Assembly: GCA_964035545.1 (NCBI GenBank)
Contig: OZ037771.1
Span: forward strand, 5,055,190-5,119,189
Direction: 5' to 3'
Length of the DNA stretch: 64,000 bases
Source: Bugula neritina
Taxonomy: Eukaryota; Animalia; Bryozoa
Shown: positions 1-64,000 of the stretch, in pieces
How positions within the stretch are numbered: position 1 is the stretch's first letter
How the letters are laid out: each line of letters begins with the position of its first letter
Notes under the pieces: generated by a model
What the model was told of the DNA's origin: nothing
The model's database searches: none
The model's input: only the letters and a program-made list of their open reading frames with translations
Made by a program: the position numbers and the translations under genes

Positions 1-1
1 A

Positions 2-691
2 AGCGAAGCTAAAAAATTAACGAATCAACCTAACTTCAAAAATTATACGATATCTTTTTTCGAAAATCTCGTAGCCGTTCATATGAATGTAACGAAACTA
101 AAATTTGATAAGCTCGTATATTTAGGCGCAGCAATTTTAGACATTAGTAAAACTCTAATGTATAACTTTCATTACAATTATATTAAACCAAAATATATTG
201 CAAACGCGCAGTTGTTATTTACGGATACGGATAGTTTAATGTATCACGTACAAACAAAAGATTTTTACGTGGATATAGCTCCAGACGTTGCTAGCACGTT
301 TGACACGAGTAATTATCCTAAAAATCACTCATTACCAACTGGTGTAAATAAAAAGGTAATAGGCATGTTTAAGGATGAAGCCGGCGGTAAACAAATTACT
401 GAATTTGTTGGATTGAGAGCTAAGTTGTACTCTTATAAAATGGATGGCGTAGAAGAGAAAAAGTGTAAGGGTATTAATAAAACTACGCGTGATAATCGTA
501 TAACGTTTGAGGATTATTATAACTGTCTTATTACTAGAAAAGATCAACATAGAACGATGAATGTGTTGAGAAGCCATAAGCATACAATGTATGCCGAAAC
601 AATAAATAAAGTAGCTCTGTCGGCTGAAGACGATAAGAGAATAATACTAGAAGATGGAATAACAACGATTTCTTATGGTTATAATAAATGA
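2..691 (+). CDS. Protein-primed DNA polymerase B, C-terminal part (5' truncated by window)
   Basis: Frame open from base 2. Motifs LLFTDTDSL, GMFKDE, FVGLRAKLYSY, KCKGI and DDKR are typical of Polinton pPolB. Confidence 0.93.
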   Translation, partial: SEAKKLTNQPNFKNYTISFFENLVAVHMNVTKLKFDKLVYLGAAILDISKTLMYNFHYNYIKPKYIANAQLLFTDTDSLMYHVQTKDFYVDIAPDVASTFDTSNYPKNHSLPTGVNKKVIGMFKDEAGGKQITEFVGLRAKLYSYKMDGVEEKKCKGINKTTRDNRITFEDYYNCLITRKDQHRTMNVLRSHKHTMYAETINKVALSAEDDKRIILEDGITTISYGYNK

Positions 692-973
692 GTATAAAGT
701 TATCAAATAAGCTCGATAGAGCTTATGTGATAACGATGAAATTATTAAATTAGAAAACGAATACGAACAAAAACTTAATCGTTTTAATTGGTTATCAAAA
801 TCGTTTATAAAAGATTCTAAATTAGAAATTAATTCTATGTTATCAAAATTTTTAAGTGACGCTCATATAGACGAACAAGAGTACGACGCTATAACCAAAA
901 AATATAAAGATATTAATAGCGTAATATCGAATAAAAAAAGCGATATAATAGTCGCTCGTAACAACGTTTGTTA
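688..973 (+). pseudogene. Small frameshifted Polinton ORF, possibly related to the adintovirus GasderminX C-terminus
   Basis: TAAATG start at 688, frameshift near 730, then INSMLSKFLSDAHIDEQEYDAITKKY. The family assignment is from recalled motif resemblance only. Confidence 0.3.
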
Positions 974-1095
974 ATTAATTATATTATAATTAATTAAAAA
1001 AGGGAGTTCAATATAAAAATTATCCGTATAGGCTGCTAAATAGCGCGTCCTAAGAGCGAATTACGTGTGCTGTATTTATATATTTATTCTTTAAA

Positions 1096-1488
1096 CTATA
1101 ATATATTTCGTCTTTTTTCTATTTCGTCTTCAGCGTATTTTAGTTTAGTAAAAAATAATGGTATTCTAGCCGCTGCATAATTCATTAAACCTACGTTAAG
1201 TTCTTGAATTATTTCTTTACTTTTGTAAATAGTTTTTATTTTCAGTTTTTTATCATCGTCTTTATAAATAATTTCTTTTTTGTTATTATAAGTAATTTCT
1301 TCAAACGTTCCGCGCTCATTAGACGGATTATTCATTTCGTCTAATATATTAAATTGTTTATAAATAATTCTTTCTTTAATATTACCGCTTTCGTATACTC
1401 GTTTTTCACAATCATTGTTTTTATATATCGTTTCGGTAATTGGGGTGCCGTCGAGGCTTTTATAAGTAATTACTGTTGGGTCAACCAT
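1096..1488 (-). CDS. Polinton hypothetical protein (130 aa)
   Basis: ORF with the same TAAATG start context as other element genes; no recognisable motif. Confidence 0.6.
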   Translation of the reverse strand: MVDPTVITYKSLDGTPITETIYKNNDCEKRVYESGNIKERIIYKQFNILDEMNNPSNERGTFEEITYNNKKEIIYKDDDKKLKIKTIYKSKEIIQELNVGLMNYAAARIPLFFTKLKYAEDEIEKRRNIL

Positions 1489-1507
1489 TTATATATGTTT
1501 TCTTTAA

Positions 1508-2074
1508 CTATAGCAGCATGCCTAAAAAAGGAATATTTTTAAACGGACTATTTGGACCTAAAATTAAACCTTCGCCTTTTATATAGCTAGAACCTTGTTT
1601 TAAATATAAACCGTTACCTTTCATTAAATTAGACGGTGCGACTGGTTTTAAAGTAATAGAACTGTTTGAATTAGGTTCTACGGAACATACGCACCCACCT
1701 TTTTTCAAATAAAGACCTTTACCTTTAATAGCTCTTTCAACTCCGGCGCTAGCGGCTCCCGAAAGCACACCCGGTATAATAGTTTTTAATAGCGTAGGTA
1801 TTACTCTCGTAGCTATACCCAATAGAGGTCCTAAAAATCCTCCGTTCATTGACGCGTTAGTTTTTACTAACGATGGAGACATTTCGAGCGTTATATTTTT
1901 TTTATTCGCGTTTAATGCTTTTAAAATATTATCGTTTTGCGTTTTCGTAACGGCTAGTTTATCATTTCCGCTTTCGAGAGGCAATTTAATAGTACAACCC
2001 TTGCCGCTTCTATAAGCGTTCATTTTTTTTTTTTGCGCCTGTGGCACGTTTCCTGTAATTTCGCAATAACCCAT
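1508..2074 (-). CDS. Polinton/adintovirus core or membrane-active protein (cupiennin/pVI-like)
   Basis: GGFLGPLLGIATRVIPTLLK amphipathic segment, repeated GxGL motifs resembling maturation-protease sites, and C-terminal GLILGPNSPFKNIPFLGMLL. Confidence 0.65.
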   Translation of the reverse strand: MGYCEITGNVPQAQKKKMNAYRSGKGCTIKLPLESGNDKLAVTKTQNDNILKALNANKKNITLEMSPSLVKTNASMNGGFLGPLLGIATRVIPTLLKTIIPGVLSGAASAGVERAIKGKGLYLKKGGCVCSVEPNSNSSITLKPVAPSNLMKGNGLYLKQGSSYIKGEGLILGPNSPFKNIPFLGMLL

Positions 2075-2086
2075 TTATATAATACA

Positions 2087-2845
2087 TTAAACTTCTCTCA
2101 AATGAAATCTTATTGAGAGTTGTTCACCGCTAAGATCTAATAAATTACCTTTTTGATCAGTTACTGTAACGGTTAACGTCTTAATATATTTAACGTGAGC
2201 GGGTAAGTATATTAAATTATGAGGTTTTTCTATTATTTTATATCCCGGACTAACGCTCGGAAAAAATGAATAAATAACGGGTTTATAAGTACCATCGATA
2301 TAACTTCCGTTAATACAATCAACTTGTACGTGTATAGCGTTTACATTTAAAATATTTACTATGTTCGTAGCTTCAATATGAGGTTGATTATATATTGCTG
2401 CATCAAAACCTAAAACGTCTCTTATAGAATTTTCAACGTTAAAATCTATTCGATAATTAGGTTTTAATTTAAGTATAATTCTAAAAGTTACTTTATTAGC
2501 TTGTAAAGTAATACCGTTTCTATTACCACCCTCTTTTACTATTTCGTCTTGAATAGCTTCTTCTAATTGATCTAATTCGTACACTCCAATCGGTAACGAA
2601 ACTAAATACCACGTATTACCACCGTCTTTAGACCATCTATAGGAATTTCTATCAGCACTAATGTTTGGAAAAGAATAAAACGTATCTAAACTAATAAGAC
2701 ACATTTCGTATTTTTTATTTTTATTTAATTCTATAGGCGGATTAAGTTGAGTAATTATTCTCGTTTTAGTATCGGTAACTCCTATAGTCATTGTTTGTTT
2801 AGAGGCCGTATTATCGGCAATTTCTCTTAATAATTTGTTTTCCAT
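2087..2845 (-). CDS. Minor capsid protein (penton, PX)
   Basis: FYSFPNI, LPIGVYEL, GSYIDG, IYSFFPSVSPGYKIIEKP..LIYLP and DQKGNLLDLSGE..IRFHLR match Polinton penton motifs; adjacent to the major capsid gene. Confidence 0.88.
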   Translation of the reverse strand: MENKLLREIADNTASKQTMTIGVTDTKTRIITQLNPPIELNKNKKYEMCLISLDTFYSFPNISADRNSYRWSKDGGNTWYLVSLPIGVYELDQLEEAIQDEIVKEGGNRNGITLQANKVTFRIILKLKPNYRIDFNVENSIRDVLGFDAAIYNQPHIEATNIVNILNVNAIHVQVDCINGSYIDGTYKPVIYSFFPSVSPGYKIIEKPHNLIYLPAHVKYIKTLTVTVTDQKGNLLDLSGEQLSIRFHLREV

Positions 2846-4113
2846 TCATATAACTTTTAAATTATTCCCATCGGAAGTGAGAGACATAGTTTTATCGGAT
2901 AAAATTAGCGGGTAAGCTTGAGTATTAGCCGGCACGTTTTGACTAAATTGAACTCTCAATTGAATATCGGCTACGCTACTTTTAAGAGCCTCGCTTTGCT
3001 TACTAACGTCTATTACGAACAAAGCGTAAAGATCTTTATATTCCGAAGGTAATACGTTTGAATAAGCGATTAGCTCGTTTATACCATAATAATCTCCACA
3101 AAATTTTGAAGCGTCTCCGTACACTCTACTAAACTTCATTTTAGCGAAATCTATATCGTAATCAACCTCGGGATACCGCTCGCTATTTAACATCGCGTAT
3201 ACGCTTTTAACGTTAACGTGATCGAATACGGCCGGATTAGTCGTTTGACTTTCCGTCTTATTCGCTTGAAAACCTACGATAATATATTTAGGTTTTTCCG
3301 TATCTCCTCTAGAACCCAAACGCTACGTAAAGTTAGTAGTTTGCGGTACCGAAATACTATCGCACCATCTAGATCTATATATTATTGGAAGTTGAGTTTT
3401 ACTCTCTATAATCTTATAGAGCTTATTTTTCATTTCAAAACTTGGAGTTATATGAGGCATCCACCACGATACTTTATCCAATGTTATTTTTCCAGCGTCT
3501 ACGCCGTTAGCTCTATAAATGGCGTTATCGTTGGTATCGCGTACTAGCGTTAGTTGATGTTTTATACCGTACAAAACTTTTTCGTAATCATCGGCAAACC
3601 AAACAAATGTCTGAGATCCACCTCAATACTAAAAGTTCCTTTAGGGTCGGGCTTTTGTATCAAATAAACTTGACGAGCCGCGAAACCTAAATTAGCGACG
3701 GCAGCGGCTGCGGTAGTGTCTTTTGACCACAACTGGTTAAGACCTCTCGACTTGCCGTAATCATCGGGATAAGTTAGCAAATCCATCATAGTCGAAACGT
3801 GTCCAGGATTATTTATATATTCCAAGTCGTGCCCGTCGAGTTGATATCTAATACTTTTAAACAAATAAGCCATACCGTTATTAATTAACGTTACTAAGTC
3901 GGCGTAAGCGGTTCCGTCATTTTTCGTTAAACGTCCTTCGATAATCAAATAACTTTTACTCGGCTGAACGTACAAATCTTGTTGATTAATAACTATTCTA
4001 ATTTCACCGGGGTGATTTAAATTGGTTCCCGTTACGGGTTCGTATTCGTGTACCTGATCGCGCTCTACGCTCGTATCGGTTACAATTTTATGCGTAATGT
4101 TCAAAGAGTCCAT
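2846..4113 (-). pseudogene. Major capsid protein (double jelly-roll, PY), disrupted
   Basis: Three consecutive ORFs (3562-4113, 3323-3574, 2846-3319) join into one ~420-aa capsid protein after correcting a 1-bp deletion near 3597 (restores HLFGFADDYEKVLYG) and an in-frame TAG at 3323-3325 (FT*RL, probably W). Motifs GEIRI, PSKSYLIIEG, KPKYIIVGFQ, LNSERYP. Confidence 0.88.
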
Positions 4114-4134
4114 TTATTATAGTAAAATAATTTC

Positions 4135-4455
4135 TTAATAAGCTACAGCTTGTCCGCTTCCTTCTAAAATATTACTTATATTATTATTATTAAGTACTTT
4201 TAATATGTTTTTAGTTTGATTAAGCTTTTGTAGTATAGCTTGACTTTTAGCGTTTAACTTTTTTTGCCTTCTTTTTTTAATAGCGTTAACAATTTTTTCA
4301 CCAGCCGCGGTACCCGCTTTAGTTATAGCCTTTTTACCTAATTCTCTTACGCTGGAATTATTAGCTATTTTAGTTACTACATTTTTAATGGTGTCAAATA
4401 TTCCACCACCGGCGTAGTGTCTTTGCAATCTATGTCGTTTATTGTATACATACAT
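4135..4455 (-). CDS. Basic core-like protein precursor (pVII-like)
   Basis: Very K/R-rich, with AGGGIF and EGSG glycine motifs; immediately upstream of the capsid gene. Confidence 0.6.
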   Translation of the reverse strand: MYVYNKRHRLQRHYAGGGIFDTIKNVVTKIANNSSVRELGKKAITKAGTAAGEKIVNAIKKRRQKKLNAKSQAILQKLNQTKNILKVLNNNNISNILEGSGQAVAY

Positions 4456-4499
4456 TTATTATATGAGAATACTTTTATAATAGTCATGAGTAATAATTT

Positions 4500-5264
4500 T
4501 CATTCTAAGTAATAGTCTAATATAGCCACAATTTCGTTTCGCACTCCCGTATTTCCAGCTCTAGCGCTAGAAATTAAAAGTTCGAGTCGTTCTATTAAAG
4601 CATTAGGGTCAGACGATAAATAAACTACTCCATTACCTCTCTTAGCTTTTTTATAATCAGCGGATTTAGCTCTCTTCGGATATAATTTTTCCCAAATAGG
4701 TCTAACAATATGTTTCCACTTATAACTATTTTTATCTACGGGAGTATTTTTACTTTGATAAATCGCTCCAGCATCATAAAGTATATCGCTATAATTTTCT
4801 ATATCATTATCGTCGTAATTCATAGGTATTTTACGCGTTAAAAGGCTCAAGAGTCCTTTAGTCGCTAAGCATTCCTCGTTATTAAATATAACTTTACCGT
4901 CATTAAATTGTATAGGTTTAGTACCAATAATGTATTTATCGTTTTCCCACTTTACGTTATAAGCCCCCAATTCTAAACCCGCTAAAGCTATTTGAGTATT
5001 TACGTCTAAGTTTAGGACTCCGTCAGTTATTGCTTGCATAGGAGTATAATTTTGCACAACTGAATCTTGCAACTGTTTTAACGCGTTAGTTGTTTGAGCT
5101 TGAGAAGCGATTACGGGTTCAAAATATTTTTCTTGAGCCATTGCGGCATTTAATTCTTGCTCGCGTTCTCGTTTAAAGTTTTCTTTTATTCTATTCTTTC
5201 GAGAAATAAAATCTTGTACGATCTTATCTCTTTTTACTGGGTTGTAAATCTTTAAGTAACTCAT
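4500..5264 (-). CDS. Conserved Polinton protein of unknown function
   Basis: TKGLLSLLT, Y..IL, SYKWK and C-terminal DPNALIERLELLISSARAGNTG..NEI..IL, a pattern I recognise from Polinton hypothetical proteins. Confidence 0.72.
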   Translation of the reverse strand: MSYLKIYNPVKRDKIVQDFISRKNRIKENFKREREQELNAAMAQEKYFEPVIASQAQTTNALKQLQDSVVQNYTPMQAITDGVLNLDVNTQIALAGLELGAYNVKWENDKYIIGTKPIQFNDGKVIFNNEECLATKGLLSLLTRKIPMNYDDNDIENYSDILYDAGAIYQSKNTPVDKNSYKWKHIVRPIWEKLYPKRAKSADYKKAKRGNGVVYLSSDPNALIERLELLISSARAGNTGVRNEIVAILDYYLE

Positions 5265-5366
5265 TTATTATATATATAATTTGTGTCCATGGACACGAAC
5301 ACATTTGTGTCTACTTTACGTTTAATTTGTGTCTACTTTTTATGGACACAAACACATTTGTGTCCA

Positions 5367-6734
5367 CTATAAACGTTCTAAAACATTTAAATCTACCCAC
5401 GAGTTTTGAGACTCGGGATAACCCAACCATTTTACTAAAGCCTTTTTACCTTTCTTTTTAATTACGCGCTCTATTCTATAAATTTCTTGACTCGTCTTTT
5501 GTAATTCCTGTTCATAAAAAGATCCTTGAATTTCTTCCGAGTCAGTTAATTTATAAGTCGTTGGATTCGTATATAATATTTTACTTATAGTAAACACCTC
5601 CTCCGTCCATCTAACGGTATAACCTTTTTCAAACGTTCGCTTTTTACGAGGTATACGCACCCTATCGCCTATAGCGAATTTAGGTTTAGAAGGCGCTAAT
5701 AAGTTTGGATATAATTTCATGCGTACTTTATTTTCATTAGAGGAGTCACTAGCTTCAATCGGTGTCATTCCAATAGACCTATATTTAGTCTCGTTATACC
5801 GTTTTACTAAATCTTTTAGTACGTCTATATATTTATAAGTATTATTAGCCGAAAAATATTTAAACATTCGCTCTTTCATAGTTCTATTCCACCTTTCTAC
5901 TACGCTAGACTTTTCTTCATTTTCCGTAGAATATAAGTCTATTAAGGACTTTACGTTTTTATTATGAAACTCTTTTCCCTTATCAACCCATAAATGTTGA
6001 GGCTTACGACGAGTTAAAATTGTTTTTAAAGCTAAAGCCGTCGCTTTACCGGTTTTATTTTTTAAAGGTATTATCCAACCATATTTTGAAAATACGTCTA
6101 TTACCGTTGGTAAATATTTATAACCATTATTAAATTTAGCGAATTCGGTCATATCAACCAAGTCAGCCGCCCAAATGTCATCAATACCCGATACCCAAAC
6201 TCGTCTTTTACGAAACTTTTTTTGTACCGGTTTATGCAGTTCTTCGGCTAACTCGTCCGTCCAGTTTTTTAAACCCCATCCTAAACGCTTTTTCGCTCCT
6301 ATTATTGCTGAGGCAAAACGACTATGTCGCTGTTCGGTGGGCGTAGGATTAGGTATAGCTTTTAATTCGTTTAGCATTTTTTTATCACATATTTCGTTTC
6401 TAGTTTTAGTATCTTTATTAAGCGCGTAACATATGTCGTGTCTCATAGCTATAGCGTCATCTCGATCTACCGGTTTACTCTCTTCTTTAGGAGTCATATC
6501 ATCATTAAGACGCTTATTTAATTTAGTACCTGGTCCTAAAAAATTATGACCGGGGTAATGCAATTTAAAGGGTAAATTATTTATTAAATTATTCGCTAAA
6601 CCCGACCCAACAAATGTAGTTTTTTTACATCCGCATTGACCGCAATTACCGTAACCCATTAGTTTATTATTTTTACTTACTCTCTTTTCGCAATTAAGAG
6701 TTTTTGTTTTAATTTTACACTTACAACAATACAT
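5367..6734 (-). CDS. Retroviral-type integrase with N-terminal Zn-ribbon and parvovirus-like PLA2 domain and C-terminal chromodomain
   Basis: CCKC...CGQC; PGHNFLGPG...DAIAMRHDICY; DDE residues in WAADLVD / WVDKGKEF / VVERWNRT; IERVIKKKGKKALVKWLGYPESQNSW chromodomain. Confidence 0.93.
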   Translation of the reverse strand: MYCCKCKIKTKTLNCEKRVSKNNKLMGYGNCGQCGCKKTTFVGSGLANNLINNLPFKLHYPGHNFLGPGTKLNKRLNDDMTPKEESKPVDRDDAIAMRHDICYALNKDTKTRNEICDKKMLNELKAIPNPTPTEQRHSRFASAIIGAKKRLGWGLKNWTDELAEELHKPVQKKFRKRRVWVSGIDDIWAADLVDMTEFAKFNNGYKYLPTVIDVFSKYGWIIPLKNKTGKATALALKTILTRRKPQHLWVDKGKEFHNKNVKSLIDLYSTENEEKSSVVERWNRTMKERMFKYFSANNTYKYIDVLKDLVKRYNETKYRSIGMTPIEASDSSNENKVRMKLYPNLLAPSKPKFAIGDRVRIPRKKRTFEKGYTVRWTEEVFTISKILYTNPTTYKLTDSEEIQGSFYEQELQKTSQEIYRIERVIKKKGKKALVKWLGYPESQNSWVDLNVLERL

Positions 6735-6746
6735 TTATTATAATAA

Positions 6747-7507
6747 ATGGAAATAGAAAATCTTTCGTGGAAAAACGAAATTAATCGTAATAATAATCCT
6801 TTACTTCCTAAAAGCATAAGAGGTCTTACCGTTGGAAAGTCTGGATGCGGTAAAACTACGTTACTTTGTAACTTACTATTACAACCTAATTGGCTCGATT
6901 ACGATGAACTTATGATTTACGGTAAAAGCCTTTCTCTACCCGAATATATAAATATGAAAAAACTTTCGAGCTCGGATTAACTAAAGAAGAAATTTTAAAT
7001 TTTTTTAAAAATAACGAAACGATTGTAAATTCGGGTATAAACGTAAATCGTATTTTAAAAAGTTACGCTACGTGTAACGGTAATATAAACGCTGAATTTA
7101 TTGAATCTAATGACGACGTTTATGACCCTAGCGAATTAAACGCTAGTAATAAAAATTTAATAATATTCGATGATTTAATGTTGGAAAAACAAAAAACTTG
7201 CGAAAGTTATTACGTAAGAGGACGACACAATAACGTCGATTGCTTTTATTTGTCGCAAAATTATTTTAAGCTACCTAGAAACACTATTCGAGAAAACGCT
7301 AATTTTATTTGCTTATTTCCTCAAGATGGAAAAAATCTAAATCATATATATCAAGATCACGTAACCGGAGATATAGCATTAAACGAATTTAAAGACTTTT
7401 GTTATAAAGGATGGCAAAAACCTCACGGATTTATTACTTTAGATCTATCATCCTCAAAAAATAATGGGAGGTATAGACACGGGCTAGACGAATTTTATAT
7501 ACCATAA
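6747..7507 (+). pseudogene. A32/FtsK-like DNA packaging ATPase, frameshifted
   Basis: Walker A GKSGCGKTT in 6747-6980; frameshift in the A-run near 6960; Walker B LIIFDDL (~7157-7177), RGRH, YLSQNYF and IREN in the downstream frame. Confidence 0.9.
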
Positions 7508-7509
7508 TA

Positions 7510-7991
7510 AATGAGTGTTTTTTAAATTTGGTAAATCATTAGCGAAAGAAAATTATATCGAAAGAGTCGTAACTAAAAATAATGATGTTTTTATACAATC
7601 TTTTAGCGCAACGATTAATATAGGAATGTTATTGGGATATATAGTGAATAAACCGATAGAATTGAAATACGCTCTATTAGAATTTCAACATCTTCCAGCT
7701 AATAATGATAATCCTTTATATCGGAAAGATAAAAATTTAACTTTAATCATCGGTGATGTTAATAACCCTCTCGAACACAATACTAAAGAATATATAATTC
7801 AAGGAGGTGTTGCGCGCGTAAAAATACCTATGTTGGAATATGTTGAAAGCGATAAAAATATTGGATTAGTATTACACTGCTCGAGCGATTATACTAGTCG
7901 TAAACCCGATGACATTACGGTTAATGACAACGCGCCTATAGCTTTACCGTTTGAATTAGTGTCGTTAAAACTTTACTACAATTATAAATGA
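7510..7991 (+). CDS. Polinton hypothetical protein (true ATG probably 7510, with a 1-bp insertion in the T-run)
   Basis: TAAATG at 7507-7512; the corrected N-terminus MSVFKFG parallels MSVYKFG of the next ORF. Confidence 0.55.
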
Positions 7992-8764
7992 GTGTTTATA
8001 AATTCGGAGGAAGCGGAAAAACGCAAATAGATACAAAAAAATTCGTTTTAATAAACGGTAGTAGTACTCTTACGGGTACGCTAGATATGGGGGAAAATAA
8101 AATATCTAGAGTCATTGATCCGGCTGACGATCAAGACGCGGCTACAAAAAAATACGTTAATGCTACGAGTATGCCTAAAATACAAAATCCCATTAATCAG
8201 TTAACTATATCAACTGATGACGGATGCGTTATAGATAGTGATTTAAAAGTTGATGATGTTATTACAAAAACTAATGTATCTAATTACGCTATGCCTCTTA
8301 TACAAAATCCAACAAATAAATTAACCGCGTCAACCGATATCGGTAGCGTTGTCGACAGTAGTATAAGTATTAGCGAAGTCGTTACAAAAACAAATATAGA
8401 TAAACACGCTATACCCTTTATACAAAACCCAACAAATAAATTAACCATTTCAACTACTTCGGGTAATGTTATAGATAGTAGCTTAAGCGTTAACAATGTT
8501 ATTACAACTAATAATATAAATAATTTCGCAATGAATAAAATACAACCGTCAATCGGAGGTAAATTATTAATGCTTTCGAGTGATGGTAATATCGTAGAAA
8601 CCGGTATAAATATTACAGATATTATTACTACTTATAATATATCGGGTTACGCTATTCCTAAATTACAAGGAGCAATTGGTAATAAATTAGTAATATCAAC
8701 GAGTGATGGTGATATAATAGAATCTACTGAATCTCAACCCGTATTTCCAAGTTATAACGTTTAA
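7988..8764 (+). CDS. Fibre/tail-like repeat protein
   Basis: LDMGENKI..V.DP.DDQDAATKKYV neck-like motif followed by about 4.5 tandem 40-aa repeats (P.IQNPTNKLTIST..G.VIDS....VIT..NI...A). Confidence 0.65.
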   Translation: MSVYKFGGSGKTQIDTKKFVLINGSSTLTGTLDMGENKISRVIDPADDQDAATKKYVNATSMPKIQNPINQLTISTDDGCVIDSDLKVDDVITKTNVSNYAMPLIQNPTNKLTASTDIGSVVDSSISISEVVTKTNIDKHAIPFIQNPTNKLTISTTSGNVIDSSLSVNNVITTNNINNFAMNKIQPSIGGKLLMLSSDGNIVETGINITDIITTYNISGYAIPKLQGAIGNKLVISTSDGDIIESTESQPVFPSYNV

Positions 8765-8969
8765 ACACTAAATTATTATATTCTCAACGTATTATCTTAC
8801 TAATAGTAACGAGTGAATAAAAAATTAATATTTGTCCCAGAACATATAATTTCTGGGACATAATAGAGTAGTAGAATAATGTTGAGTTCTGGGACAACCT
8901 CCTGACACCGGAGAGTCAAAGACTCGACGGGGGAAGGGGTTGTCCCAGAACCAACCACTTCCTACTACT

Positions 8970-9232
8970 AGCGTTATTGGTTGATGTTGTGCTCAGCAAC
9001 CTTGAATACTAGCGTTATAGTTAGCACGTGCAGCATAGTTACTGGCGTTCACACGTCACGTATTAGGCTATTCTTTTTCATGGCTGAAAATTTTACCTCC
9101 CTCAAAATTGGAATTTTGAAAAGCTGTTTTCTAGGCACATATCCCTTTGCAAAGTCACAATTGTTTGCATACACATTAGATTATAGTTCATAATTATAAT
9201 GTGATTGTAATAAACTAAGATTGAGCAATCCT
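8970..9232. mobile_element. Right end of a Kolobok-like non-autonomous DNA transposon inserted at TTAA
   Basis: Ends ...GCAATCCT|TTAA (9233-9236). Homology to the copy-2 intron starts exactly at this TTAA (27986-27989). Left end not visible. Confidence 0.4.
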
Positions 9233-9434
9233 TTAAGTCAAATAATCATTCTAGTCTATATTTTCGGTTTGGCCTGTGTTCTAGTCATTTGCCACAGTTG
9301 TGCTGTCAAACGCGATTTATCTCTCAGGCTATGTTAGATACTTAACTATTATGTATTTAATCAAGTTTTACTTTTAAGCATAATACATTTGATATAGAAT
9401 AATACTAAAGTTATATTATATACTTACTTGGTAG

Positions 9435-11347
9435 TGTCGGTCAACTCAAGAATCTCCAAGACGTCAGCTTGTCGGCCAACTTTCAGATGACATCTTTAAC
9501 TCCTCAACTTCTCAACATGCCTAATCTGACTGAACTGGACTGCTTCGGGTGTCAATCACTTACATATCCACCTTTTGCTGTGTGTATAGAAGGACTACAT
9601 TATATCAGACAGTACTATAACGATCTTAAGTCAAGTGGTCATGTAGAAATTTCTGAAGCTACCGTTGCCTTAGTGGGTAGATCGCTGTCTGGCAAAACCA
9701 GCCTAGCAAAAACGCTGTTGAGATCAGATGGTAAAAGGGAATTAACCAATAGAGCGGCTGATGCAGTGGAAGATGAAACAACTCGTGTCTTCAATATGGA
9801 AAAGTTAGTGGTTGGTGACAATGTTCTTCAGTTCATAGATTTTGGTGGCAATGAAATCTACCAATCTACCTACCAGTTCACGTTGAAACAGAACTGTATT
9901 CCTATTGTGGTTGTGAATATCATGGAGTTTGAAAAACTCTATTTCGAGATGAATGGTAATGAAGCAGTTCGATGCACATATTTTGATTGGCTCTCACATT
10001 TGTACTTGGCCAATCCAAGACTCAGAGCACCCAAACTGGTTTTCACTCACCGAGATGCTTACAGTGCAGATGGATTTGAGGAGCTAAAGAGGCTGTTCTT
10101 TGTCCACACCAAAATTGTATTCAATTTGTTACAAACAGAAAAAAATTATTCTAGCTCTTTCACACGAATATCTCATTTTCATAGCCAAGAGATGTTTCAA
10201 GAACAAGATATATATGTTGTGGGTGATGAATATGAAGAGGTGTTTGATCAGCTGAGAAGTCATATCATATCTGACAGTAAACTAGTCGTGAAGAAGGTGC
10301 CCACTCTGTGGAGAAAAGTTGCTCAAACATTCAACTCCTTCCATGGAAGTTACAAGACATTTCCAGAAGTGCTTCAACATGTCATTGAATGCAAGTTGGC
10401 AAATGAAGACCAGCTGAGAGTAATTCTCTCGTACATGCATAACAGCGGCCATCTCATTTGGTACCAGGATAGGGAGAGTTTGCAGTCTCTGGTATTCTAT
10501 GACATCTCTGTGGTTACAAAGCTGCTCCACGTATTCTTCACTCACGAGAAGGAAGTGTGGAGCAATCGACGGTCAGCGATTGAAGCGAATTCACTTGAAA
10601 ATCCGTTGATAGAAAATGAAACAGAGTTTAACAATTTGGCTCAAGAGTTTGTTCGAACTGGCAGGATGAGCGAGAAGCTGTTTCAGCATCTTCTGATAGC
10701 AGAGACCAGCTTCACCACGAGTGACAAGATGAAGGTGGCAGTCGCATTGCTGCAATCTTTCCAGTTGTTATTCGCTATGAAGGATTCATCCCAGAAACTA
10801 AGTTACATTATGCCATACTTCTCACAGGAGTATTTCACCGACTTGACTGCCTCCAGGAGACAACCTGTAAAGCTGTCAGTAGACATGTTGTTTGGTGGCT
10901 TGACTCCCCCTCAGTACGTCTACCACCAGATTTCTGTGAAACTTCTTAATGATATCCAGGATTGTAGTGAAAAAGCTGTGAGAAAGAATGGAGTGGAGCT
11001 GAGAGACGAAGCTTACACCCTGCAGTTGCTGCATGACTACAAATCTCGTAAACTCAGTATCTCCGTAACGTCTGCTTGTCGACAGATAGGCAATGCTTGG
11101 AAGATGTTGACCACTTCAGTTCATTCAACCGTAAAGTACGTCAACTCCACAAGGAGAGCAAGTAAAATCACCTGTATCAACTTGTGTGCTCACTGCCCAT
11201 TGGTTGGAGAAAAGCGTCCAAAGAGGTTCATCAACCCATCCTGGTGTCAACCTCCAAAAGATGGTGAATTCCTTCCCATGACTTCAGATTCATCACCTAA
11301 TAGGTGTGGAACATACAGGGATGTCCCATCTTGTCTCTTACATCCGA
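9435..11347 (+). CDS. Last LRRs + Roc GTPase + COR exon, copy 1
   Basis: 627-aa ORF; LRR cap PPFAVC..G...IRQY; G1 GRSLSGKT, G3 DFGG, G4 THRD; COR-like LSYMHNSGHLIWY. Confidence 0.92.
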
Positions 11348-14300
11348 GTTAGTATGATTATTTTCTCTTAGGTTCTTTATATCATATTCAGATAGTAATG
11401 TACTGTCCAAGTAATAATAACTTCCATAATTTATACTTCTATTGCAGCTTTCCAGCTTTCTGGAGATGAGCTACAGAAACTGAGTGACTTTGTGAAGACC
11501 AACTACAAGCCACCAGGTATCATGAATTAAACTCACTTCTAGTGAATTGATTAGGAATAACTTTCTTCCTTCCTGATTCTCCATGTTTGTTATTGACAGT
11601 TGAAGTTGTTCCTGTAGGTTGTTGGTTTCATTACATTTCTGTGAGCTGTTTATGTGATGTTTCCTGTACATGTAGATAATATTGGACACAGTGGAGCTGC
11701 TACTCATACTGTTGGTACTGATGATGTACTGAGTGATGTTTCGGATGGAGAAGAAGATACTACCTCCACTTCAGAAGATCTTACCAAGTTGACACTAGTT
11801 CCTACTACTAATCAGAGTATCAAGTCTCTCTTCATCAACACTTCAGAGGTTTGTATGTCATGTTGAATACTCTGTAGCCTTGGCTCTCCTCTCTGTTATT
11901 TCTGTATAGCCTTGGCTCTCCTCTCTGTTATCTCTGTATAGCCTTGGCTCTCCTCTCTGTTATCTCTGTATAACCTTGGCTCTTCTCTTTCCCCAGACCT
12001 GTTCGGGCTAGCAGCTGTGTTAAAGCCACACAATGTGTCAGAACCCATATTAGTGTAGGGCCACTTGACGCATTTTACACGCTCGTGACGTTCGAGAATA
12101 CACACTTGTGACCTGCCACACACAGTGCGTGTGTTGCGAGTGCAAAAATTTATTAGCCGATGAGGTTAGCGGTAAACTTTACTGCTCGCCTACAGGGGTT
12201 TGTTTTTAAAACTACATCATCGGCAAAGTGATTGTGATATTATAAAAGCGGAAATGCAACCTATAATAAACTGTTTTAATTCAGCTCGCTAGAAGCTGAA
12301 TAGTAAATTAAAATAAAAATTACATGGTAATAAGCCAATTAGATCAAACATGCATGAGCCTGCCGCTGAGTTCGCTCAGCATGCGAGACGCATGAAAATC
12401 CCGCTCATGACGTCCAATTTTTGGGCTAAACGTTATTTCTCGCACGTCACGCGCGTGTAAAACGCGTCCTGTGGCCTTACACTCAGTCTACTCATGGATG
12501 ATTTTTAACTCATCATTCTATAGTTGCTTATATAATATGAACAGGTCAGTTGTGTTCTATTCAGTATTATATTCTCTATATAGAATGTACCCAGTAAGTA
12601 CTAAACTAATTACATAGTCTGTATCTACAGATATACAAGATGACGAGTCCATTCAGAGGAAGAGCTCTGATTATAAACAACAACAAGTATAGAAATGGAG
12701 GAGAGAGACTTGGCTCTGGTTATGATGTTGACAACACATTTGCTCTGTTCAGGAAGATGGGATTTGAGGTTGTGAAGCAGAAGGATCTCACAGCTGAGGT
12801 ATATTTCTATTTACTTGTAGTTGTCTCCCTCTTCTTATCACGTAGTGTGACTAGTTATTAGTGGTTAATATCTCCTATCAATGTTATAATAGCCTGCAGA
12901 CTTGTCTATTGAATCGGTTATTAAGTTAGGGAAATGCAAACTCTTCGCTTTGGAGCTAACTTTTGCTTTCTAAAGTAACTTCCTAAAGGCTAGTATGAGA
13001 CGTGACAAATATGCTTGTTTGCCTCTATATTATAACTGCAGTTGTTAAAAAATAAATGTTGGCAAATGCCTGGGTCACCCCCCCCCCCACCCCCCTATGT
13101 TTGTATGTTTGCTTCATTCTGTGTCTGACCTACAATTATTGAAAATAACAAAAGTTGTTGACAGGCATTTTGGCCAATCCAATATGAATGTAGTCTCAGG
13201 AGTTGTCTCTACTTGTATTCTCTCTGTACTGAATAGAAGTGTATGTTTATTAGAGCTGGTCAGTCCTGTTCATAGAATAGACTCTCTCACATTGAGTTTG
13301 TATACTGTGTGTGTTGTGTTATATTCATATACAGGAGATACTCCAGTGTATTCAATCAGAGACAAGAGATGAGATTCATAACACTTATGGTATGTTCTTC
13401 CTGTTTCTGTTTGCACACGGAGCTAATGGAATGATTCATGGAGTTGACTCACAGCCAGTCTATCTAACACAGATCTACAGTCTCATCAACTCTACAAATT
13501 TTCCCAACATGGCCGGCAAGCCTAAAGTTGTGGTTATTCAGGCGTGCAGAGTTGGTGAGTGTAGATATGATACGAGTAAGAATATATTATACTGTTGTAA
13601 TACTGTATTATATGATACTCTAGTCTTCATACACATACATAGAATACTGGTTGGTATATCACATGTGTTACTAATCAATCAGGTAACTCAGTCAGTCAAA
13701 CTGAACAGAATATTCAACAGAGTACCAACTCCTCCTCACCAGAACTTTCTGCTCTCAGAACTCATCAACAGGAAGCTGAGACTTCAACTGGACAGAGGAA
13801 CTTTGATGTTGACGACCTTCTAATCCTTCACTCCTGCTTTGAAAGTGAGAATTTAGTCCACTGATAGAAACGAATATTTCTGGCATCATTTTATTAAGAA
13901 AATTAACTCAGGGTATTATCTTCCAAAATTTTCAAATGGCAAATCCATTATTAGTAACAAATAGAATAAAAAGAGCAAGTAGCAGCTGTGCTGGCTAATC
14001 ACATGACCTCTCATTAACCTAAACTGAGCACATAGAGTATTTGTGTGTGAGTTACAGTTATCTAGTTTTCATGTAATCTGTGAAACACTAGTCTGTACAG
14101 TTTATACTCTGCTGCCCTAAAAATGCCCTGCTAAGTTTTTTTCCAGCTGAATGTTTTTAATTTAAAGTGAGACTGTTAAGTTACCAAACAATTCTGTGTG
14201 GTTAATCTCTATTCACCTCAATCATGGGCCACAACTCCCAATCGCCATCAAATAGTTGGGAAACCTACCAGTCATGTCACTTTCTCAAAATATACCTTTC

Positions 14301-15249
14301 ATTGCTGAAATAGCGCAGTTTTCAAATCTTCAATTTGCATTTCTCACTAGCTTTTACTGGATAGTGTCACTCACTATTACTATACACTATATAATATTTA
14401 CTATTTAACTCATTGTATTATTTTAATAGACAGTGCTTCTATGAAGTTTGATTACGGTGGGTCATTATTGATAAGAACACTTGTCAGGACTTTACACAGA
14501 CATGGCTGTCATCGTGATCTTGCTGACTTATTTGATATTGTGAGTAACTTCCTGTGACATCATTTCCTATTTAGAAGAGGCTGTTTTCATATCAGTCAGT
14601 GTGGTGTAATCACAGTAGTATAGTTGTAGTGACTAGACATAGTATAGTCATAGTATAATATAGTCATAGTATATTATAGTTATAGTATAATATAGTCATA
14701 GTACCATATAGTCATATATAATGTTGTTAGTAAATATGTTTATAGCCACACATTGAATCAGTTGATGTTATTTCAATGTGCCTTTGTTTCTCAGCTTATG
14801 CCTATTGTACTTAGTTGCTTATCTGTAATAGCAATTTTATAGCTATCCACTTATGTGTGCTACTTATGTTTTTTGCTCTTAGTTCAGTTGCTTCTAATAT
14901 TTAGTGCAATAAAGAGCTCTGTCAAATTATAACTCTAACATATAATACAGTCATAGCATAATGTAGTCATGGCATAACATAGTCATAGTAAAATAGTCAT
15001 AGTATAGGCTATAGCTATAGTGATTAGTCATACATATTTGACATTTACAAATGTCAGGTAAAATATATAGGATTCAGCATTTACCTAATTTTAATATATT
15101 TGAAGGTAAAGCACAGAGTGAGGAAAATATCTGGTAAAAGGAGACAAAGAAATCCAACTGTTTACGTGACACAGACTCCTGTGGTTATAAATACTCTCAC
15201 TGGTAGAAGGAAGATTTACTTGTTTCCTTTATTCTATGGAGAGTGGTAG
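9435..15249 (+). CDS. LRR-Roc-COR-caspase gene, copy 1 (3' part; LRR cassettes expected upstream of window)
   Basis: Phase-compatible GT-AG exons 9435-11347, 11448-11516, 11676-11848, 12631-12798, 13335-13554, 13683-13844, 14430-14539, 15106-15249 (TAG). Roc motifs GRSLSGKTS, DFGG, THRD; caspase AHG and QACRV. Confidence 0.85.
11874..11990. repeat. 32-bp intronic minisatellite (TAGCCTTGGCTCTCCTCTCTGTTATCTCTGTA), copy 1
   Basis: About 3.5 units; paralogous arrays at 30642-30849 and 53659-53962. Confidence 0.85.
12053..12482. mobile_element. MITE with ~45-bp imperfect TIRs, copy-1 specific
   Basis: GTGTAGGGCCACTTGACGCATTTTACACGC... versus ...GCGTGTAAAACGCGTCCTGTGGCCTTACAC; flanked by TTA/TCA; empty site ATATTAGTCT in copies 2 and 3. 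Confidence 0.7.
12631..15249 (+). CDS. Caspase (peptidase C14A) p20+p10 exons, copy 1
   Basis: YKM...RGRALIINN, R.GS..D, F.KMGFEV, DLTAE, FAHG, GKPKVVVIQACR, DLLILHSC, GSLLI.TL, QTP...TL.RRKIYLFP. Confidence 0.9.
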
Positions 15250-15959
15250 ACTGAGCTCCCACATCCCTGTGTGTACATGCAGAGTATGGTACTCCGCTAT
15301 TCATATCATATATACACATTACCTATAGATAGCATGTATATACTGACTACAGTATTTAAACCTTACGTGTAGTATTATATTTCACTACATGCTCGATACA
15401 TGTGACACTCACTCTATACACTACAGTGGGGTATATTTTACCTGCACACTTTGAATACACAGATTTACTTCTACTTATATTTTAATGCTTTTGCTATACC
15501 ATGTATATGCTCTGCATATAGTTCATGCACTTAGTCTAGTTATATGTGATTTTGTATGTATACACTATTACTATTTGTTTGCTAGCATTGTTTACTCATA
15601 TTTACTATGAAATATATTTACACAATAAATATACTGCATTTTATAATTAATTATTTTGTATATTTCAAAGGCACGTTTACAAATCTTCTTGCACTAAGCA
15701 AAGCAGAAAAACATTATTAAACAAATATTTGGGACAGGGAACTTGCTACTAGCTTGTATAGTTTTGAAATTATTTTATTTAAAAGTTCTTTAAATTTTAT
15801 TTATAAGCCCTTTGGTAGTTCACCTTCCAGGAACTCAAAAGTGTTTCAACATATTTCATAGCAATTACTAGAACTAGAGTATAATTTTATAAACATACTA
15901 TACTTGAAGTATCTGCATAGGAAGTCAGGAGCTGAGCTCAGTTGACAGAGTTCGGTCTC

Positions 15960-16450
15960 CAGGGTCTACCATCAGTGTAACCCTCTCCATTCAGTCTGAA
16001 ATCAACTCAAGTATTGCCACACTTTCTGCAGTAATGTACAAGTTACACAAGAGAGTGTGTAGACAAACAGCAGTCTGTCAGCAAACACTAAGATGCATGT
16101 TCACAAAGCATGTATATTGTCCACACTACTCTACTTTAGTGTAACCTGGACATCCTGTGCCACTCTAAAAATATACTAAGCAGTTTTTATCTAGCCATCT
16201 CAAATGACAAGACAAAATTTCCAATACTGACAGTTTGCAATGTCCTTGGATGCCGACAATCTTCTTTCTTTGTGAGACAGCGGTGTCTTCGTTAGCTTCG
16301 ACATGTGTGCAGAATGCAAGATGGCCACATTCCTATAAATCTGCTTTATGGGAAACTTGCGGAAAGCTCCAGATCCCTGGGGACATCTCAGATTGTGTTT
16401 CAAGGTCACCTACAAAAGGAACATGAATAGCCCTGGAATTGATGTGCAGC
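15960..16450 (+). mobile_element. Degenerate RTE-type LINE fragment (duplicated at ~34380-34880)
   Basis: Remnant peptides KACILSTLLY..TWT and HVCRMQDG.IP.LL, typical of the RTE RT C-terminus. Confidence 0.6.
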
Positions 16451-17056
16451 CATTAAAAAGCTTCAAGCCTCGTGGTAGTAGTGTAGTGGTGTAGTATTGT
16501 ACTGCCTGCCTTGACCAGTAGGGTGTTCATAAATTGTTATTTTTTTTGTGAAATTTAGTAAAGTACAGCTGTACTTGGCTATGCAGTTGCAGCTTAGAGC
16601 TGGTAATTGAAATATACCCTTACTAAAAAAATTTCAATAACATCTACATTATACCAGAAATATATTTATTCAAATGAAAAAATATTATACTTTACATTTA
16701 CAAACAAAAATATGTCTTATAATACTCAAAGGAGTAAGTGATATTCATAACAAAAATTGTGAAAATGTGATAGTCAACCCTACACAGTGATTGGCTGTGT
16801 GCTGGTCGACTATATAGTATTATAGCTATAATCCTCTCATATAATGTAATATTCTTTATAGTGCAGAAATTCTGACTGGAGATTGATGATGTCTGCTGCT
16901 AGAATTATTTGCTTACTAGTAAGTAGTAACCAAAAATGCTTTATTTGTAGCCAATATACCATCTGTAGGAGGCAAAAGTCATGTATGGTAATCATGTGCT
17001 AGCAAACACATTACATATTACATTTATTAATTTAATGTCTGTTTGAACCGAACCAT

Positions 17057-17381
17057 TGTAAATATTGTGCTCCCAATTTTATGGAAAGGACAACTCCATA
17101 TTGAACTGACACTTGCAGCAGCCAATCAGCGAAGCGAGTGATCTTATACCCTACGGGTGGATGGCTAGTAAGGAGCTGTACGCTTGAAGAGGGCGCAGTT
17201 GGCTAGTAGTAGCAGGATAGTTAAGCCGTGTAAACAGTCTTGTGCAGTTATGTAATCTTGGTATGTTTTTATGTAGTTAGTAAATCTTGTATCTTACGTA
17301 TAAATGAACTTATTCTTACTCTAAATCGGCAGCATTACTTCAATCATAATTACCCACAAATAAATGACGCACAATTTCACA
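17057..17381 (+). mobile_element. Solo-LTR-like element upstream of the putative first exon (duplicated at 35476-35800)
   Basis: TGT...ACA ends with a 13-bp imperfect inverted repeat and a CCAAT box; no clean TSD. Confidence 0.4.
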
Positions 17382-17654
17382 ACACTATATAGGCCTAGTC
17401 AATATTGCAGAACAACACCAATAATGTCATTCAAAACATTATAACAAGTGCACTATTCTCTTGAAAATAGGTAACACTAGTGTTGTTGCTGTTGCATATA
17501 CAAAATGTCTTCTTGTCATCAGAATCGGCTTTTTTGTTTATATTGGCTCAGTTCCTAAAAAGTCCTTCTATCTAAATATTAGAGAGCCCGTCAACGCCTT
17601 CCAACTTTTAAAAAGACTACATTTGTCACTAAAACCATTTAGCCCGTCGTTAAC

Positions 17655-17896
17655 CTGTTTCCGGTTTCAGTAGTAGGCGTTTTCCGGCAGTCCTTGAAAC
17701 GAAGCAAAAAGAGGATAAGCTCGCATTTTGGATGACGAAACTAATTCAGCTGTCTCACCGCTATACTAACCACTATTCAAACCAAATTTTTAGTGCAAAA
17801 CTGAAAAACTAACAGAATTTGTCAAGTTGCACCACATGTAAGTGTCATGCATTGTAATTTTATCTCGAAGACTTTCACTGTTTCAGTTTCACTTTG
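17655..17896 (+). promoter_or_regulatory. Putative promoter/non-coding exon 1 of copy 2 with IRF/ISRE-like motif cluster
   Basis: CpG-richer patch ending in the donor CAT|GTAAGT (17838); ACTTTCACTGTTTCAGTTTCACTTTG at 17871-17896; conserved in copy 3 (36075-36242 + 40996-41065). Confidence 0.45.
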
Positions 17897-19562
17897 AGTC
17901 TCAGTCTGTGATGCAATGTCAAAGTGAATATGTATATGATAGTGAATGTCAATATGAGTATAAATATAAATAATCTAATAGTTAATAGGAATATTGAATA
18001 TAAAGAAGAATATGAACATATTCGTATTGATGTTGATAATTATAAATAATAATTATATTATTGATTTATTCTGATTGACATTAAATTTGATGATTGATTG
18101 ATGATCGAAGTGTCATCTAGTTTGACATTCACTATGAGTATGGCTCGTTTTAAATTATATTCGCTATGAATATTACAATAATGACTTTAGTTATGGGTGT
18201 TCTGACCGTTAACACTATCACCATGGTCAGTGGGTAGGCTTGAAGATAATACTTAGGCTATAGCTTAGTTTTAAAGTATAGGCGTTCCAACAGCGTAAGG
18301 TGTTTTTAAATTATTTATTCAACTCAAAGAGTAATATTATATTTTAGCTTTTAAGTTAGCTTTGTGGTCAATGTATTGTTAGGATTTACTTGGCTTGGCC
18401 ACAACACACATCCAACACTTATCAAGGAAGAGTTATAACATTTAATATGTTATACTTGAATTATATAGTAAAGTTTGAAATATGAACTGAGATCTGATCT
18501 AATAATAAAATGTGTGTTTCTAGTTTTTGGTATCTGTTCAGCAGAGCTATAGTTGTCGCAAAGATTCGTATTATGATTACTGGTAGTAAAGACAGTGATG
18601 GAAATGTAATGTATACTGTTTGGCTCACAGAGCTATGGGTGTGACAGTGAGGTCATGGTTTGTTTATATGTATGACATCTGCTGTAGCAGAGACAGTAAC
18701 AGAAATTCTCAACACAGAAGATAGTAACCACTATATTATGTTTAGAATTGTTCACCAGTGTTACCAATAACAAACTTTTATTCAATAGTAAATATCCAAG
18801 AAGTAGGTTACAAAAAGACAATTTGATTTATTCCCAAAGTGAAAGTCTATGTTCAAAGTAGAGTAGACTTGTTATCAGATTATCAGTAATTACTGCAGTA
18901 TCTATGCCCACAGTACAGAGGTCTCGGAAACATTAAAATATTTTTCATGCTAATGACAAGTCTATACCTCCACAACAGTTAGAGGATTGTATAGTTAATA
19001 AACATGAAACACAATGGAATAGTCTACAAGTTGGTAATTCTGGTGAACATAAGTAAAAAATGAGACATAGGAAATTACTATTAGAATACTATTGAAGTTT
19101 GTCCTCACAGTTTACATTATCATTAATAAATCAATCTTTATTCTAGTAGTTAGTACCTGTTAAACAATGAAATGAAATATACTAAGTTGTCAAACTAGAT
19201 ATTTCCTCTTGTCCTAAACCAACTCTTATACAATATTCAAAGATCTTGTCTCAAACAAGCAAGCCAACCTACTGTCAAACTTTCTGATAAAAACTGCACG
19301 TCACAAATTATCAAATGCTATAAATTACCAATGGCTGAATATGCTAATGCAATTTATATTGAAAATTATAAATAAATGAAAATGCTATAAATAAATATGT
19401 TCCTTGGTACACCTTGTTTTCCTTCACTGTCTCTCTAATGTTTACTATTTCACTTCCTCTATACACCCTTTCACTCAATACACACACATTGTATACTATC
19501 TCATACTCTATTCATAGTACATACATTAGTATTACATTGTAGTATCTGATACTAGAAACAAC

Positions 19563-22500
19563 ATGGCTACCAACTCTGTAACCAATTCTGAGGATGAAGT
19601 AACCGCAGCAGCTTCACAAACAGGTCCGTATACAATATTAGTTAGTCTGGAGAATGGTAAAATATTTATCTAAATACATTGTATGCACCTGAATATATCT
19701 GTACAGGTTTTAATTACATCTTCCAGTTTGATAGTTAATTTGAAGAACTTGTTATCCCTCTTCAAGTTTCTTCTCTGAACTATATTTTAACTATGGTGTT
19801 TCTGTACATTTTCTGTGACTTTTATCTGCATGTAGCTTAATGAAGCTGTTGATACATTTTTAGATCACATTAAAAACAGGTTTATTTCTAATTCTTGCCA
19901 TTTCCTATACTTGCTAGTATTTTCTTCTTATCAACATGTTGTATGTGAAATCTTAAATAGAAACATCAGCATTTTCTAATAGATAAGTTTCTCATTTGTT
20001 TTCAGTCTACCTAATATAAGTTGAAGAGATTCTCAGTTTTATTCCTATTAATCTTCATGTTGATGACTCAACTATTAGTATGTTTGTCTCTATGAATATA
20101 GGAATATGTTTACTGCTGGTTTATATTTTCAATTATTATATAAGTAATTCAACAGTAAAATGATGTAATTTATACTATTAGAATATTAACATAGATAATT
20201 GTACTATAAACCAGGTGATATTATATTTACTCTTTTATTAGGTACATATATACTAAAAATAGAACATTTGTTTTTAGCAGAGAAATACAGGTGTTGGTGG
20301 AGGCACTCTGGTATGGATTCTATTGATGTCAAAGACTTATTCTTAAAGCCTACAGAACTCTATACAACGGAGGAGATAAAGAAGCTCTGTTCAGGTCATG
20401 TGATCACTGACCTACTTATAGTGGGAGATCTGCCACCTGCTGTTACAGAGTTTGCTCCACTTGTGACTAACCTGTGTATTCAACATCTAACCAGTATCAA
20501 CAGTTTAGAATAGTAAGTCTATCATCACTTTGTTATCAACATGTTTAAGGTCACAATATCTCTATCCTCTAGAACATGACTTCTCTTTAGATAATAATAT
20601 ATACTTGAGCTGTGTATCTTGCTGTAGATTTTTCAGTTGTAACTCACTGACTATTTACTGAAATGTTGAAGTGTTTGGTGAGTTATACTTGTATGGCATG
20701 TCAGCAATATTCCTTCGTATTTCTACTGCACCTGAGTAGTCATTCTGTTCTCCTTGAGTTATAAAAGTGAGTGCAGTAAGAGTGGAATTTTGGAAAAGTC
20801 TGTGTGCTTGATGAGAAAAAGTGCAAACTAAATTATGTTCAACCAAACCCCTAAAAAGAAATTCATAAAAACCCGTAAAGAATTGAATTTGAAAAGTATA
20901 GAATTTTTTCCACTATTGCACTGAAATAGAATTATATTAGTTTGAGCTGAAGCTGCTGGGGAAGAGGTCAACAATGACTTCTGGTGACTCACACATCATA
21001 GCTGATTACTTGCATGTGGGGATAACTTTTAATTATTAATTCTGCCAGTAGAGAAATGGATAGCTAAATATTCATTAAGGAAATCACATATCAAGTATAA
21101 TATTACTTGCACAGCTTGTAGCCTTAGGTTTGTTTCCTATTCTTCAAAGTATTCACTGCTATTAGTTTTGTCTCCGTTTCTTCTAGTGTATTATCCGTGC
21201 TTCAGAAGTTGTTTGAGTTGCTAAAATTGTGAGATAAACTTCTATATTTTTTGATCAAATGAAATACGGAGTAAAACAATCAACTATATTTAATATGTTC
21301 TGAACACAGCTATAGTTTATATATACAGATGAGTAATAATCTAGAGTCACTCTGAAATAAGATCTCCCTTCCTACCTATCAGCATTATCTCAATTGTATA
21401 TCCAGCTTTTATAATCACTTTATACTTAGTCCAGGGTTGTGAATAATTTATTCTTATTATCTCAAAGTAGTTGTTGGACTTGTCATTACTCAGGCCTACC
21501 TGTTATTGCCTGCCTTACAGCTACTATCACACCTATGGCCAGTTTTATACTGCATCACAATTTACTTGCACCAGAGTCAAGTTAAGTGAATTGAAATTAC
21601 AGAGATTTATCTTCTCTTGTTTTGTCTCCAGTTTTTACTCTCCTTCTGTAATCAGTAATTCTCAGGTGGCTGCCTTGGCAGCAAAACCTGGTCATACGGA
21701 GTAAAACCCATCTTCAATATTCTCTTTACAGGAAAATTGTAGCAACTGCTTTTGATTTCGCAATTTGTTACAACTAAATCATCTAATCTATTAAAAAGCA
21801 TAGTCTTTTCATACTTACTTTGGTTTAATTGCTAATCTTGTATGTATTCTCTCTGTATTCTAATTATATGTATTATATGTATAATAGAACTGATACTAGT
21901 AGTCCCAGCATACCAACTCTTTAGTAATGAAATAAATTCATAAACACAAATAACTGTCACAATTCATACTTGCAGAGCAGAAATAATAGAAACTCACTGC
22001 ATGTTTAATATAATATTTCTACAACTTGTATAATTATAGTCATGGTATATTGTATGTATATTACAGTCTCTCCCAACTCACACATCTACACACATTAGAT
22101 GTGTCTGGTAATAAGTTAGGAACATTACCTGAGGTGATACCAAAGATGGAGTCACTTACAGAGTTACATCTACAGCGCTGTGACTTACATACATTACCAG
22201 ACAGGTGAGTTATATTAGTTATATGTGTTCTACTATTATGTAAACATATAATAAAGTGTAACAGAACTGATACTAGTAGTCTCAGCATACCAACTTTCTA
22301 GTAATAAAGTGAATATTATTCTCAAATGGAAAATTGTTTTAGCATTGATTTAGTAATTTGTTACACTAAATCATCTAATCTCTTAAAAAGGACTTTCTTC
22401 CCATATTTACTTTGGTCTAAACTCTAATCACTAAAGTTGTATGTATATTACATTCTCTCTGTGTTCTAATTCTATGTACATATATAATAGAGTATAACAG

Positions 22501-25500
22501 AAATGATAATAGTAGTCCCAGCATACTAACTCTCCAGTAATAAAGTGGATATTATTCTTAAACAAACTTCCCACCCTTTTCGCCTAGACCAGTGGTTCCC
22601 AGCCTCGAGGGAATTCTCCCCTAGAGGGGAGGTTGGGCTTTTTAGGGGGGGGGGGGTGGATTTAGATTTTAGGAAATTCACGCAGTTTATTGAAGGCTTT
22701 TTTGAGCCCTTGCATGTTACATGTACATGCATATCTATAAACCTTCATCTTAGTTAATCTATTTAACCAAACCATATTCTGCAATCTCAGTTTACTTCAA
22801 CATGAATGTGTTTATTAATTACTCTACCCTGATTGTTCTCTGAACTACTTTGAATCGATGTCAAAAAGTTTGCAAAAACCAATGGGCCAACTTTAAGCAA
22901 GCCAATCTCTATAATATACCATACATACATAATACAAGTATCAAAGCTAGTGACTATATTTGCTACACTAAATAATCTGAACCTAAAAATACAGGAGTGC
23001 AATCATCTTATCATTGCTTTGCATTGCAGCATCAATGTTTTCAAAGTTACACTAAAGTTGTGGCATCTATCAAAAATATGGTGTCTTTCCCCACACTCCA
23101 TGAACTATTTTAGGAAAAGAACCTGTTCTGATGTCAAGTAAAACCGGCACACTGGTGTTAAATTTACTCAAACCCCCCATGCTGAACCCGAAACCCTCCA
23201 TCTTAAACCCCCAACCCCAATTCTTTAACTTTAATATTGAAAATGTACCATTTTTACCCAATTTTCCATTTGTTTCACCACTACCTGCGCCGCTACTACC
23301 TGCGCCACTACTACCTGTGCCACTTTTACCGAACACCACTTGTTCCAGGTTCTTTCTCCAAAAAACTTCTGCGGATCTCTCTGAACTTTTATTGGAGTTT
23401 TAAAAATATTTTTCTGAGCTACCTCTCAAAAAGAAAGAGCTAGATTCTTAGCTTGACAAACATGTGATCCATTGCAACGTTCTGTTAAAAGAATCCAGAA
23501 GAATTACAAGAGGATTTCATTGAGTTGGTTTACAATTCAGCAATGAAGGTTGATTTGAAATCTTCTTTAATTGATGTATTGTGGGTGGTGTCTGGTATAA
23601 AAGGCACAGGTAAAAATGGCAAAAATTAAAGAGTGTGTAAAAATGGCACATTTTCAATGTTGGGGTGAGCGGTTTGGAGTTTGGGGATGGGATTTGAGGT
23701 GAGATTTTGGGTTTGAATACAAGTTGGAGGTTTTGGTTTGGGGTTCAATTTTGATGGCCGGAGTTGGGGTTTGGGACAATTTACCATCAGTGTGCCAGTC
23801 TTACCTACTTCTCCATTTGTGCCATGTTCACCTAAAATCATTTTGGGTTTTAACAAGCAAACTCTCTCCACACGTAGCTGAAAAAGCAGAGTTTTGGTGC
23901 CACCCAGCGCCATCTTTCCAAGGGAGGTAGGATTCTCATTAGTTCAAAGAGAAGAGAAACTGCCCTCATCTGCAGAGTGAATTAAGATGGGCATGGCCAA
24001 AAACAGCAATGCAGACTTATGCAAGCTGGCACAAAAGAATCATTATAAATTGAACTGCTCCTTGTTCTATACATGCATAACATAATAATAACGATAATAT
24101 AACTACTATTATAATTATATTTTAATAGAACAAACTATATTGTATTGTATCCTATATTATCATCATGTCAGTCATGAAACTTTTTTTGCTTTATGAAAGG
24201 GGGGAATTAATACGGTAGTCAACATTTATTAAAGGGGGGAATAGTAGGAAAAAGGTTGGGAGCCATTGGCCTAGACCACCCTCATTTCCTGTTGGATTAT
24301 ATTGTATGTTTCCATTTGTCAGATTCTTCATATCCATTATACCATTGATTCTTATGCATTGGAGTTGAAGCTAATATCACCATCTTTGCTGCAAACATCG
24401 CAATACCACTGCAGACGTTTTTCCTCATGTTTATAGACATACATTTCACCCCAACCTGTTATCTAATCACATCATTGTCCTTATGCTCCTCATAAATTAT
24501 CCTAAAGATGTGCCTGGACATTCTCATTTATGCTGTCACCATTCTGATGGATTATAGTCACAATTTCATTCTATTAATATCTAATAATCGTCTTTTTCTT
24601 GTTTTAGCAACTTGTATCTAGGTATATATAGGTTCTTATAGGTATATAAGTGTATAGGTTCTTTGCTTCCATCTCTTGTAGGTATTCATAGACTGTCCCA
24701 TACGCCTTCTCTTTGGCTGTTACAATTTTGTTTGTCGTCAGTTTTTTCGTCTCTCCGTATACTTTCTCTGTGATGTTTCCCTTCTCTTCATCGTCACTAC
24801 ACCTAGAATTTTTCCATTTTTTGAATACTTTTTACTTTCCATTACAAACTACAGGATGTCAGCATTGCGCAACCAGGACTCTTTCTATATATTTACCACA
24901 TGTTGAAACTACCTATTCTCTTTTGGCTATCCCTACTGCACACAATTAACTGGCAATCCATACTTACAAAGCAACACTATAGAATAAACTCACAGTATGT
25001 TTAACATAGCATTCCTGAAACTTGTATAATTATAGTCATGGTATATTGTATGTATATTACAGTCTCTCCCAACTCACACATCTACACACATTATATGTGT
25101 CTTATAATAAGTTGGGAACATTACCTGAGGTGATACCAAAGATGGAGTCACTTACAAAGCTACGTCTATGGAACTGTGACTTACATACATTACCAGACAG
25201 GTGAGTCATAACATGTTCACTGCTTTTACATAAACTGTAGAGATTAGTATAATATTAAACACAACTTTTCACCTTTCTCACCTAACTGACTATAGTCCTG
25301 CAAGGTAGCTGTTCTGCAATCTCCCAGCTCAATCACACTCGGCTGTGGACTTCTTCTTGCTTAAGGCTCCAATACTTCTTGATATATTTTATAGTATGTT
25401 CCCATTTGTCAGATTTTTAATATCTCCATATACCATTGATTTTTATACATTATAATTGAGGTTAATATCCTCATCATTTCTTTTTTGCAAATATGCAAAT

Positions 25501-28500
25501 ACCACTGCAGAAATTTTTTCATCATGTGTGTAGGTTTTCGTTTCACCTCAGTCTGTTATCTAATCACATCATGTTCAACGTGCTCCTCGTAAGTTATCCC
25601 AAAATTGTGTCTCATTTCTACTGTCTTCATCCCGTCTTCCATCCCATGAGTAACTGACCAGGTTTCATTACCATACAGAATGGATATTCTAAACAGAAGT
25701 ACTGTATGTTTAGTTGATACCTTCTTATCACACAGCACTTCTGAGAGATCCTTCCACTTGTCCCAAGCCACTCCAATCCTCCTAGCTACTTCAGGGCCAC
25801 AACCCACCATTCTGATTTATTATAGTTGCAAGACATTTGAAAGCACTAGTCTCAGGCAGAGCACTGTAGTTATCTCAGTCATAGTATTTTTTCTTCTCCT
25901 TGTTATCTATTCTCACTGGTAGCATGTACTCAGTCTTGGTTCTGCTCAGCTTTAGTCCAGCATCTTCTAATTTCCTTTTCTCTGTTCTTCTAACCTATCA
26001 CTCTATTTGCCTATCCATTGCACAGCATTACATCATCTGCAAATTGCATGGCCCATTGGCAGTGGCCGAGAAGCTTGAAGTTTGGAACAGCTAGGAGGGT
26101 CATTATAGTTCCAAGTTCCAAGTCTCAGGCAGTTAGCTGTGTTTTTCTTGGTCCTTATTTTTGTTCTTCACCTTATATAACCTCGCAAAATGTTTAACAT
26201 AATATTCCTGTAACTTGTATAATTATAGTCATGGTATATTGTATGTATATTACAGTCTCTCCCAACTCACACATCTACACACATTAGATGTGTCTGGTAA
26301 TAAGTTAGGAACATTACCTGAGGTGATACCAAAGATGGAGTCACTTACAGAGTTATATCTAATGAAGTGTGACTTACATACATTACCTGACAGGTGAGTT
26401 ATATTAGTTATATATGTTCTACCATTATGTAAACATATAAAATATCATATATGATCATCTATTTTATATAAACTATAGAGATTACTAAGTTTGAATAAAT
26501 CTGATTGTAGCTTGCCATATATTATATGGTCATGTGTAAAAGTTTTGACACCCCCAACTTGTTTACCAGTTTATATCTTTGTTTGCAATTTCCGAAATTT
26601 ACATGCTAAAAATATTTAAATATATATTGAAACTTATTGGCTGAGCTACAACTCTAGATAATTTTTAACTGTATAACATAAGCTTGGCTATAAAAAAGTG
26701 CTAAAAAGCCCTTTACCATCAAATTTTTGCACTGAAAAATGATTTTGTGGGATTTTAAATTTTCTCTTTATTTGGTTAGCAAAATGAAGAAGATTGTAGA
26801 ATGAGATGTCATTTGTGTGTGAAAAGATTCTTGCACATAACATGTCAGTGTTTCAGCGTGAGTGAGTAACTATTAGTACCAATGACTGCTAGGCAGTAGG
26901 CTGACATATTCTCCACTAGCACAGCTGACTTTGTGGTTTATCTAACATTCTGTACCTGCATTGATGGCAGTTCTAGCTAAACTGACCATGTCAGTTGGTT
27001 TTATCTCAGCTACTTTTCTTTGTATTATCTATAAATTTGTTTTAACTTTTGCATGGGCCACTGAAGTACTTGAACTCTCTCTCTTTTACTAGGAAAGTAT
27101 GGTAGAAAGTAAAATTTTTTCTACTTTGTCTAAAGTTGCTTTTTTCTGCACAATCTCCACAAAGCTGGCAGCATGAATTAACTTATCAGAAAATTTTATT
27201 TTACCAGGTATTTCCATGATGTAGTAAGTTTCGTGAGCCTATTATAAGTATGAAATCACCAATGTCCTAACATTCTAAAAATCACTCCCCAGTTTCCTAT
27301 AATGCTGCAAAACCAAACCCAATTGTTTCTGTCTTTTAGTACTTCTTCGTTTGATGACTGCTGTCTGCTAAAATTTTGTCTTCCACCACTTACCATAACG
27401 AAGTGAAGTTTGAGTTTAGAGAAATAGTAGAATTGTGAGGTATATTATGTCATTGCTGCTTACTCAGTCTGTAATACAGTTAGATTTTAAGTTGCACAAT
27501 GTTTGTTCCCAGGTTGAAACTTTGTAAATATTTATTTACAATACAGTACTTTGACTTGAATGTACAATGGCATGAAGGCAAAAATTAACCTAAATGGATA
27601 AAGAACACTTGAAAATTTACTTCATATTAGGAACTCCTTTGAGCAAATATAGTTTATCCATTTAATATTATTAGAATATTATTTAAAATTATTTAAACTT
27701 GTTTAGTTAGATTAGAAGACAACATACAACACCATATGCAACATTTTGGCATTATTTTAAGTCTTTCAGAGTATTGAGAAATTGAAAATCCTGTTTAGCC
27801 ATTTATCAAAGCTGCAAAAAGTGCATGGGGGTGTCAAAACTTTTACGCATGGCTGTAATAGTTTTGCAATAATACAATTTCCATATATTGCAATTGTATT
27901 ATTGTAGTACAAAAGTTTTCAAATGTAATAAAATTTGCAAATTATAAATCAATATTCAATTTTTTTCACTGTAGTGGTTTTACTGTTAAGTCAAATAATC
28001 ATTCTAGTCTATATTTTCAGTTTGGCCTGTGTTCTAGTCATTTACAACAGTTGTGCTGTCAAACACTATTTATCTCCAAGGCTATGTTAGATACTCAACT
28101 ATTATGCATTTAATCAAGTTTTACTTTTACACATAATACATTTGATATAGAATAATACTAAAGTTATATATTATATACTTACTTGGTAGTGTTGGTCAAC
28201 TCAAGAATCTCCGACACCTAAACTTGTCAGGCAACTCTCAGATGACATCTTTAACTGCTCAACTTCTCAACATGCCTAATCTGACTAAACTGGAATGCAG
28301 GGACTGTAAATCACTCACATCTCCACCTTATGCTGTGTGTAAAGATGGACTACCTGCGATCACACAGTATTATAAAGATCTTAGGTCCGGTGGTCATGTA
28401 GAAGTTTCTGAAGCTGCTGTCGCTTTAGTGGGTAGATCTTTGTCTGGCAAAACCAGCCTAATAAAAACGCTGGTGAGATCAGATGGCAAAAGGGAATTAA

Positions 28501-31500
28501 CCAATAGAGCGGCTGATGCAGTGGAAGATGAAACAACTCGTGTCTTCAATATGGAAAAGTTAGTGGTTGGTGACAATGTTCTTCAGTTCATAGATTTTGG
28601 TGGTAATGAAATCTACCAATCTACGTACCAGTTCACATTGAAACAGAACTGTATTCCTATTGTGGTTGTGAATCTAAAGCAGTTTGAAGAGCTTTGTTTA
28701 GAGGTGAATGGTAATGAAGCAGTTCGATGCACATATTTTGATTGGCTCTCACATTTGTACCTGGCCAATTCCAGACTCAGAGCACCCAAACTGGTTTTCA
28801 CTCACCGAGATGCTTACAGTGCAGATGGATTTAAGGAGCTAAAAAGGCTGTTCTTTTTCCACACCAAAAGTGTATTCAATTTGATACAACTAGAAGAAAA
28901 TTCTCAAAAGAATTATCTTCGTTCTTTCACAGGATTATCTCATTTTCATCGCCAAGAGATGTTTCAAGAACAAGATATATATGTTGTGGGTGATGAATAT
29001 GAAGAGGTGTTTGATCAGCTGAGAAGTCATATCATATCTGACAGTAGACTAGTCGTGAAGAAGGTGCCTACTCTGTGGAGAAAAGTTGCTCAAACATTCA
29101 ACTCATTCCATGGAAGTTACAAGACATTTCCAGAAGTGCTTCAACATGTTATTGAATGCAAGTTGGAAAGTGAAGACCAGCTGAGAGTGATTCTGTCGTA
29201 CATGCATAACAGCGGCCATCTCATTTGGTACCAGGATAGGGAGAGTTTGCAGTCTCTGGTATTCTACGACATCTCTGTGGTTACAAAGCTGCTCCACGTA
29301 TTCTTCACTCACGAGAAGGAAGTGTGGAGCAATCGACGGTCAGCGATTGAAGAGGATTCACTTGACAATCCGTTGATAGAAAATGAAACAGAGTTTAATA
29401 ATTTGGCTCAAGAGTTTGTTCAAACTGGCAGAATGAGTGAGCAGCTGTTTCAGCATCTTCTGATAGCAGAGACCAGCTTCACCACGAGTGACAAGATGAA
29501 GGTGGCAGTCGCATTGCTGCAATCTTTCCAGTTGTTATTCAAGATGAAGGATTCATCCCGGAAACTAAGTTACACTATGCCATACTTCTCACAGGAGTAT
29601 TTCAGCGACTTGACTGCCTCCAGGAGACAACCTGTAAAGCTGTCTGTAGACATGGTGTTTGGTGGCCTGACTCCCCCTCAGTACGTTTACCACCAGGTTT
29701 CTGTAAAACTTCTCAATGATATCCAGGATTGTAGTGAAAAAGCTGTGAAAAAGAATGGAGTGGAGCTGAGAGACGAAGCTTACACCCTGCAGTTGCTGCA
29801 TGACTACAAATCTTGTAAACTCAGTATCTCCGTAACGTCTGCTTGTCGACAGATAGGCAATGCTTGGAGGATGTTGACCACTTCAGTTCATTCAACCGTA
29901 AAGTACGTCAACTTATGGTGGGGAGCAAGTAAAATCACCTGTATCAACTTGTGTGCTCACTGCCCATTGGTTGGAGAAAAGCGACCAAAGAGGTTCATCA
30001 ACCCACCCTGGTGTCGACCTCCAAAGTATGGTGAATCCCTTCCCATGATTTCAGATTCATCACCTGGTAGATGTGGAAAATACAGAGATACCCCAGCTTG
30101 TCTTTTACACCCAAGTTAGTATGATTGTCTTCTGTTGGGTTATTTATAGAATGTTTAGATGGCGATGTACTGTCCAAGTAATAGCAACCTCCATAATTCA
30201 TACTTATATTGCAGTTTTTCAGCTTTCTGGAGATGAGCTGCAGAAACTGAGTGACTTTGTGAAGACCAACTTCAAGCCACCAGGTATCTTGAGTTAAACT
30301 TACTTCTTGTGAACTGATTAAAGATAACTTTCTTCCTTCCTGATTCTCCATGTTTGTTATTGACAGTTGAAGTTGTTCCTGTAGGTTGTTGGTTTCATTA
30401 CATTTCTGTGAGCTGTTTATGTGATGTTTCCTGTACATGTAGATAATATTGGACACAGTAGAGCTGATACTCATACTGTTGGTACTGATGATGTACTGAG
30501 TGATGTTTCGGATGAAGAAGAAGGTTCTACCTCCACTTCAGAAGATCTTACCAAGTTGACACTAGTTCCTACTACTAATCAGAGTATCAAGTCTCTCTTC
30601 ATCAACACTTCAGAGGTTTGTATGTCATGTTGAATACTCTATAGCCTTGGCTCTCCTCTCTGTTATCTCTGTATAGCCTTGGCTCTCCTCTCTGTTATCT
30701 CTGTATAGCCTTGGCTCTCCTTTCTGTTATCTCTGTATAGCCTTGGCTCTCTTTTCTGTTATCTCTGTATAGCCTTGGCTCTCTTCTCAATTGTCTCTCT
30801 ATAGCCTTGGCTCTCCTCTCTGTTATCTCTGTATAGCCTTGGCTCTCCTTGAGCGTTGACGCAAAAGTTTTTCTGTCCAATAGAAAGCCGCCGCAACATT
30901 TTTGAATCAAGCAGCGCTTGATCCTAACGTACCACAATGCCATACAGGAAGCTCAGACATTTGTAAAAATGGCTGATATTTACTGTTACGGCCTACGGTA
31001 CGGTAAGTATGAATGATGGTCACTAATCTATGGAACAAACTGCCAGGTTGTACTTTCAATTTTCCCAGTACTGTTTGGGCTAGCACCTGTGTTAAAGCCA
31101 CACAATATGTCCGAAACCATATTAGTCTACTCATGGATGATTTTTAACTCATTATTCTTCAGTTGCTTATAATATGAGATGAATAAGTACTAAACTAATT
31201 ACATAGTGTGTATCTACAGATATACAAGATGACGAGTCCATTCAGAGGAAGAGCTCTGATTATAAACAACAACAAATATAGAAATATAGGACAGAGACTT
31301 GGCTCTAGTTATGATGTTGACAACACATTTGCTCTGTTCAGGAAGATGAGTTTTGAGGTTGTGAAGCAGAAGGATCTCACAGCTGAGGTATATTTCTATT
31401 TACTTGTAGTTGTCTCCCTTTTCTTATCACATAGTGTGACTAGTTATTAGTGGTAAATGTTTCCTTTCAATGTTATAATAGCCTGCAGACTTGTCTATTG

Positions 31501-33677
31501 AATCAGTTATTAAGTTCGGGAAATGCAGAATCTTCGCTTTTAGGCCAACTTTTGTTTCACGGAGCTAACTTCCTAGAGGCTAGTACGAGATGTGACAAAT
31601 ATGCTTGCTTGAGTTTGTATATTGTGTGTGTTGTGTTATATTCATATTATACAGGAGATACTCCAGTGTATTCAATCAGAGACAAGAGATGAGATTCATA
31701 ACACTTATGGTATGTTCTTCCTGTTTCTGTTTGCACACGGAGCTAATGGAATGATTCATGGAGTTGACTCACAGCCAGTCTATCTAACACAGATCTACAG
31801 TCTCATTAACTCTACAAATTTTCCCAACATGGCCGGCAAGCCTAAAGTTGTGGTTATTCAGGCGTGCAGAGTTGGTGAGTGTAGATATGATACGAGTAAG
31901 AATATATTATACTATTGTAATACTGTATTATATGATACTCTAGTGTTCATACATATACATATAATACTGGTTGGTATATCACATGTGTTACTGATCAATC
32001 AGGTAACTCAGTCAGTCAAACTGAACAGAATATTCAACAGAGTACCAACTCCTCCTCACCAGAACTTTCTGCTCTCAGAACTCATCAACAGGCAGCTGAG
32101 ACTTCAACTGGACAGAGGAACTTTGATGTTGACGACCTTCTAATCCTTCACTCCTGCTTTGAAAGTAAGAATTTTGTCCACCGATAGAAACCAATATTTC
32201 TTGCATCATTTTTAGGATTGGCATAATTTTATTGAGAAATTTAACTCAGGGTGTTATTGGCCAAAATCGGCCATAAATTTTCAAACAGCAAATCCATTAT
32301 TCAATTGAAAGTTGGTAACAAATAGAATAATATTGCAAGTAGCAGCTGTGCTGTGCTGTCTAATCACATGACCTTTCATTAACCTGAACTGAGTACATAG
32401 AGTATTTGTGTGTGAATTACAGTATCTAGTTTTCATGTAATCTGTGAAACACCAGTCTGTACAGTTTTTACTCTACTGCCGAGTATTTGTTTTCCAGCTG
32501 AATATTTTTAATTTAAACTCTTTAAAATTCCTTAACAATTCAGAGCCTTCTCTGGGCTTTAGAGTACATTTCACTCGAATAATGTGTCGCAACTCCCAAT
32601 AGCCAATCAGGTAGCTGTGAAACCCATCATTCAACTTTCTCAAGATATACCTTTTGTTGCAGAGCTCGTAAAATTATCAAATTTTCTTTTTGTATTTCTC
32701 ACTAGTTTTACTGCAATGTCTCCCTCACTGTTACTCTACATTGTATAATATTTACTATTTAACTCATTGTATTATGTTAATAGACAGTGCATCCATGAGA
32801 TTTCATGATGGTGGGTCATTATTAATAAGAACACTTGTCAGGACTTTACACAGACATGGCTGTCATCGTGATCTTGCTGACTTATTTGATATTGTGAGTA
32901 ACTTCCTGTGACATCATATCCTATTTAGAAGAGGCTGTTTTCGTATTAGTTGGTGTGGTGTAGTCATAGTAGTATAGGTGTAGTGACTAGTTATAGTATA
33001 GTCATAGTATAATATAGTCATAGTATAATATAGTCATAGTATAATATAGTCATAGTATAATATAGTCAAAGCATAATATAGTCATAGTATAATATAGTCA
33101 TAGTATAATATAGTCGTAGTAATATATAGTCATAGTATAGTATAGTCATAGTATAATATAGTCATAGTATAATATAGTCATAGTATAATATAGTCATAGT
33201 ATAGTATATTCATAGTAATATATAGTAATTCTCACACAAATAGGATCTTTCCTTCACAAATATTTTACAATATACTATAATCATACTATATTATAGTCAT
33301 GATACACTGTAGTATAGTAATACCATCACAGTATATTATGGTGTTAGTTATATAGTCTCCACTTTATTCAATATCAATATAATTGAATTTATTATAGATA
33401 TGCTATTTGTATATATAATTTTGCTATTCACAAATACAGTTTTCTCTAGTAGATGAATTTACAGATGCGATACATTCTAACTCTTGCTGTGGTGTCAGTA
33501 ATACTGACCAATGTTTACCTGATTATGAAATATTTAAAGGTACAAGAAAGAGTTAGGAAAATATCAGGTAACAGATCCGACTCAGAAGGTACTGTAACAC
33601 AGACTCCTGTGGTTATAAAAACTCTCACTGGTAGAAGGAAGATTTACTTGTTTCCTTTATTCTATGGAGAGTGGTAG
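19563..33677 (+). CDS. LRR-Roc-COR-caspase gene, copy 2 (complete model, ~1224 aa, 3 LRR cassettes)
   Basis: Exons 19563-19623, 20278-20512, 22067-22204, 25063-25200, 26256-26393, 28190-30114, 30215-30283, 30443-30615, 31220-31387, 31655-31874, 32003-32164, 32784-32893, 33540-33677. Total 3675 nt, all junction phases compatible. The first two coding exons are less certain. Confidence 0.85.
22067..22204 (+). CDS. 138-bp LRR exon cassette (2 x 23-aa LRR), copy 2 #1
   Basis: tacAG|...|GTgag, phase 2-2; LSQLTHLHTLDVSGNKLGTLPEVIPKMESLTELHLQRCDLHTLPD. Confidence 0.9.
22590..24268. mobile_element. hAT (Buster/Charlie-type) non-autonomous transposon in a copy-2 LRR intron
   Basis: TIRs CAGTGGTTCCCA...TGGGAGCCATTG; 8-bp TSD GCCTAGAC (22582-22589, 24269-24276) with central TA; single GCCTAGAC at the empty site in copy 3 (~47792). 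Confidence 0.88.
24290..26050 (-). mobile_element. RTE LINE fragments in LRR introns (~24290-24950 and ~25300-26050, either side of the 25063 exon; the first also at ~47800-48450)
   Basis: AWDKWKDLSEVLCDKKV...ILYGNETW...EMR remnant in ORF 25556-25810. Confidence 0.6.
25063..25200 (+). CDS. 138-bp LRR exon cassette, copy 2 #2
   Basis: Same splice context; LYVSYN...LTKLRLWNC. Confidence 0.9.
26256..26393 (+). CDS. 138-bp LRR exon cassette, copy 2 #3
   Basis: Same splice context; LDVSGN...LTELYLMKC. Confidence 0.9.
26527..27855. mobile_element. Old Tc1/mariner-like element
   Basis: TIRs ..TAAAAGTTTTGACACCCCC / GGGGGTGTCAAAACTTTTACGCATGGCTG, TA flanks; paralogous to 49605-50891. Confidence 0.7.
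28190..30114 (+). CDS. Last LRRs + Roc GTPase + COR exon, copy 2
   Basis: 631-aa ORF, close paralogue of 9435-11347 with the same G motifs. Confidence 0.92.
30642..30849. repeat. 32-bp intronic minisatellite, copy 2
   Basis: About 6.5 units. Confidence 0.85.
31220..33677 (+). CDS. Caspase p20+p10 exons, copy 2
   Basis: AHG and QACRV intact; p10 has SMRFHDGGS. Confidence 0.9.
32985..33228. repeat. 16-bp minisatellite (TAGTCATAGTATAATA)n; also ~14635-14720, 56415-56447 and 57094-57220
   Basis: Directly visible tandem units in the last intron of each copy. Confidence 0.85.
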
Positions 33678-36242
33678 ACTGAGCTCCCACATCCCTGTGT
33701 GGACATGTAGAGTATGGTACTACGCTATTTATATCATATATACACATTTCATACAGATAGTATGTATGTACTGACTACAGTATCTAAACCTTGCATGTGG
33801 TCTTATATTTCACTACATGCTCTATACATGTGACACTCTATATACTGCTATGTGATATACTTTACCTGCGCACTATGAATATAAGTATTTACTTCTACTT
33901 ATCATTTTATACTTTTGCTATACCATGTATATGCTCTGCATACACATAGCTCATGCACTTAGTCTAGTTATATGTGATTTTGTATGTATACACTATTACT
34001 ATATGTTTGCTAGCATTGTTTACTCATATTTACTATGAACTATATTTACACAATAAATATACTGCATTTTATAATTAATTCTTTTGTATATTTCAAAGGC
34101 ACGTTCACAAACCTTCTGGCACTAAGCAAAGCAAAAAATCATTATTAAACAATTATTTGGGACAAGGGAACTTGCTACTGGCTTGTATAGTTTTGAAATT
34201 ATTTTGTTTAAATGTTCTTTAAATTTTATTTATAAGCTCTTTGGTAGTTCACCTTGCAGGAACTCAGAAGTGTTTCAACATATTTCAGAGCAATTACTAG
34301 AATTAGAATATAATTTTATAAACAAACTATACTTGAAGTATCTGCATAGGAAGTCAGGAGCTGAGCTCAGTTGACAGAGTTCAGTATCCAGGGTCTACCA
34401 TCAGTGTAACCCTCTCCATTCAGTCTGAAATCAACTCAAGTATTGCCACACTTTCTGCAGTAATGTACAACTTACACAAGAGAGTGTGTGGACAAACAAC
34501 AGTCTGTCAGCAAACACTAAGATGCATGTTTACAAAGCATGTATATTGTCCACACTACTCTACTCCAGTGTAACCTGGACATCCTGTGCCACTCTGAAGA
34601 ATATACTAAGCAGTTTTTATCTAGCCATCTCAAATGACACGACAAAATTCCCAGTACTGACAGTTTGCAATGTCCTTGGATGCCGACAATGTTCTTTCTT
34701 TCTGAGCCAGTGGTGTCTTCGTTAGTTTCGACATGTGTGCAGAATGCAAGATGGCTGCATTCCTATAAATCTGCTTTATAGGAAACTTTCGGAAAGCTCC
34801 AGATCTCTGGGGTCCTCTCAGATTGTGTTTCAAGGTCACCTACAAAAGGAACACGAATAGCCCTGGAATCGATCAGCAGTCATTAGAAAACCTCGTAGTA
34901 GTAGTGTAGTGGTGTAGTATTGTACTGCCTGCCTTGACCAGTAGGGTGTTCATAAATTTTTATTTTTTTTGTAATTTTTAGCGAAGTACAGCTGTACTTG
35001 GCTATGCAGTTGCAGCTTTGAGCTGTTAATTAAAATATACCCTTAATAAAAATATTTCAATAACATCTACATTATACCAGAAATATATTTATTCAAATGA
35101 AAGGATATTATACTTTACATTTACATACAAAAATATCTCTTATGAAACTCAAAGGAGTAAGTGATATTCATAACTAAAGTTGTGAAAATGTGATAGTCAA
35201 CCCTACACATTGACTGGTGTGTGCTGGTAGACTATATAGTATTATAGCTATAATCCTCTCATATAATGAAATATTCTTAGTGCAGAAATTCTGACTCAGG
35301 ATTGATGATGTCTGCTGCTAGAATTATTTGCTTACTAGTAAGTAGTAACCAAAAATGCTTTATTTGTAGCCAATATACCATCTGTAGGAGGCAAAAGTAA
35401 TGTATGGTAATCATGTGCTAGCAAACACATTACATATTACATTTATTAATTTAATGTCTGTTTGAACCGAACCATTGTAAATATTGTGCTCCCAATTTTA
35501 TGGAAAGGACAACTCCATATTGAACTGACACTTGCAGCAGCCAATCAGCGAAGCGAGTGATCTTATACCCTACGGGTGGATGGCTAGTAAGGAGCTGTAC
35601 GCTTGAAGAGGGCGCAGTTGGCTAGTAGTAGCAGGATATTTAAGCCGTGTAAACAGTCTTGTGCAGTTATGTAATCTTGGTATGTTTTTATGTAGTTAGT
35701 AAATCTTGTATCTTACGTATAAATGAACTTATTCTTACTCTAAATCGGCAGCATTACTTCAATCATAATTACCCACAAATGAATGACGCACAATTTCACA
35801 ACACTATATAGGCCTAGTCAATATTGCAGAACAACACCAATAATGTCATTCAAAACATTATAACAAGTGCACTATTCTCTTGGAAATAGGTAACACTAGT
35901 GTCGTTGCTGTTGCATATACAAAATGTTTTCTTGTCATCAGAATCTTTTTTGTTTATATTGGCTCAGTTCCTAAAAAGTCCTTCTATTTAAATATTAGAG
36001 AGCCCGTCAACGCCTTCCAACTTTTAAAAAGACTACATTTGTCACTAAAACCATTTAGCCCGTCGTTAACCTGTTTCCGGTTTCAGTAGTAGGCGTTTTC
36101 CGGCAGTCCTTGAAACGAAGCAAAAAGAGGATAAGCTCGCATTCTGGATGACGAAACTAATTCAGCTGTCTCACCGCTATACTAACCACAATTCAAACCA
36201 AAGTTTTAGTACAAAACTGAAGAACTAACAGAATTTGTCAAG

Positions 36243-39200
36243 TGTTTATGCTATGTTTGCTTTATAGATTCAGAGACCGGTCAAAGAGTTTAAGATAGTT
36301 TATTGCTCAAGATATTAAAGGTCCACTCTGGATAGATCTAAAAGCACAAACTGACTATTATTAATAACACGAATAACATAGTATAAAGTATAAACCTTTA
36401 CAAACAAAGACAAAGCTTATTCAGCATATCATCAACATCCCCTTTACAAATCTTTGACAATGTTGAACAAACAAACGAAAAAAAACTAAACAAAAATTAA
36501 GAATTGATACATGAACAAGTAATACGATTTTGTTATTAATAGTCTATAGAAGATTAGCATATTATTACAAGATTGTCTCTCTTGTTAATTTAAAGTATAT
36601 TATATTATTTTCTGGGTTCGGGCTATTTAAATCTGTTTTTTTGTTTTTTGTTTTTTAAGAGTTTATTGTCCGATTGTCTTCGGTCAGATTAGGTATAATT
36701 ATCTAGTATAGTTCGTATTGTTCATATTTAGCTGGGGTTTTTGTTTGTCTTGACCGTTGCCATCTAACTGGGGCTGGATCAGGGTTTGTATTCACTTCTG
36801 TAGGAATTGCTGTTGCGGCTGATTGAATCTGTGCGTCTGGAACAGAATGACTGGAAACTGGGTCATTGGCGTCTGTTGGTATTTCAACTGTAGTCAATGG
36901 CTGACTAGCTTCCACATCACTCAGAGGGCGCAAATCGGCCCTGTTTCGCCTCACAGCCATGTCTGTGTCTTTGTTTGAGACAAGGTATGATCGGTCCGAC
37001 AGCTGTTCAACCACTCTACCCTGCTGCCATCTAGTCTTTTGTGACACAAAGTCTCTCAGCAGCACTGGCGAGCCAATAGCCAACTTTGTCAAATCTTTAG
37101 CTGATTTATTGTAGCTGCTCTGTACCACTTTTCTCTTGTTAGCTTTTTGCTGTAAGACATTGTTCTTTGGCATGTCACCTGTAGGAAGAATAGACCTCGT
37201 GGAATGCCCAAACATCCTCTGAGCTGGTGATGAGGTCATCCCTGCAGTCGGGGTATTTCGATACTCTAGCAGAGCCAAATATGGGTCTTCTGCTCTCTTC
37301 ATCAGCCTTTTGATTATTTTAACTGCTGCTTCTGCCTTCCAATTCGACTGCTGATGTCCCGGAGATGAGGTTGTATGGCTGAAACCCCATTCAGTGCTAA
37401 ATCGAGCAAAGTCGGCCGAGGTGAATTGTGGTCCATTGTCTGATTGAAGCTGGTGAGGGATCCCATACCTTGCGAAAGTTTTCTTGCAAGCCTTGATTAC
37501 TGCTCTAGATTGTGTATCAGATAGAGGTTCACATTCAAAGAAGTCAGAGTAATAATCTACCAGCATCAAATAATCCTTATGCTTATAGGTTAGTATGTCC
37601 ATGCCTACTTTACTCCAAGGTAAGTCTGGTATGTCATGGTTTTGCAGAGACTCATGCTGTTGTAAAGGTGCATCCATTGCACATGTGACACACTTGTCAG
37701 TTTTCATTCGAATGTCCTCAGCCATTTGAGGCCAGAATACCGCATTGCGAGCTCTTCTGATAGTGGCAGCTGTTCCTTGATGGCTAGTGTGAAGCTTGTT
37801 GAGTATCTCACCTCTGGCAGCTATGGGCACAACCAGTCTAGATCCTTTATAAATAATCCCATCTAGTACTGCAAGTTCATCTTTGTATGAATAGTACGGC
37901 TTCACCTCTTCTGGAAGTTGAAATAATTTGTTAGGCCATCCTGAGGTTATCAGAGATTGCAGCTGCACCATTACTGGATCATTACCCGTATGCTGTTGGA
38001 TCAGTTTATAGGTCGCTTCTGACACTGGCAGGTCTTGCTTCAGACCCGTTTCGCTTAGGTCAGACATAAATGACTTTAATTGATTAACTGTGAAAATCTG
38101 TTCTTCTGATGTATTGTTCTGGGGTTCACCAACAGGAGCGCGAGACAGCATGTCTGCTGTAACTTGTTCAGAACCAGGTTTGTAGTGCACTTTAATTTGG
38201 TATCTTTGCAGAGCTAATAGCATTGATTGCAGGCGTTTAGGCGCTTTGTTCAAAGGCTTCTTAAATATTGTTTCTAAAGGGTGGTGATCCGTGTGTACAG
38301 TTACATCTGGGTTTCCAAAAACGTACTGATCGTATTTCTGCATCCCATAGACGATGGCCAGAAGTTCTAGTTCAATAGGTGCGTAGTTTTTCTCACTATC
38401 TGTCAAACTTCTAGAGCCATAGCTTACTGGTTGCCCCTCTTGTAAAAGTACAGCTCCGAGCCCTTCTAGACTTGCATCAGTCTGTACAACTACTGACTGG
38501 TTCATGTTGAAGTATTTGAGTGAAGAAGTTTCCGTGATGAGTTTTTTAATCTCATCAAACGCTCTCTTTTGATCTTGGCCCCAGACAAACTCTTCCTTGC
38601 TTACACCAATCAGCCGTCTTAGTGGTTCACATTCAGCAGAGCAGTGAGGTATGAACTTTGATAGGTAGTTCACATGACCAAGAAACCTCTGTATTTCTTC
38701 ACTGTTGACAGGGGGCTTCATGTCCGTTATGGCTCGGATTTTATTAGGATCGGGCTTCACTCCATCTTTTGTTATCAAATGACCAATATAAGGTAGCTCT
38801 TCTAAAAGAAACTTACATTTTTCTTTGTTTAGCTTGAGATTAACCCTACGTGCTCTGGCTAAAAGTTTTTCGAGCTTTTGGTTATGGTCTTGCACTGCTT
38901 CCGCTTGAGTAGCTCCTTTCCCATAAATTAGGATGTCGTCTGCTACTACAGTTACTCCGTCGAGACCGCTAAGTGCATCTGAGAGTCTCCTCTGGAACTC
39001 TTCAGGACTTGAGGACAACCCAAAAGGCATCCTCAGCCATTTGTATTTGCCAAATGGCGTCCAGAACGTAGTTAAATCACTGGACTTTTTGCTGAGCTTT
39101 ATCTGCAGAAAGCCGTCCTTGGCATCACACAATGAGAATACTCGAGCACCATCCAGCTCGCTAAGCACATCGTCCAGCGTCGGCATTGGAAAATGATTTC

Positions 39201-40990
39201 TTTGAATCACTTGGTTTAGGTTGCTTGGGTCTAAACATACTCTCAGTGTGCCATTGGGTTTTTTCACAGCCACATGATTGTTTATCCAAGCTGTTGGATA
39301 GTCTACTGGACTTAAGATACCTTTCTGGGTGTATGACTGCAATTTTTGTTTGAGATCAGCTACCATCGAGAGAGGCGTCTTTCTGTTGTGACTTTGTCTT
39401 GGAATAGCCTTATCATCTATTTCAATATGGTATTCCCCAGGCAAACATCCAATACCTTCAAAAACCTCTGGGTAGCTTCCGAGAATGTCATCTAGGCTGG
39501 CATTGCTTATTAGGTTAACCCACTCCTCTTTAATGGTTATCAAACCGAGCTGAAGAGCGGCCTCACCAGATAGAAGGCTGTGATTTTGTGTCTTGTGCAC
39601 CAGAAAATACAGCTTCTCTCCAGCTACTTCCAGTTCGCATCCTCCTAATGCTCGAGTGATAGAACCCTCAAACTGCTTTAGTCTTGTCTGGTTGTTGTCA
39701 AGCTTTGGCTTACCGAGATCAACAAAATCTTTGTGATTGAGAATGTTACAGGATGCTCCTGTGTCAATCTGAAACTGTGTCGGTTTGTGACTATCATTCA
39801 CACTGGCTCTTATAGTTGTCATCAACTTTTTGTTCTTTCTGACTACCTGTATGCTCAACAACGATTCACTTGAGCCATCACTGTCTTCTTCTACCATGTT
39901 TACTTGCTTCTTTGAGCGACATTGAGATCTCCAATGGTTATACTTTTTGCAGTTATGACACTGGTGACCGTATGCAGGACACTTTCTGGGAGGGTGAGAC
40001 TGCCCACAGTTGCCACAACTTCCTTTTGAGAAGTTTCCTGTTCGAGTGGACCTTACTGCATTATCATCATCATCTTTGCTTGGCTTATTATGCTTCTTTC
40101 TGGAACCGATGAACTGCACTGATTCTTCAGACTGGATTGCAGCCATGTCATTCCTTGAATTCTCAGCAATACGACATTTCTTTATAGCTTCTTCTAGTCC
40201 TAAGCCAGTATCCCCGCTGGCATCATCAAATAGCTTCCTTCTTAGTTGGGCATCGTTGATGCCCAGGAGTAAAGCTTGAAGCATGAAATCGTCATACATT
40301 GTGTCCAGTTGACACTCTCGAGCGATTTTGTGAAGCGAGGTGACATATTCATCAATGTTCATGGTATTCTGCTTGGTTGATAACAGTTGATGTCTTTTTA
40401 CTACTTTATTAGTGCCTCGTTGACAAAAAGCATCAAACTTCTCCACAACATCAGCATAGACTTCTTTTGATTTACCATCTGAGAAAGTGAATGTTTTGAA
40501 TATGTCGTTGCCTCTTGGGCCTATGCATCTTAACATAATGGCTACTTTGACTTTATCATCAGAATTTGCTTTCTCAGCTGCTGTGAGGAATAGCTCAAAT
40601 TCTTCTTTAAATCTCATCCACTGGTTGGACAAGTCAGAGCCATCTTGAATAGGCTTGGGGGCTAAAAAGTCAACACTGATACTCATCTTGATATTGTGAT
40701 TTTTTGTTGTTTTTGATTTAGTTGTATTGTTTGTTGTCTCTCTTTCCAGCAAACACTTTACTTTTAGTTTCTTTAAGTCCTCACTCGGGGCACCATGTTT
40801 ATGCTATGTTTGCTTTATAGATTCAGAGACCGGTCAAAGAGTTTAAGATAGTTTATTGCTCAAGATATTAAAGGTCCACTCTGGATAGATCTAAAAGCAC
40901 AAACTGACTATTATTAATAACACGAATAACATAGTATAAAGTATAAACCTTTACAAACAAAGACAAAGCTTATTCAGCATATCATCAACA
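36243..40990 (-). mobile_element. Full-length Ty3/Gypsy (Mag-like) LTR retrotransposon
   Basis: 195-bp LTRs 36243-36437 and 40796-40990 (TG...CA, identical by eye); 5-bp TSD TCAAG; PBS TGGTGCCCCGAGTGAGG at 40795-40779; PPT at 36438-36447; empty site at 17822-17826. Confidence 0.97.
36703..40686 (-). CDS. Gag-Pol polyprotein (Gag Zn knuckles, protease, RT, RNase H, integrase)
   Basis: Single ORF with CGNC..H..C / CHNC..H..C, IDTGAS, RMPFGL, VADDIL, TDAS, HHCC, SDNGPQF; first ATG at 40686. Confidence 0.95.
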   Translation of the reverse strand: MSISVDFLAPKPIQDGSDLSNQWMRFKEEFELFLTAAEKANSDDKVKVAIMLRCIGPRGNDIFKTFTFSDGKSKEVYADVVEKFDAFCQRGTNKVVKRHQLLSTKQNTMNIDEYVTSLHKIARECQLDTMYDDFMLQALLLGINDAQLRRKLFDDASGDTGLGLEEAIKKCRIAENSRNDMAAIQSEESVQFIGSRKKHNKPSKDDDDNAVRSTRTGNFSKGSCGNCGQSHPPRKCPAYGHQCHNCKKYNHWRSQCRSKKQVNMVEEDSDGSSESLLSIQVVRKNKKLMTTIRASVNDSHKPTQFQIDTGASCNILNHKDFVDLGKPKLDNNQTRLKQFEGSITRALGGCELEVAGEKLYFLVHKTQNHSLLSGEAALQLGLITIKEEWVNLISNASLDDILGSYPEVFEGIGCLPGEYHIEIDDKAIPRQSHNRKTPLSMVADLKQKLQSYTQKGILSPVDYPTAWINNHVAVKKPNGTLRVCLDPSNLNQVIQRNHFPMPTLDDVLSELDGARVFSLCDAKDGFLQIKLSKKSSDLTTFWTPFGKYKWLRMPFGLSSSPEEFQRRLSDALSGLDGVTVVADDILIYGKGATQAEAVQDHNQKLEKLLARARRVNLKLNKEKCKFLLEELPYIGHLITKDGVKPDPNKIRAITDMKPPVNSEEIQRFLGHVNYLSKFIPHCSAECEPLRRLIGVSKEEFVWGQDQKRAFDEIKKLITETSSLKYFNMNQSVVVQTDASLEGLGAVLLQEGQPVSYGSRSLTDSEKNYAPIELELLAIVYGMQKYDQYVFGNPDVTVHTDHHPLETIFKKPLNKAPKRLQSMLLALQRYQIKVHYKPGSEQVTADMLSRAPVGEPQNNTSEEQIFTVNQLKSFMSDLSETGLKQDLPVSEATYKLIQQHTGNDPVMVQLQSLITSGWPNKLFQLPEEVKPYYSYKDELAVLDGIIYKGSRLVVPIAARGEILNKLHTSHQGTAATIRRARNAVFWPQMAEDIRMKTDKCVTCAMDAPLQQHESLQNHDIPDLPWSKVGMDILTYKHKDYLMLVDYYSDFFECEPLSDTQSRAVIKACKKTFARYGIPHQLQSDNGPQFTSADFARFSTEWGFSHTTSSPGHQQSNWKAEAAVKIIKRLMKRAEDPYLALLEYRNTPTAGMTSSPAQRMFGHSTRSILPTGDMPKNNVLQQKANKRKVVQSSYNKSAKDLTKLAIGSPVLLRDFVSQKTRWQQGRVVEQLSDRSYLVSNKDTDMAVRRNRADLRPLSDVEASQPLTTVEIPTDANDPVSSHSVPDAQIQSAATAIPTEVNTNPDPAPVRWQRSRQTKTPAKYEQYELY

Positions 40991-41913
40991 TCAAGTTGCA
41001 CCACATGTAAGTGTCATGCATTGTAATTTTATCTCGAAGACTTTCACTGTTTCAGTTTCACTTTGAGTCTGTGATGCAATGTCAAAGTGAATATGTATAT
41101 GATAGTGAATGTCAATATGAGTATAAATATAAATAATCTAATAGTTAATAGGAATATTGAATATAAAGAAGAATATGAACATATTCGTATTGATGTTGAT
41201 AATTATAAATAATAATTATATTATTGATTTATTCTGATTGACATTAAATTTGATGATTGATTGATGATCGAAGTGTCATCTAGTTTGACATTCACTATGA
41301 GTATGGCTCGTTTTAAATTATATTCGCTATGAATATTACAATAATGACTTTAGTTATGGGTGTTCTGACCGTTAACACTATCACCATGGTCAGTGGGTAG
41401 GCTTGAAGATAATACTTATAGCTTAGTTTTAAAGTATAGCCTATAGGCCTTCCAACAGCGTAAGGTGTTTTTAAATTATTTATTCAACTCAAAGAGTAAT
41501 ATTATATTTTAGCTTTTAAGTTATATTTGTGGTCAATGTATTGTTAGGATTTGCTTGGCTTGGCCACAACACACCTCCAACACTTATCAAGGAAGAGTTA
41601 AAACATTTAATATGTTATACTTGAATTATATAGTAAAGTTTGAAATATGGATTGAGATCTGATCCAATAATAAAATATGTGTTTCTAGTTTTTGGTATCT
41701 GTTTAGCAGAGCTATAGTTGTCACAATGATTTGTATTATGATTACTGGTAGTAAAGACAGTGATGGAAATGTAATGTATACTGTTTGGCTCACAGAGCTA
41801 TGGGTGTGACAGTGAGGTCATGGTTTGTTTATATGTATGACATCTGCTGTAGCAGAGACAGTAACAGAAATTCTCAACACAGAAGATAGTAACCACTATA
41901 TTCTGTTTAGAAT

Positions 41914-43695
41914 AGACCATGTAAAACTCAGCCAATCAGCGAAGTGTACCAGGTCAATGTCTTACCATTGTAACTGATATAAAATTCTGCAAGTTCAATT
42001 GCAAAATGCATGCTTCTAAAAGCTAGTTGTGCATTTTTTTTTTCATGCAATATTTAATTTCATATCTTAAATTGATGACTCTTGAAATGAATTTTTAAAA
42101 TGTCTAAATTAAGTGTTTATAAAATGCACTTAAAAATTTCATGTCTAGAAAATGACCTGGTACACTTTTGCAACTTAAGGCCAATTATTACATAACTGCC
42201 AGCTTAGTAGTTATTTGTTGTTGCAGCTTGAATGGGTTATTGTTTAGCATTGGAAGCTTGCAGTAAACATCTGTGAATTTGGTACATGACTTTGATTGGC
42301 TGGTTTTTGAATGGCCCTTTAGTATATGCATCTGGATGGCTAAGTAGTGTAGACTCCGCCTACATCTAGCTAATGTACAGTAGCCAATCCACAGTAGTAT
42401 TACAAAAATTCTGTTTAACAAATGAAATATTCTGGTCATTTGTCTTGTACTTAACAATAGTAAATATTCTATTCAACTAGAATTTTATTGTATGTGAGCC
42501 ATGGGAACTACTAAGAGGTTAAATCAACCACCCATGCTAGTAATATTGTAGCTCGCAGTAATAGCAAGTCCACACCATATAAATATACGCATTATAAGCT
42601 ATTATGTGCAGCTTATGAATGCTGAAATGACCCCATTTCTTACCTTCTATTTGAAAAAAATTGTATTACATATTCTGCCACTTCTGCACCAGGAACTTGT
42701 TTTCCTTTTAAATTTTGAAAATAGTGGTCAGTTTCTGCAGCAGTCAATATCCACAATAAACAACGTAAGCTTTCAAATAAACTATAAATATATGAAATAT
42801 TAGTGTGGAAACAATGTCATTTATTCATTGCTATGATGAAAAATTACAAGAATATTATATAAAAGCTAGATATAGATTTCTAGTAAAATGGCACAGGTAA
42901 AAATAACACATTTTTACTTCAAATTCTAAATTTCATCAGTCACCAATGGTGGCTGTAGATTACAGAGAGCACAGCAGACTATCATAATCATAATCATAAG
43001 GATGGTCTGCCCACTGAGCAAAATTCAACTCCAACCCTTCATTTGGGTTACCAATGCACTAAAGCATATAATGTAAGACGCACAAAAAAACAGTGGTTTT
43101 AATGAAACATGTGAAAGAAGCGAACAGAAAACGTCTTCAACAGAGTCAGCTGATATAGAGCAACAGAACTCCTCTGACAGCCATCCTCATAGTCAGACTT
43201 CATCAGAAGTAACTGAGTTACTGAGCTACTGTACATTAGCTAGATGTAGGCGGAGTCTACACTACTTAGCCATCCAGATGCATATACTAAAGGGCCATTC
43301 AAAAACCAGCCAATCAAAGTCATGTACCAAATTCACAGATGTTTACTGCAAGCTTCCAATGCTAAACAATAACCCATTCAAGCTGCAACAACAAATAACT
43401 ACTAAGCTGGCAGTTATGTAATAATTGGCCTTAAGTTGCAAAAGTGTACCAGGTCATTTTCTAGACATGAAATTTTTAAGTGCATTTTATAAACACTTAA
43501 TTTAGACATTTTAAAAATTCATTTCAAGAGTCATCAATTTAAGATATGAAATTAAATAATGCATGAAAAAAAAGTTGCACAACTAGCTTTTAGAAGCATG
43601 CATTTTGCAATTGAACTTGCAGAATTTTATATCAGTTACAATGGTAAGACATTGACCTGGTACACTTCGCTGATTGGCTGAGTTTTACATGGTCT
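41914..43695. mobile_element. Non-autonomous DNA transposon with 471-bp TIRs (ISL2EU-like)
   Basis: 41914-42384 and 43225-43695 are near-perfect inverted repeats; termini AG...CT; 2-bp AT TSD versus the empty site TTTAGAATTGTTC in copy 2 (~18741-18753). Confidence 0.88.
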
Positions 43696-44513
43696 ATTGT
43701 TCACCAGTTTTACCAATAACTAACTTTTATTCAATAGTAAATATCCAAGAAGTAGGTTACAAAAAGACAATTTGATTTATTCCCAAAGTGAAAGTCTATG
43801 TTCAAACTAGAGTAGACTTGTTATCAGATTATCAGTAATTACTGCAGTATCTATGCCCACAGTACAGAGGTCTTGGAAACAATAAAATATTTTTCATGCT
43901 AATGACAAGTCTATACCTCCACAACAGGTAGATGATTGTATAGTTAATAAACATGAAACACAATGGAATAGCCTACAAGTTGGTATTTCTGGTGAACATA
44001 AGTAAAAGATGAGACATAGGAAATTACTATTAGAATACTATTGAAGGTTGTCCTCACAGTTTCCATTATTATTAATAAATCAATTTCTTTGTTCTAGTAG
44101 TTAGTACCTGTTAAACAATGAAATGAAATATACTAAGTTGTCAAACTAGATATTTCCTCTTGTCCTAAACCAACTCTTATGCAATATTCAATAATCTTGT
44201 CTCAAACATGTAAGCCAAGTTACTGTTAAACTTGTTGATTAAAACTGTATGTCACAAATTATCAAATGCTATAAATTATCAATAGCTAAAAATACTAATA
44301 AAATATATATTGAAAATTATCAATAAATCAAAATGCTATGAACAAATTTATTCCTTGGTTCACCTTGTTTTATTTCACTGTCTCTCTACTGCTTACTATT
44401 CTACTTCCTCTACACACCCTTTCACTCAATATACATACATTGTGTACTATCTCATACTCTATTCATAGTACATACATCAGTATTACATTGTAGTATCTGA
44501 TACTAGAAACAAC

Positions 44514-47500
44514 ATGGCTACCAACTCTGTAACCAGTTCTGAGGATGAAGTAACAACAGCAACTTCACAAACAGGTCCGTATACAATATTAGTTGGTCTG
44601 GAGAATGGTAAAATACACACCTGAATAGAGTATTCTTTAAATATACCTGAATAGGTTTCAATTAAATCTTCCAGCTTGAAAGTTAAAATAAAGACTTTGT
44701 TATCTCCCTTTAAGTTTCTTCTCTGAACTACATTTATACTATGGTATTTCTGTATACACCATAACTTTCTGTAACTTTTATCTGCATGTAGTTTAATGAA
44801 GCTGTTGATAAATTTTTGGATCACATTAAAAACAGGTTTATTTTTAATTCTTGCCATTTCTTATACTTGCTAGTATTTTCTTATCAACATGTTGTATGTG
44901 GAATCTTAAATAGAAGTATCACTGTTGTCTAATAAATAAGTTACTCATTTTGTTTCAGTCTACCTGATATAAAAAGTTGAAGAAATTCTCAGTTTTATTC
45001 CTATTAATCTTCATGTTGATGACTCAACAATTAGTATGTTTGTCTCTTTGAATATAGGAATATGTTTACTGCTGGATTACATTTTTAATTATTATATAAG
45101 TAATTCAACAGTAAAATGATGTATTTTATACTATTAGAATATTAACATAGATAAATGTACTATAAACCAGGTGATATTATATTTACTCTATTATTGGGTA
45201 CATATATACTAAAAATAGAACATTTGTTATTAGCAGAGAGATACAGGTGTTGGTGGAGGCACTCTGGTATGGATCCTATGGATGTCAAAGAGTTGTTCCG
45301 CCAATCTGCAGAACTCTATACAAAGGAGGAAATAAAGAAGCTCTGTTCAGGTCATGTGATCACTGACCTAAAGATAGTGGGAGATCTGCCACCTGCTGTT
45401 ACAGAGTTTGCTCCACTTGTGACTAACCTGTGTATTCAACAGCTAACCAGTATCAACAGTTTAGAATAGTAAGTCTATCATCACTTTGTTATCAACATGG
45501 TAAAGGTCACAATATCTCTATCCTCTAGAACATGACTTCTCTTTGGATAATAATATATACTTGAGTTGTGTATTTAGCTGTCAGTATTTCAGTTGTAACT
45601 CAATGACTATTTACTGAAATGTTGAAGTGTTTGGTGAGTTATACTTGTATGGCATGTCAGCAATATTCCTTCATACCTCTACTGCACCTGAGTAGTCATT
45701 CTGTTCCCCTTGAATTGTAAAAGTGAGTGCAGTATATATTAGGAAATTTGGAAAAGTCTGTACACTTGATGAGAAAAAGTGCAAACTAAATTATGTTCAA
45801 CCAAACCCCTAAAAAGAAATTTATAAAAACTGGTAAAGAATTGAATTTGAAAAGTATAGAATTATTGCACTTGAATGGAATTATATTAGTTTGAGCTGAA
45901 GCTGTTGGGGAAGAGGTCAACAATGACTTCTGGTGACTCACACATCATAGCTGATTACCTGCATGTGGGGATAACTTTTAATATTTATTCTGCCAGTAGA
46001 GAAATATATAGTAGATGGATATCTTGAGCCATCTTAAATTGAGGAATCATTTTTATAGTGAAGTCACTTGCTCAGCTTTTAACCTCGTAGTGTTTCACAT
46101 TCTTCAATTTGTCTATGCTTATTAGGTCTGCCTGTGTGTCTATAGTCAGAGACTTATAATAGAAACTCTAGAATCACTCTGAAGTAATATTTAGATTCAA
46201 TTGTACCTCCAGATTATCTAATAATACTTTTTATGCTTAGCCTAGGGCCACACTGTGCGTATTTTCGCATGCGAAAATTGAAATCACAAGTAGCAAAGGT
46301 GTCCACTGTGCGCGTTGAGAAAACATTCGCACTTGTCGCTCTGCATTTTCAACGCAAGTGCGAATCATCTCTGTCGTCGTCACCTAATTGGCTGGTAGTT
46401 ATTCAGCGAGCCCAATTTCTTTATTTTAGCGCTACATTCCAGTAAATTGCGTTTTATTGAAAGCGAGTGCGATTTAAAAATGAATGCTTTATTTATCACG
46501 AACCACTGACGCTTAGTCCAGAATTGTGAACATTTTATTCTCATTATTTCAGAGTATTTGCTGGATATTTTATTAGTTATCTGCTATTTGGTTTTAAGCT
46601 ACTATCACACCTATGACCAGTTTTTAATGTATCATAATTTACCTGCAGTCTATCATAATTTATCTGCAGTTCAGTTTAAGTGAATTGGAAACTACAGAGA
46701 TTTATCTACTCTTGTCTCTAGTTTTTCTCTACTTCTGTAATCAGTACTTCTTACGGTCACCACTCATACAGAGTAAAAACCATTTTCGCTATTCTTTTCA
46801 CAAGAAAATTATTACAAATGTTTTTGATTTAGCAATTTCTTACAACTAAATGGTTTAATCTCTTAAAAATAATGTTCTCATATTTACTTTGGTCTAATTG
46901 ACAATTTTGTATGTATATTACATTCCCTCTGTGTTCTACTATTATGTAAACATATAATAAAGTGTAATAAACTGATAATAGTAGTCCCAGCATACCAACT
47001 CTCTAGTAATACGGTGAATATAGTTCTTAAATGCACAAAATAATAACAATATAACCTCAAAGTATGTTTAACATGATATTCCTGTAACTTTTATATTTAC
47101 AGTCATGGTTTATTGTATGTATATTACAGTCTCTCTCAACTCACACATCTACACACATTACATGTGTCTCGTAATAAGTTAGGAACATTACCTGAGGTGA
47201 TACCAAAGATGAAGTCACTTACAGAGTTACATCTAGAGGACTGTGACTTACATACATTACCAGACAGGTGAGATATATTAGTTATATATGTTTTACTATT
47301 ATTTAAACATATGATAAAGTATAATAGAATTATTACCAGTAGTCTCAGCATACCAATTCTCTAGTAATAAAGTGAATATAATTCTCAAATGCAAATAACT
47401 TACCCAATTCATACTTACAAGGCAATAATAATTTAGATTCACTGCATACCTGCCATATAATATTCCTGTAACTTGTAAAATTATGGTCATGGTATATTGT

Positions 47501-50500
47501 ATGTATATTACAGTCTCTCCCAACTCACACATCTACACACATTAAATGTTTCTGAGAATAAGTTAGGAACATTACCTGAGGTGATACCAAAGATGGAGTC
47601 ACTTACAGAGTTATGTCTATGGGGCTGTGACTTACATACATTACCAGACAGGTGAGTTATAATAGTTACATATGTCTACTATTATATAAACATATGATAG
47701 AGTAGAATAGAAGTGATACTAGTATTTCCAGCATACCAACTCTCCAGTAATAAAGTTGATACAATTCATCAACAAACCTCTCACCTTTTTAGCCTAGACC
47801 ATCCTCATTTCTTGTTGGATTATATTGCATGTTTCAATTTGTCAGATTCTGCATATCCATTATACCATTGATTCTTATGCATTGGAGTTGAAGCTAATAT
47901 CATCATCTTTGCTGCAAACATCGCAATACCACTGCAGACGTTTTCCCTCATGTTTATAGACATTCATTTCACCCCAACCTGTTATCTAATCACATCATTT
48001 TCCTTATGCTCCTCATAAATTATCCTAAAGATGTGTCTCGACATTCTCATTTATGCTGTCACCATTCTGATGGATTATAGTCACAATTTCATTCTATTAA
48101 TATCCAATAATTGTCTTTTTCTTGTTTGGCCAACTTGTATCTAGGTATATATAGGTTCTTATAGGTATATAAGTGTATAGGTTCTTTGCTTCGATCTCTT
48201 GTAGGTATTCATAGACTGTCTCATATGCCTTCTCTTTGGCTGTTGCAATTTTATTTGTCGTCTGTGTTTTCTTCTCTCCGTATACTTTCTCTGTGATCTT
48301 TCCCTTCTCTTCATCGTCACTACACCTAGAGGTTTTCCATCTTTTGAATACTTTTTACTTTCCATTACAAACTACAGGATGTATATTTATATATTTGCCA
48401 CATGTTGAAACTGCCTATTCTCTTTTGGCTATTCTTACTGCACACAATTAACTGGCAATCCATACTTACAAAGCAACAATAAAATACTCACTGGGTGTTT
48501 AACATAGCATTCCTGTAACTTGTATAATTATAGTCATGGTTTGTTGTATGTATATTACAGTCTCTCCCAACTCACACATCTACACACATTAGATGTGTCT
48601 GGTAATAAGTTAGGAACATTACCTGAGGTGATACTAAAGATGGAGTCACTTACAGAGTTATCTCTACTTGGCTGTGACTTACATACATTACCAGACAGGT
48701 GAGATATATTAGTTATATATGTTCTACTATTATGTAAACATATAATAAAGTATAACAGAACAAATACTAGTAGGCTCAGCATACCAACTCTCTAGTGATA
48801 ATATAGATATAATTCTTAAAAGCAAATAATGTACCCAATTCATACTAACAAGGTAATAATAATTTAGATTCACTGCATATCTGCCATATAATATTCCTGT
48901 AACTTGTATAACTATAGTCATGGTATATTGTATGTATATTACAGTCTCTCTCAACTCACACATCTACACACTTTAGATGTGCCTCTTAATAAGTTAGGAA
49001 CATTACCTGAGGTGATACCAAAGATGGAGTCACTTACACAGTTACATCTAAGCAACTGTGACTTGCATACATTACCTGACAGGTGAGATATATTAGTTAT
49101 ATATTGTCTACTATCATGTAAATATATAATAAAGTATAACAGAAGTGATACTAGTAGTCCCAGCATATCAACTCTCCAGTAATAAAGTGAATATAATACC
49201 TAAATACAAATAACTTACCCAATTTATATTACAAGGCAATAATAATTTAGACTCACTGCATATCTACCATATAATATTCCTGTAACTTGTATAATTATAG
49301 TCATGGTATATTGTATGTATATTACAGTCTCTCTCAACTCACACATCTACACACATTAGATGTGTCTCGTAATAAGTTAGGAACATTACCTGAGGTGATA
49401 CCAAAAATGGAGTCACTTACACAGTTAAGTCTAGAGGACTGTCACTTACATACATTACCAGACAGGTGAGTTATATTAGTTATATATGTTCTACTATTAT
49501 GTAAATATATACATGTAAGATATCATATATGATCATCTATTTTATATAAACTATAGAGATTACTAAGTTTGAATAAATCTGATTGCAGCTTGCAATATAT
49601 TATACAGTCACGAGTAAAAGTTTTGACTCCCCCAAATTGTTTACCGGTTTACATCTTTATTTGCAATTTCTGAATATTTGAATATGTATATAATGGAACT
49701 GATTGGCTGAGCTACAACTCTAGATAATTTTCAACTGTATAACACGAGGTTATTGATAGAAAAGTGCTAAAAAGCCCTCTACCATCAATTTTTGCACCGA
49801 AACATATTTATGTGGGATTTGAAATTTTTTCTGTATTTGGTTAGCAAAATTAAAATTGTATAATGAGAGATTTTTGTGCGTGAAAAGTTTTTGCACATAA
49901 CATGTCAGTGTTTCGGTGTGAGTGAGTAACTATTATCACCAATGACTGCCAGGCAGTAGGCTGACATATTCTCCACTAGCACAGCTGACTTTGTGGTTTA
50001 TCTCACATCCTGTACCTGCATTGATGACAGTTCAAGCTAAATTGACCATGTCAGTTGGTTTTATCTCAGCTACTTTTCTTTGTATTGTCTGTAATTTTTT
50101 TTAACCTTTGCATGGGCCACTAAAGTACTTGAACTTTCTCTCTTTTACTAGGAAAGTATGGTAGAAAGTAAATTTTTTATACTTTCTCTAAAGTTGCTTT
50201 TTTCTGCATAATCTCTACAAAGCTGGCAGCATGAATTTATCTTTCAGAAATTTTTATTTTACTAGATATTTCCATAGTAGTAAGTTTCATAAGCCAATTA
50301 TAAGTATGAAATCACCAATGTCATGACATTCCAAAAGTCACTCCCCAGTTTCCTGTAATGCTGCAAAACCAAACCCAATTACTTCTTTCTGCTAGTACTT
50401 TTTAGTTTGATGACTGCTGTCTGCTAAAATTTTGTCTTCTACCACTCAACATAACGGAGTGAAGTTTCAGTTTAGAGAAATAGTAGAATTGCGAGGTATA

Positions 50501-53500
50501 TTATGTCATTACTGCTTACTCAGTCTGTAGTACAGTTTCATTTTAAGTTGCACAATGTTTGTTCCCACGTTGAAACTTTTGTAAATATTTATTCACAATA
50601 CACTATTTTGCCTTGAATGTACAATGGTGTGGAGGCAAAAATTAATCTAAATAGGTGAAAAACACTTGAAAATTTACTTCAGCTTGCGAGCTCCTTAGAG
50701 CAAATGTAGTTTATCTATTTAAAATTATTTAAATATGTTTAGTTAAATTAGTAGACAACATACAAGACCAAATGCAACATTTTGGCATTTCTTTAAATTT
50801 TTTGAAATATCAAGAGATTGAAAGTCCTGTTTAGCCGTATATCAAAGCTGCAAAAAGTACATGGGGGTGTCAAAACTTTTACGTATGGCTGTAATAATTT
50901 TGCAATAATACACTTTGCATATGTTGCAATTGTATTATAGTAGATCCAAAGTTTTGAGATGTAATAAAATTTTCTAGTTATAAATCTATACTCGATGTTT
51001 TCACTGTAATGGCTGTACTGTGAATTCAAACAATCATCATAGTCTATATTTTCAGTTTGGACTGTGTTCTAGTCATTTGCAACAGTTTATCTCCCAGACT
51101 ATGTTAGATGCTTAACTATCATACATTCAATCAAGTTTTACTTTTAGGCATGATACATTTGATATAGAATAATACTAAAGTTATATTATATACTTACTTG
51201 GTAGTGTTGGTCAACTCAAGAATCTCCGATACCTGGACTTGACAAACAACTCTGAGATGACATCTTTAACTCCTCAACTTCTCAACATGCCTAATCTGAC
51301 TAAACTGTACTGCTTCAAGTGTGAATCACTCACATCCCCGCCTTATGCTGTGTGTGTAGACAGACTACCAGCTATCAGACAGTATTATAAAGATCTTAGG
51401 TCTGGTGGTCATGTAAAGGTTTCTGAAGCTACGGTCGCTCTAGTGGGTAGATCGTTATCGGGGAAAACCAGCCTAGCAAAAACGCTGGTGGGATCAGATG
51501 GCAAAAGGGAATTAACCAATAGAGCGGCTGATGCAGTGGAAGATGAAACAACTCGTGTCTTCAATATGGAAAAGTTAGTGGTTGGTGACAATGTTCTTCA
51601 GTTCATAGATTTTGGTGGTAATGAAATCTACCAATTTACCTACCAGTTCACTTTGAAACAGAACTGTATTCCTATTGTGGTTGTGAATCTAAAAGAGTTT
51701 GAACAACTCTATTTCGAGATGAATGGTAATGAAGCAGTTCGATGCACATATTTTGATTGGCTCTCACATCTGTACCTGGCCAATCCTAGACTCAGAGCAC
51801 CCAAACTGGTTTTCACTCACCGAGATGCTTACAGTGCAGATGGATTTGAAGAGCTAAAAAGGCTGTTCTTTTTCCACACCAAAAGTGTATTCAATTTGAT
51901 ACAACTAGAAGAAAATTCTCAAAAGAATTATCTTCGTTCTTTCACAGGAATTTCTCATTTTCAGTGCCAAGAGCTGTTTCAAGAACAAGATATATATGTT
52001 GTGGGTGATGAATATGAAGAGGTGTTTGATCAGCTGAGAAGTCATATCATATCTGACAGTAAACTAGTCGTGAAGAAGGTGCCTACTCTGTGGAGAAAAG
52101 TTGCTCAAACATTCAACTCCTTCCATGGGAGTTACAAGACATTTCCAGAAGTGCTTCAACATGTCATTGAATGCAAGTTGGCAAATGAAGACCAGCTGAG
52201 AGTGATTCTCTCGTACATGCATAACAGCGGCCATCTCATTTGGTACCAGAATAGGGAGAGTTTGCAGTCTCTGGTATTCTATGACATCTCTGTGGTTACA
52301 AAGCTGCTCCACGTATTCTTCACTCACGAGAAGGAAGTGTGGAGCAATCGACGGTCAGCGGTTGAAGCGGATTCACTTGACAATCCGTTGATAGAAAATG
52401 AAACAGAGTTTAACAATTTGGCTCAAGAGTTTGTTCAAACTGGCAGGATGAGCGAGAAGCTGTTTCAGCATCTTCTGATAGCAGAGACCAGCTTCACCAC
52501 GAGTGACAAGATGAAGGTGGCAGTCGCATTGCTACAATCTTTCCAGTTGTTATTCGAGATGAAGGATTCATCCCAGAGACTAAGTTACACTATGCCGTAC
52601 TTCTCACAGGAGTATTTCAGCGACTTGACCGCCTCCAGGAGACAACCTGTAAAACTGTCAGTAGACATGTTGTTTGGTGGCTTGACTCCCCCTCAGTACG
52701 TCTACCACCAGATTTCTGTGAAGCTTCTCAATGATATCCAGGATTGTAGTGAAAAAGCTGTGAGAAAGAATGGAGTGGAGCTGAGAGACGATGCTTACAC
52801 CCTGCAGTTGCTGCATGACTACAAATCTCGTAAACTCACTATATCGGTAACGTCTGCTTGTCGGCAGATAGGCAATGCTTGGAAGATGTTGACCACTTCA
52901 GTTCATTCAACCGTAAAGTACGTCAACTCCACATGGAGAGCAAGTAAAATCACCTTCATCAATTTGTGTGCTCACTGCCCATTAGTTGGAGAAAAGCGAC
53001 CAAAGAGGTTCATCAACCCACCCTGGTGTCGACCTCCAAAGGATGGTGAATCCCTTCCCATGACTTCACATTCATCACCTGGTAGATGTGGAACATACAG
53101 AGATGTCCCAGCTTGTCTCTTACACCCAAGTTAGTATGATTATCTTCTCGTAGGTTATTTATAGGATATTCAAATGATGATGTACTGTCCAAGTAATAGC
53201 AACCTTCATAATTCGCACTTATATTGCAGCTTTCCAGCTTTCTGGAGATGAGCTGCAGAAACTGAGTGACTTTGTGAAGACCAACTTCAAGCCACCAGGT
53301 ATCTTGAGTTAAACTTACTTCTTGTGAACTGATTAAAGATAACTTTCTTCCTTTCTGATTCTCCATCTTTGTTAAATTTACAGTTGAAGTTGTTCCTGCA
53401 GGTTGTTGGTTTCATTACATTTCTGTGAGCTGTTTATGTGATGTTTCCTGTACATGTAGATAATATTGGACACAGTGGAGCTGCTACTCATACTGTTGGT

Positions 53501-56500
53501 ACTGATGATGTACTGAGTGATGTTTCGGATGAAGAAGAAGGTTCTACCTCCACTTCAGAAGATCTTACCAAGTTGACACTAGTTCCTACTACTAATCAGA
53601 GTATCAAGTCTCTCTTCATCAACACTTCAAAGGTTTGTAAGTCATGTTGAATATTCTGTAGCCTTGGCTCTCCTCTCTGCTATCTCTGTATAGCCTTGGC
53701 TCTCCTCTCTATTATCTCTGTATAGCCTTGGCTCTCTTCTCTGTTATCTCTGTATAGCCTTGGCTTTCCTCTCTGTTATCTCCATATAGCCTTGGCTCTC
53801 CTCTCTGTTATCTCCATATAGCCTTGGCTCTCCTCTCTGCTATCTCTGTATAGCATTGGCTCTCCTCTCTGTTATCTTTGTATAGCCTTGGCTCTCCTCT
53901 CTGTTATCTCTGTATAGCCTTGGCTCTCCTCTCTATTGTCTCTGTATAGCCTTGGCTCTTCTTTCCACTCTTATCTGGTCAACTACTTACCAGCTGTCTT
54001 AATTGCAAAAATATGTCACCTTATTTCTAGCACTATATATTAACAACTTTACTGTGATTTTGAAATAACCTTCTTTTAACAGTCTTGTGATTGATTTACC
54101 CCTCATTCACGCTTACTGTACCGTCAGCCATAGCGAAAAATATCAGCCATTTTTAATGTGTCCGGGCTGAAGCTTTCAAAGTTCGCTATTAGGTATGGTT
54201 TATGACACTTCATTGGACAATTATATCCAATGCGTTGACGCAAAAGTTTTTCTGTCCAATAGAAGTGCGCACAAGATTTTTGAATTAAGCAGTGCTTCAT
54301 TGTGATTGATTACGTACCGCAACGCCATACAAGAAATTTAGACATTTGTAAAAATGGCTGATATTTGCTGTTATAGCCTACGGTGCGTTAAGTGTGAATG
54401 ATGGGTTGCTATTCTATGGAACAAACTGCTAGGTTATACTTTATATTTTCCCAGTACTGTTTGGGCTAGCAGAAGCCACACAATATGTCAGAACCCATAT
54501 TAGTCTACTCATGGATGATTTTTAACTCTTCAGTTGCTTATAATATAACATGAGCAGGTCAGTTGTGTTCTATTCAGTATTATATTCTCTATATAGAATA
54601 TACTGAGTAAGTACTAAACTAATTACATAGTCTGTATCTACAGATATACAAGATGACGAGTCCATTCAGAGGAAGAGCTCTGATTATAAACAACAACAAG
54701 TATAGAAATGGAGGAGAGAGACTTGGCTCTAATTATGATGTTGACAACACATTTGCTCTGTTCAGGAAGATGGGATTTGAGGTTGTGAAGCAGAAGGATC
54801 TCACAGCTGAGGTATATTTCTATTTAATTGTAGTTGTCTCCCTCTTTCTATCACGTAGTGTGACTAGTTATTAGTGGTCAATGTTTCACTTCAATGTTAT
54901 AATAGCCTGCAGACTTATCCATTGAATCAGTTAATAAGTTTGGGAAATACAAACTCTTAACTTTTGGGCTAACTTTTGTTTCACGGAGCTAACTTCCTAA
55001 AGGCTAGTATGAGACCTGACAAATATTCTCTCACATTGAGTTTGTATACTGTGTGTGTTGTGTTATATTCATATACAGGGGATACTTCAGTGTATTCAAT
55101 CAGAGACAAGAGATGAGATTCATAACACTTATGGTATGTTCTTCCTGTTTCTGTTTGCACACGGAGCTAATGGAATGATTCATGGAATTGACTCACAGCC
55201 AGTCTATCTAACACAGATCTACAATCTCATTAACTCTACAAATTTTCCCAACATGGCCGGCAAGCCTAAAGTTGTGGTTATTCAGGCGTGCAGAGTTGGT
55301 GAGTGTAGATATGATACGAGTAAGAATATATTATACTATTGTAATACTGTATTATATGATACTCTAGTCTTCATACATATACATAGAATACTGGTTGGTA
55401 TATCACATGTGTTACTAATCAATCAGGTAACTCAGTCAGTCAAACTGAGCAGAATATTCAACAGAGTACCAACTCCTCCTCACCAGAACTTTCTGCTCTC
55501 AGAACTCATCAACAGGAAGCTGAGACTTCAACTGGACAGAGGAACTTTGATGTTGACGACCTTCTAATCCTTCATTCCTGCTTTGAAAGTAAGAATTTTG
55601 TCCACCGATAGAAACGAATATTTTTTGCATTATTTTAAGATTGACATAATTTTGTTGAGAAAATCAACTCAAAATATTATCATCCAAAATTTTCTTACGG
55701 CAAATCTGCTATTCAATTGAAAATTAATAACAAATAGAATAAAAAGTGCAGGTAGCAGCTGTGCTGTGCTGTCTAATCACATGACCTTTCATAAACCTGA
55801 ACTGAGTACATAGACTATTTGTGTGTGAGTTACAGTTATCTAGTTTTCATGTAATCTGTGATACACTAGTCTGTACAGTTTATACTCTGCTGCCCTAAAA
55901 ATGCCCTGCTAAGTTTTTTTCCAGCTGAATGTTTTTAATTTAAAGTGAGACTGTTAAGTTACCAAACAATTCTGTGTGGTTATTCTCTATACACCTAAAT
56001 CATGGGCCACAACTCCCAATCGCCGTCAAGTAGTTGTGAAACCCACCAGTCATGTCACTTTCTCAAGATATACCTTTCGTTGCTGAAACAACACAATTTA
56101 CAAATTTTCAATTTGCAATTCTCATTAGTTTTTACTGGATAGCGTCACTCACTGTTACTATACACTGTATAATATTTACCTTTTAACTCATTGTATTATT
56201 TTAATAGACAGTGCATCTATGAAGTTTGATTACGGTGGGTCATTATTGATAAGAACACTTGTCAGGACTTTACACAGACATGGCTGTCATCGTGATCTTG
56301 CTGACTTATTTGATATTGTGAGTAACTTCCTGTGACATCATTTCCTATTTAGAAGAGGCTGTTTCCATATTAGCCAGTGTGGTGTAGTCACAGTAGTATA
56401 GTTCTAGTGACTAGACATAGTATAGTCATAGTATAATATAGTCATAGTGTAGTGAATTTTGCCAGTTCACTATTATTATTTGTGGGTCTACTTAATCAAA

Positions 56501-57753
56501 GCCACTGCGACAGGTTGTTTACGATAAGATACTTTATTATTTACACAAATACAAGAAGGTTATTTACTGCTAGCATGAATAGAAAACGATTACATAATTA
56601 GTGAGCTTTAATACACAACTGTTCTAAATGAAGTCCCAAGCTGCTCTGCCGGCTAGCTACTCAGCGCACTGCAACTACGAGTAGCTAGCTCCACCTGCTA
56701 TCAATTAGTGTGACTGTCCTGATTGGCTAGCGTTAGTGGTGCCACTGTCGACTGTAAGATATTGTCGGGTAACCGTCTACGCCGAGTCGTCTCTGTCGCT
56801 ACTAATTAACTCCATCACCATAAGCATAACACTAGCATCTGCTACTAAGCAGCCAACTGTCAGTGCAAACCATCTACGCCTCCTACAGTTGTTGATTCCA
56901 TTTAACTAGTCTTGCCTTGTTTAACTGCGTGCATTAGTAGCTAGCAATAATTTTCCAGCAGATTGTACGCATTCCAATTGTCAGCTATTATGATAATTGA
57001 TCTCCAGTACTTATAGCCATTATGCCAAGCGTATAGAGAGTAAGCCACAAAGAGTTATCCTTTCGATAATAACATAATCTGAAATCCATTACAATAGTAT
57101 AATATAGTCATAGCATAATATAGTCATAGTATAATATAGTCATAGTATAATATAGTCATAGTATAATATAGTCATAGTATAGTCATAGTATCATATAGTT
57201 ATAGTCTAATATAGTCATATATAATGTTGTTAGTAAATATGTTTATAGCCACACATTGAATCAGTTGATGTTATTTCAATGTGCTTTTGTTTCTCAGCTT
57301 ATGCCTATTGTACTTAGCTGCTTATCTGTAATAGCAATTTTATAGCTATCCACTTAAGTGTGCTACTTTATGTTTTTTGTTCTTAGTTCACTTGCTTGTA
57401 ATATTCAGTGCAATAAAGAGCTCTGTCAAATTATAACTCTAACATATAATAAAACCATAGCATAATATAGTCATAGCATAACATGGTCATAGTAAAATAA
57501 TCATAGTATGGGCTATAGCTGTAGTGACTAGTCATACATATTTGACATTTGCAAATGTCAGGTAAAATATATAGGGTTCAGCATTTACCTAATTTTAATA
57601 TGTTTGAAGGTAAAGCACAGAGTGAGGAAAATATCTGGTAAAAGGAGAGAAAGAAATCCAACTGTTTACATAACACAGACTCCTGTGGTTATAAATACTC
57701 TCACTGGTAGAAGGAAGATTTACTTGTTTCCTTTATTCTATGGAGAGTGGTAG
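44514..57753 (+). CDS. LRR-Roc-COR-caspase gene, copy 3 (complete model, ~1318 aa, 5 LRR cassettes)
   Basis: Exons 44514-44574, 45234-45468, 47130-47267, 47514-47651, 48561-48698, 48945-49082, 49328-49465, 51205-53129, 53230-53298, 53460-53632, 54644-54811, 55079-55298, 55427-55588, 56208-56317, 57610-57753. Total 3957 nt, in frame. Confidence 0.85.
46241..46510. mobile_element. Short insertion specific to copy 3 (MITE-like fragment)
   Basis: Flanked by direct repeat GCTTAG; absent from copy 2 (~21425); begins CCTAGGGCCACACTG. Confidence 0.45.
47130..49465 (+). CDS. Five 138-bp LRR exon cassettes, copy 3
   Basis: 47130-47267 (HVSRN/ELHLEDC), 47514-47651 (NVSEN/ELCLWGC), 48561-48698 (DVSGN/ELSLLGC), 48945-49082 (DVPLN/QLHLSNC), 49328-49465 (DVSRN/QLSLEDC). 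Basic exon+intron period is 383-384 bp. Confidence 0.9.
49605..50891. mobile_element. Old Tc1/mariner-like element (paralogous copy)
   Basis: TA|CAGTCACGAGTAAAAGTTTTGAC...GTCAAAACTTTTACGTATGGCTG|TA. Confidence 0.72.
51205..53129 (+). CDS. Last LRRs + Roc GTPase + COR exon, copy 3
   Basis: 631-aa ORF with the same G motifs. Confidence 0.92.
53659..53962. repeat. 32-bp intronic minisatellite, copy 3
   Basis: About 9.5 units. Confidence 0.85.
54644..57753 (+). CDS. Caspase p20+p10 exons, copy 3
   Basis: AHG and QACRV intact; p10 has SMKFDYGGS. Confidence 0.9.
56448..57093 (-). mobile_element. Solo LTR inserted in the 16-bp minisatellite of copy 3
   Basis: TGTAGTGAATTT...AAATCCATTACA termini; 4-bp TSD ATAG; AATAAA on minus strand near 56535; absent from copies 1 and 2. 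Confidence 0.75.
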
Positions 57754-58669
57754 ACTGAGCTCTTACATCCCTGTGTTGACATGTAGAGTATGGTACTTCG
57801 CTATTCATATCATATATACACATTACCTATAGATAGCATGTATATACTGACTACAGTATTTAAACCTTACGTGTAGTATTATATTTCACTACATGCTCGA
57901 TACATGTGACACTCACTCTATATACTGCAATGAGGTATATTTTACCTGAAAACTTTGAATACACACATTTACTTCTACTTATATTTTAATGCTTTTGCTA
58001 TACCATGTATATATGCTCTGCATATAGCTCATGCACTTAGTCTAGTGATATATGATTTTGTATGTATACACCATTACTATATGTTTGCTAAAATTATTTA
58101 CTCATATTTACTATAAAATATATTTACACAATAAATATGCTGCATTTTATAATTGAATGTTTTGTGTATTTCAAAGGCAAGTTTACAAATCCTCTGGCAC
58201 TAAGCAAAACAAAAAAAGTAATTTATATTAGAGTTTAGACAAACAAATAATTAAGACAGGGAACTTAATACTAGCTTGTGTAGTGTTTAAATTATTTTGT
58301 TTAAAAAATCTTTAAGAATTTATTTCTGAGCTCTTTGGTAGTTCACCTTCCAGGAACTCAGAAGTGTTTCAACACATTTCAGAGTAATTACTAGAACCAG
58401 AGTATAATTTTATAAACATATTGTAGTGGTACTAGTTATACACGTGCACTTAAGCCAATCACATAGAAGCACGTGATTTCCCCCCCCCCCCCCAACCAGA
58501 ATGCTTCTGGACAGTTTTATATAGTTGACAGTTGAGAGTAGTATGTGAAGATAGATAGTAGACTTGTGAATGTGTTATAGAATTTAAATGTATTTTGTTA
58601 TTACTTATATATATTTTGGCTTAAATACAGACTTTATCCCGTATTATCTGTGAAGTGCTTGGAGCTATA

Positions 58670-59880
58670 GAACAGTTCTACTAAATATATTCATAGCAAA
58701 TCCAACCACCCACCAAGCATAATCTCCAACCTACCCTTGTCTGTTAACAAATGACTGTCGTCAATATCATCTAATGAAAAAATTTTCACACAATCCACCT
58801 ACAACCACCAAAACCTCTTAAACCAAAGTGGCTATAAACACCAACTACAATTCCTACCAAGAACACAAACAGACAACACACAACAGAAATCCCGAAAAAG
58901 AAAAGTTGTTTGGTACAATCCACCATACAGCCAACATGTAACCACAAAAATTGCAAAAAACTTCTTTAAAATCATGATAGAGGAATTTCCGAAACAACAC
59001 CCACTCTATAAAATAATCAACAAAAACAATATAAAAGTTAGCTACAGCTGCATGCCAAACATAAAACAGACCATAAATGCCCACAATAACAGAATTTTAG
59101 AGAAACAGAAGCAACAAAAAACTGCAACTGCAGAGAAAAAGAAAGTTGTCCACTGAAAGGAAACTGTCAGGAGAGCAGAGTAATATACCAAGCAACTGTA
59201 GAAACCGCCGAAAACGAACCTGCAACATACATTGGCCTAAGTGAAGGACCGTTTGAACAAAGATACGCAAACCACAAATCATCATTCAAAAACAAGGAAA
59301 AAGCAAATCAAACAGAACTTAGCAAATACATTTGGCAACTAACTAGCAAAAACATCAAACATAATTTAAGTTGGAAAATATTAAGGAAAGCGAAACCATA
59401 CAACACAATTACCAAAAGGTGTAATTTATGCCTATGGGAAAGTTTCTTTATTTTATACAAACCCAACATGTTTATTTTAATTAAGCAAAACGAACTTTTA
59501 TCAACCTGCCGACACTCAAAAAAATTCTTACTGTGCAACCACAAAACCTAGAAACTCTGTAGCCTATTTTCATTTTATGTACTATAGTAAATAATATCCA
59601 AATACCTATACAGTATAATCACCCAACAACAACTTCATGCATCTGCTATAAATTGTGTTTTTACATTGTGTGTTTATTTTATATTATATTTAATTACACT
59701 TACAAACCTATATAACAACAAAGCCACTGCTATGTTTGCGTTACGTTCTACGTTATGTTTAGCATGTTGATTTTCTTAATGTAAAAATTTAAATTCACCA
59801 ATATTGTGCCTGAGGAGTGCGGAAGAGGCATGAAATTATTAGTAGCGCAATAAAACATCTAACTAAATTGCTTTTTTCTT

Positions 59881-59885
<5 letters not shown>
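58670..59885 (+). mobile_element. 5'-truncated, degenerate Penelope-like retroelement (Naiad-like), RT thumb + GIY-YIG endonuclease
   Basis: SNHPPSI, WYNPPYS, VSYSCMPN, CNC..CPLKGNC, VIYQA..YIGLSE, RYANH, ELSKYIW, CNLC, CRH; stops and frameshifts present; followed by a hammerhead motif and (TA)n. Confidence 0.88.
59802..59852 (+). ncRNA. Minimal type I hammerhead ribozyme
   Basis: Stem I TATTGTGC/GCGCAATA; core CTGAGGA; stem II GTGC-GGAAGAG-GCAT; GAAA; very short stem III; GTA cleavage triplet at 59842-59844. Confidence 0.7.
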
Positions 59886-59965
<80 letters not shown>

Positions 59966-59989
59966 GTTTACATATATATATTATATACG

Positions 59990-60064
<75 letters not shown>

Positions 60065-60093
60065 ATATATATGTATGTATATATATATGTATG

Positions 60094-60125
<32 letters not shown>

Positions 60126-60193
60126 CGTATATAATATATATAAAAACGTATATATATATATATACAAAGGTTTACATATATATATTATATACG

Positions 60194-60274
<81 letters not shown>

Positions 60275-60278
60275 GTAT
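59885..60278. repeat. (TA)n microsatellite
   Basis: Directly visible. Confidence 0.97.
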
Positions 60279-60748
60279 AACAATTTGTCCAGATATTTAG
60301 ATAAAAATGCTTTAAAGGTTTGTATAAAAGTGCATAGTTAGACCGAAGGTGTGCTTTTAACATAAGTGTTCAAAATCTTTATAGAAGTAGAAAAGGTTGT
60401 TATAATATATGAAGAAAATAAGCCGCCTTTAGTATACCATAGTGTATAGTACTTATATATACTTACATTATTTTACACATTTTGCTATACTAGTATATAT
60501 GTACATATTGTATTTATATCCAAGACCAGGTGTTAGCATGCTCGTTTACGGTAATAGTTATTATTCCATAATTTATCATACAATCTGTTTTATTTAGTTT
60601 ATTAGAAAAAATTGAAAATTTCCAAACAATGCAAACTCATACAGGTGAACATAAAAGCACATGTTAGGCTAAATAAGTAACACTATTTATTTAAATGTTT
60701 TGGTGTTTATTTACATTTGCTACACTTTTGTTATAGTTTTCATAGCAC

Positions 60749-63700
60749 CTGGAACTCTCGCTTCGTCTTCGTGTTAGTAGGTTCAAGATATTTTCTTCCA
60801 AAATAATTAGAAGTAGAAACCATCTGAACCCAAGGGCTAAATTTTAACTTGTCATGGTGACTTTTGACTACCAACTTTAAGCTTCTTCTACTTTGATTTC
60901 TTTCCTGCTGAACAAAAGCAAAACATATTTAAAACTGAGCCCATAAAGCACTAAAATTATGAACTATCTAAGTCATGTCAACAAAGAAGCTAAAGATCGC
61001 TCATCTTTGACTATATTTTTGCAATACAATTAATTAAATAATAGCATTTGACAATTTGAAAAGTTGTATGCATATTATGTTTGTGTCCTATACTGTGCTT
61101 TTAGAAGAATATTTTTTTTACAAATTATTAAAGACAAAAGCCTAAACAATATTTTGTATTATAGTTTTTTTAGGCCCTTGAAATCTACTACTTTAATTAA
61201 TGTTCACATTCAGAAAAACAGCTGATCAATATGCAACTTTAACACCATAACTGATGATTATTAAAATATTAGTTTTAATGCATAGAGATATCTCTTTAAA
61301 ATCTGTGTAAACTAAATTTTGATTCATAGATTTGTGCTCTTTTTTAAATAACAATTATTAATGCAAAAATTTCATACTGTCTTTTAGCATCTGGATATAT
61401 ATTTGAGTTGTTGATGCACTTCAGATAGGGCAGTCTTATAGTTAAGCTTATATCTGATAACATGGTATTCACAAGCCATAAAAAGTGAAAATTTTACAAA
61501 CCTTATTCGTAGAAACTGGAATTGATCCACGACTTTCTAAATCTTTCAAACTTTCTGAACTTTTTAAATCTTCTAAGCTTTTTAAACCTTTTAATTTTTT
61601 TAAACTTTCGAAACTTTTTAAACCATCTGGACTTTGTAAACTTTCAAAACTTTTTAAACTATCTGGACTTTTGAAACTTTCTAAATTCTCTAATTCTTCT
61701 AACTCTTTTAAGCTTTCTAACTTTTCTAGACTTTCTAAACTTGCAGGTGAAGAAAGGAGCCTGAAAAACAATTATAATAATACTCAGTTTAGCTTTGCTA
61801 ATCGTTAACGTTTCAGTTATACAGAGGCTTTATCAAATGCTGACAAACAATTTTTTAGTTTTAAATCTCTATTCTATCTAAATATAGATTCAAATCATGA
61901 GAGAACATAAATCTTATTTTGTTTAGGCAATATGATATGGGCAAATAGTTGGACTTACGTTTTTCTACAGTTCACAAGCAAAGTTATCAGGGAGCTGCAT
62001 GAGAAACTAATATTATATTGAAACACAAAATCTAGCATTTAATGTTTGACATATCTTAAATGAAAGTAAACTTAGGGCATACAGTTACTCCACCCTTTCC
62101 TTAATACATATAATTCTATGGCTAAGCAAAGCTACAGTGGATTAAGCATAAAGGCCCTACTGTTTTTACTAAATGTGTTGGAGCATTCACTAACTCATTT
62201 GCGTTAAAGTAGGCATTAATTAAAATCAGTTTCGCTAATGTGCTTGCCCTTTAAACGTGTGCTGATCAAGCTCAGCTAATAGTTCTAGACATGGTGCATT
62301 AACAACTAAGATTTCAGTTGCCAAGGCTGTTAGCATTATCCATCTACTGATCTGGCACACAGAGCTTATATTCTCCTTATATTCATGTTTATGTTAAAAT
62401 AGTTTTGAAGCCTTCCAACTGCATCCATTAATATATACATTACAGACAGCTGAGGTTTTACAGAGACGGTACCACAATATAAGGTAAGTACTTACCTAGT
62501 ATACTATATACTGCACTTACTTAGTATACTATATACTGTACTTAGTATACTATATACTGTACTTACTTAATATACTATATACTGTACTTACTTAGTATAC
62601 TATATACTGTACTTAGTATACTATATACTGTACTTACTTAATATACTATATACTGTACTTACTTAGTATACTATATACGGTATGTACTTAGTATACTATA
62701 TACTGTACTTAGTATATTATATACTGCACTTACTTAGTATACTATATACTGTACTTAGTATACTATATACTGTACTTACTTAATATACTATATACTGTAC
62801 TTACTTAGTATACTATATACGGTACTTACTTAGTATACTATATACTGTACTTATACTTAGTATACTATATACTGTACTTAGTGTACTATATACTGTACTT
62901 ACTTAGTATATTATATACTGTACTTACTTAGTATACTATATACTGTACTTAGTATACTATATACTGTACTTACTTAGTATATTATATACTGTACTTACTT
63001 AGTATACTATATACTGCATGTACTTAGTATACTATATACTGTACTTACTTAGTATACTATATACTGTACTTACTTAGTACACTATATACTGTACTTACTT
63101 AGTATACTATATACTGTACTTACTTAGTACACTATATACTGTACTTAGTATATTATATACTGTAATTACTTAGTATACCATATACTGTACTTAGTATACT
63201 ATATATACTGTACTTACTGGTTAAAAAATATTTCATGGCCAAAAATATCTGTTACATTAATATCAACTATGCTTTCTCTACTTTGAGCTTCTGCAAGGTG
63301 TTTTATTGGTGGCTCTAGGTTCATTGTAGTTAATTGGTGCTTGTTCACTGTTTTGATTGGCAAAGGCTGTAAGTAAAAAATATATATATCAAGCTTTTCT
63401 ACATAAATTCCAATTATTGTGACTGTAAGTCAAATAAAAGCAACAGAGAGTATTTAGTAGCTAATTGGCCTACCTCAATTATGATTCACTCTGTAGAATA
63501 ACTAATTTTAAATACAAAGGTTCGTTCTTATGTTACTGTTATTTCAATATTGTATTGGCAAAGCTATTTATTATTCTGAAAACTAATAATAGGTTAAATC
63601 TGGTTTGGTATACACATACAAAATCTGTAATGCTCTTGAGCGTCTCCTCACTTTCATCCTGATTCAAGAACATCATTTCGTAATTCCTGTTACCTTTCTT

Positions 63701-63807
63701 GATGAAGAAATAATATAATAGCATGACTACACCCAGGAACATGCAGAATGGAGTGACGGCCACTGTCAATGGTAAAAAAGCATTCTTGGCAACTTTTGCT
63801 TTTCCAC
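60749..63807 (-). CDS. Internal/3' exons of a probable single-pass transmembrane protein gene, convergent with the array
   Basis: Phase-compatible minus-strand exons 63807-63620 (hydrophobic helix TVAVTPFCMFLGVVMLLYYFFI + KKGNR), 63366-63218, 61760-61502 (S/L/E/K 9-nt repeat), 60907-60749. No family recognised. Confidence 0.45.
62488..63217. repeat. 21/25-bp minisatellite (TACTTAGTATACTATATACTG[TACT])n
   Basis: About 30 directly visible units. Confidence 0.95.
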
Positions 63808-64000
63808 CTAAAACAACCACCACAGTTACAATTTAGAAACCATGTTAAGTACTAGCACTTGGCTATAAAGTATATTAGTACTACAATCATCTGATATTAT
63901 AATGACAGTAAAAAAACCGAGTAAGCCATTTTTCAAGATAGTAAAAATATTTTTTTAGAAGTTTCCTGACAAATAAAAGTTAAGAGGACTTTTTAGTTGG

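Follow-up and report, generated by a model that had tools for sequence, protein, structure and literature searches.

The 64,000-nucleotide stretch of Bugula neritina DNA analysed here (GCA_964035545.1 OZ037771.1:5055190-5119189; the window) carries three tandem genes, each of which joins LRRs, a Roc GTPase, COR and an acidic linker to a caspase in one reading frame. The family to which they belong looks like an uncharacterised kind of immune or cell-death receptor. In the reading that we favour, and that we regard as reasonably probable, these are receptors on a Roco scaffold in which ligand sensing by the LRRs would be passed through a Roc-COR switch to a built-in caspase, in innate immunity or colony allorecognition.

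Organisation of the three copies and transcription of the family

The copies, A, B and C, were found by tblastn and self-blastn; they have ~92% DNA identity and are recent tandem paralogues of one gene. All lie on the + strand and have the same exon order: two N-terminal exons, three to five LRR cassettes of 138 nt, a Roc-COR exon of ~1.9 kb, two linker exons and five caspase exons. The predicted protein begins with an N-terminal region of ~98 aa, followed by the LRR array, the Roc GTPase, COR-A, COR-B, an acidic linker of ~80 aa and the caspase p20/p10. The array is made up of the three to five two-repeat cassette exons and further LRRs that open the Roc-COR exon. The translations of exons 1 and 2 lack a hydrophobic N-terminal stretch, so the fusion protein is probably cytosolic.

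Copy B starts with an ATG in exon 1 (19563-19623) and continues with exon 2 (20278-20512), which encodes the N-terminal region and has no Pfam match, and three LRR cassettes (22067-22204, a phase-2 exon with two LRRs; 25063-25200; 26256-26393). The exon for the LRR end, Roc, COR-A and COR-B (28190-30114; 641 codons) is followed by linker exon 1 (30215-30283), acidic linker exon 2 (30443-30615) and caspase exons 1 (31220-31387), 2 (31655-31874, with the catalytic His and Cys), 3 (32003-32164, a linker with FDVDD and the first p10 strand), 4 (32784-32893, p10) and 5 (33540-33677, with the stop TAG). Copy C has its ATG in exon 1 (44514-44574), then exon 2 (45234-45468), five LRR cassettes (47130-47267, 47514-47651, 48561-48698, 48945-49082 and 49328-49465), the LRR-end/Roc/COR exon (51205-53129), linker exon 1 (53230-53298), acidic linker exon 2 (53460-53632) and the caspase exons (54644-54811; 55079-55298, with His and Cys; 55427-55588; 56208-56317; and 57610-57753, with the stop).

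The part of copy A inside the window consists of the LRR-end/Roc/COR exon (9435-11347; 637 codons), identified by tblastn, the phase check and its motifs, linker exon 1 (11448-11516) and acidic linker exon 2 (11676-11848), both placed by the phase check, and caspase exons for the p20 start (12631-12798), the AHG His and QACR Cys (13335-13554), the intersubunit linker and p10 start (13683-13844), p10 (14430-14539) and the C-terminus with the stop (15106-15249). Upstream of the window, at a distance of 12-27 kb, are its start codon and five LRR cassettes, split from the Roc-COR exon by a 19.6-kb Polinton/Maverick-like insertion with TTAA flanks and AGG..CCT ends. The insertion occupies the intron between the last LRR cassette and the Roc-COR exon, and its in-window part (1-9232) carries, both on the - strand, an rve integrase with a chromodomain (5367-6734) and a double-jelly-roll capsid gene (2846-3319). 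Mobile elements are inserted within and between the copies. Divergence along the unit is mosaic, with introns differing by 2-20%.

An exon-by-exon phase check gave predicted lengths of 1224 aa for B, 1318 aa for C and 1313 aa for A. All exons are bounded by AG and GT except at the exon-2 acceptor of A, where AG has become AA and a CAG 3 nt downstream preserves the frame; with the acceptor so shifted the A model has one codon fewer, about 1312 aa by arithmetic correction. Each coding length is a multiple of three and none of the three contains an internal stop. In a neutral simulation at 6% substitution ~10 new stops were expected per copy, with a probability of no stop of ~0, which excludes intactness by chance.

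Members of the family are transcribed. Contigs of 150-380 nt, placed at ≥90% identity and thus attributable to any of nine near-identical paralogues, show six GT..AG joints in the coordinates of copy B: 30114>30215, 30283>30443, 30615>31220, 31387>31655, 31874>32003 and 32164>32784. These cover both sides of both linker exons and of caspase exons 1 to 3, and the acceptor of exon 4. All six are confined to runs X1, X2 and X14, which have exon-biased depth or are oligo-dT RNA, and none of the six is present in the flat-depth DNA run X16. One 302-nt contig (X1, record 6) reaches both 30114>30215 and 30283>30443, with sides of 63 and 66 nt in X1, and another (X1, record 7) holds linker exon 2 and caspase exon 1 together. 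Neither the joint from LRR to Roc nor that before caspase exon 5 has a clean example among contigs of this length; caspase exon 5 does have RNA depth. Some contigs are unspliced across 30115-30214, where a stop codon lies past the donor, and these may represent a caspase-less isoform or pre-mRNA.

The original prediction of a single-frame gene running from the LRRs to the caspase is thus borne out by the exon phases and the RNA joints, as are the junctions it named (30114/30215, 30443 and 31220), which are GT..AG in RNA contigs and absent from the DNA run, and its claim, upheld by the phase check, that the three copies have no stop or frameshift. A further small exon lies at 30215-30283, and the range that the original prediction gave for the family, 19563-57753, takes in copies B and C and leaves copy A outside.

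LRR, Roc-COR and caspase domains

Across 13 cassette exons, LRR variation is concentrated in five codons at LRR positions 8, 10 and 11, which map to the concave face. Their dN of 0.82 against a dS of 0.076 (dN/dS ~10) is inflated, the codons having been chosen for their variability; the remaining 40 cassette codons have a dN/dS of 0.2. The original prediction of variable LRRs is supported, and their concentration on the concave face is what would be expected of a sensor.

All three copies carry the G1, G3 and G4 motifs GRSLSGKT, DFGG and THRD. Pfam matched Roc and COR-A in copy B, and Roc, COR-A and COR-B in copy C; Roc scored 32.2 and 28.0 bits (cut-off 27), with COR below its cut-offs by sequence (COR-A 32.4 against 35.3 bits, E = 1e-7; COR-B 21.7 against 27). 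The phmmer search of the PDB found the prokaryotic Rocos CtRoco and M. barkeri Roco2 at 1e-8. An AF2 model of the entire copy B exon (pLDDT 87.4, pTM 0.86) had as its top Foldseek matches LRRK1 (8e05), CtRoco (6hlu, 3dpu and 3dpt) and LRRK2, each with probability 1.0, and matched the COR-only structure 3dpt with a TM by target of 0.63-0.66. The model thus supports a genuine Roco fold, in agreement with the identity first proposed for this exon. On the central exon Pfam found only Roc, MMR_HSR1 and COR, with no NACHT or NB-ARC STAND ATPase, and the structural matches were to Roco proteins and small GTPases. Among the copies, Roc-COR dN/dS is 0.34-0.48 (0.36-0.48 for copy B; binomial p = 1.7e-8), indicating that the exon is under purifying selection.

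The effector has an animal-type (C14A) caspase p20 with its catalytic dyad. Peptidase_C14 positions 1-49 and 51-128 fall on the two p20 exons (31220-31387 and 31655-31874 in copy B), the best PDB matches of the caspase exons are CED-3 and caspases 2, 8 and 3 (caspase-3 and CED-3 for exon 1; CED-3, caspase-2 and caspase-8 for exon 2), and the His and Cys of AHG and QACR are present in 3/3 copies, as are all five motifs originally listed. Further residues of the S1 pocket, the Arg in (E/Q)RLGS and the Gln of QACR, occur in every copy. Departures from canonical caspases are AHG for SHG, QACRVG for QACRG and, in A and C, Lys for the P1-pocket Arg: in a weak alignment of p10 (exon 4), the residue at this position is Arg in B (SMR) and Lys in A and C (SMK). 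The complete p20/p10 of the original prediction holds for p20 and the dyad in both Pfam and PDB searches; p10 is matched only weakly, the top PDB matches of exon 4 being caspase-4 p10 (E ~0.8), and isolated p10 exons gave no Pfam match. Exons 4 and 5 do align (E 1e-5 to 7e-4) with a C-terminal stretch of Watersipora proteins that lies inside or just beyond their complete Pfam caspase domains. The nine subfamily members share 97-100% identity in the caspase active-site exon and 89-92% in the Roc-COR exon.

The family and its likeness to known systems

Of the 70 Roc-COR exons scored across the genome, 68 are followed on their own strand by an exon for the caspase active site, a median of 1.7 kb away, so that at least 68 loci have the Roc-COR-then-caspase layout; matches to the active-site exon itself number 130. 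Six sister copies stand at C7:7.6 Mb, two of them with a stop. The same Pfam architecture (LRR, Roc, COR-A/B, Peptidase_C14) occurs in public proteins of Watersipora subatra (XP_067948342.1 and XP_067947674.1), Bugula neritina (KAF6024315.1, labelled 'CASP8') and Branchiostoma (XP_002614028.1), and at least 12 further clusters share it, with three Branchiostoma species represented. NCBI labels relatives 'MFHAS1 homolog'. The bryozoan proteins are collinear with every exon group of the window. Identity over Roc-COR and caspase is ~25-45% for Watersipora, for the Bugula 'CASP8' cluster and for amphioxus (amphioxus 22-35%); for two truncated Bugula proteins it rises to 63-82% on the N-terminal, LRR and Roc exons.

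The bryozoan sequences form a clade with support 100 that is separate from every other row of an unrooted Roc-COR tree. Where looked up, these other rows were MFHAS1-like proteins of Branchiostoma, Ptychodera, Lingula and Owenia and some metagenome proteins, with no confirmed bacterial sequence in the tree. The amphioxus caspase-type Roc-COR clusters with amphioxus GT4-type Rocos outside this clade, which suggests that the bryozoan and amphioxus fusions were separate, or that effectors have been swapped.

The layout has a close parallel in LRR-AP-GTPase-COR proteins of bacteria, some with a caspase and some with another effector, which have been read as conflict systems (Kaur et al. 2021, PMC8195603). 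These share fast-evolving N-terminal LRRs, then Roc, COR and a C-terminal effector, sometimes caspase-fold, as well as many paralogues per genome and the logic of sensor, switch and effector in a single chain. The bryozoan layout, its 68 or more loci and its hypervariable LRRs show the same features, a likeness of organisation that does not by itself imply common descent. In contrast to the bacterial systems, the bryozoan genes have introns and their effector is a predicted animal-type p20/p10 caspase rather than a CHAT or bacterial caspase-like domain. A preprint on bacterial gasdermins (bioRxiv 10.1101/2021.06.07.447441) labels a preparation 'Runella protease (Roc-COR-CHAT)', beside a legend that maps the Runella gasdermin cleavage site. 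With these two sources, the analogy to prokaryotic LRR-Roc-COR-effector proteins drawn at the outset is apt.

Among animal proteins, MFHAS1, LRRK1, LRRK2 and DAPK1 share the Roc-COR tandem fold and an LRRK-like G4 (THxD), and MFHAS1 and the LRRKs also have LRRs N-terminal of Roc. Their output is a kinase, a kinase with a death domain or nothing, whereas that of the bryozoan proteins is a caspase; the latter, moreover, lack ankyrin, armadillo and WD40 repeats and have dozens of members with hypervariable LRR cassettes. Like NLR inflammasomes and apoptosome-type receptors (NLRP1/CARD8, NLRC4 and Apaf-1), they would couple a repeat or LRR sensor to an NTPase switch and activate caspases through induced proximity. 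However, the NTPase of the bryozoan proteins is no STAND (NACHT or NB-ARC) ATPase but a Ras-like GTPase, Roc, joined to COR, and the caspase is in the same chain, making a CARD, PYD or DED adaptor step unneeded. The bryozoan genes are outside the NLR/STAND family.

The original claim of novelty was overstated. It still stands that animal Roco-caspase proteins, although present in public sets, are uncharacterised in the searchable literature, but the architecture itself is found in Watersipora subatra, Bugula neritina and three Branchiostoma species, one paper mentions a caspase whose pro-domain is a ROC in the annelid Owenia fusiformis (PMC11463336), and bacterial LRR-Roc-COR-caspase proteins have been described (PMC8195603).

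Proposed function and competing explanations

In the proposed mechanism the hypervariable concave LRR face would bind a non-self, altered-self or allogeneic ligand, and binding would release or re-set the Roc-COR nucleotide switch and so change how the scaffold oligomerises. Brought together, the caspase domains at the C-terminus would be activated by proximity, with self-cleavage possible at linker Asp sites such as FDVD-D, and the freed or activated caspase would then cut death or inflammatory substrates. Such a receptor would be adaptor-free and resemble an NLR inflammasome in action while built on a Roco scaffold, with innate immunity or colony allorecognition as its likely use. That ligand binding drives COR dimerisation and so fires the caspase, as originally put forward, is a step that we infer. 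The Roco of C. tepidum is a dimer without GTP and becomes a monomer on GTP binding, so the switch could run in either direction.

Two explanations concern the gene itself. The joined model could be a read-through artefact of two adjacent genes, an MFHAS1-like Roco and a caspase, and the lack of a single long transcript among the 150-380 nt contigs, with the unspliced contigs across the first linker intron, would fit this. It is nevertheless largely refuted and in our view very improbable: RNA contigs together connect the COR end with linker exon 1, linker exon 2 and caspase exon 1 by exact GT..AG joints and in frame, the first caspase exon has an acceptor and is in phase after the linker, the adjacency recurs at 68/70 loci, and fused models exist in Watersipora, Bugula and Branchiostoma. 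The copies could also be decaying pseudogenes homogenised by gene conversion, as the mosaic divergence (2-20% in introns), the mobile-element insertions and the stops in two of the six sister copies might suggest. Against this, which we give scarcely any weight, are 1224-1318 open codons in all three copies, a usable splice site at each junction, a dN/dS below 0.5, the ~10 stops per copy expected under neutrality and the existence of transcripts. On the open frames, dN/dS and neutral stop expectation it is rejected for A, B and C.

The others accept the fusion and differ on its role. The proteins might serve programmed cell death or stress sensing, for example in the cyclic regression of polypides in zooids, with LRRs that bind an endogenous partner; a caspase effector and a large repertoire of caspases, seen in the 130 active-site exon matches, are compatible with this. 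We think it unlikely, as the family has at least 68 members in birth-and-death tandem arrays and confines its variability to concave-face LRR codons, features typical of diverse, changing ligands for which a single endogenous partner would be atypical. Equally unlikely, to our minds, is that the caspase is a processing or signalling protease or a scaffold, in the manner of caspase-8/cFLIP, paracaspases or enzymes that cleave gasdermin- or cytokine-like proteins, rather than a direct apoptotic executioner. The best exon matches are to initiator-type caspases (CED-3, caspase-2, caspase-8), the change between Arg and Lys in the P1 pocket hints that the copies may differ in specificity, three exon-sized genome matches to the Gasdermin N-terminal domain exceed the Pfam cut-off, and the Runella Roc-COR-CHAT label stands beside the Runella gasdermin legend in the preprint cited above. 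The gasdermin-like exons are, however, unlinked to the Roco-caspase genes, by position or otherwise, and the intact catalytic dyad makes a pure scaffold role unlikely.

The receptor reading can be carried further, to a bryozoan germline repertoire of at least 68 genes for intracellular Roco receptors. Pathogens or foreign colonies would be recognised by modular LRR cassettes under positive selection, and the built-in caspase would be fired directly, without an adaptor. The whole would have arisen within animals, separately from both the bacterial and the amphioxus fusions. This wider proposal is tentative, and we doubt it somewhat more than we trust it. If it is true, these genes would place a third regulated path to caspase activation next to those of death-fold adaptors and of STAND (NLR/Apaf-1) platforms.

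Structure of the tandem genes and transcripts of their subfamily

Three tandem paralogues, copies A, B and C, lie on the plus strand of the window and join leucine-rich repeats (LRRs), a Roc GTPase, a COR domain and a caspase in a single reading frame. Self-comparison revealed a segmental triplication at ~92% DNA identity, introns included, and tblastn with two large open frames located Roc-COR exons and caspase active-site exons, three of each, with order and strand common to all copies. The exons of copy B were read from the sequence and transferred to A and C, every junction being examined; frames over junctions were checked exon by exon, and domain searches and fold prediction used single exons as queries. 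Copy B has 13 exons: an ATG exon (19563-19623), exon 2 (20278-20512), three 138-nt LRR cassettes (22067-22204, 25063-25200 and 26256-26393), the Roc-COR exon (28190-30114), two linker exons (30215-30283 and 30443-30615) and five caspase exons (31220-31387, 31655-31874, 32003-32164, 32784-32893 and 33540-33677), all on the plus strand. Copy C has the same layout, its cassettes numbering five; it ends at 57753, the very coordinate at which the original prediction had placed the end of the array. The window contains only the Roc-COR-to-caspase half of copy A (9435-15249), and the exons that precede it (the ATG exon, exon 2 and five cassettes) are found 12-27 kb upstream of the window.

All junctions of the three copies carry AG/GT except the exon-2 acceptor of copy A, which is AA; a CAG 3 nt downstream of it keeps the frame. 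The exon lengths of each copy sum to a multiple of three with no internal stops, giving models of 1313 (A), 1224 (B) and 1318 (C) codons, with A estimated at ~1312 after correction of the acceptor. With the models open and all junctions but one canonical, the claim that these are intact LRR-Roc-COR-caspase genes in tandem is confirmed. A pseudogene array was considered and rejected on the lack of internal stops, on a dN/dS of 0.34-0.48 in the Roc-COR exon and on a neutral simulation, in which ~10 new stops are expected per copy. The dS of this exon (~0.12-0.14) is within the range of intron divergence, and its non-synonymous changes are significantly too few (p = 1.7e-8). Across the subfamily of nine, comprising the three copies and six sister genes on the same contig, the caspase active-site exon is 97-100% identical and the Roc-COR exons 89-92%. 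Divergence is mosaic along the repeat unit, with introns differing by 2-20%, which suggests gene conversion.

Transcription was followed by mapping four read runs on 28000-33999 at >=90% identity. In X1 and X2 the depth is strongly exon-biased (0-30 in introns versus hundreds to thousands in exons), X14 is an oligo-dT metatranscriptome, and X16 has the flat depth of DNA. GT..AG joints are confined to X1, X2 and X14 and comprise 30114>30215, 30283>30443, 30615>31220, 31387>31655, 31874>32003 and 32164>32784; the third was aligned as 30612>31218 plus one letter, equivalent to the exact joint apart from a single G>A difference. One X1 contig (record 6, 302 nt) reaches the joint from the end of COR into linker 1 and the next, linker 1>linker 2, with X1 sides of 63 and 66 nt, and another (record 7) contains linker exon 2 and caspase exon 1 together. 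The contigs bearing joints are short and may derive from any of the nine near-identical paralogues. As the joints in RNA contigs lead from the end of COR through the linkers into the caspase, separate transcription of the caspase, the outcome that the original prediction had set against itself, does not apply to some, at least, of the transcripts. An arrangement of two separate genes was rejected on these joints, on the intact frame and on the finding that 68 of the 70 Roc-COR exons scored in the genome are followed, on their own strand, by a caspase active-site exon (median distance 1.7 kb). Some contigs cross 30115-30214 unspliced and there meet a stop after the donor, so a caspase-less isoform or pre-mRNA is a possible source of them. 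Neither the LRR-to-Roc joint nor the last caspase joint, 32893>33540, turned up among the contigs of the four runs on 28000-33999; in one X1 contig an irregular joint, 32897>33597, has non-canonical ends and is taken to be a paralogue or alignment artefact.

The array is interspersed with mobile elements and repeats. A Polinton/Maverick-like element of 19.6 kb (window 1-9232 plus ~10.4 kb upstream) occupies the last LRR-to-Roc intron of copy A; it has TTAA at both flanks, AGG..CCT termini and densely packed intronless ORFs, among them an rve integrase with chromodomain and PLA2-like domain (5367-6734, minus strand) and pieces of a double-jelly-roll capsid (2846-3319 and 3562-4113, minus strand). 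The spacer separating B from C contains a Ty3/gypsy-like retroelement (36244-40990, minus strand) that is missing from the equivalent A-B spacer; its 1349-aa frame (36703-40752) is open through gag, protease, RT, RNaseH and integrase. A further 1.8-kb insertion relative to the A-B spacer (41911-43698) ends in 474-bp inverted repeats of 99.4% identity (41911-42384 and 43225-43698) and resembles a foldback or MITE-like DNA element. Within the intron that separates linker exon 2 from caspase exon 1, depth rises to ~35,000-48,000 at 30800-31000 in one RNA-like run and in the DNA run alike, loose ends being numerous; the stretch is a repeat of very high copy number that may be SINE-like, and a 32-bp tandem repeat (30637-30850) lies directly upstream of it. 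The intron before the last caspase exon of copy B contains a long AT-rich minisatellite of ~16-bp units (32940-33350), and similar arrays occur at 59880-60280 and 62470-63220.

The Roc-COR, caspase and LRR domains

The Roc-COR exon matches Pfam Roc above the cut-off and COR-A and COR-B slightly below theirs, and the G1 (GRSLSGKT), G3 (DFGG) and LRRK-like G4 (THRD) motifs are present in all three copies. A PDB sequence search with this exon returned prokaryotic Roco structures only. The AlphaFold2 model of its 641 aa, built with 45 homologues, has a pLDDT of 87.4 and a pTM of 0.86, and Foldseek matched it to LRRK1, the C. tepidum LRR-Roc-COR and RocCOR structures, a COR-only structure and many of LRRK2, with probability 1.0 throughout. 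Motifs, domain matches and fold therefore establish a Roc-COR tandem in the exon. A complex prediction with two COR-B chains (29508-30113) scored 0.00, but the chain folded poorly without an alignment and the result bears neither way.

The first two caspase exons correspond to positions 1-128 of Peptidase_C14 in Pfam and, in the PDB, match CED-3 and caspases 2, 8 and 3, all animal C14A caspases; A, B and C each have the catalytic His (AHG) and Cys (QACR). Alignment places the p10 exons at the C-terminal end of the Watersipora proteins, inside or immediately after the complete Pfam caspase domains there, and p10 exon 4 weakly matches the p10 of caspase-4 in the PDB (E ~0.8). As single-exon queries, the isolated p10 exons, N-terminal exon 2 and the acidic linker gave no match in Pfam. 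At the position aligned, weakly, to the P1-pocket Arg, copy B has Arg (SMR, 32784-32893) and the other two, A and C, share Lys (SMK, 14430-14539 and 56208-56317), so the paralogues may differ in substrate specificity. The intersubunit linker contains an FDVD-D sequence and the acidic linker between COR and caspase several Asp motifs, all of them plausible candidates for self-cleavage sites.

All 13 cassette exons (five in A, three in B, five in C) are 138 nt long, in phase 2, and encode two LRRs each. Forty of their 45 codons are nearly invariant, with a dN/dS of 0.2. The other five have 5-8 different residues each and a dN of 0.82 against a dS of 0.076, a ratio inflated by their being picked for variability, although the contrast with the remaining codons is still extreme. 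These five codons are the x positions of LxLxxN, which in LRR structures are exposed on the concave face.

An expanded bryozoan family and similar proteins of amphioxus

Genome-wide counts refer to the 216-Mb genome, in which at least 70 single-exon Roc-COR matches, from 129 candidates, were scored; 67 of the 70 are open. The six sister genes of the 90%-identity subfamily form a second tandem array on the same contig (7582724-7715773, minus strand), 2.5 Mb from the window and on the opposite strand, with a stop codon in two of the six Roc-COR exons. Of the named proteins, those of Bugula neritina, 63-82% identical to individual exons, and of Watersipora subatra, at ~30%, are closest. A HMMER search of 1.84 billion representatives gave 77 proteins at E < 1e-30, mostly exon-sized open frames of assemblies; among the long matches are RefSeq proteins of Watersipora that combine LRR, Roc or COR, and Peptidase_C14, as well as Bugula neritina 'CASP8' proteins. 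The Watersipora caspase region as query returned Watersipora proteins only, in a word-index search whose outcome reflects the limit of the index rather than absence elsewhere.

Outside bryozoans, Branchiostoma XP_002614028.1 comprises LRR, Roc, COR-A, COR-B and Peptidase_C14, and a second search found the LRR-Roc-COR-caspase architecture in at least 12 additional clusters, drawn from three Branchiostoma species. Three Branchiostoma proteins (coded P0107, P0125 and P0173) are LRR-Roc-COR proteins ending in a 'GT4-conflict' glycosyltransferase, one of them with both caspase and GT4. In a Roc-COR tree that is unrooted and includes neither reference Rocos nor a sequence confirmed as bacterial, the bryozoan sequences form one clade with support 100, and the amphioxus caspase-type sequences fall with amphioxus GT4-type Rocos, amid MFHAS1-like proteins from one hemichordate, one brachiopod and one annelid. 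Because the bryozoan and amphioxus caspase-type Roc-COR domains group apart, the tree favours separate fusions of the caspase in the two lineages, or swapping of effectors. Within amphioxus, the intermixing of GT4-type and caspase-type Roc-COR domains points to effector swapping on one Roco scaffold.

We found no paper describing an animal LRR-Roc-COR-caspase family in the searchable literature, where queries for amphioxus Roc-COR/MFHAS1 with caspase, Roco with Peptidase_C14, and a Bugula neritina caspase genome also gave nothing relevant. The nearest reports are a 2024 survey of lophotrochozoan caspases, with one Owenia caspase bearing a ROC pro-domain and bryozoans unsampled (PMC11463336), and Aplysia ROCO proteins bearing TIR and Death (PMC9334734). 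The window genes are a new, expanded animal form of Roco with an effector domain, of which public protein sets hold uncharacterised examples.

A putative receptor-protease and its meaning

The original prediction read these genes as a single-chain sensor-caspase system of immunity or cell death. That reading is partly supported: the data establish the architecture, splicing, intactness, selection and fold, and the working of the protein we infer from them. A variable ligand would be bound by the LRR face, and binding would alter the nucleotide or oligomeric state of Roc-COR, in a switch that could run in either direction; the C. tepidum Roco is dimeric when free of GTP and monomeric in its presence. 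Caspase domains would then be brought together and activated, and the active enzyme might free itself by cleaving the Asp-rich linkers. The product is predicted to be cytosolic, since the exon-1 and exon-2 translations have, by inspection, no hydrophobic N-terminal stretch.

Immunity or colony allorecognition is the likely role of such a receptor, the main rivals being developmental cell death and a processing role for the caspase. Bacterial AP-GTPase (Roc)-COR proteins, which combine rapidly evolving N-terminal LRRs with at least 24 alternative C-terminal domains, caspase included, are interpreted as counter-invader systems (Kaur et al. 2021, PMC8195603). A preprint on bacterial gasdermins includes a Runella protease preparation labelled Roc-COR-CHAT, and an adjoining legend maps the cleavage site of the Runella gasdermin. 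In Bugula neritina, three exon-sized matches to the N-terminal part of Gasdermin (PF04598) exceed the Pfam cut-off (C2:4312189-4312395(-), 2048552-2048743(+) and 4286293-4286505(+), C2 being a contig code), and gasdermin-like proteins are possible caspase substrates.

Activation of animal caspases is understood via death-fold adaptors and STAND ATPase platforms, and Roc-COR is mutated in the LRRK2 form of Parkinson's disease. The genes described here, dozens of them intact and transcribed, connect the Ras-like Roc-COR switch straight to a caspase and also to an LRR sensor that is diversifying. Should the function be as proposed, this would be a natural system that reads Roc-COR output as proteolysis, useful for work on Roco mechanism, and an animal counterpart to the bacterial LRR-Roc-COR-effector defence proteins. 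Separate attachment of the caspase in bryozoans and amphioxus, which the tree suggests, would if true be a case of convergent receptor design. To our knowledge, immunity in the colonial phylum of bryozoans is almost unknown, and these genes would, should the function hold, be a candidate repertoire for immunity or allorecognition within it.

Follow-up and report, generated by a model that had tools for sequence, protein, structure and literature searches.

Hypervariable leucine-rich-repeat exon cassettes in a tandem LRR-ROCO-caspase gene family of the bryozoan Bugula neritina, a putative recognition receptor

The LRR-ROCO genes of brown algae (Ectocarpus, Saccharina), whose leucine-rich-repeat (LRR) exons are shuffled and which have been proposed as immune receptors (PMC3341825, PMC11378527), are the closest analogue of the bryozoan gene family described here. 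The two are alike in the LRR-Roc-COR core, in repeated LRR exons that preserve the reading frame and vary in number, in tandem clusters with pseudogenes, and in apparent positive selection on concave-face residues. The brown-algal exon has 72 nt and encodes one LRR, and the protein carries no further domain, whereas the bryozoan exon has 138 nt, two LRRs and phase 2-2 borders, the frameworks of its copies are almost identical, a caspase follows at the C-terminus, and the host is an animal rather than a stramenopile. By analogy, the bryozoan family is thus taken to work like the brown-algal LRR-ROCO genes without being a member of them, and as there is no evidence for common descent of the two cassette systems, the resemblance looks convergent.

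Three animal and plant systems offer further comparison. The MFHAS1/MASL1- and LRRK-type animal ROCO proteins share the LRR-Roc-COR order, and the nearest ESM Atlas clusters of the bryozoan protein are MFHAS1-like, but these are conserved, single-copy proteins that either end in a kinase or lack an effector, whereas the bryozoan family has hypervariable LRRs, a caspase as its effector and at least 70 related Roc-COR exons in the genome. Animal inflammasome and plant NLRs likewise combine an intracellular LRR sensor, an NTPase switch and a death effector, and likewise occur in clusters with birth-and-death evolution and positive selection at the xxLxLxx positions. The NLR switch, however, is a STAND NACHT or NB-ARC domain and its caspase is recruited, whereas the bryozoan gene has a Ras-like Roc GTPase with COR and a caspase within the same chain; a Pfam search of the gene returned only Roc, COR and MMR_HSR1-type matches and no STAND domain. 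Lamprey and hagfish VLRs also derive a hypervariable concave LRR surface from many near-identical cassettes, but those cassettes are not spliced; they serve as donors for somatic copying into a single gene, with a secreted or GPI-anchored product. In the bryozoan, each cassette is an ordinary exon, and the exons are spliced in series to give a protein predicted to lack a signal peptide.

The window, a 64,000-nt stretch of a B. neritina contig (positions below refer to it, all on the + strand), contains eight exons of 138 nt that each code for a pair of 23-residue LRRs and are each flanked by an AG acceptor and a GT donor. Three belong to copy 2 (22067–22204, 25063–25200 and 26256–26393, read from sequence) and five to copy 3. 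Cassette 1 of copy 3 (47130–47267) is joined to cassette 2 (47514–47651) by a GT..AG joint (47267>47514) in runs X1 and X11; cassette 3 (48561–48698) follows an upstream intron of 909 nt, compared to the usual ~246 nt; cassette 4 (48945–49082) is joined in run X11 (49082>49328) to cassette 5, the last (49328–49465), and cassettes 2 and 5 likewise rest on both sequence and RNA-type contig joints. A 31-nt core motif occurs eight times in the window against zero occurrences expected by chance. The exons agree with an earlier note on this DNA, to which one refinement is that every cassette intron interrupts its codon between the second and third bases (AG|T, phase 2-2); the note had counted the same eight exons and listed the residue sets of both repeats exactly as found here, with all eight peptides distinct. 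Mean pairwise identity was 91.9% overall and 97.1% without the hot codons, and 13 of the 18 nucleotides of six hot codons were variable compared to 12 of the 120 others (Fisher p = 5e-8). The near-identity outside the x positions of LxxLxLxxN/C that the note had described, synonymous sites included (pS 0.07), therefore holds. Elsewhere in this young gene family the value is similar (Roc-COR exon, 0.11), so that the low synonymous divergence needs no special explanation.

Across the genome, the set comprised 40 cassettes in nine tandem genes, arranged in two clusters on one contig, with 2 to 6 double-LRR units per gene. All 40 were open with GT/AG splice sites present; the 40 peptides all differed from one another, and 38 different six-residue signatures were counted among them. 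The five cassettes of copy 1 lie ~21 kb upstream of its Roc exon, beyond the window, and the upstream region of more distant paralogues is represented by one metagenome contig. The top protein matches of the gene family came from B. neritina itself; in an exhaustive protein search with one cassette, all matches were generic multi-LRR proteins with ≤49% identity, indicating that no annotated protein has these cassettes.

The domain order of the genes is LRR, Roc, COR, caspase, with the protein analysed exon by exon. The putative first coding exon of copy 3 (45269–45466; 66 codons) starts at an ATG and is bounded by the donor TA|GTAAGT. The N-terminus it encodes is hydrophilic, a signal peptide is not apparent, and an LRR-like cap closes the exon. 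It is covered at high contig depth in run X1 and is probably spliced to the first cassette; its counterpart in copy 2 was located by tblastn (20313–20507, 85% identity), and a homologue occurs upstream of the first cassette in all nine genes. A very deep stretch of intron 1 had no Rfam match. The cassettes themselves show the LxxLxLxxN/CxL core with a 23-residue period (Pfam LRR_1, 24.7 bits; cut-off, 20.6), and can be aligned to solved 23-residue LRR proteins, with phmmer matches to Leptospira LRR proteins and SHOC2 (E = 2e-32 to 2e-18). The large exon of copy 3 (51205–53131; acceptor at 51205, 3′ end approximate from tblastn) encodes two LRRs, a C-terminal LRR cap, the Roc GTPase, COR-A and COR-B; it corresponds to 28190–30116 in copy 2 (tblastn, 92% identity, acceptor conserved) and to 9435–11349 in copy 1 (by homology to paralogues). 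Roc scored 28.0 bits in Pfam against a cut-off of 27, with the motifs GRSLSGKTS, DFGG and THRD readable in the ORF, while COR-A (31.3 bits) and COR-B (21.7 bits) were both under their cut-offs. The AlphaFold model of this exon (pLDDT 72) has the ROCO fold: the top Foldseek matches were the CtRoco LRR-Roc-COR structure 6hlu (E = 2e-18), LRRK1 and LRRK2, RocCOR 3dpu was also matched, and the ROCO alignments spanned ~570–680 columns. On this model, a Roc GTPase is directly followed by COR, the arrangement that places the predicted protein among the ROCO proteins. An in-frame stop interrupts the Roc exon in two of the nine genes.

Downstream, the caspase region of copy 3 (54641–56332) consists of several exons with approximate borders (~54641–54829, 55076–55330, 55423–55608 and part of 56129–56332), placed by tblastn with Bugula models and by Pfam Peptidase_C14 matches above cut-off (E = 2e-9 and 2e-12); the piece at 56129–56332 had no Pfam match and is caspase-like by eye only. 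The AHG (His) and QACR (Cys) motifs are intact in all nine paralogues, so that the region is predicted to form a p20-fold caspase with both catalytic residues.

The genes are expressed and spliced, as GT..AG joints from cassette to cassette and into the Roc exon were found in RNA-type contigs from two studies (Logan contigs, for which the RNA label is a guess). One of these joints, 48698>51205, might reflect skipping of cassettes 4 and 5, though its donor side is 25 nt of sequence nearly identical between cassettes in which paralogues are indistinguishable.

Among the 40 cassettes, variation was concentrated at codons 11, 14, 32, 34, 36 and 37, and more weakly at codon 16. The hot codons had pN = 0.437 and pS = 0.100, compared to pN = 0.022 and pS = 0.070 in the rest of the exon, so that nonsynonymous change amounted to 4–10 times the synonymous rate; it was also greater than the divergence of introns, including in pairs with <4% difference between their flanking introns. 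Flanking introns were otherwise dropped as a neutral yardstick (p-distance, 0.01–0.6) in favour of synonymous sites, since insertions and position-specific neighbours made them noisy. A minimum count that is tree-free and proof against recombination gave 43 nonsynonymous changes over 15 sites against 23 synonymous changes over 31 sites (p = 5e-8), and parsimony counts for codons 11, 14, 34, 36 and 37 each had p below 1e-6. A home-made grid codon-site model (2ΔlnL = 431–442 on two trees) placed P(ω > 1) above 0.98 at codons 11, 14, 16, 32, 34, 36 and 37, though the size of ω is unreliable, as the grid limit was reached at three sites, trees from 138-nt exons are weak and recombination was unscreened. 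Both the minimum count and the site model reject ω ≤ 1 at the hot codons. The suggestion in the earlier note that the x positions are under diversifying selection, which would have fallen with dN/dS at or below 1 or with an even spread of variation once more cassettes were aligned, is thus supported at the sequence level with 40 cassettes in place of eight, and the variability is still confined to those positions.

The predicted strands of a cassette comprise residues 9–13 and 32–36 (single-cassette fold, pLDDT 62), and those of the Roc-exon LRRs 9–11 and 33–35 (AlphaFold model), so that the hot residues fall within and just past predicted β-strands, in line with their earlier assignment to the concave β-sheet face. 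Outside the cassettes, these x positions are variable as well, both in the pair of LRRs on the single-copy Roc exon (pN = 0.141 and pS = 0.064 over its first 40 codons) and in the LRR-like part that closes exon 1, while ω for Roc-COR was 0.15–0.6. Judging from these exons, hypervariability is not special to the cassettes.

The favoured reading, at a probability of about three in four, is that of a young tandem LRR-ROCO-caspase family which encodes a putative recognition receptor and whose cassettes, as exons of the germline, are under repeated diversifying selection. An unlikely alternative is that balancing selection keeps old diversity at the hot codons and gene conversion homogenises the framework, so that low pS would reflect concerted evolution rather than youth. 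Framework pS was indeed alike (0.04–0.07) whether the cassettes compared were positional orthologues, came from one gene or from different genes, or lay in different clusters, it was somewhat below that of the Roc exon (0.11) and of the orthologous intron (0.16), and the hot sites had no association among themselves; homogenisation or synonymous constraint may accordingly inflate the ratio. However, hot codons 32, 34 and 36–37 are interleaved with the invariant codons 33 and 35, which a conversion tract cannot skip without selection sorting the outcome, so that diversifying selection would still be required, and the LRRs of the single-copy Roc exon have the same pattern.

A very unlikely reading is that the symmetric cassettes are deployed in varying combinations, through skipping or choice of exons, or even undergo somatic change. 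If so, cells, zooids or colonies would display different LRR-ROCO-caspase receptors, an anticipatory-like repertoire in a lophotrochozoan. Targeted mutation or templated writing, whether as a hotspot, as randomisation of NNY codons or as somatic diversification, is highly improbable. Diversity-generating retroelements produce the same NN-type layout, from AAY codons, and the variation here lies nearly all in codon positions 1 and 2, leaving NNT, NNC and NNG codons, with a reverse-transcriptase element located between copies 2 and 3. Yet pS at the hot codons (0.10) was on par with that elsewhere (0.07), and such ordinary synonymous divergence argues against local hypermutation. The changes were distributed over the three codon positions as 78/71/16, close to the shares expected for nonsynonymous mutations (third position, 10% against 13–20% expected), with no excess of synonymous third-position transitions, and on these shares the NNY idea was mostly rejected. 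Further, no cassette has AAN at all hot codons, the reverse transcriptase is part of an ordinary Ty3/Gypsy gag-pol ORF, and every difference is fixed in a germline assembly, with unique exons variable at these positions too. Neutral drift at unconstrained x positions is likewise highly improbable: most residues are tolerated at solvent-exposed LRR positions, but drift does not account for nonsynonymous change in excess of both synonymous and intron divergence. The chance of an assembly or mapping artefact is negligible, for although arrays of nearly identical units pose problems for assembly, what separates the 40 copies is codon-specific substitution rather than indels, each copy lies within its own diverged introns, a second, independent B. 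neritina assembly has proteins 91–96% identical, and cassette contigs and splice joints occur in independent runs.

Under diversifying selection on germline exons, the product would be a cytosolic one-chain protein with an N-terminal cap, the cassettes, two LRRs, the Roc GTPase, COR and the caspase. New cassettes would arise by unequal exchange of a ~384-bp exon-plus-intron unit, with the phase 2-2 symmetry of the cassettes keeping the reading frame, and whole genes by tandem duplication with occasional decay. Positive selection would swap solvent-exposed residues of the concave β-sheet (x3, x5, x7, x8 and x10 of LxxLxLxxN/C), and the LRR framework, Roc-COR and caspase would be under purifying selection. 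The LRR surface may bind variable ligands, and binding may shift the Roc-COR switch or the oligomeric state and so activate the fused caspase, a one-piece counterpart of the NLR-caspase pathway that could serve immunity, symbiont control or allorecognition. The earlier note had proposed pathogen recognition, but the putative ligand could equally be a symbiont, a virus, a mobile element or allogeneic tissue.

Hardly any gene-level work exists on immunity or self/non-self recognition in bryozoans, and a literature search, with subscription journals largely outside its scope, returned nothing on ROCO, LRR or caspase receptors in this group. With its LRR sensor coupled to a Roc-COR GTPase switch and the caspase covalently attached, the family may represent a third animal intracellular-receptor design beside NLR and TLR, and its exon-cassette diversification, independently described in brown algae, would be a clear example of convergence in receptor design. 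The variable sites yield a short, testable list of candidate specificity residues. As B. neritina is the host of a bryostatin-producing symbiont and has kin-related settlement, candidate ligands are approachable by experiment. Besides the Ty3/Gypsy ORF, a Polinton-like stretch was observed.

The window DNA is eukaryotic and AT-rich, belongs to a contig of 15.8 Mb in an assembly totalling 216 Mb, and contains one gene in three tandem copies, 18–23 kb apiece. A 31-nt core sequence occurs eight times on the forward strand, compared to none expected by chance, and every occurrence falls inside a 138-nt exon (cassette) flanked by ttacag upstream and gtgag downstream. Core motif and splice borders place five cassettes in copy 3 (47130–47267, 47514–47651, 48561–48698, 48945–49082, and 49328–49465, + strand) and three in copy 2 (starting at 22067, 25063, and 26256, + strand). 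Each consists of the third base of a split Ser codon (AG/T), 45 full codons, and the first two bases of the codon split by the following intron, and is thus bordered by phase 2 introns on both sides. The product is two 23-residue LRRs, with the N/C position of LxxLxLxxN/C occupied by N in the first and C in the second. Variable nucleotides among the eight cassettes were concentrated in six codons (13/18, compared to 12/120 elsewhere; Fisher p = 5e-8), and with these codons removed identity was 97.1%. The residue sets that the earlier note had read from the eight exons matched exactly, all eight peptides being different.

Across the genome, two independent searches each returned 40 cassettes, every one on the contig of the window. 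Cluster 1 (5.039–5.105 Mb, + strand) held 13 cassettes in three genes (n = 5, 3, and 5) and cluster 2 (7.589–7.726 Mb, − strand) held 27 in six genes (n = 4, 6, 6, 2, 5, and 4). All 40 were open with GT and AG splice sites; no two encoded the same peptide, and 38 different six-residue signatures were present among them. Some neighbouring cassettes shared second-repeat residues (KD in one pair, ECC in another) and the tandem period at the cassettes was 384 bp, which together point to ongoing duplication of an exon-plus-intron unit.

The claim that variation is concentrated at the x positions became sharper with 40 cassettes. The six hot codons carried 6 (codon 11), 9 (codon 14), 4 (codon 32), 7 (codon 34), 10 (codon 36), and 13 (codon 37) different residues, while 19 columns were invariant. 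Nei-Gojobori proportions gave a pN of 0.437 and pS of 0.100 (ratio 4.35) at the hot codons and a pN of 0.022 and pS of 0.070 (ratio 0.31) at the other 39 codons, such that synonymous divergence was similar in both (0.10 and 0.07). The diversifying selection proposed from the eight exons was supported by three further approaches. A minimum change count (residue states minus one), which is tree-free and cannot be inflated by recombination, put the minimum at 43 nonsynonymous changes over 15 sites, compared to a minimum of 23 synonymous changes over 31 sites (binomial p = 5e-8). On a tree inferred from the cassette unit minus the hot codons, parsimony assigned 18–41 nonsynonymous changes to each hot codon compared to ~4 expected from the synonymous rate (p < 1e-6 at codons 11, 14, 34, 36, and 37; p = 0.08 at codon 32). 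A home-made codon site model of GY94 type (F3x4, scaled branch lengths on a fixed topology, omega-class grid, EM) favoured classes with omega > 1 on two different trees (2dlnL = 431 and 442), with P(omega>1) > 0.98 at codons 11, 14, 16, 32, 34, 36, and 37, though the omega magnitudes, which reached the grid limit at three sites, are not quotable as the topology is weak and the model is without recombination. Even the two cassettes whose flanking introns are most alike (3.8% different) differed at ~6/15 nonsynonymous sites of the hot codons. Hot-site pN was alike (0.38–0.50) for positional orthologues, same-gene neighbours, and other-cluster cassettes; effectively, the hot sites are saturated.

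The near-identity of the exons outside the hot codons, including synonymous sites, was upheld as an observation (framework pS 0.04–0.07, uniform over all comparison classes), in a family whose paralogues are young (Roc-COR pS 0.11, pN 0.045). As framework pS is set against this Roc-COR value and an orthologous intron divergence of 0.16, homogenisation or synonymous constraint of the exon is possible, and either could lift the apparent ratio somewhat; neither can generate the pattern, given that hot codons are interspersed with invariant ones. A mutational origin was also considered, as the NNT/NNC/NNG codon layout at the hot codons is reminiscent of diversity-generating retroelements. No template-like cassette was present among the 40, and the codon-position and pS counts fit selection. 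Inferred hot-codon changes at codon positions 1/2/3 numbered 78/71/16, with a third-position share of nonsynonymous mutational opportunity of 13–20%, and the hot sites were statistically independent of one another. Transversions exceeded transitions at positions 1–2 of the hot codons (84 vs 65), compared to the reverse in the rest of the exon (27 vs 55). A nearby reverse transcriptase was rejected as the diversifier, being part of an ordinary Ty3/Gypsy ORF. Outside the cassettes, the single-copy Roc exon varied at the same x positions in its two LRRs (first 40 codons: pN 0.141, pS 0.064; omega over the remainder of the exon 0.15–0.6), as did the LRR-like end of exon 1, and the pattern therefore tracks protein position and not exon type or DNA context.

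The cassette aligned over its full length with solved 23-residue LRR proteins, including Leptospira LIC11098 (E = 2e-32) and SHOC2 (E = 2e-18). The hot codons correspond to x5 and x8 of repeat 1 and x3, x5, x7, and x8 of repeat 2, with x10 varying more weakly. In the established solenoid geometry of LRR proteins, such x residues are solvent-facing on the concave sheet. A low-confidence model of one cassette placed the hot sites in or next to predicted strands at residues 9–13 and 32–36, in line with the predicted ligand-binding face, and a better model of the Roc exon placed strands at 9–11 and 33–35 of its two LRRs.

The putative first coding exon of copy 3 (45269–45466, + strand; 66 codons) has an ATG start, a perfect donor of matching phase (TA/GTAAGT), and a hydrophilic N-terminus, and a homologue lies upstream of the cassettes in all nine subfamily genes. 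Beyond the last cassette and a 1.7 kb intron, a large exon (from 51205, + strand) encodes two further LRRs, an LRR cap, a Roc GTPase, COR-A, and COR-B, with GTPase motifs (GRSLSGKTS, DFGG, and THRD) read from the sequence. An AlphaFold model of its product (pLDDT 72, pTM 0.69) best matched the Chlorobium tepidum LRR-Roc-COR structure 6hlu (E = 2e-18), along with LRRK1, LRRK2, and further RocCOR structures, and language-model features placed MFHAS1-like animal ROCO proteins nearest to the Roc-COR part. Exons 3′ of the large exon encode a caspase domain (Pfam Peptidase_C14) with AHG and QACR motifs that are intact and near-invariant in 9/9 paralogues, so that every gene keeps the catalytic cysteine. 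The closest database proteins are two truncated Bugula neritina hypothetical proteins (91–96% identity), both of which lack the cassettes. Tandem repeats of a 32-nt unit (9.4 copies, 92% matches) occupy 53659–53959, between the COR-linker and caspase exons, and recur at 30573–30945 and 11838–12082, and thus in each of the three gene copies, which differ in the number of units; 16-nt arrays lie farther downstream (33000 and 57100).

The chain is a variable LRR solenoid joined to Roc-COR and an apparently complete caspase, cytosolic-looking. Selection is diversifying on the predicted binding face and purifying on the switch and protease. ROCO proteins are GTP-regulated monomer-dimer switches (PMC5714945, PMC11052575). 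Ligand binding at the concave LRR face may shift the Roc-COR nucleotide state or oligomerisation, which would bring the caspase domains together and activate them, with cell death or signalling as a possible outcome. Among described systems, the LRR-ROCO family of brown algae comes closest: its 72-nt exons, with one LRR each, undergo shuffling and alternative splicing, and positive selection acts on concave-face sites (PMC3341825, PMC11378527). In contrast, the bryozoan family belongs to an animal, has 138-nt exons with two LRRs and near-identical frameworks, and carries a fused caspase. A literature search, with subscription journals poorly covered, returned no paper on such bryozoan genes or a ROCO-caspase architecture.

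A wider family in the genome comprises at least 70 scored Roc-COR exons among 131 candidates (36–67% identity), mostly in large clusters on a different contig from the subfamily. A distant relative on a metagenome contig (L051:5076–7830, JGI sample 3300002729) has four double-LRR exons ~800 bp apart that vary at the same x positions, along with Roc and caspase exons, and the cassette design therefore predates the subfamily. Two of the nine subfamily genes, both in cluster 2, have a single in-frame stop (TGA and TAA, one each) in the Roc-COR exon (loci L042:2087–3976 and L036:6547–8430, − strand); their cassettes are all intact, and the genes are likely young pseudogenes or sequencing errors.

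Logan contigs with a guessed RNA label, placed on 45260–51259, had depth concentrated on exons with little on introns. Exact GT..AG joints were found at 47267>47514, in contigs of two studies, and at 49082>49328. A further joint links a cassette donor with 51205; this donor was placed at 48698 on only 25 nt, but cassette ends are near-identical and the joint may come from another cassette or paralogue. The contigs covering this interval had no joint from exon 1 to the first cassette. Differences from the genome within cassettes were listed at codons 14, 28, 32, and 36, as would be expected if contigs of sister cassettes or alleles cross-mapped. One contig each from sequencing runs X3 and X4 passed from the cassette at 47140–47270 (5 mismatches/131 nt), with the frame preserved, to the Roc exon's LRR cap (…LPD-R-CESLTSPPYAV), without the two non-cassette LRRs; these contigs may represent a paralogue, an allele, or use of an alternative acceptor. 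Within intron 1, 46060–46660 had 50–1000x the depth of adjacent exons in all four runs, with many contig ends at ~46237–46240 and 46309, which suggests an element of high copy number or high expression; this stretch had no Rfam match.

Between copies 2 and 3 lies a Ty3/Gypsy-type LTR retrotransposon gag-pol ORF (36703–40752, − strand; 1349 uninterrupted codons) with RVT_1, RNase H, and integrase zinc and core domains. In copy 1, ~21 kb of dense ORFs separate the five cassettes from the Roc exon (locus L033:1500–9200; window 1–9400), coding for, among others, a capsid-like double-jelly-roll protein, an endonuclease VII-like protein, and an rve integrase with chromodomain and a PLA2-like domain, and the gap resembles a mobile-element insertion, Polinton/Maverick-like or mixed. 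Downstream of copy 3, long simple (TA/TATA-type 8-nt) and 25-nt tandem arrays occur at 59800–60330 and 62420–63250.
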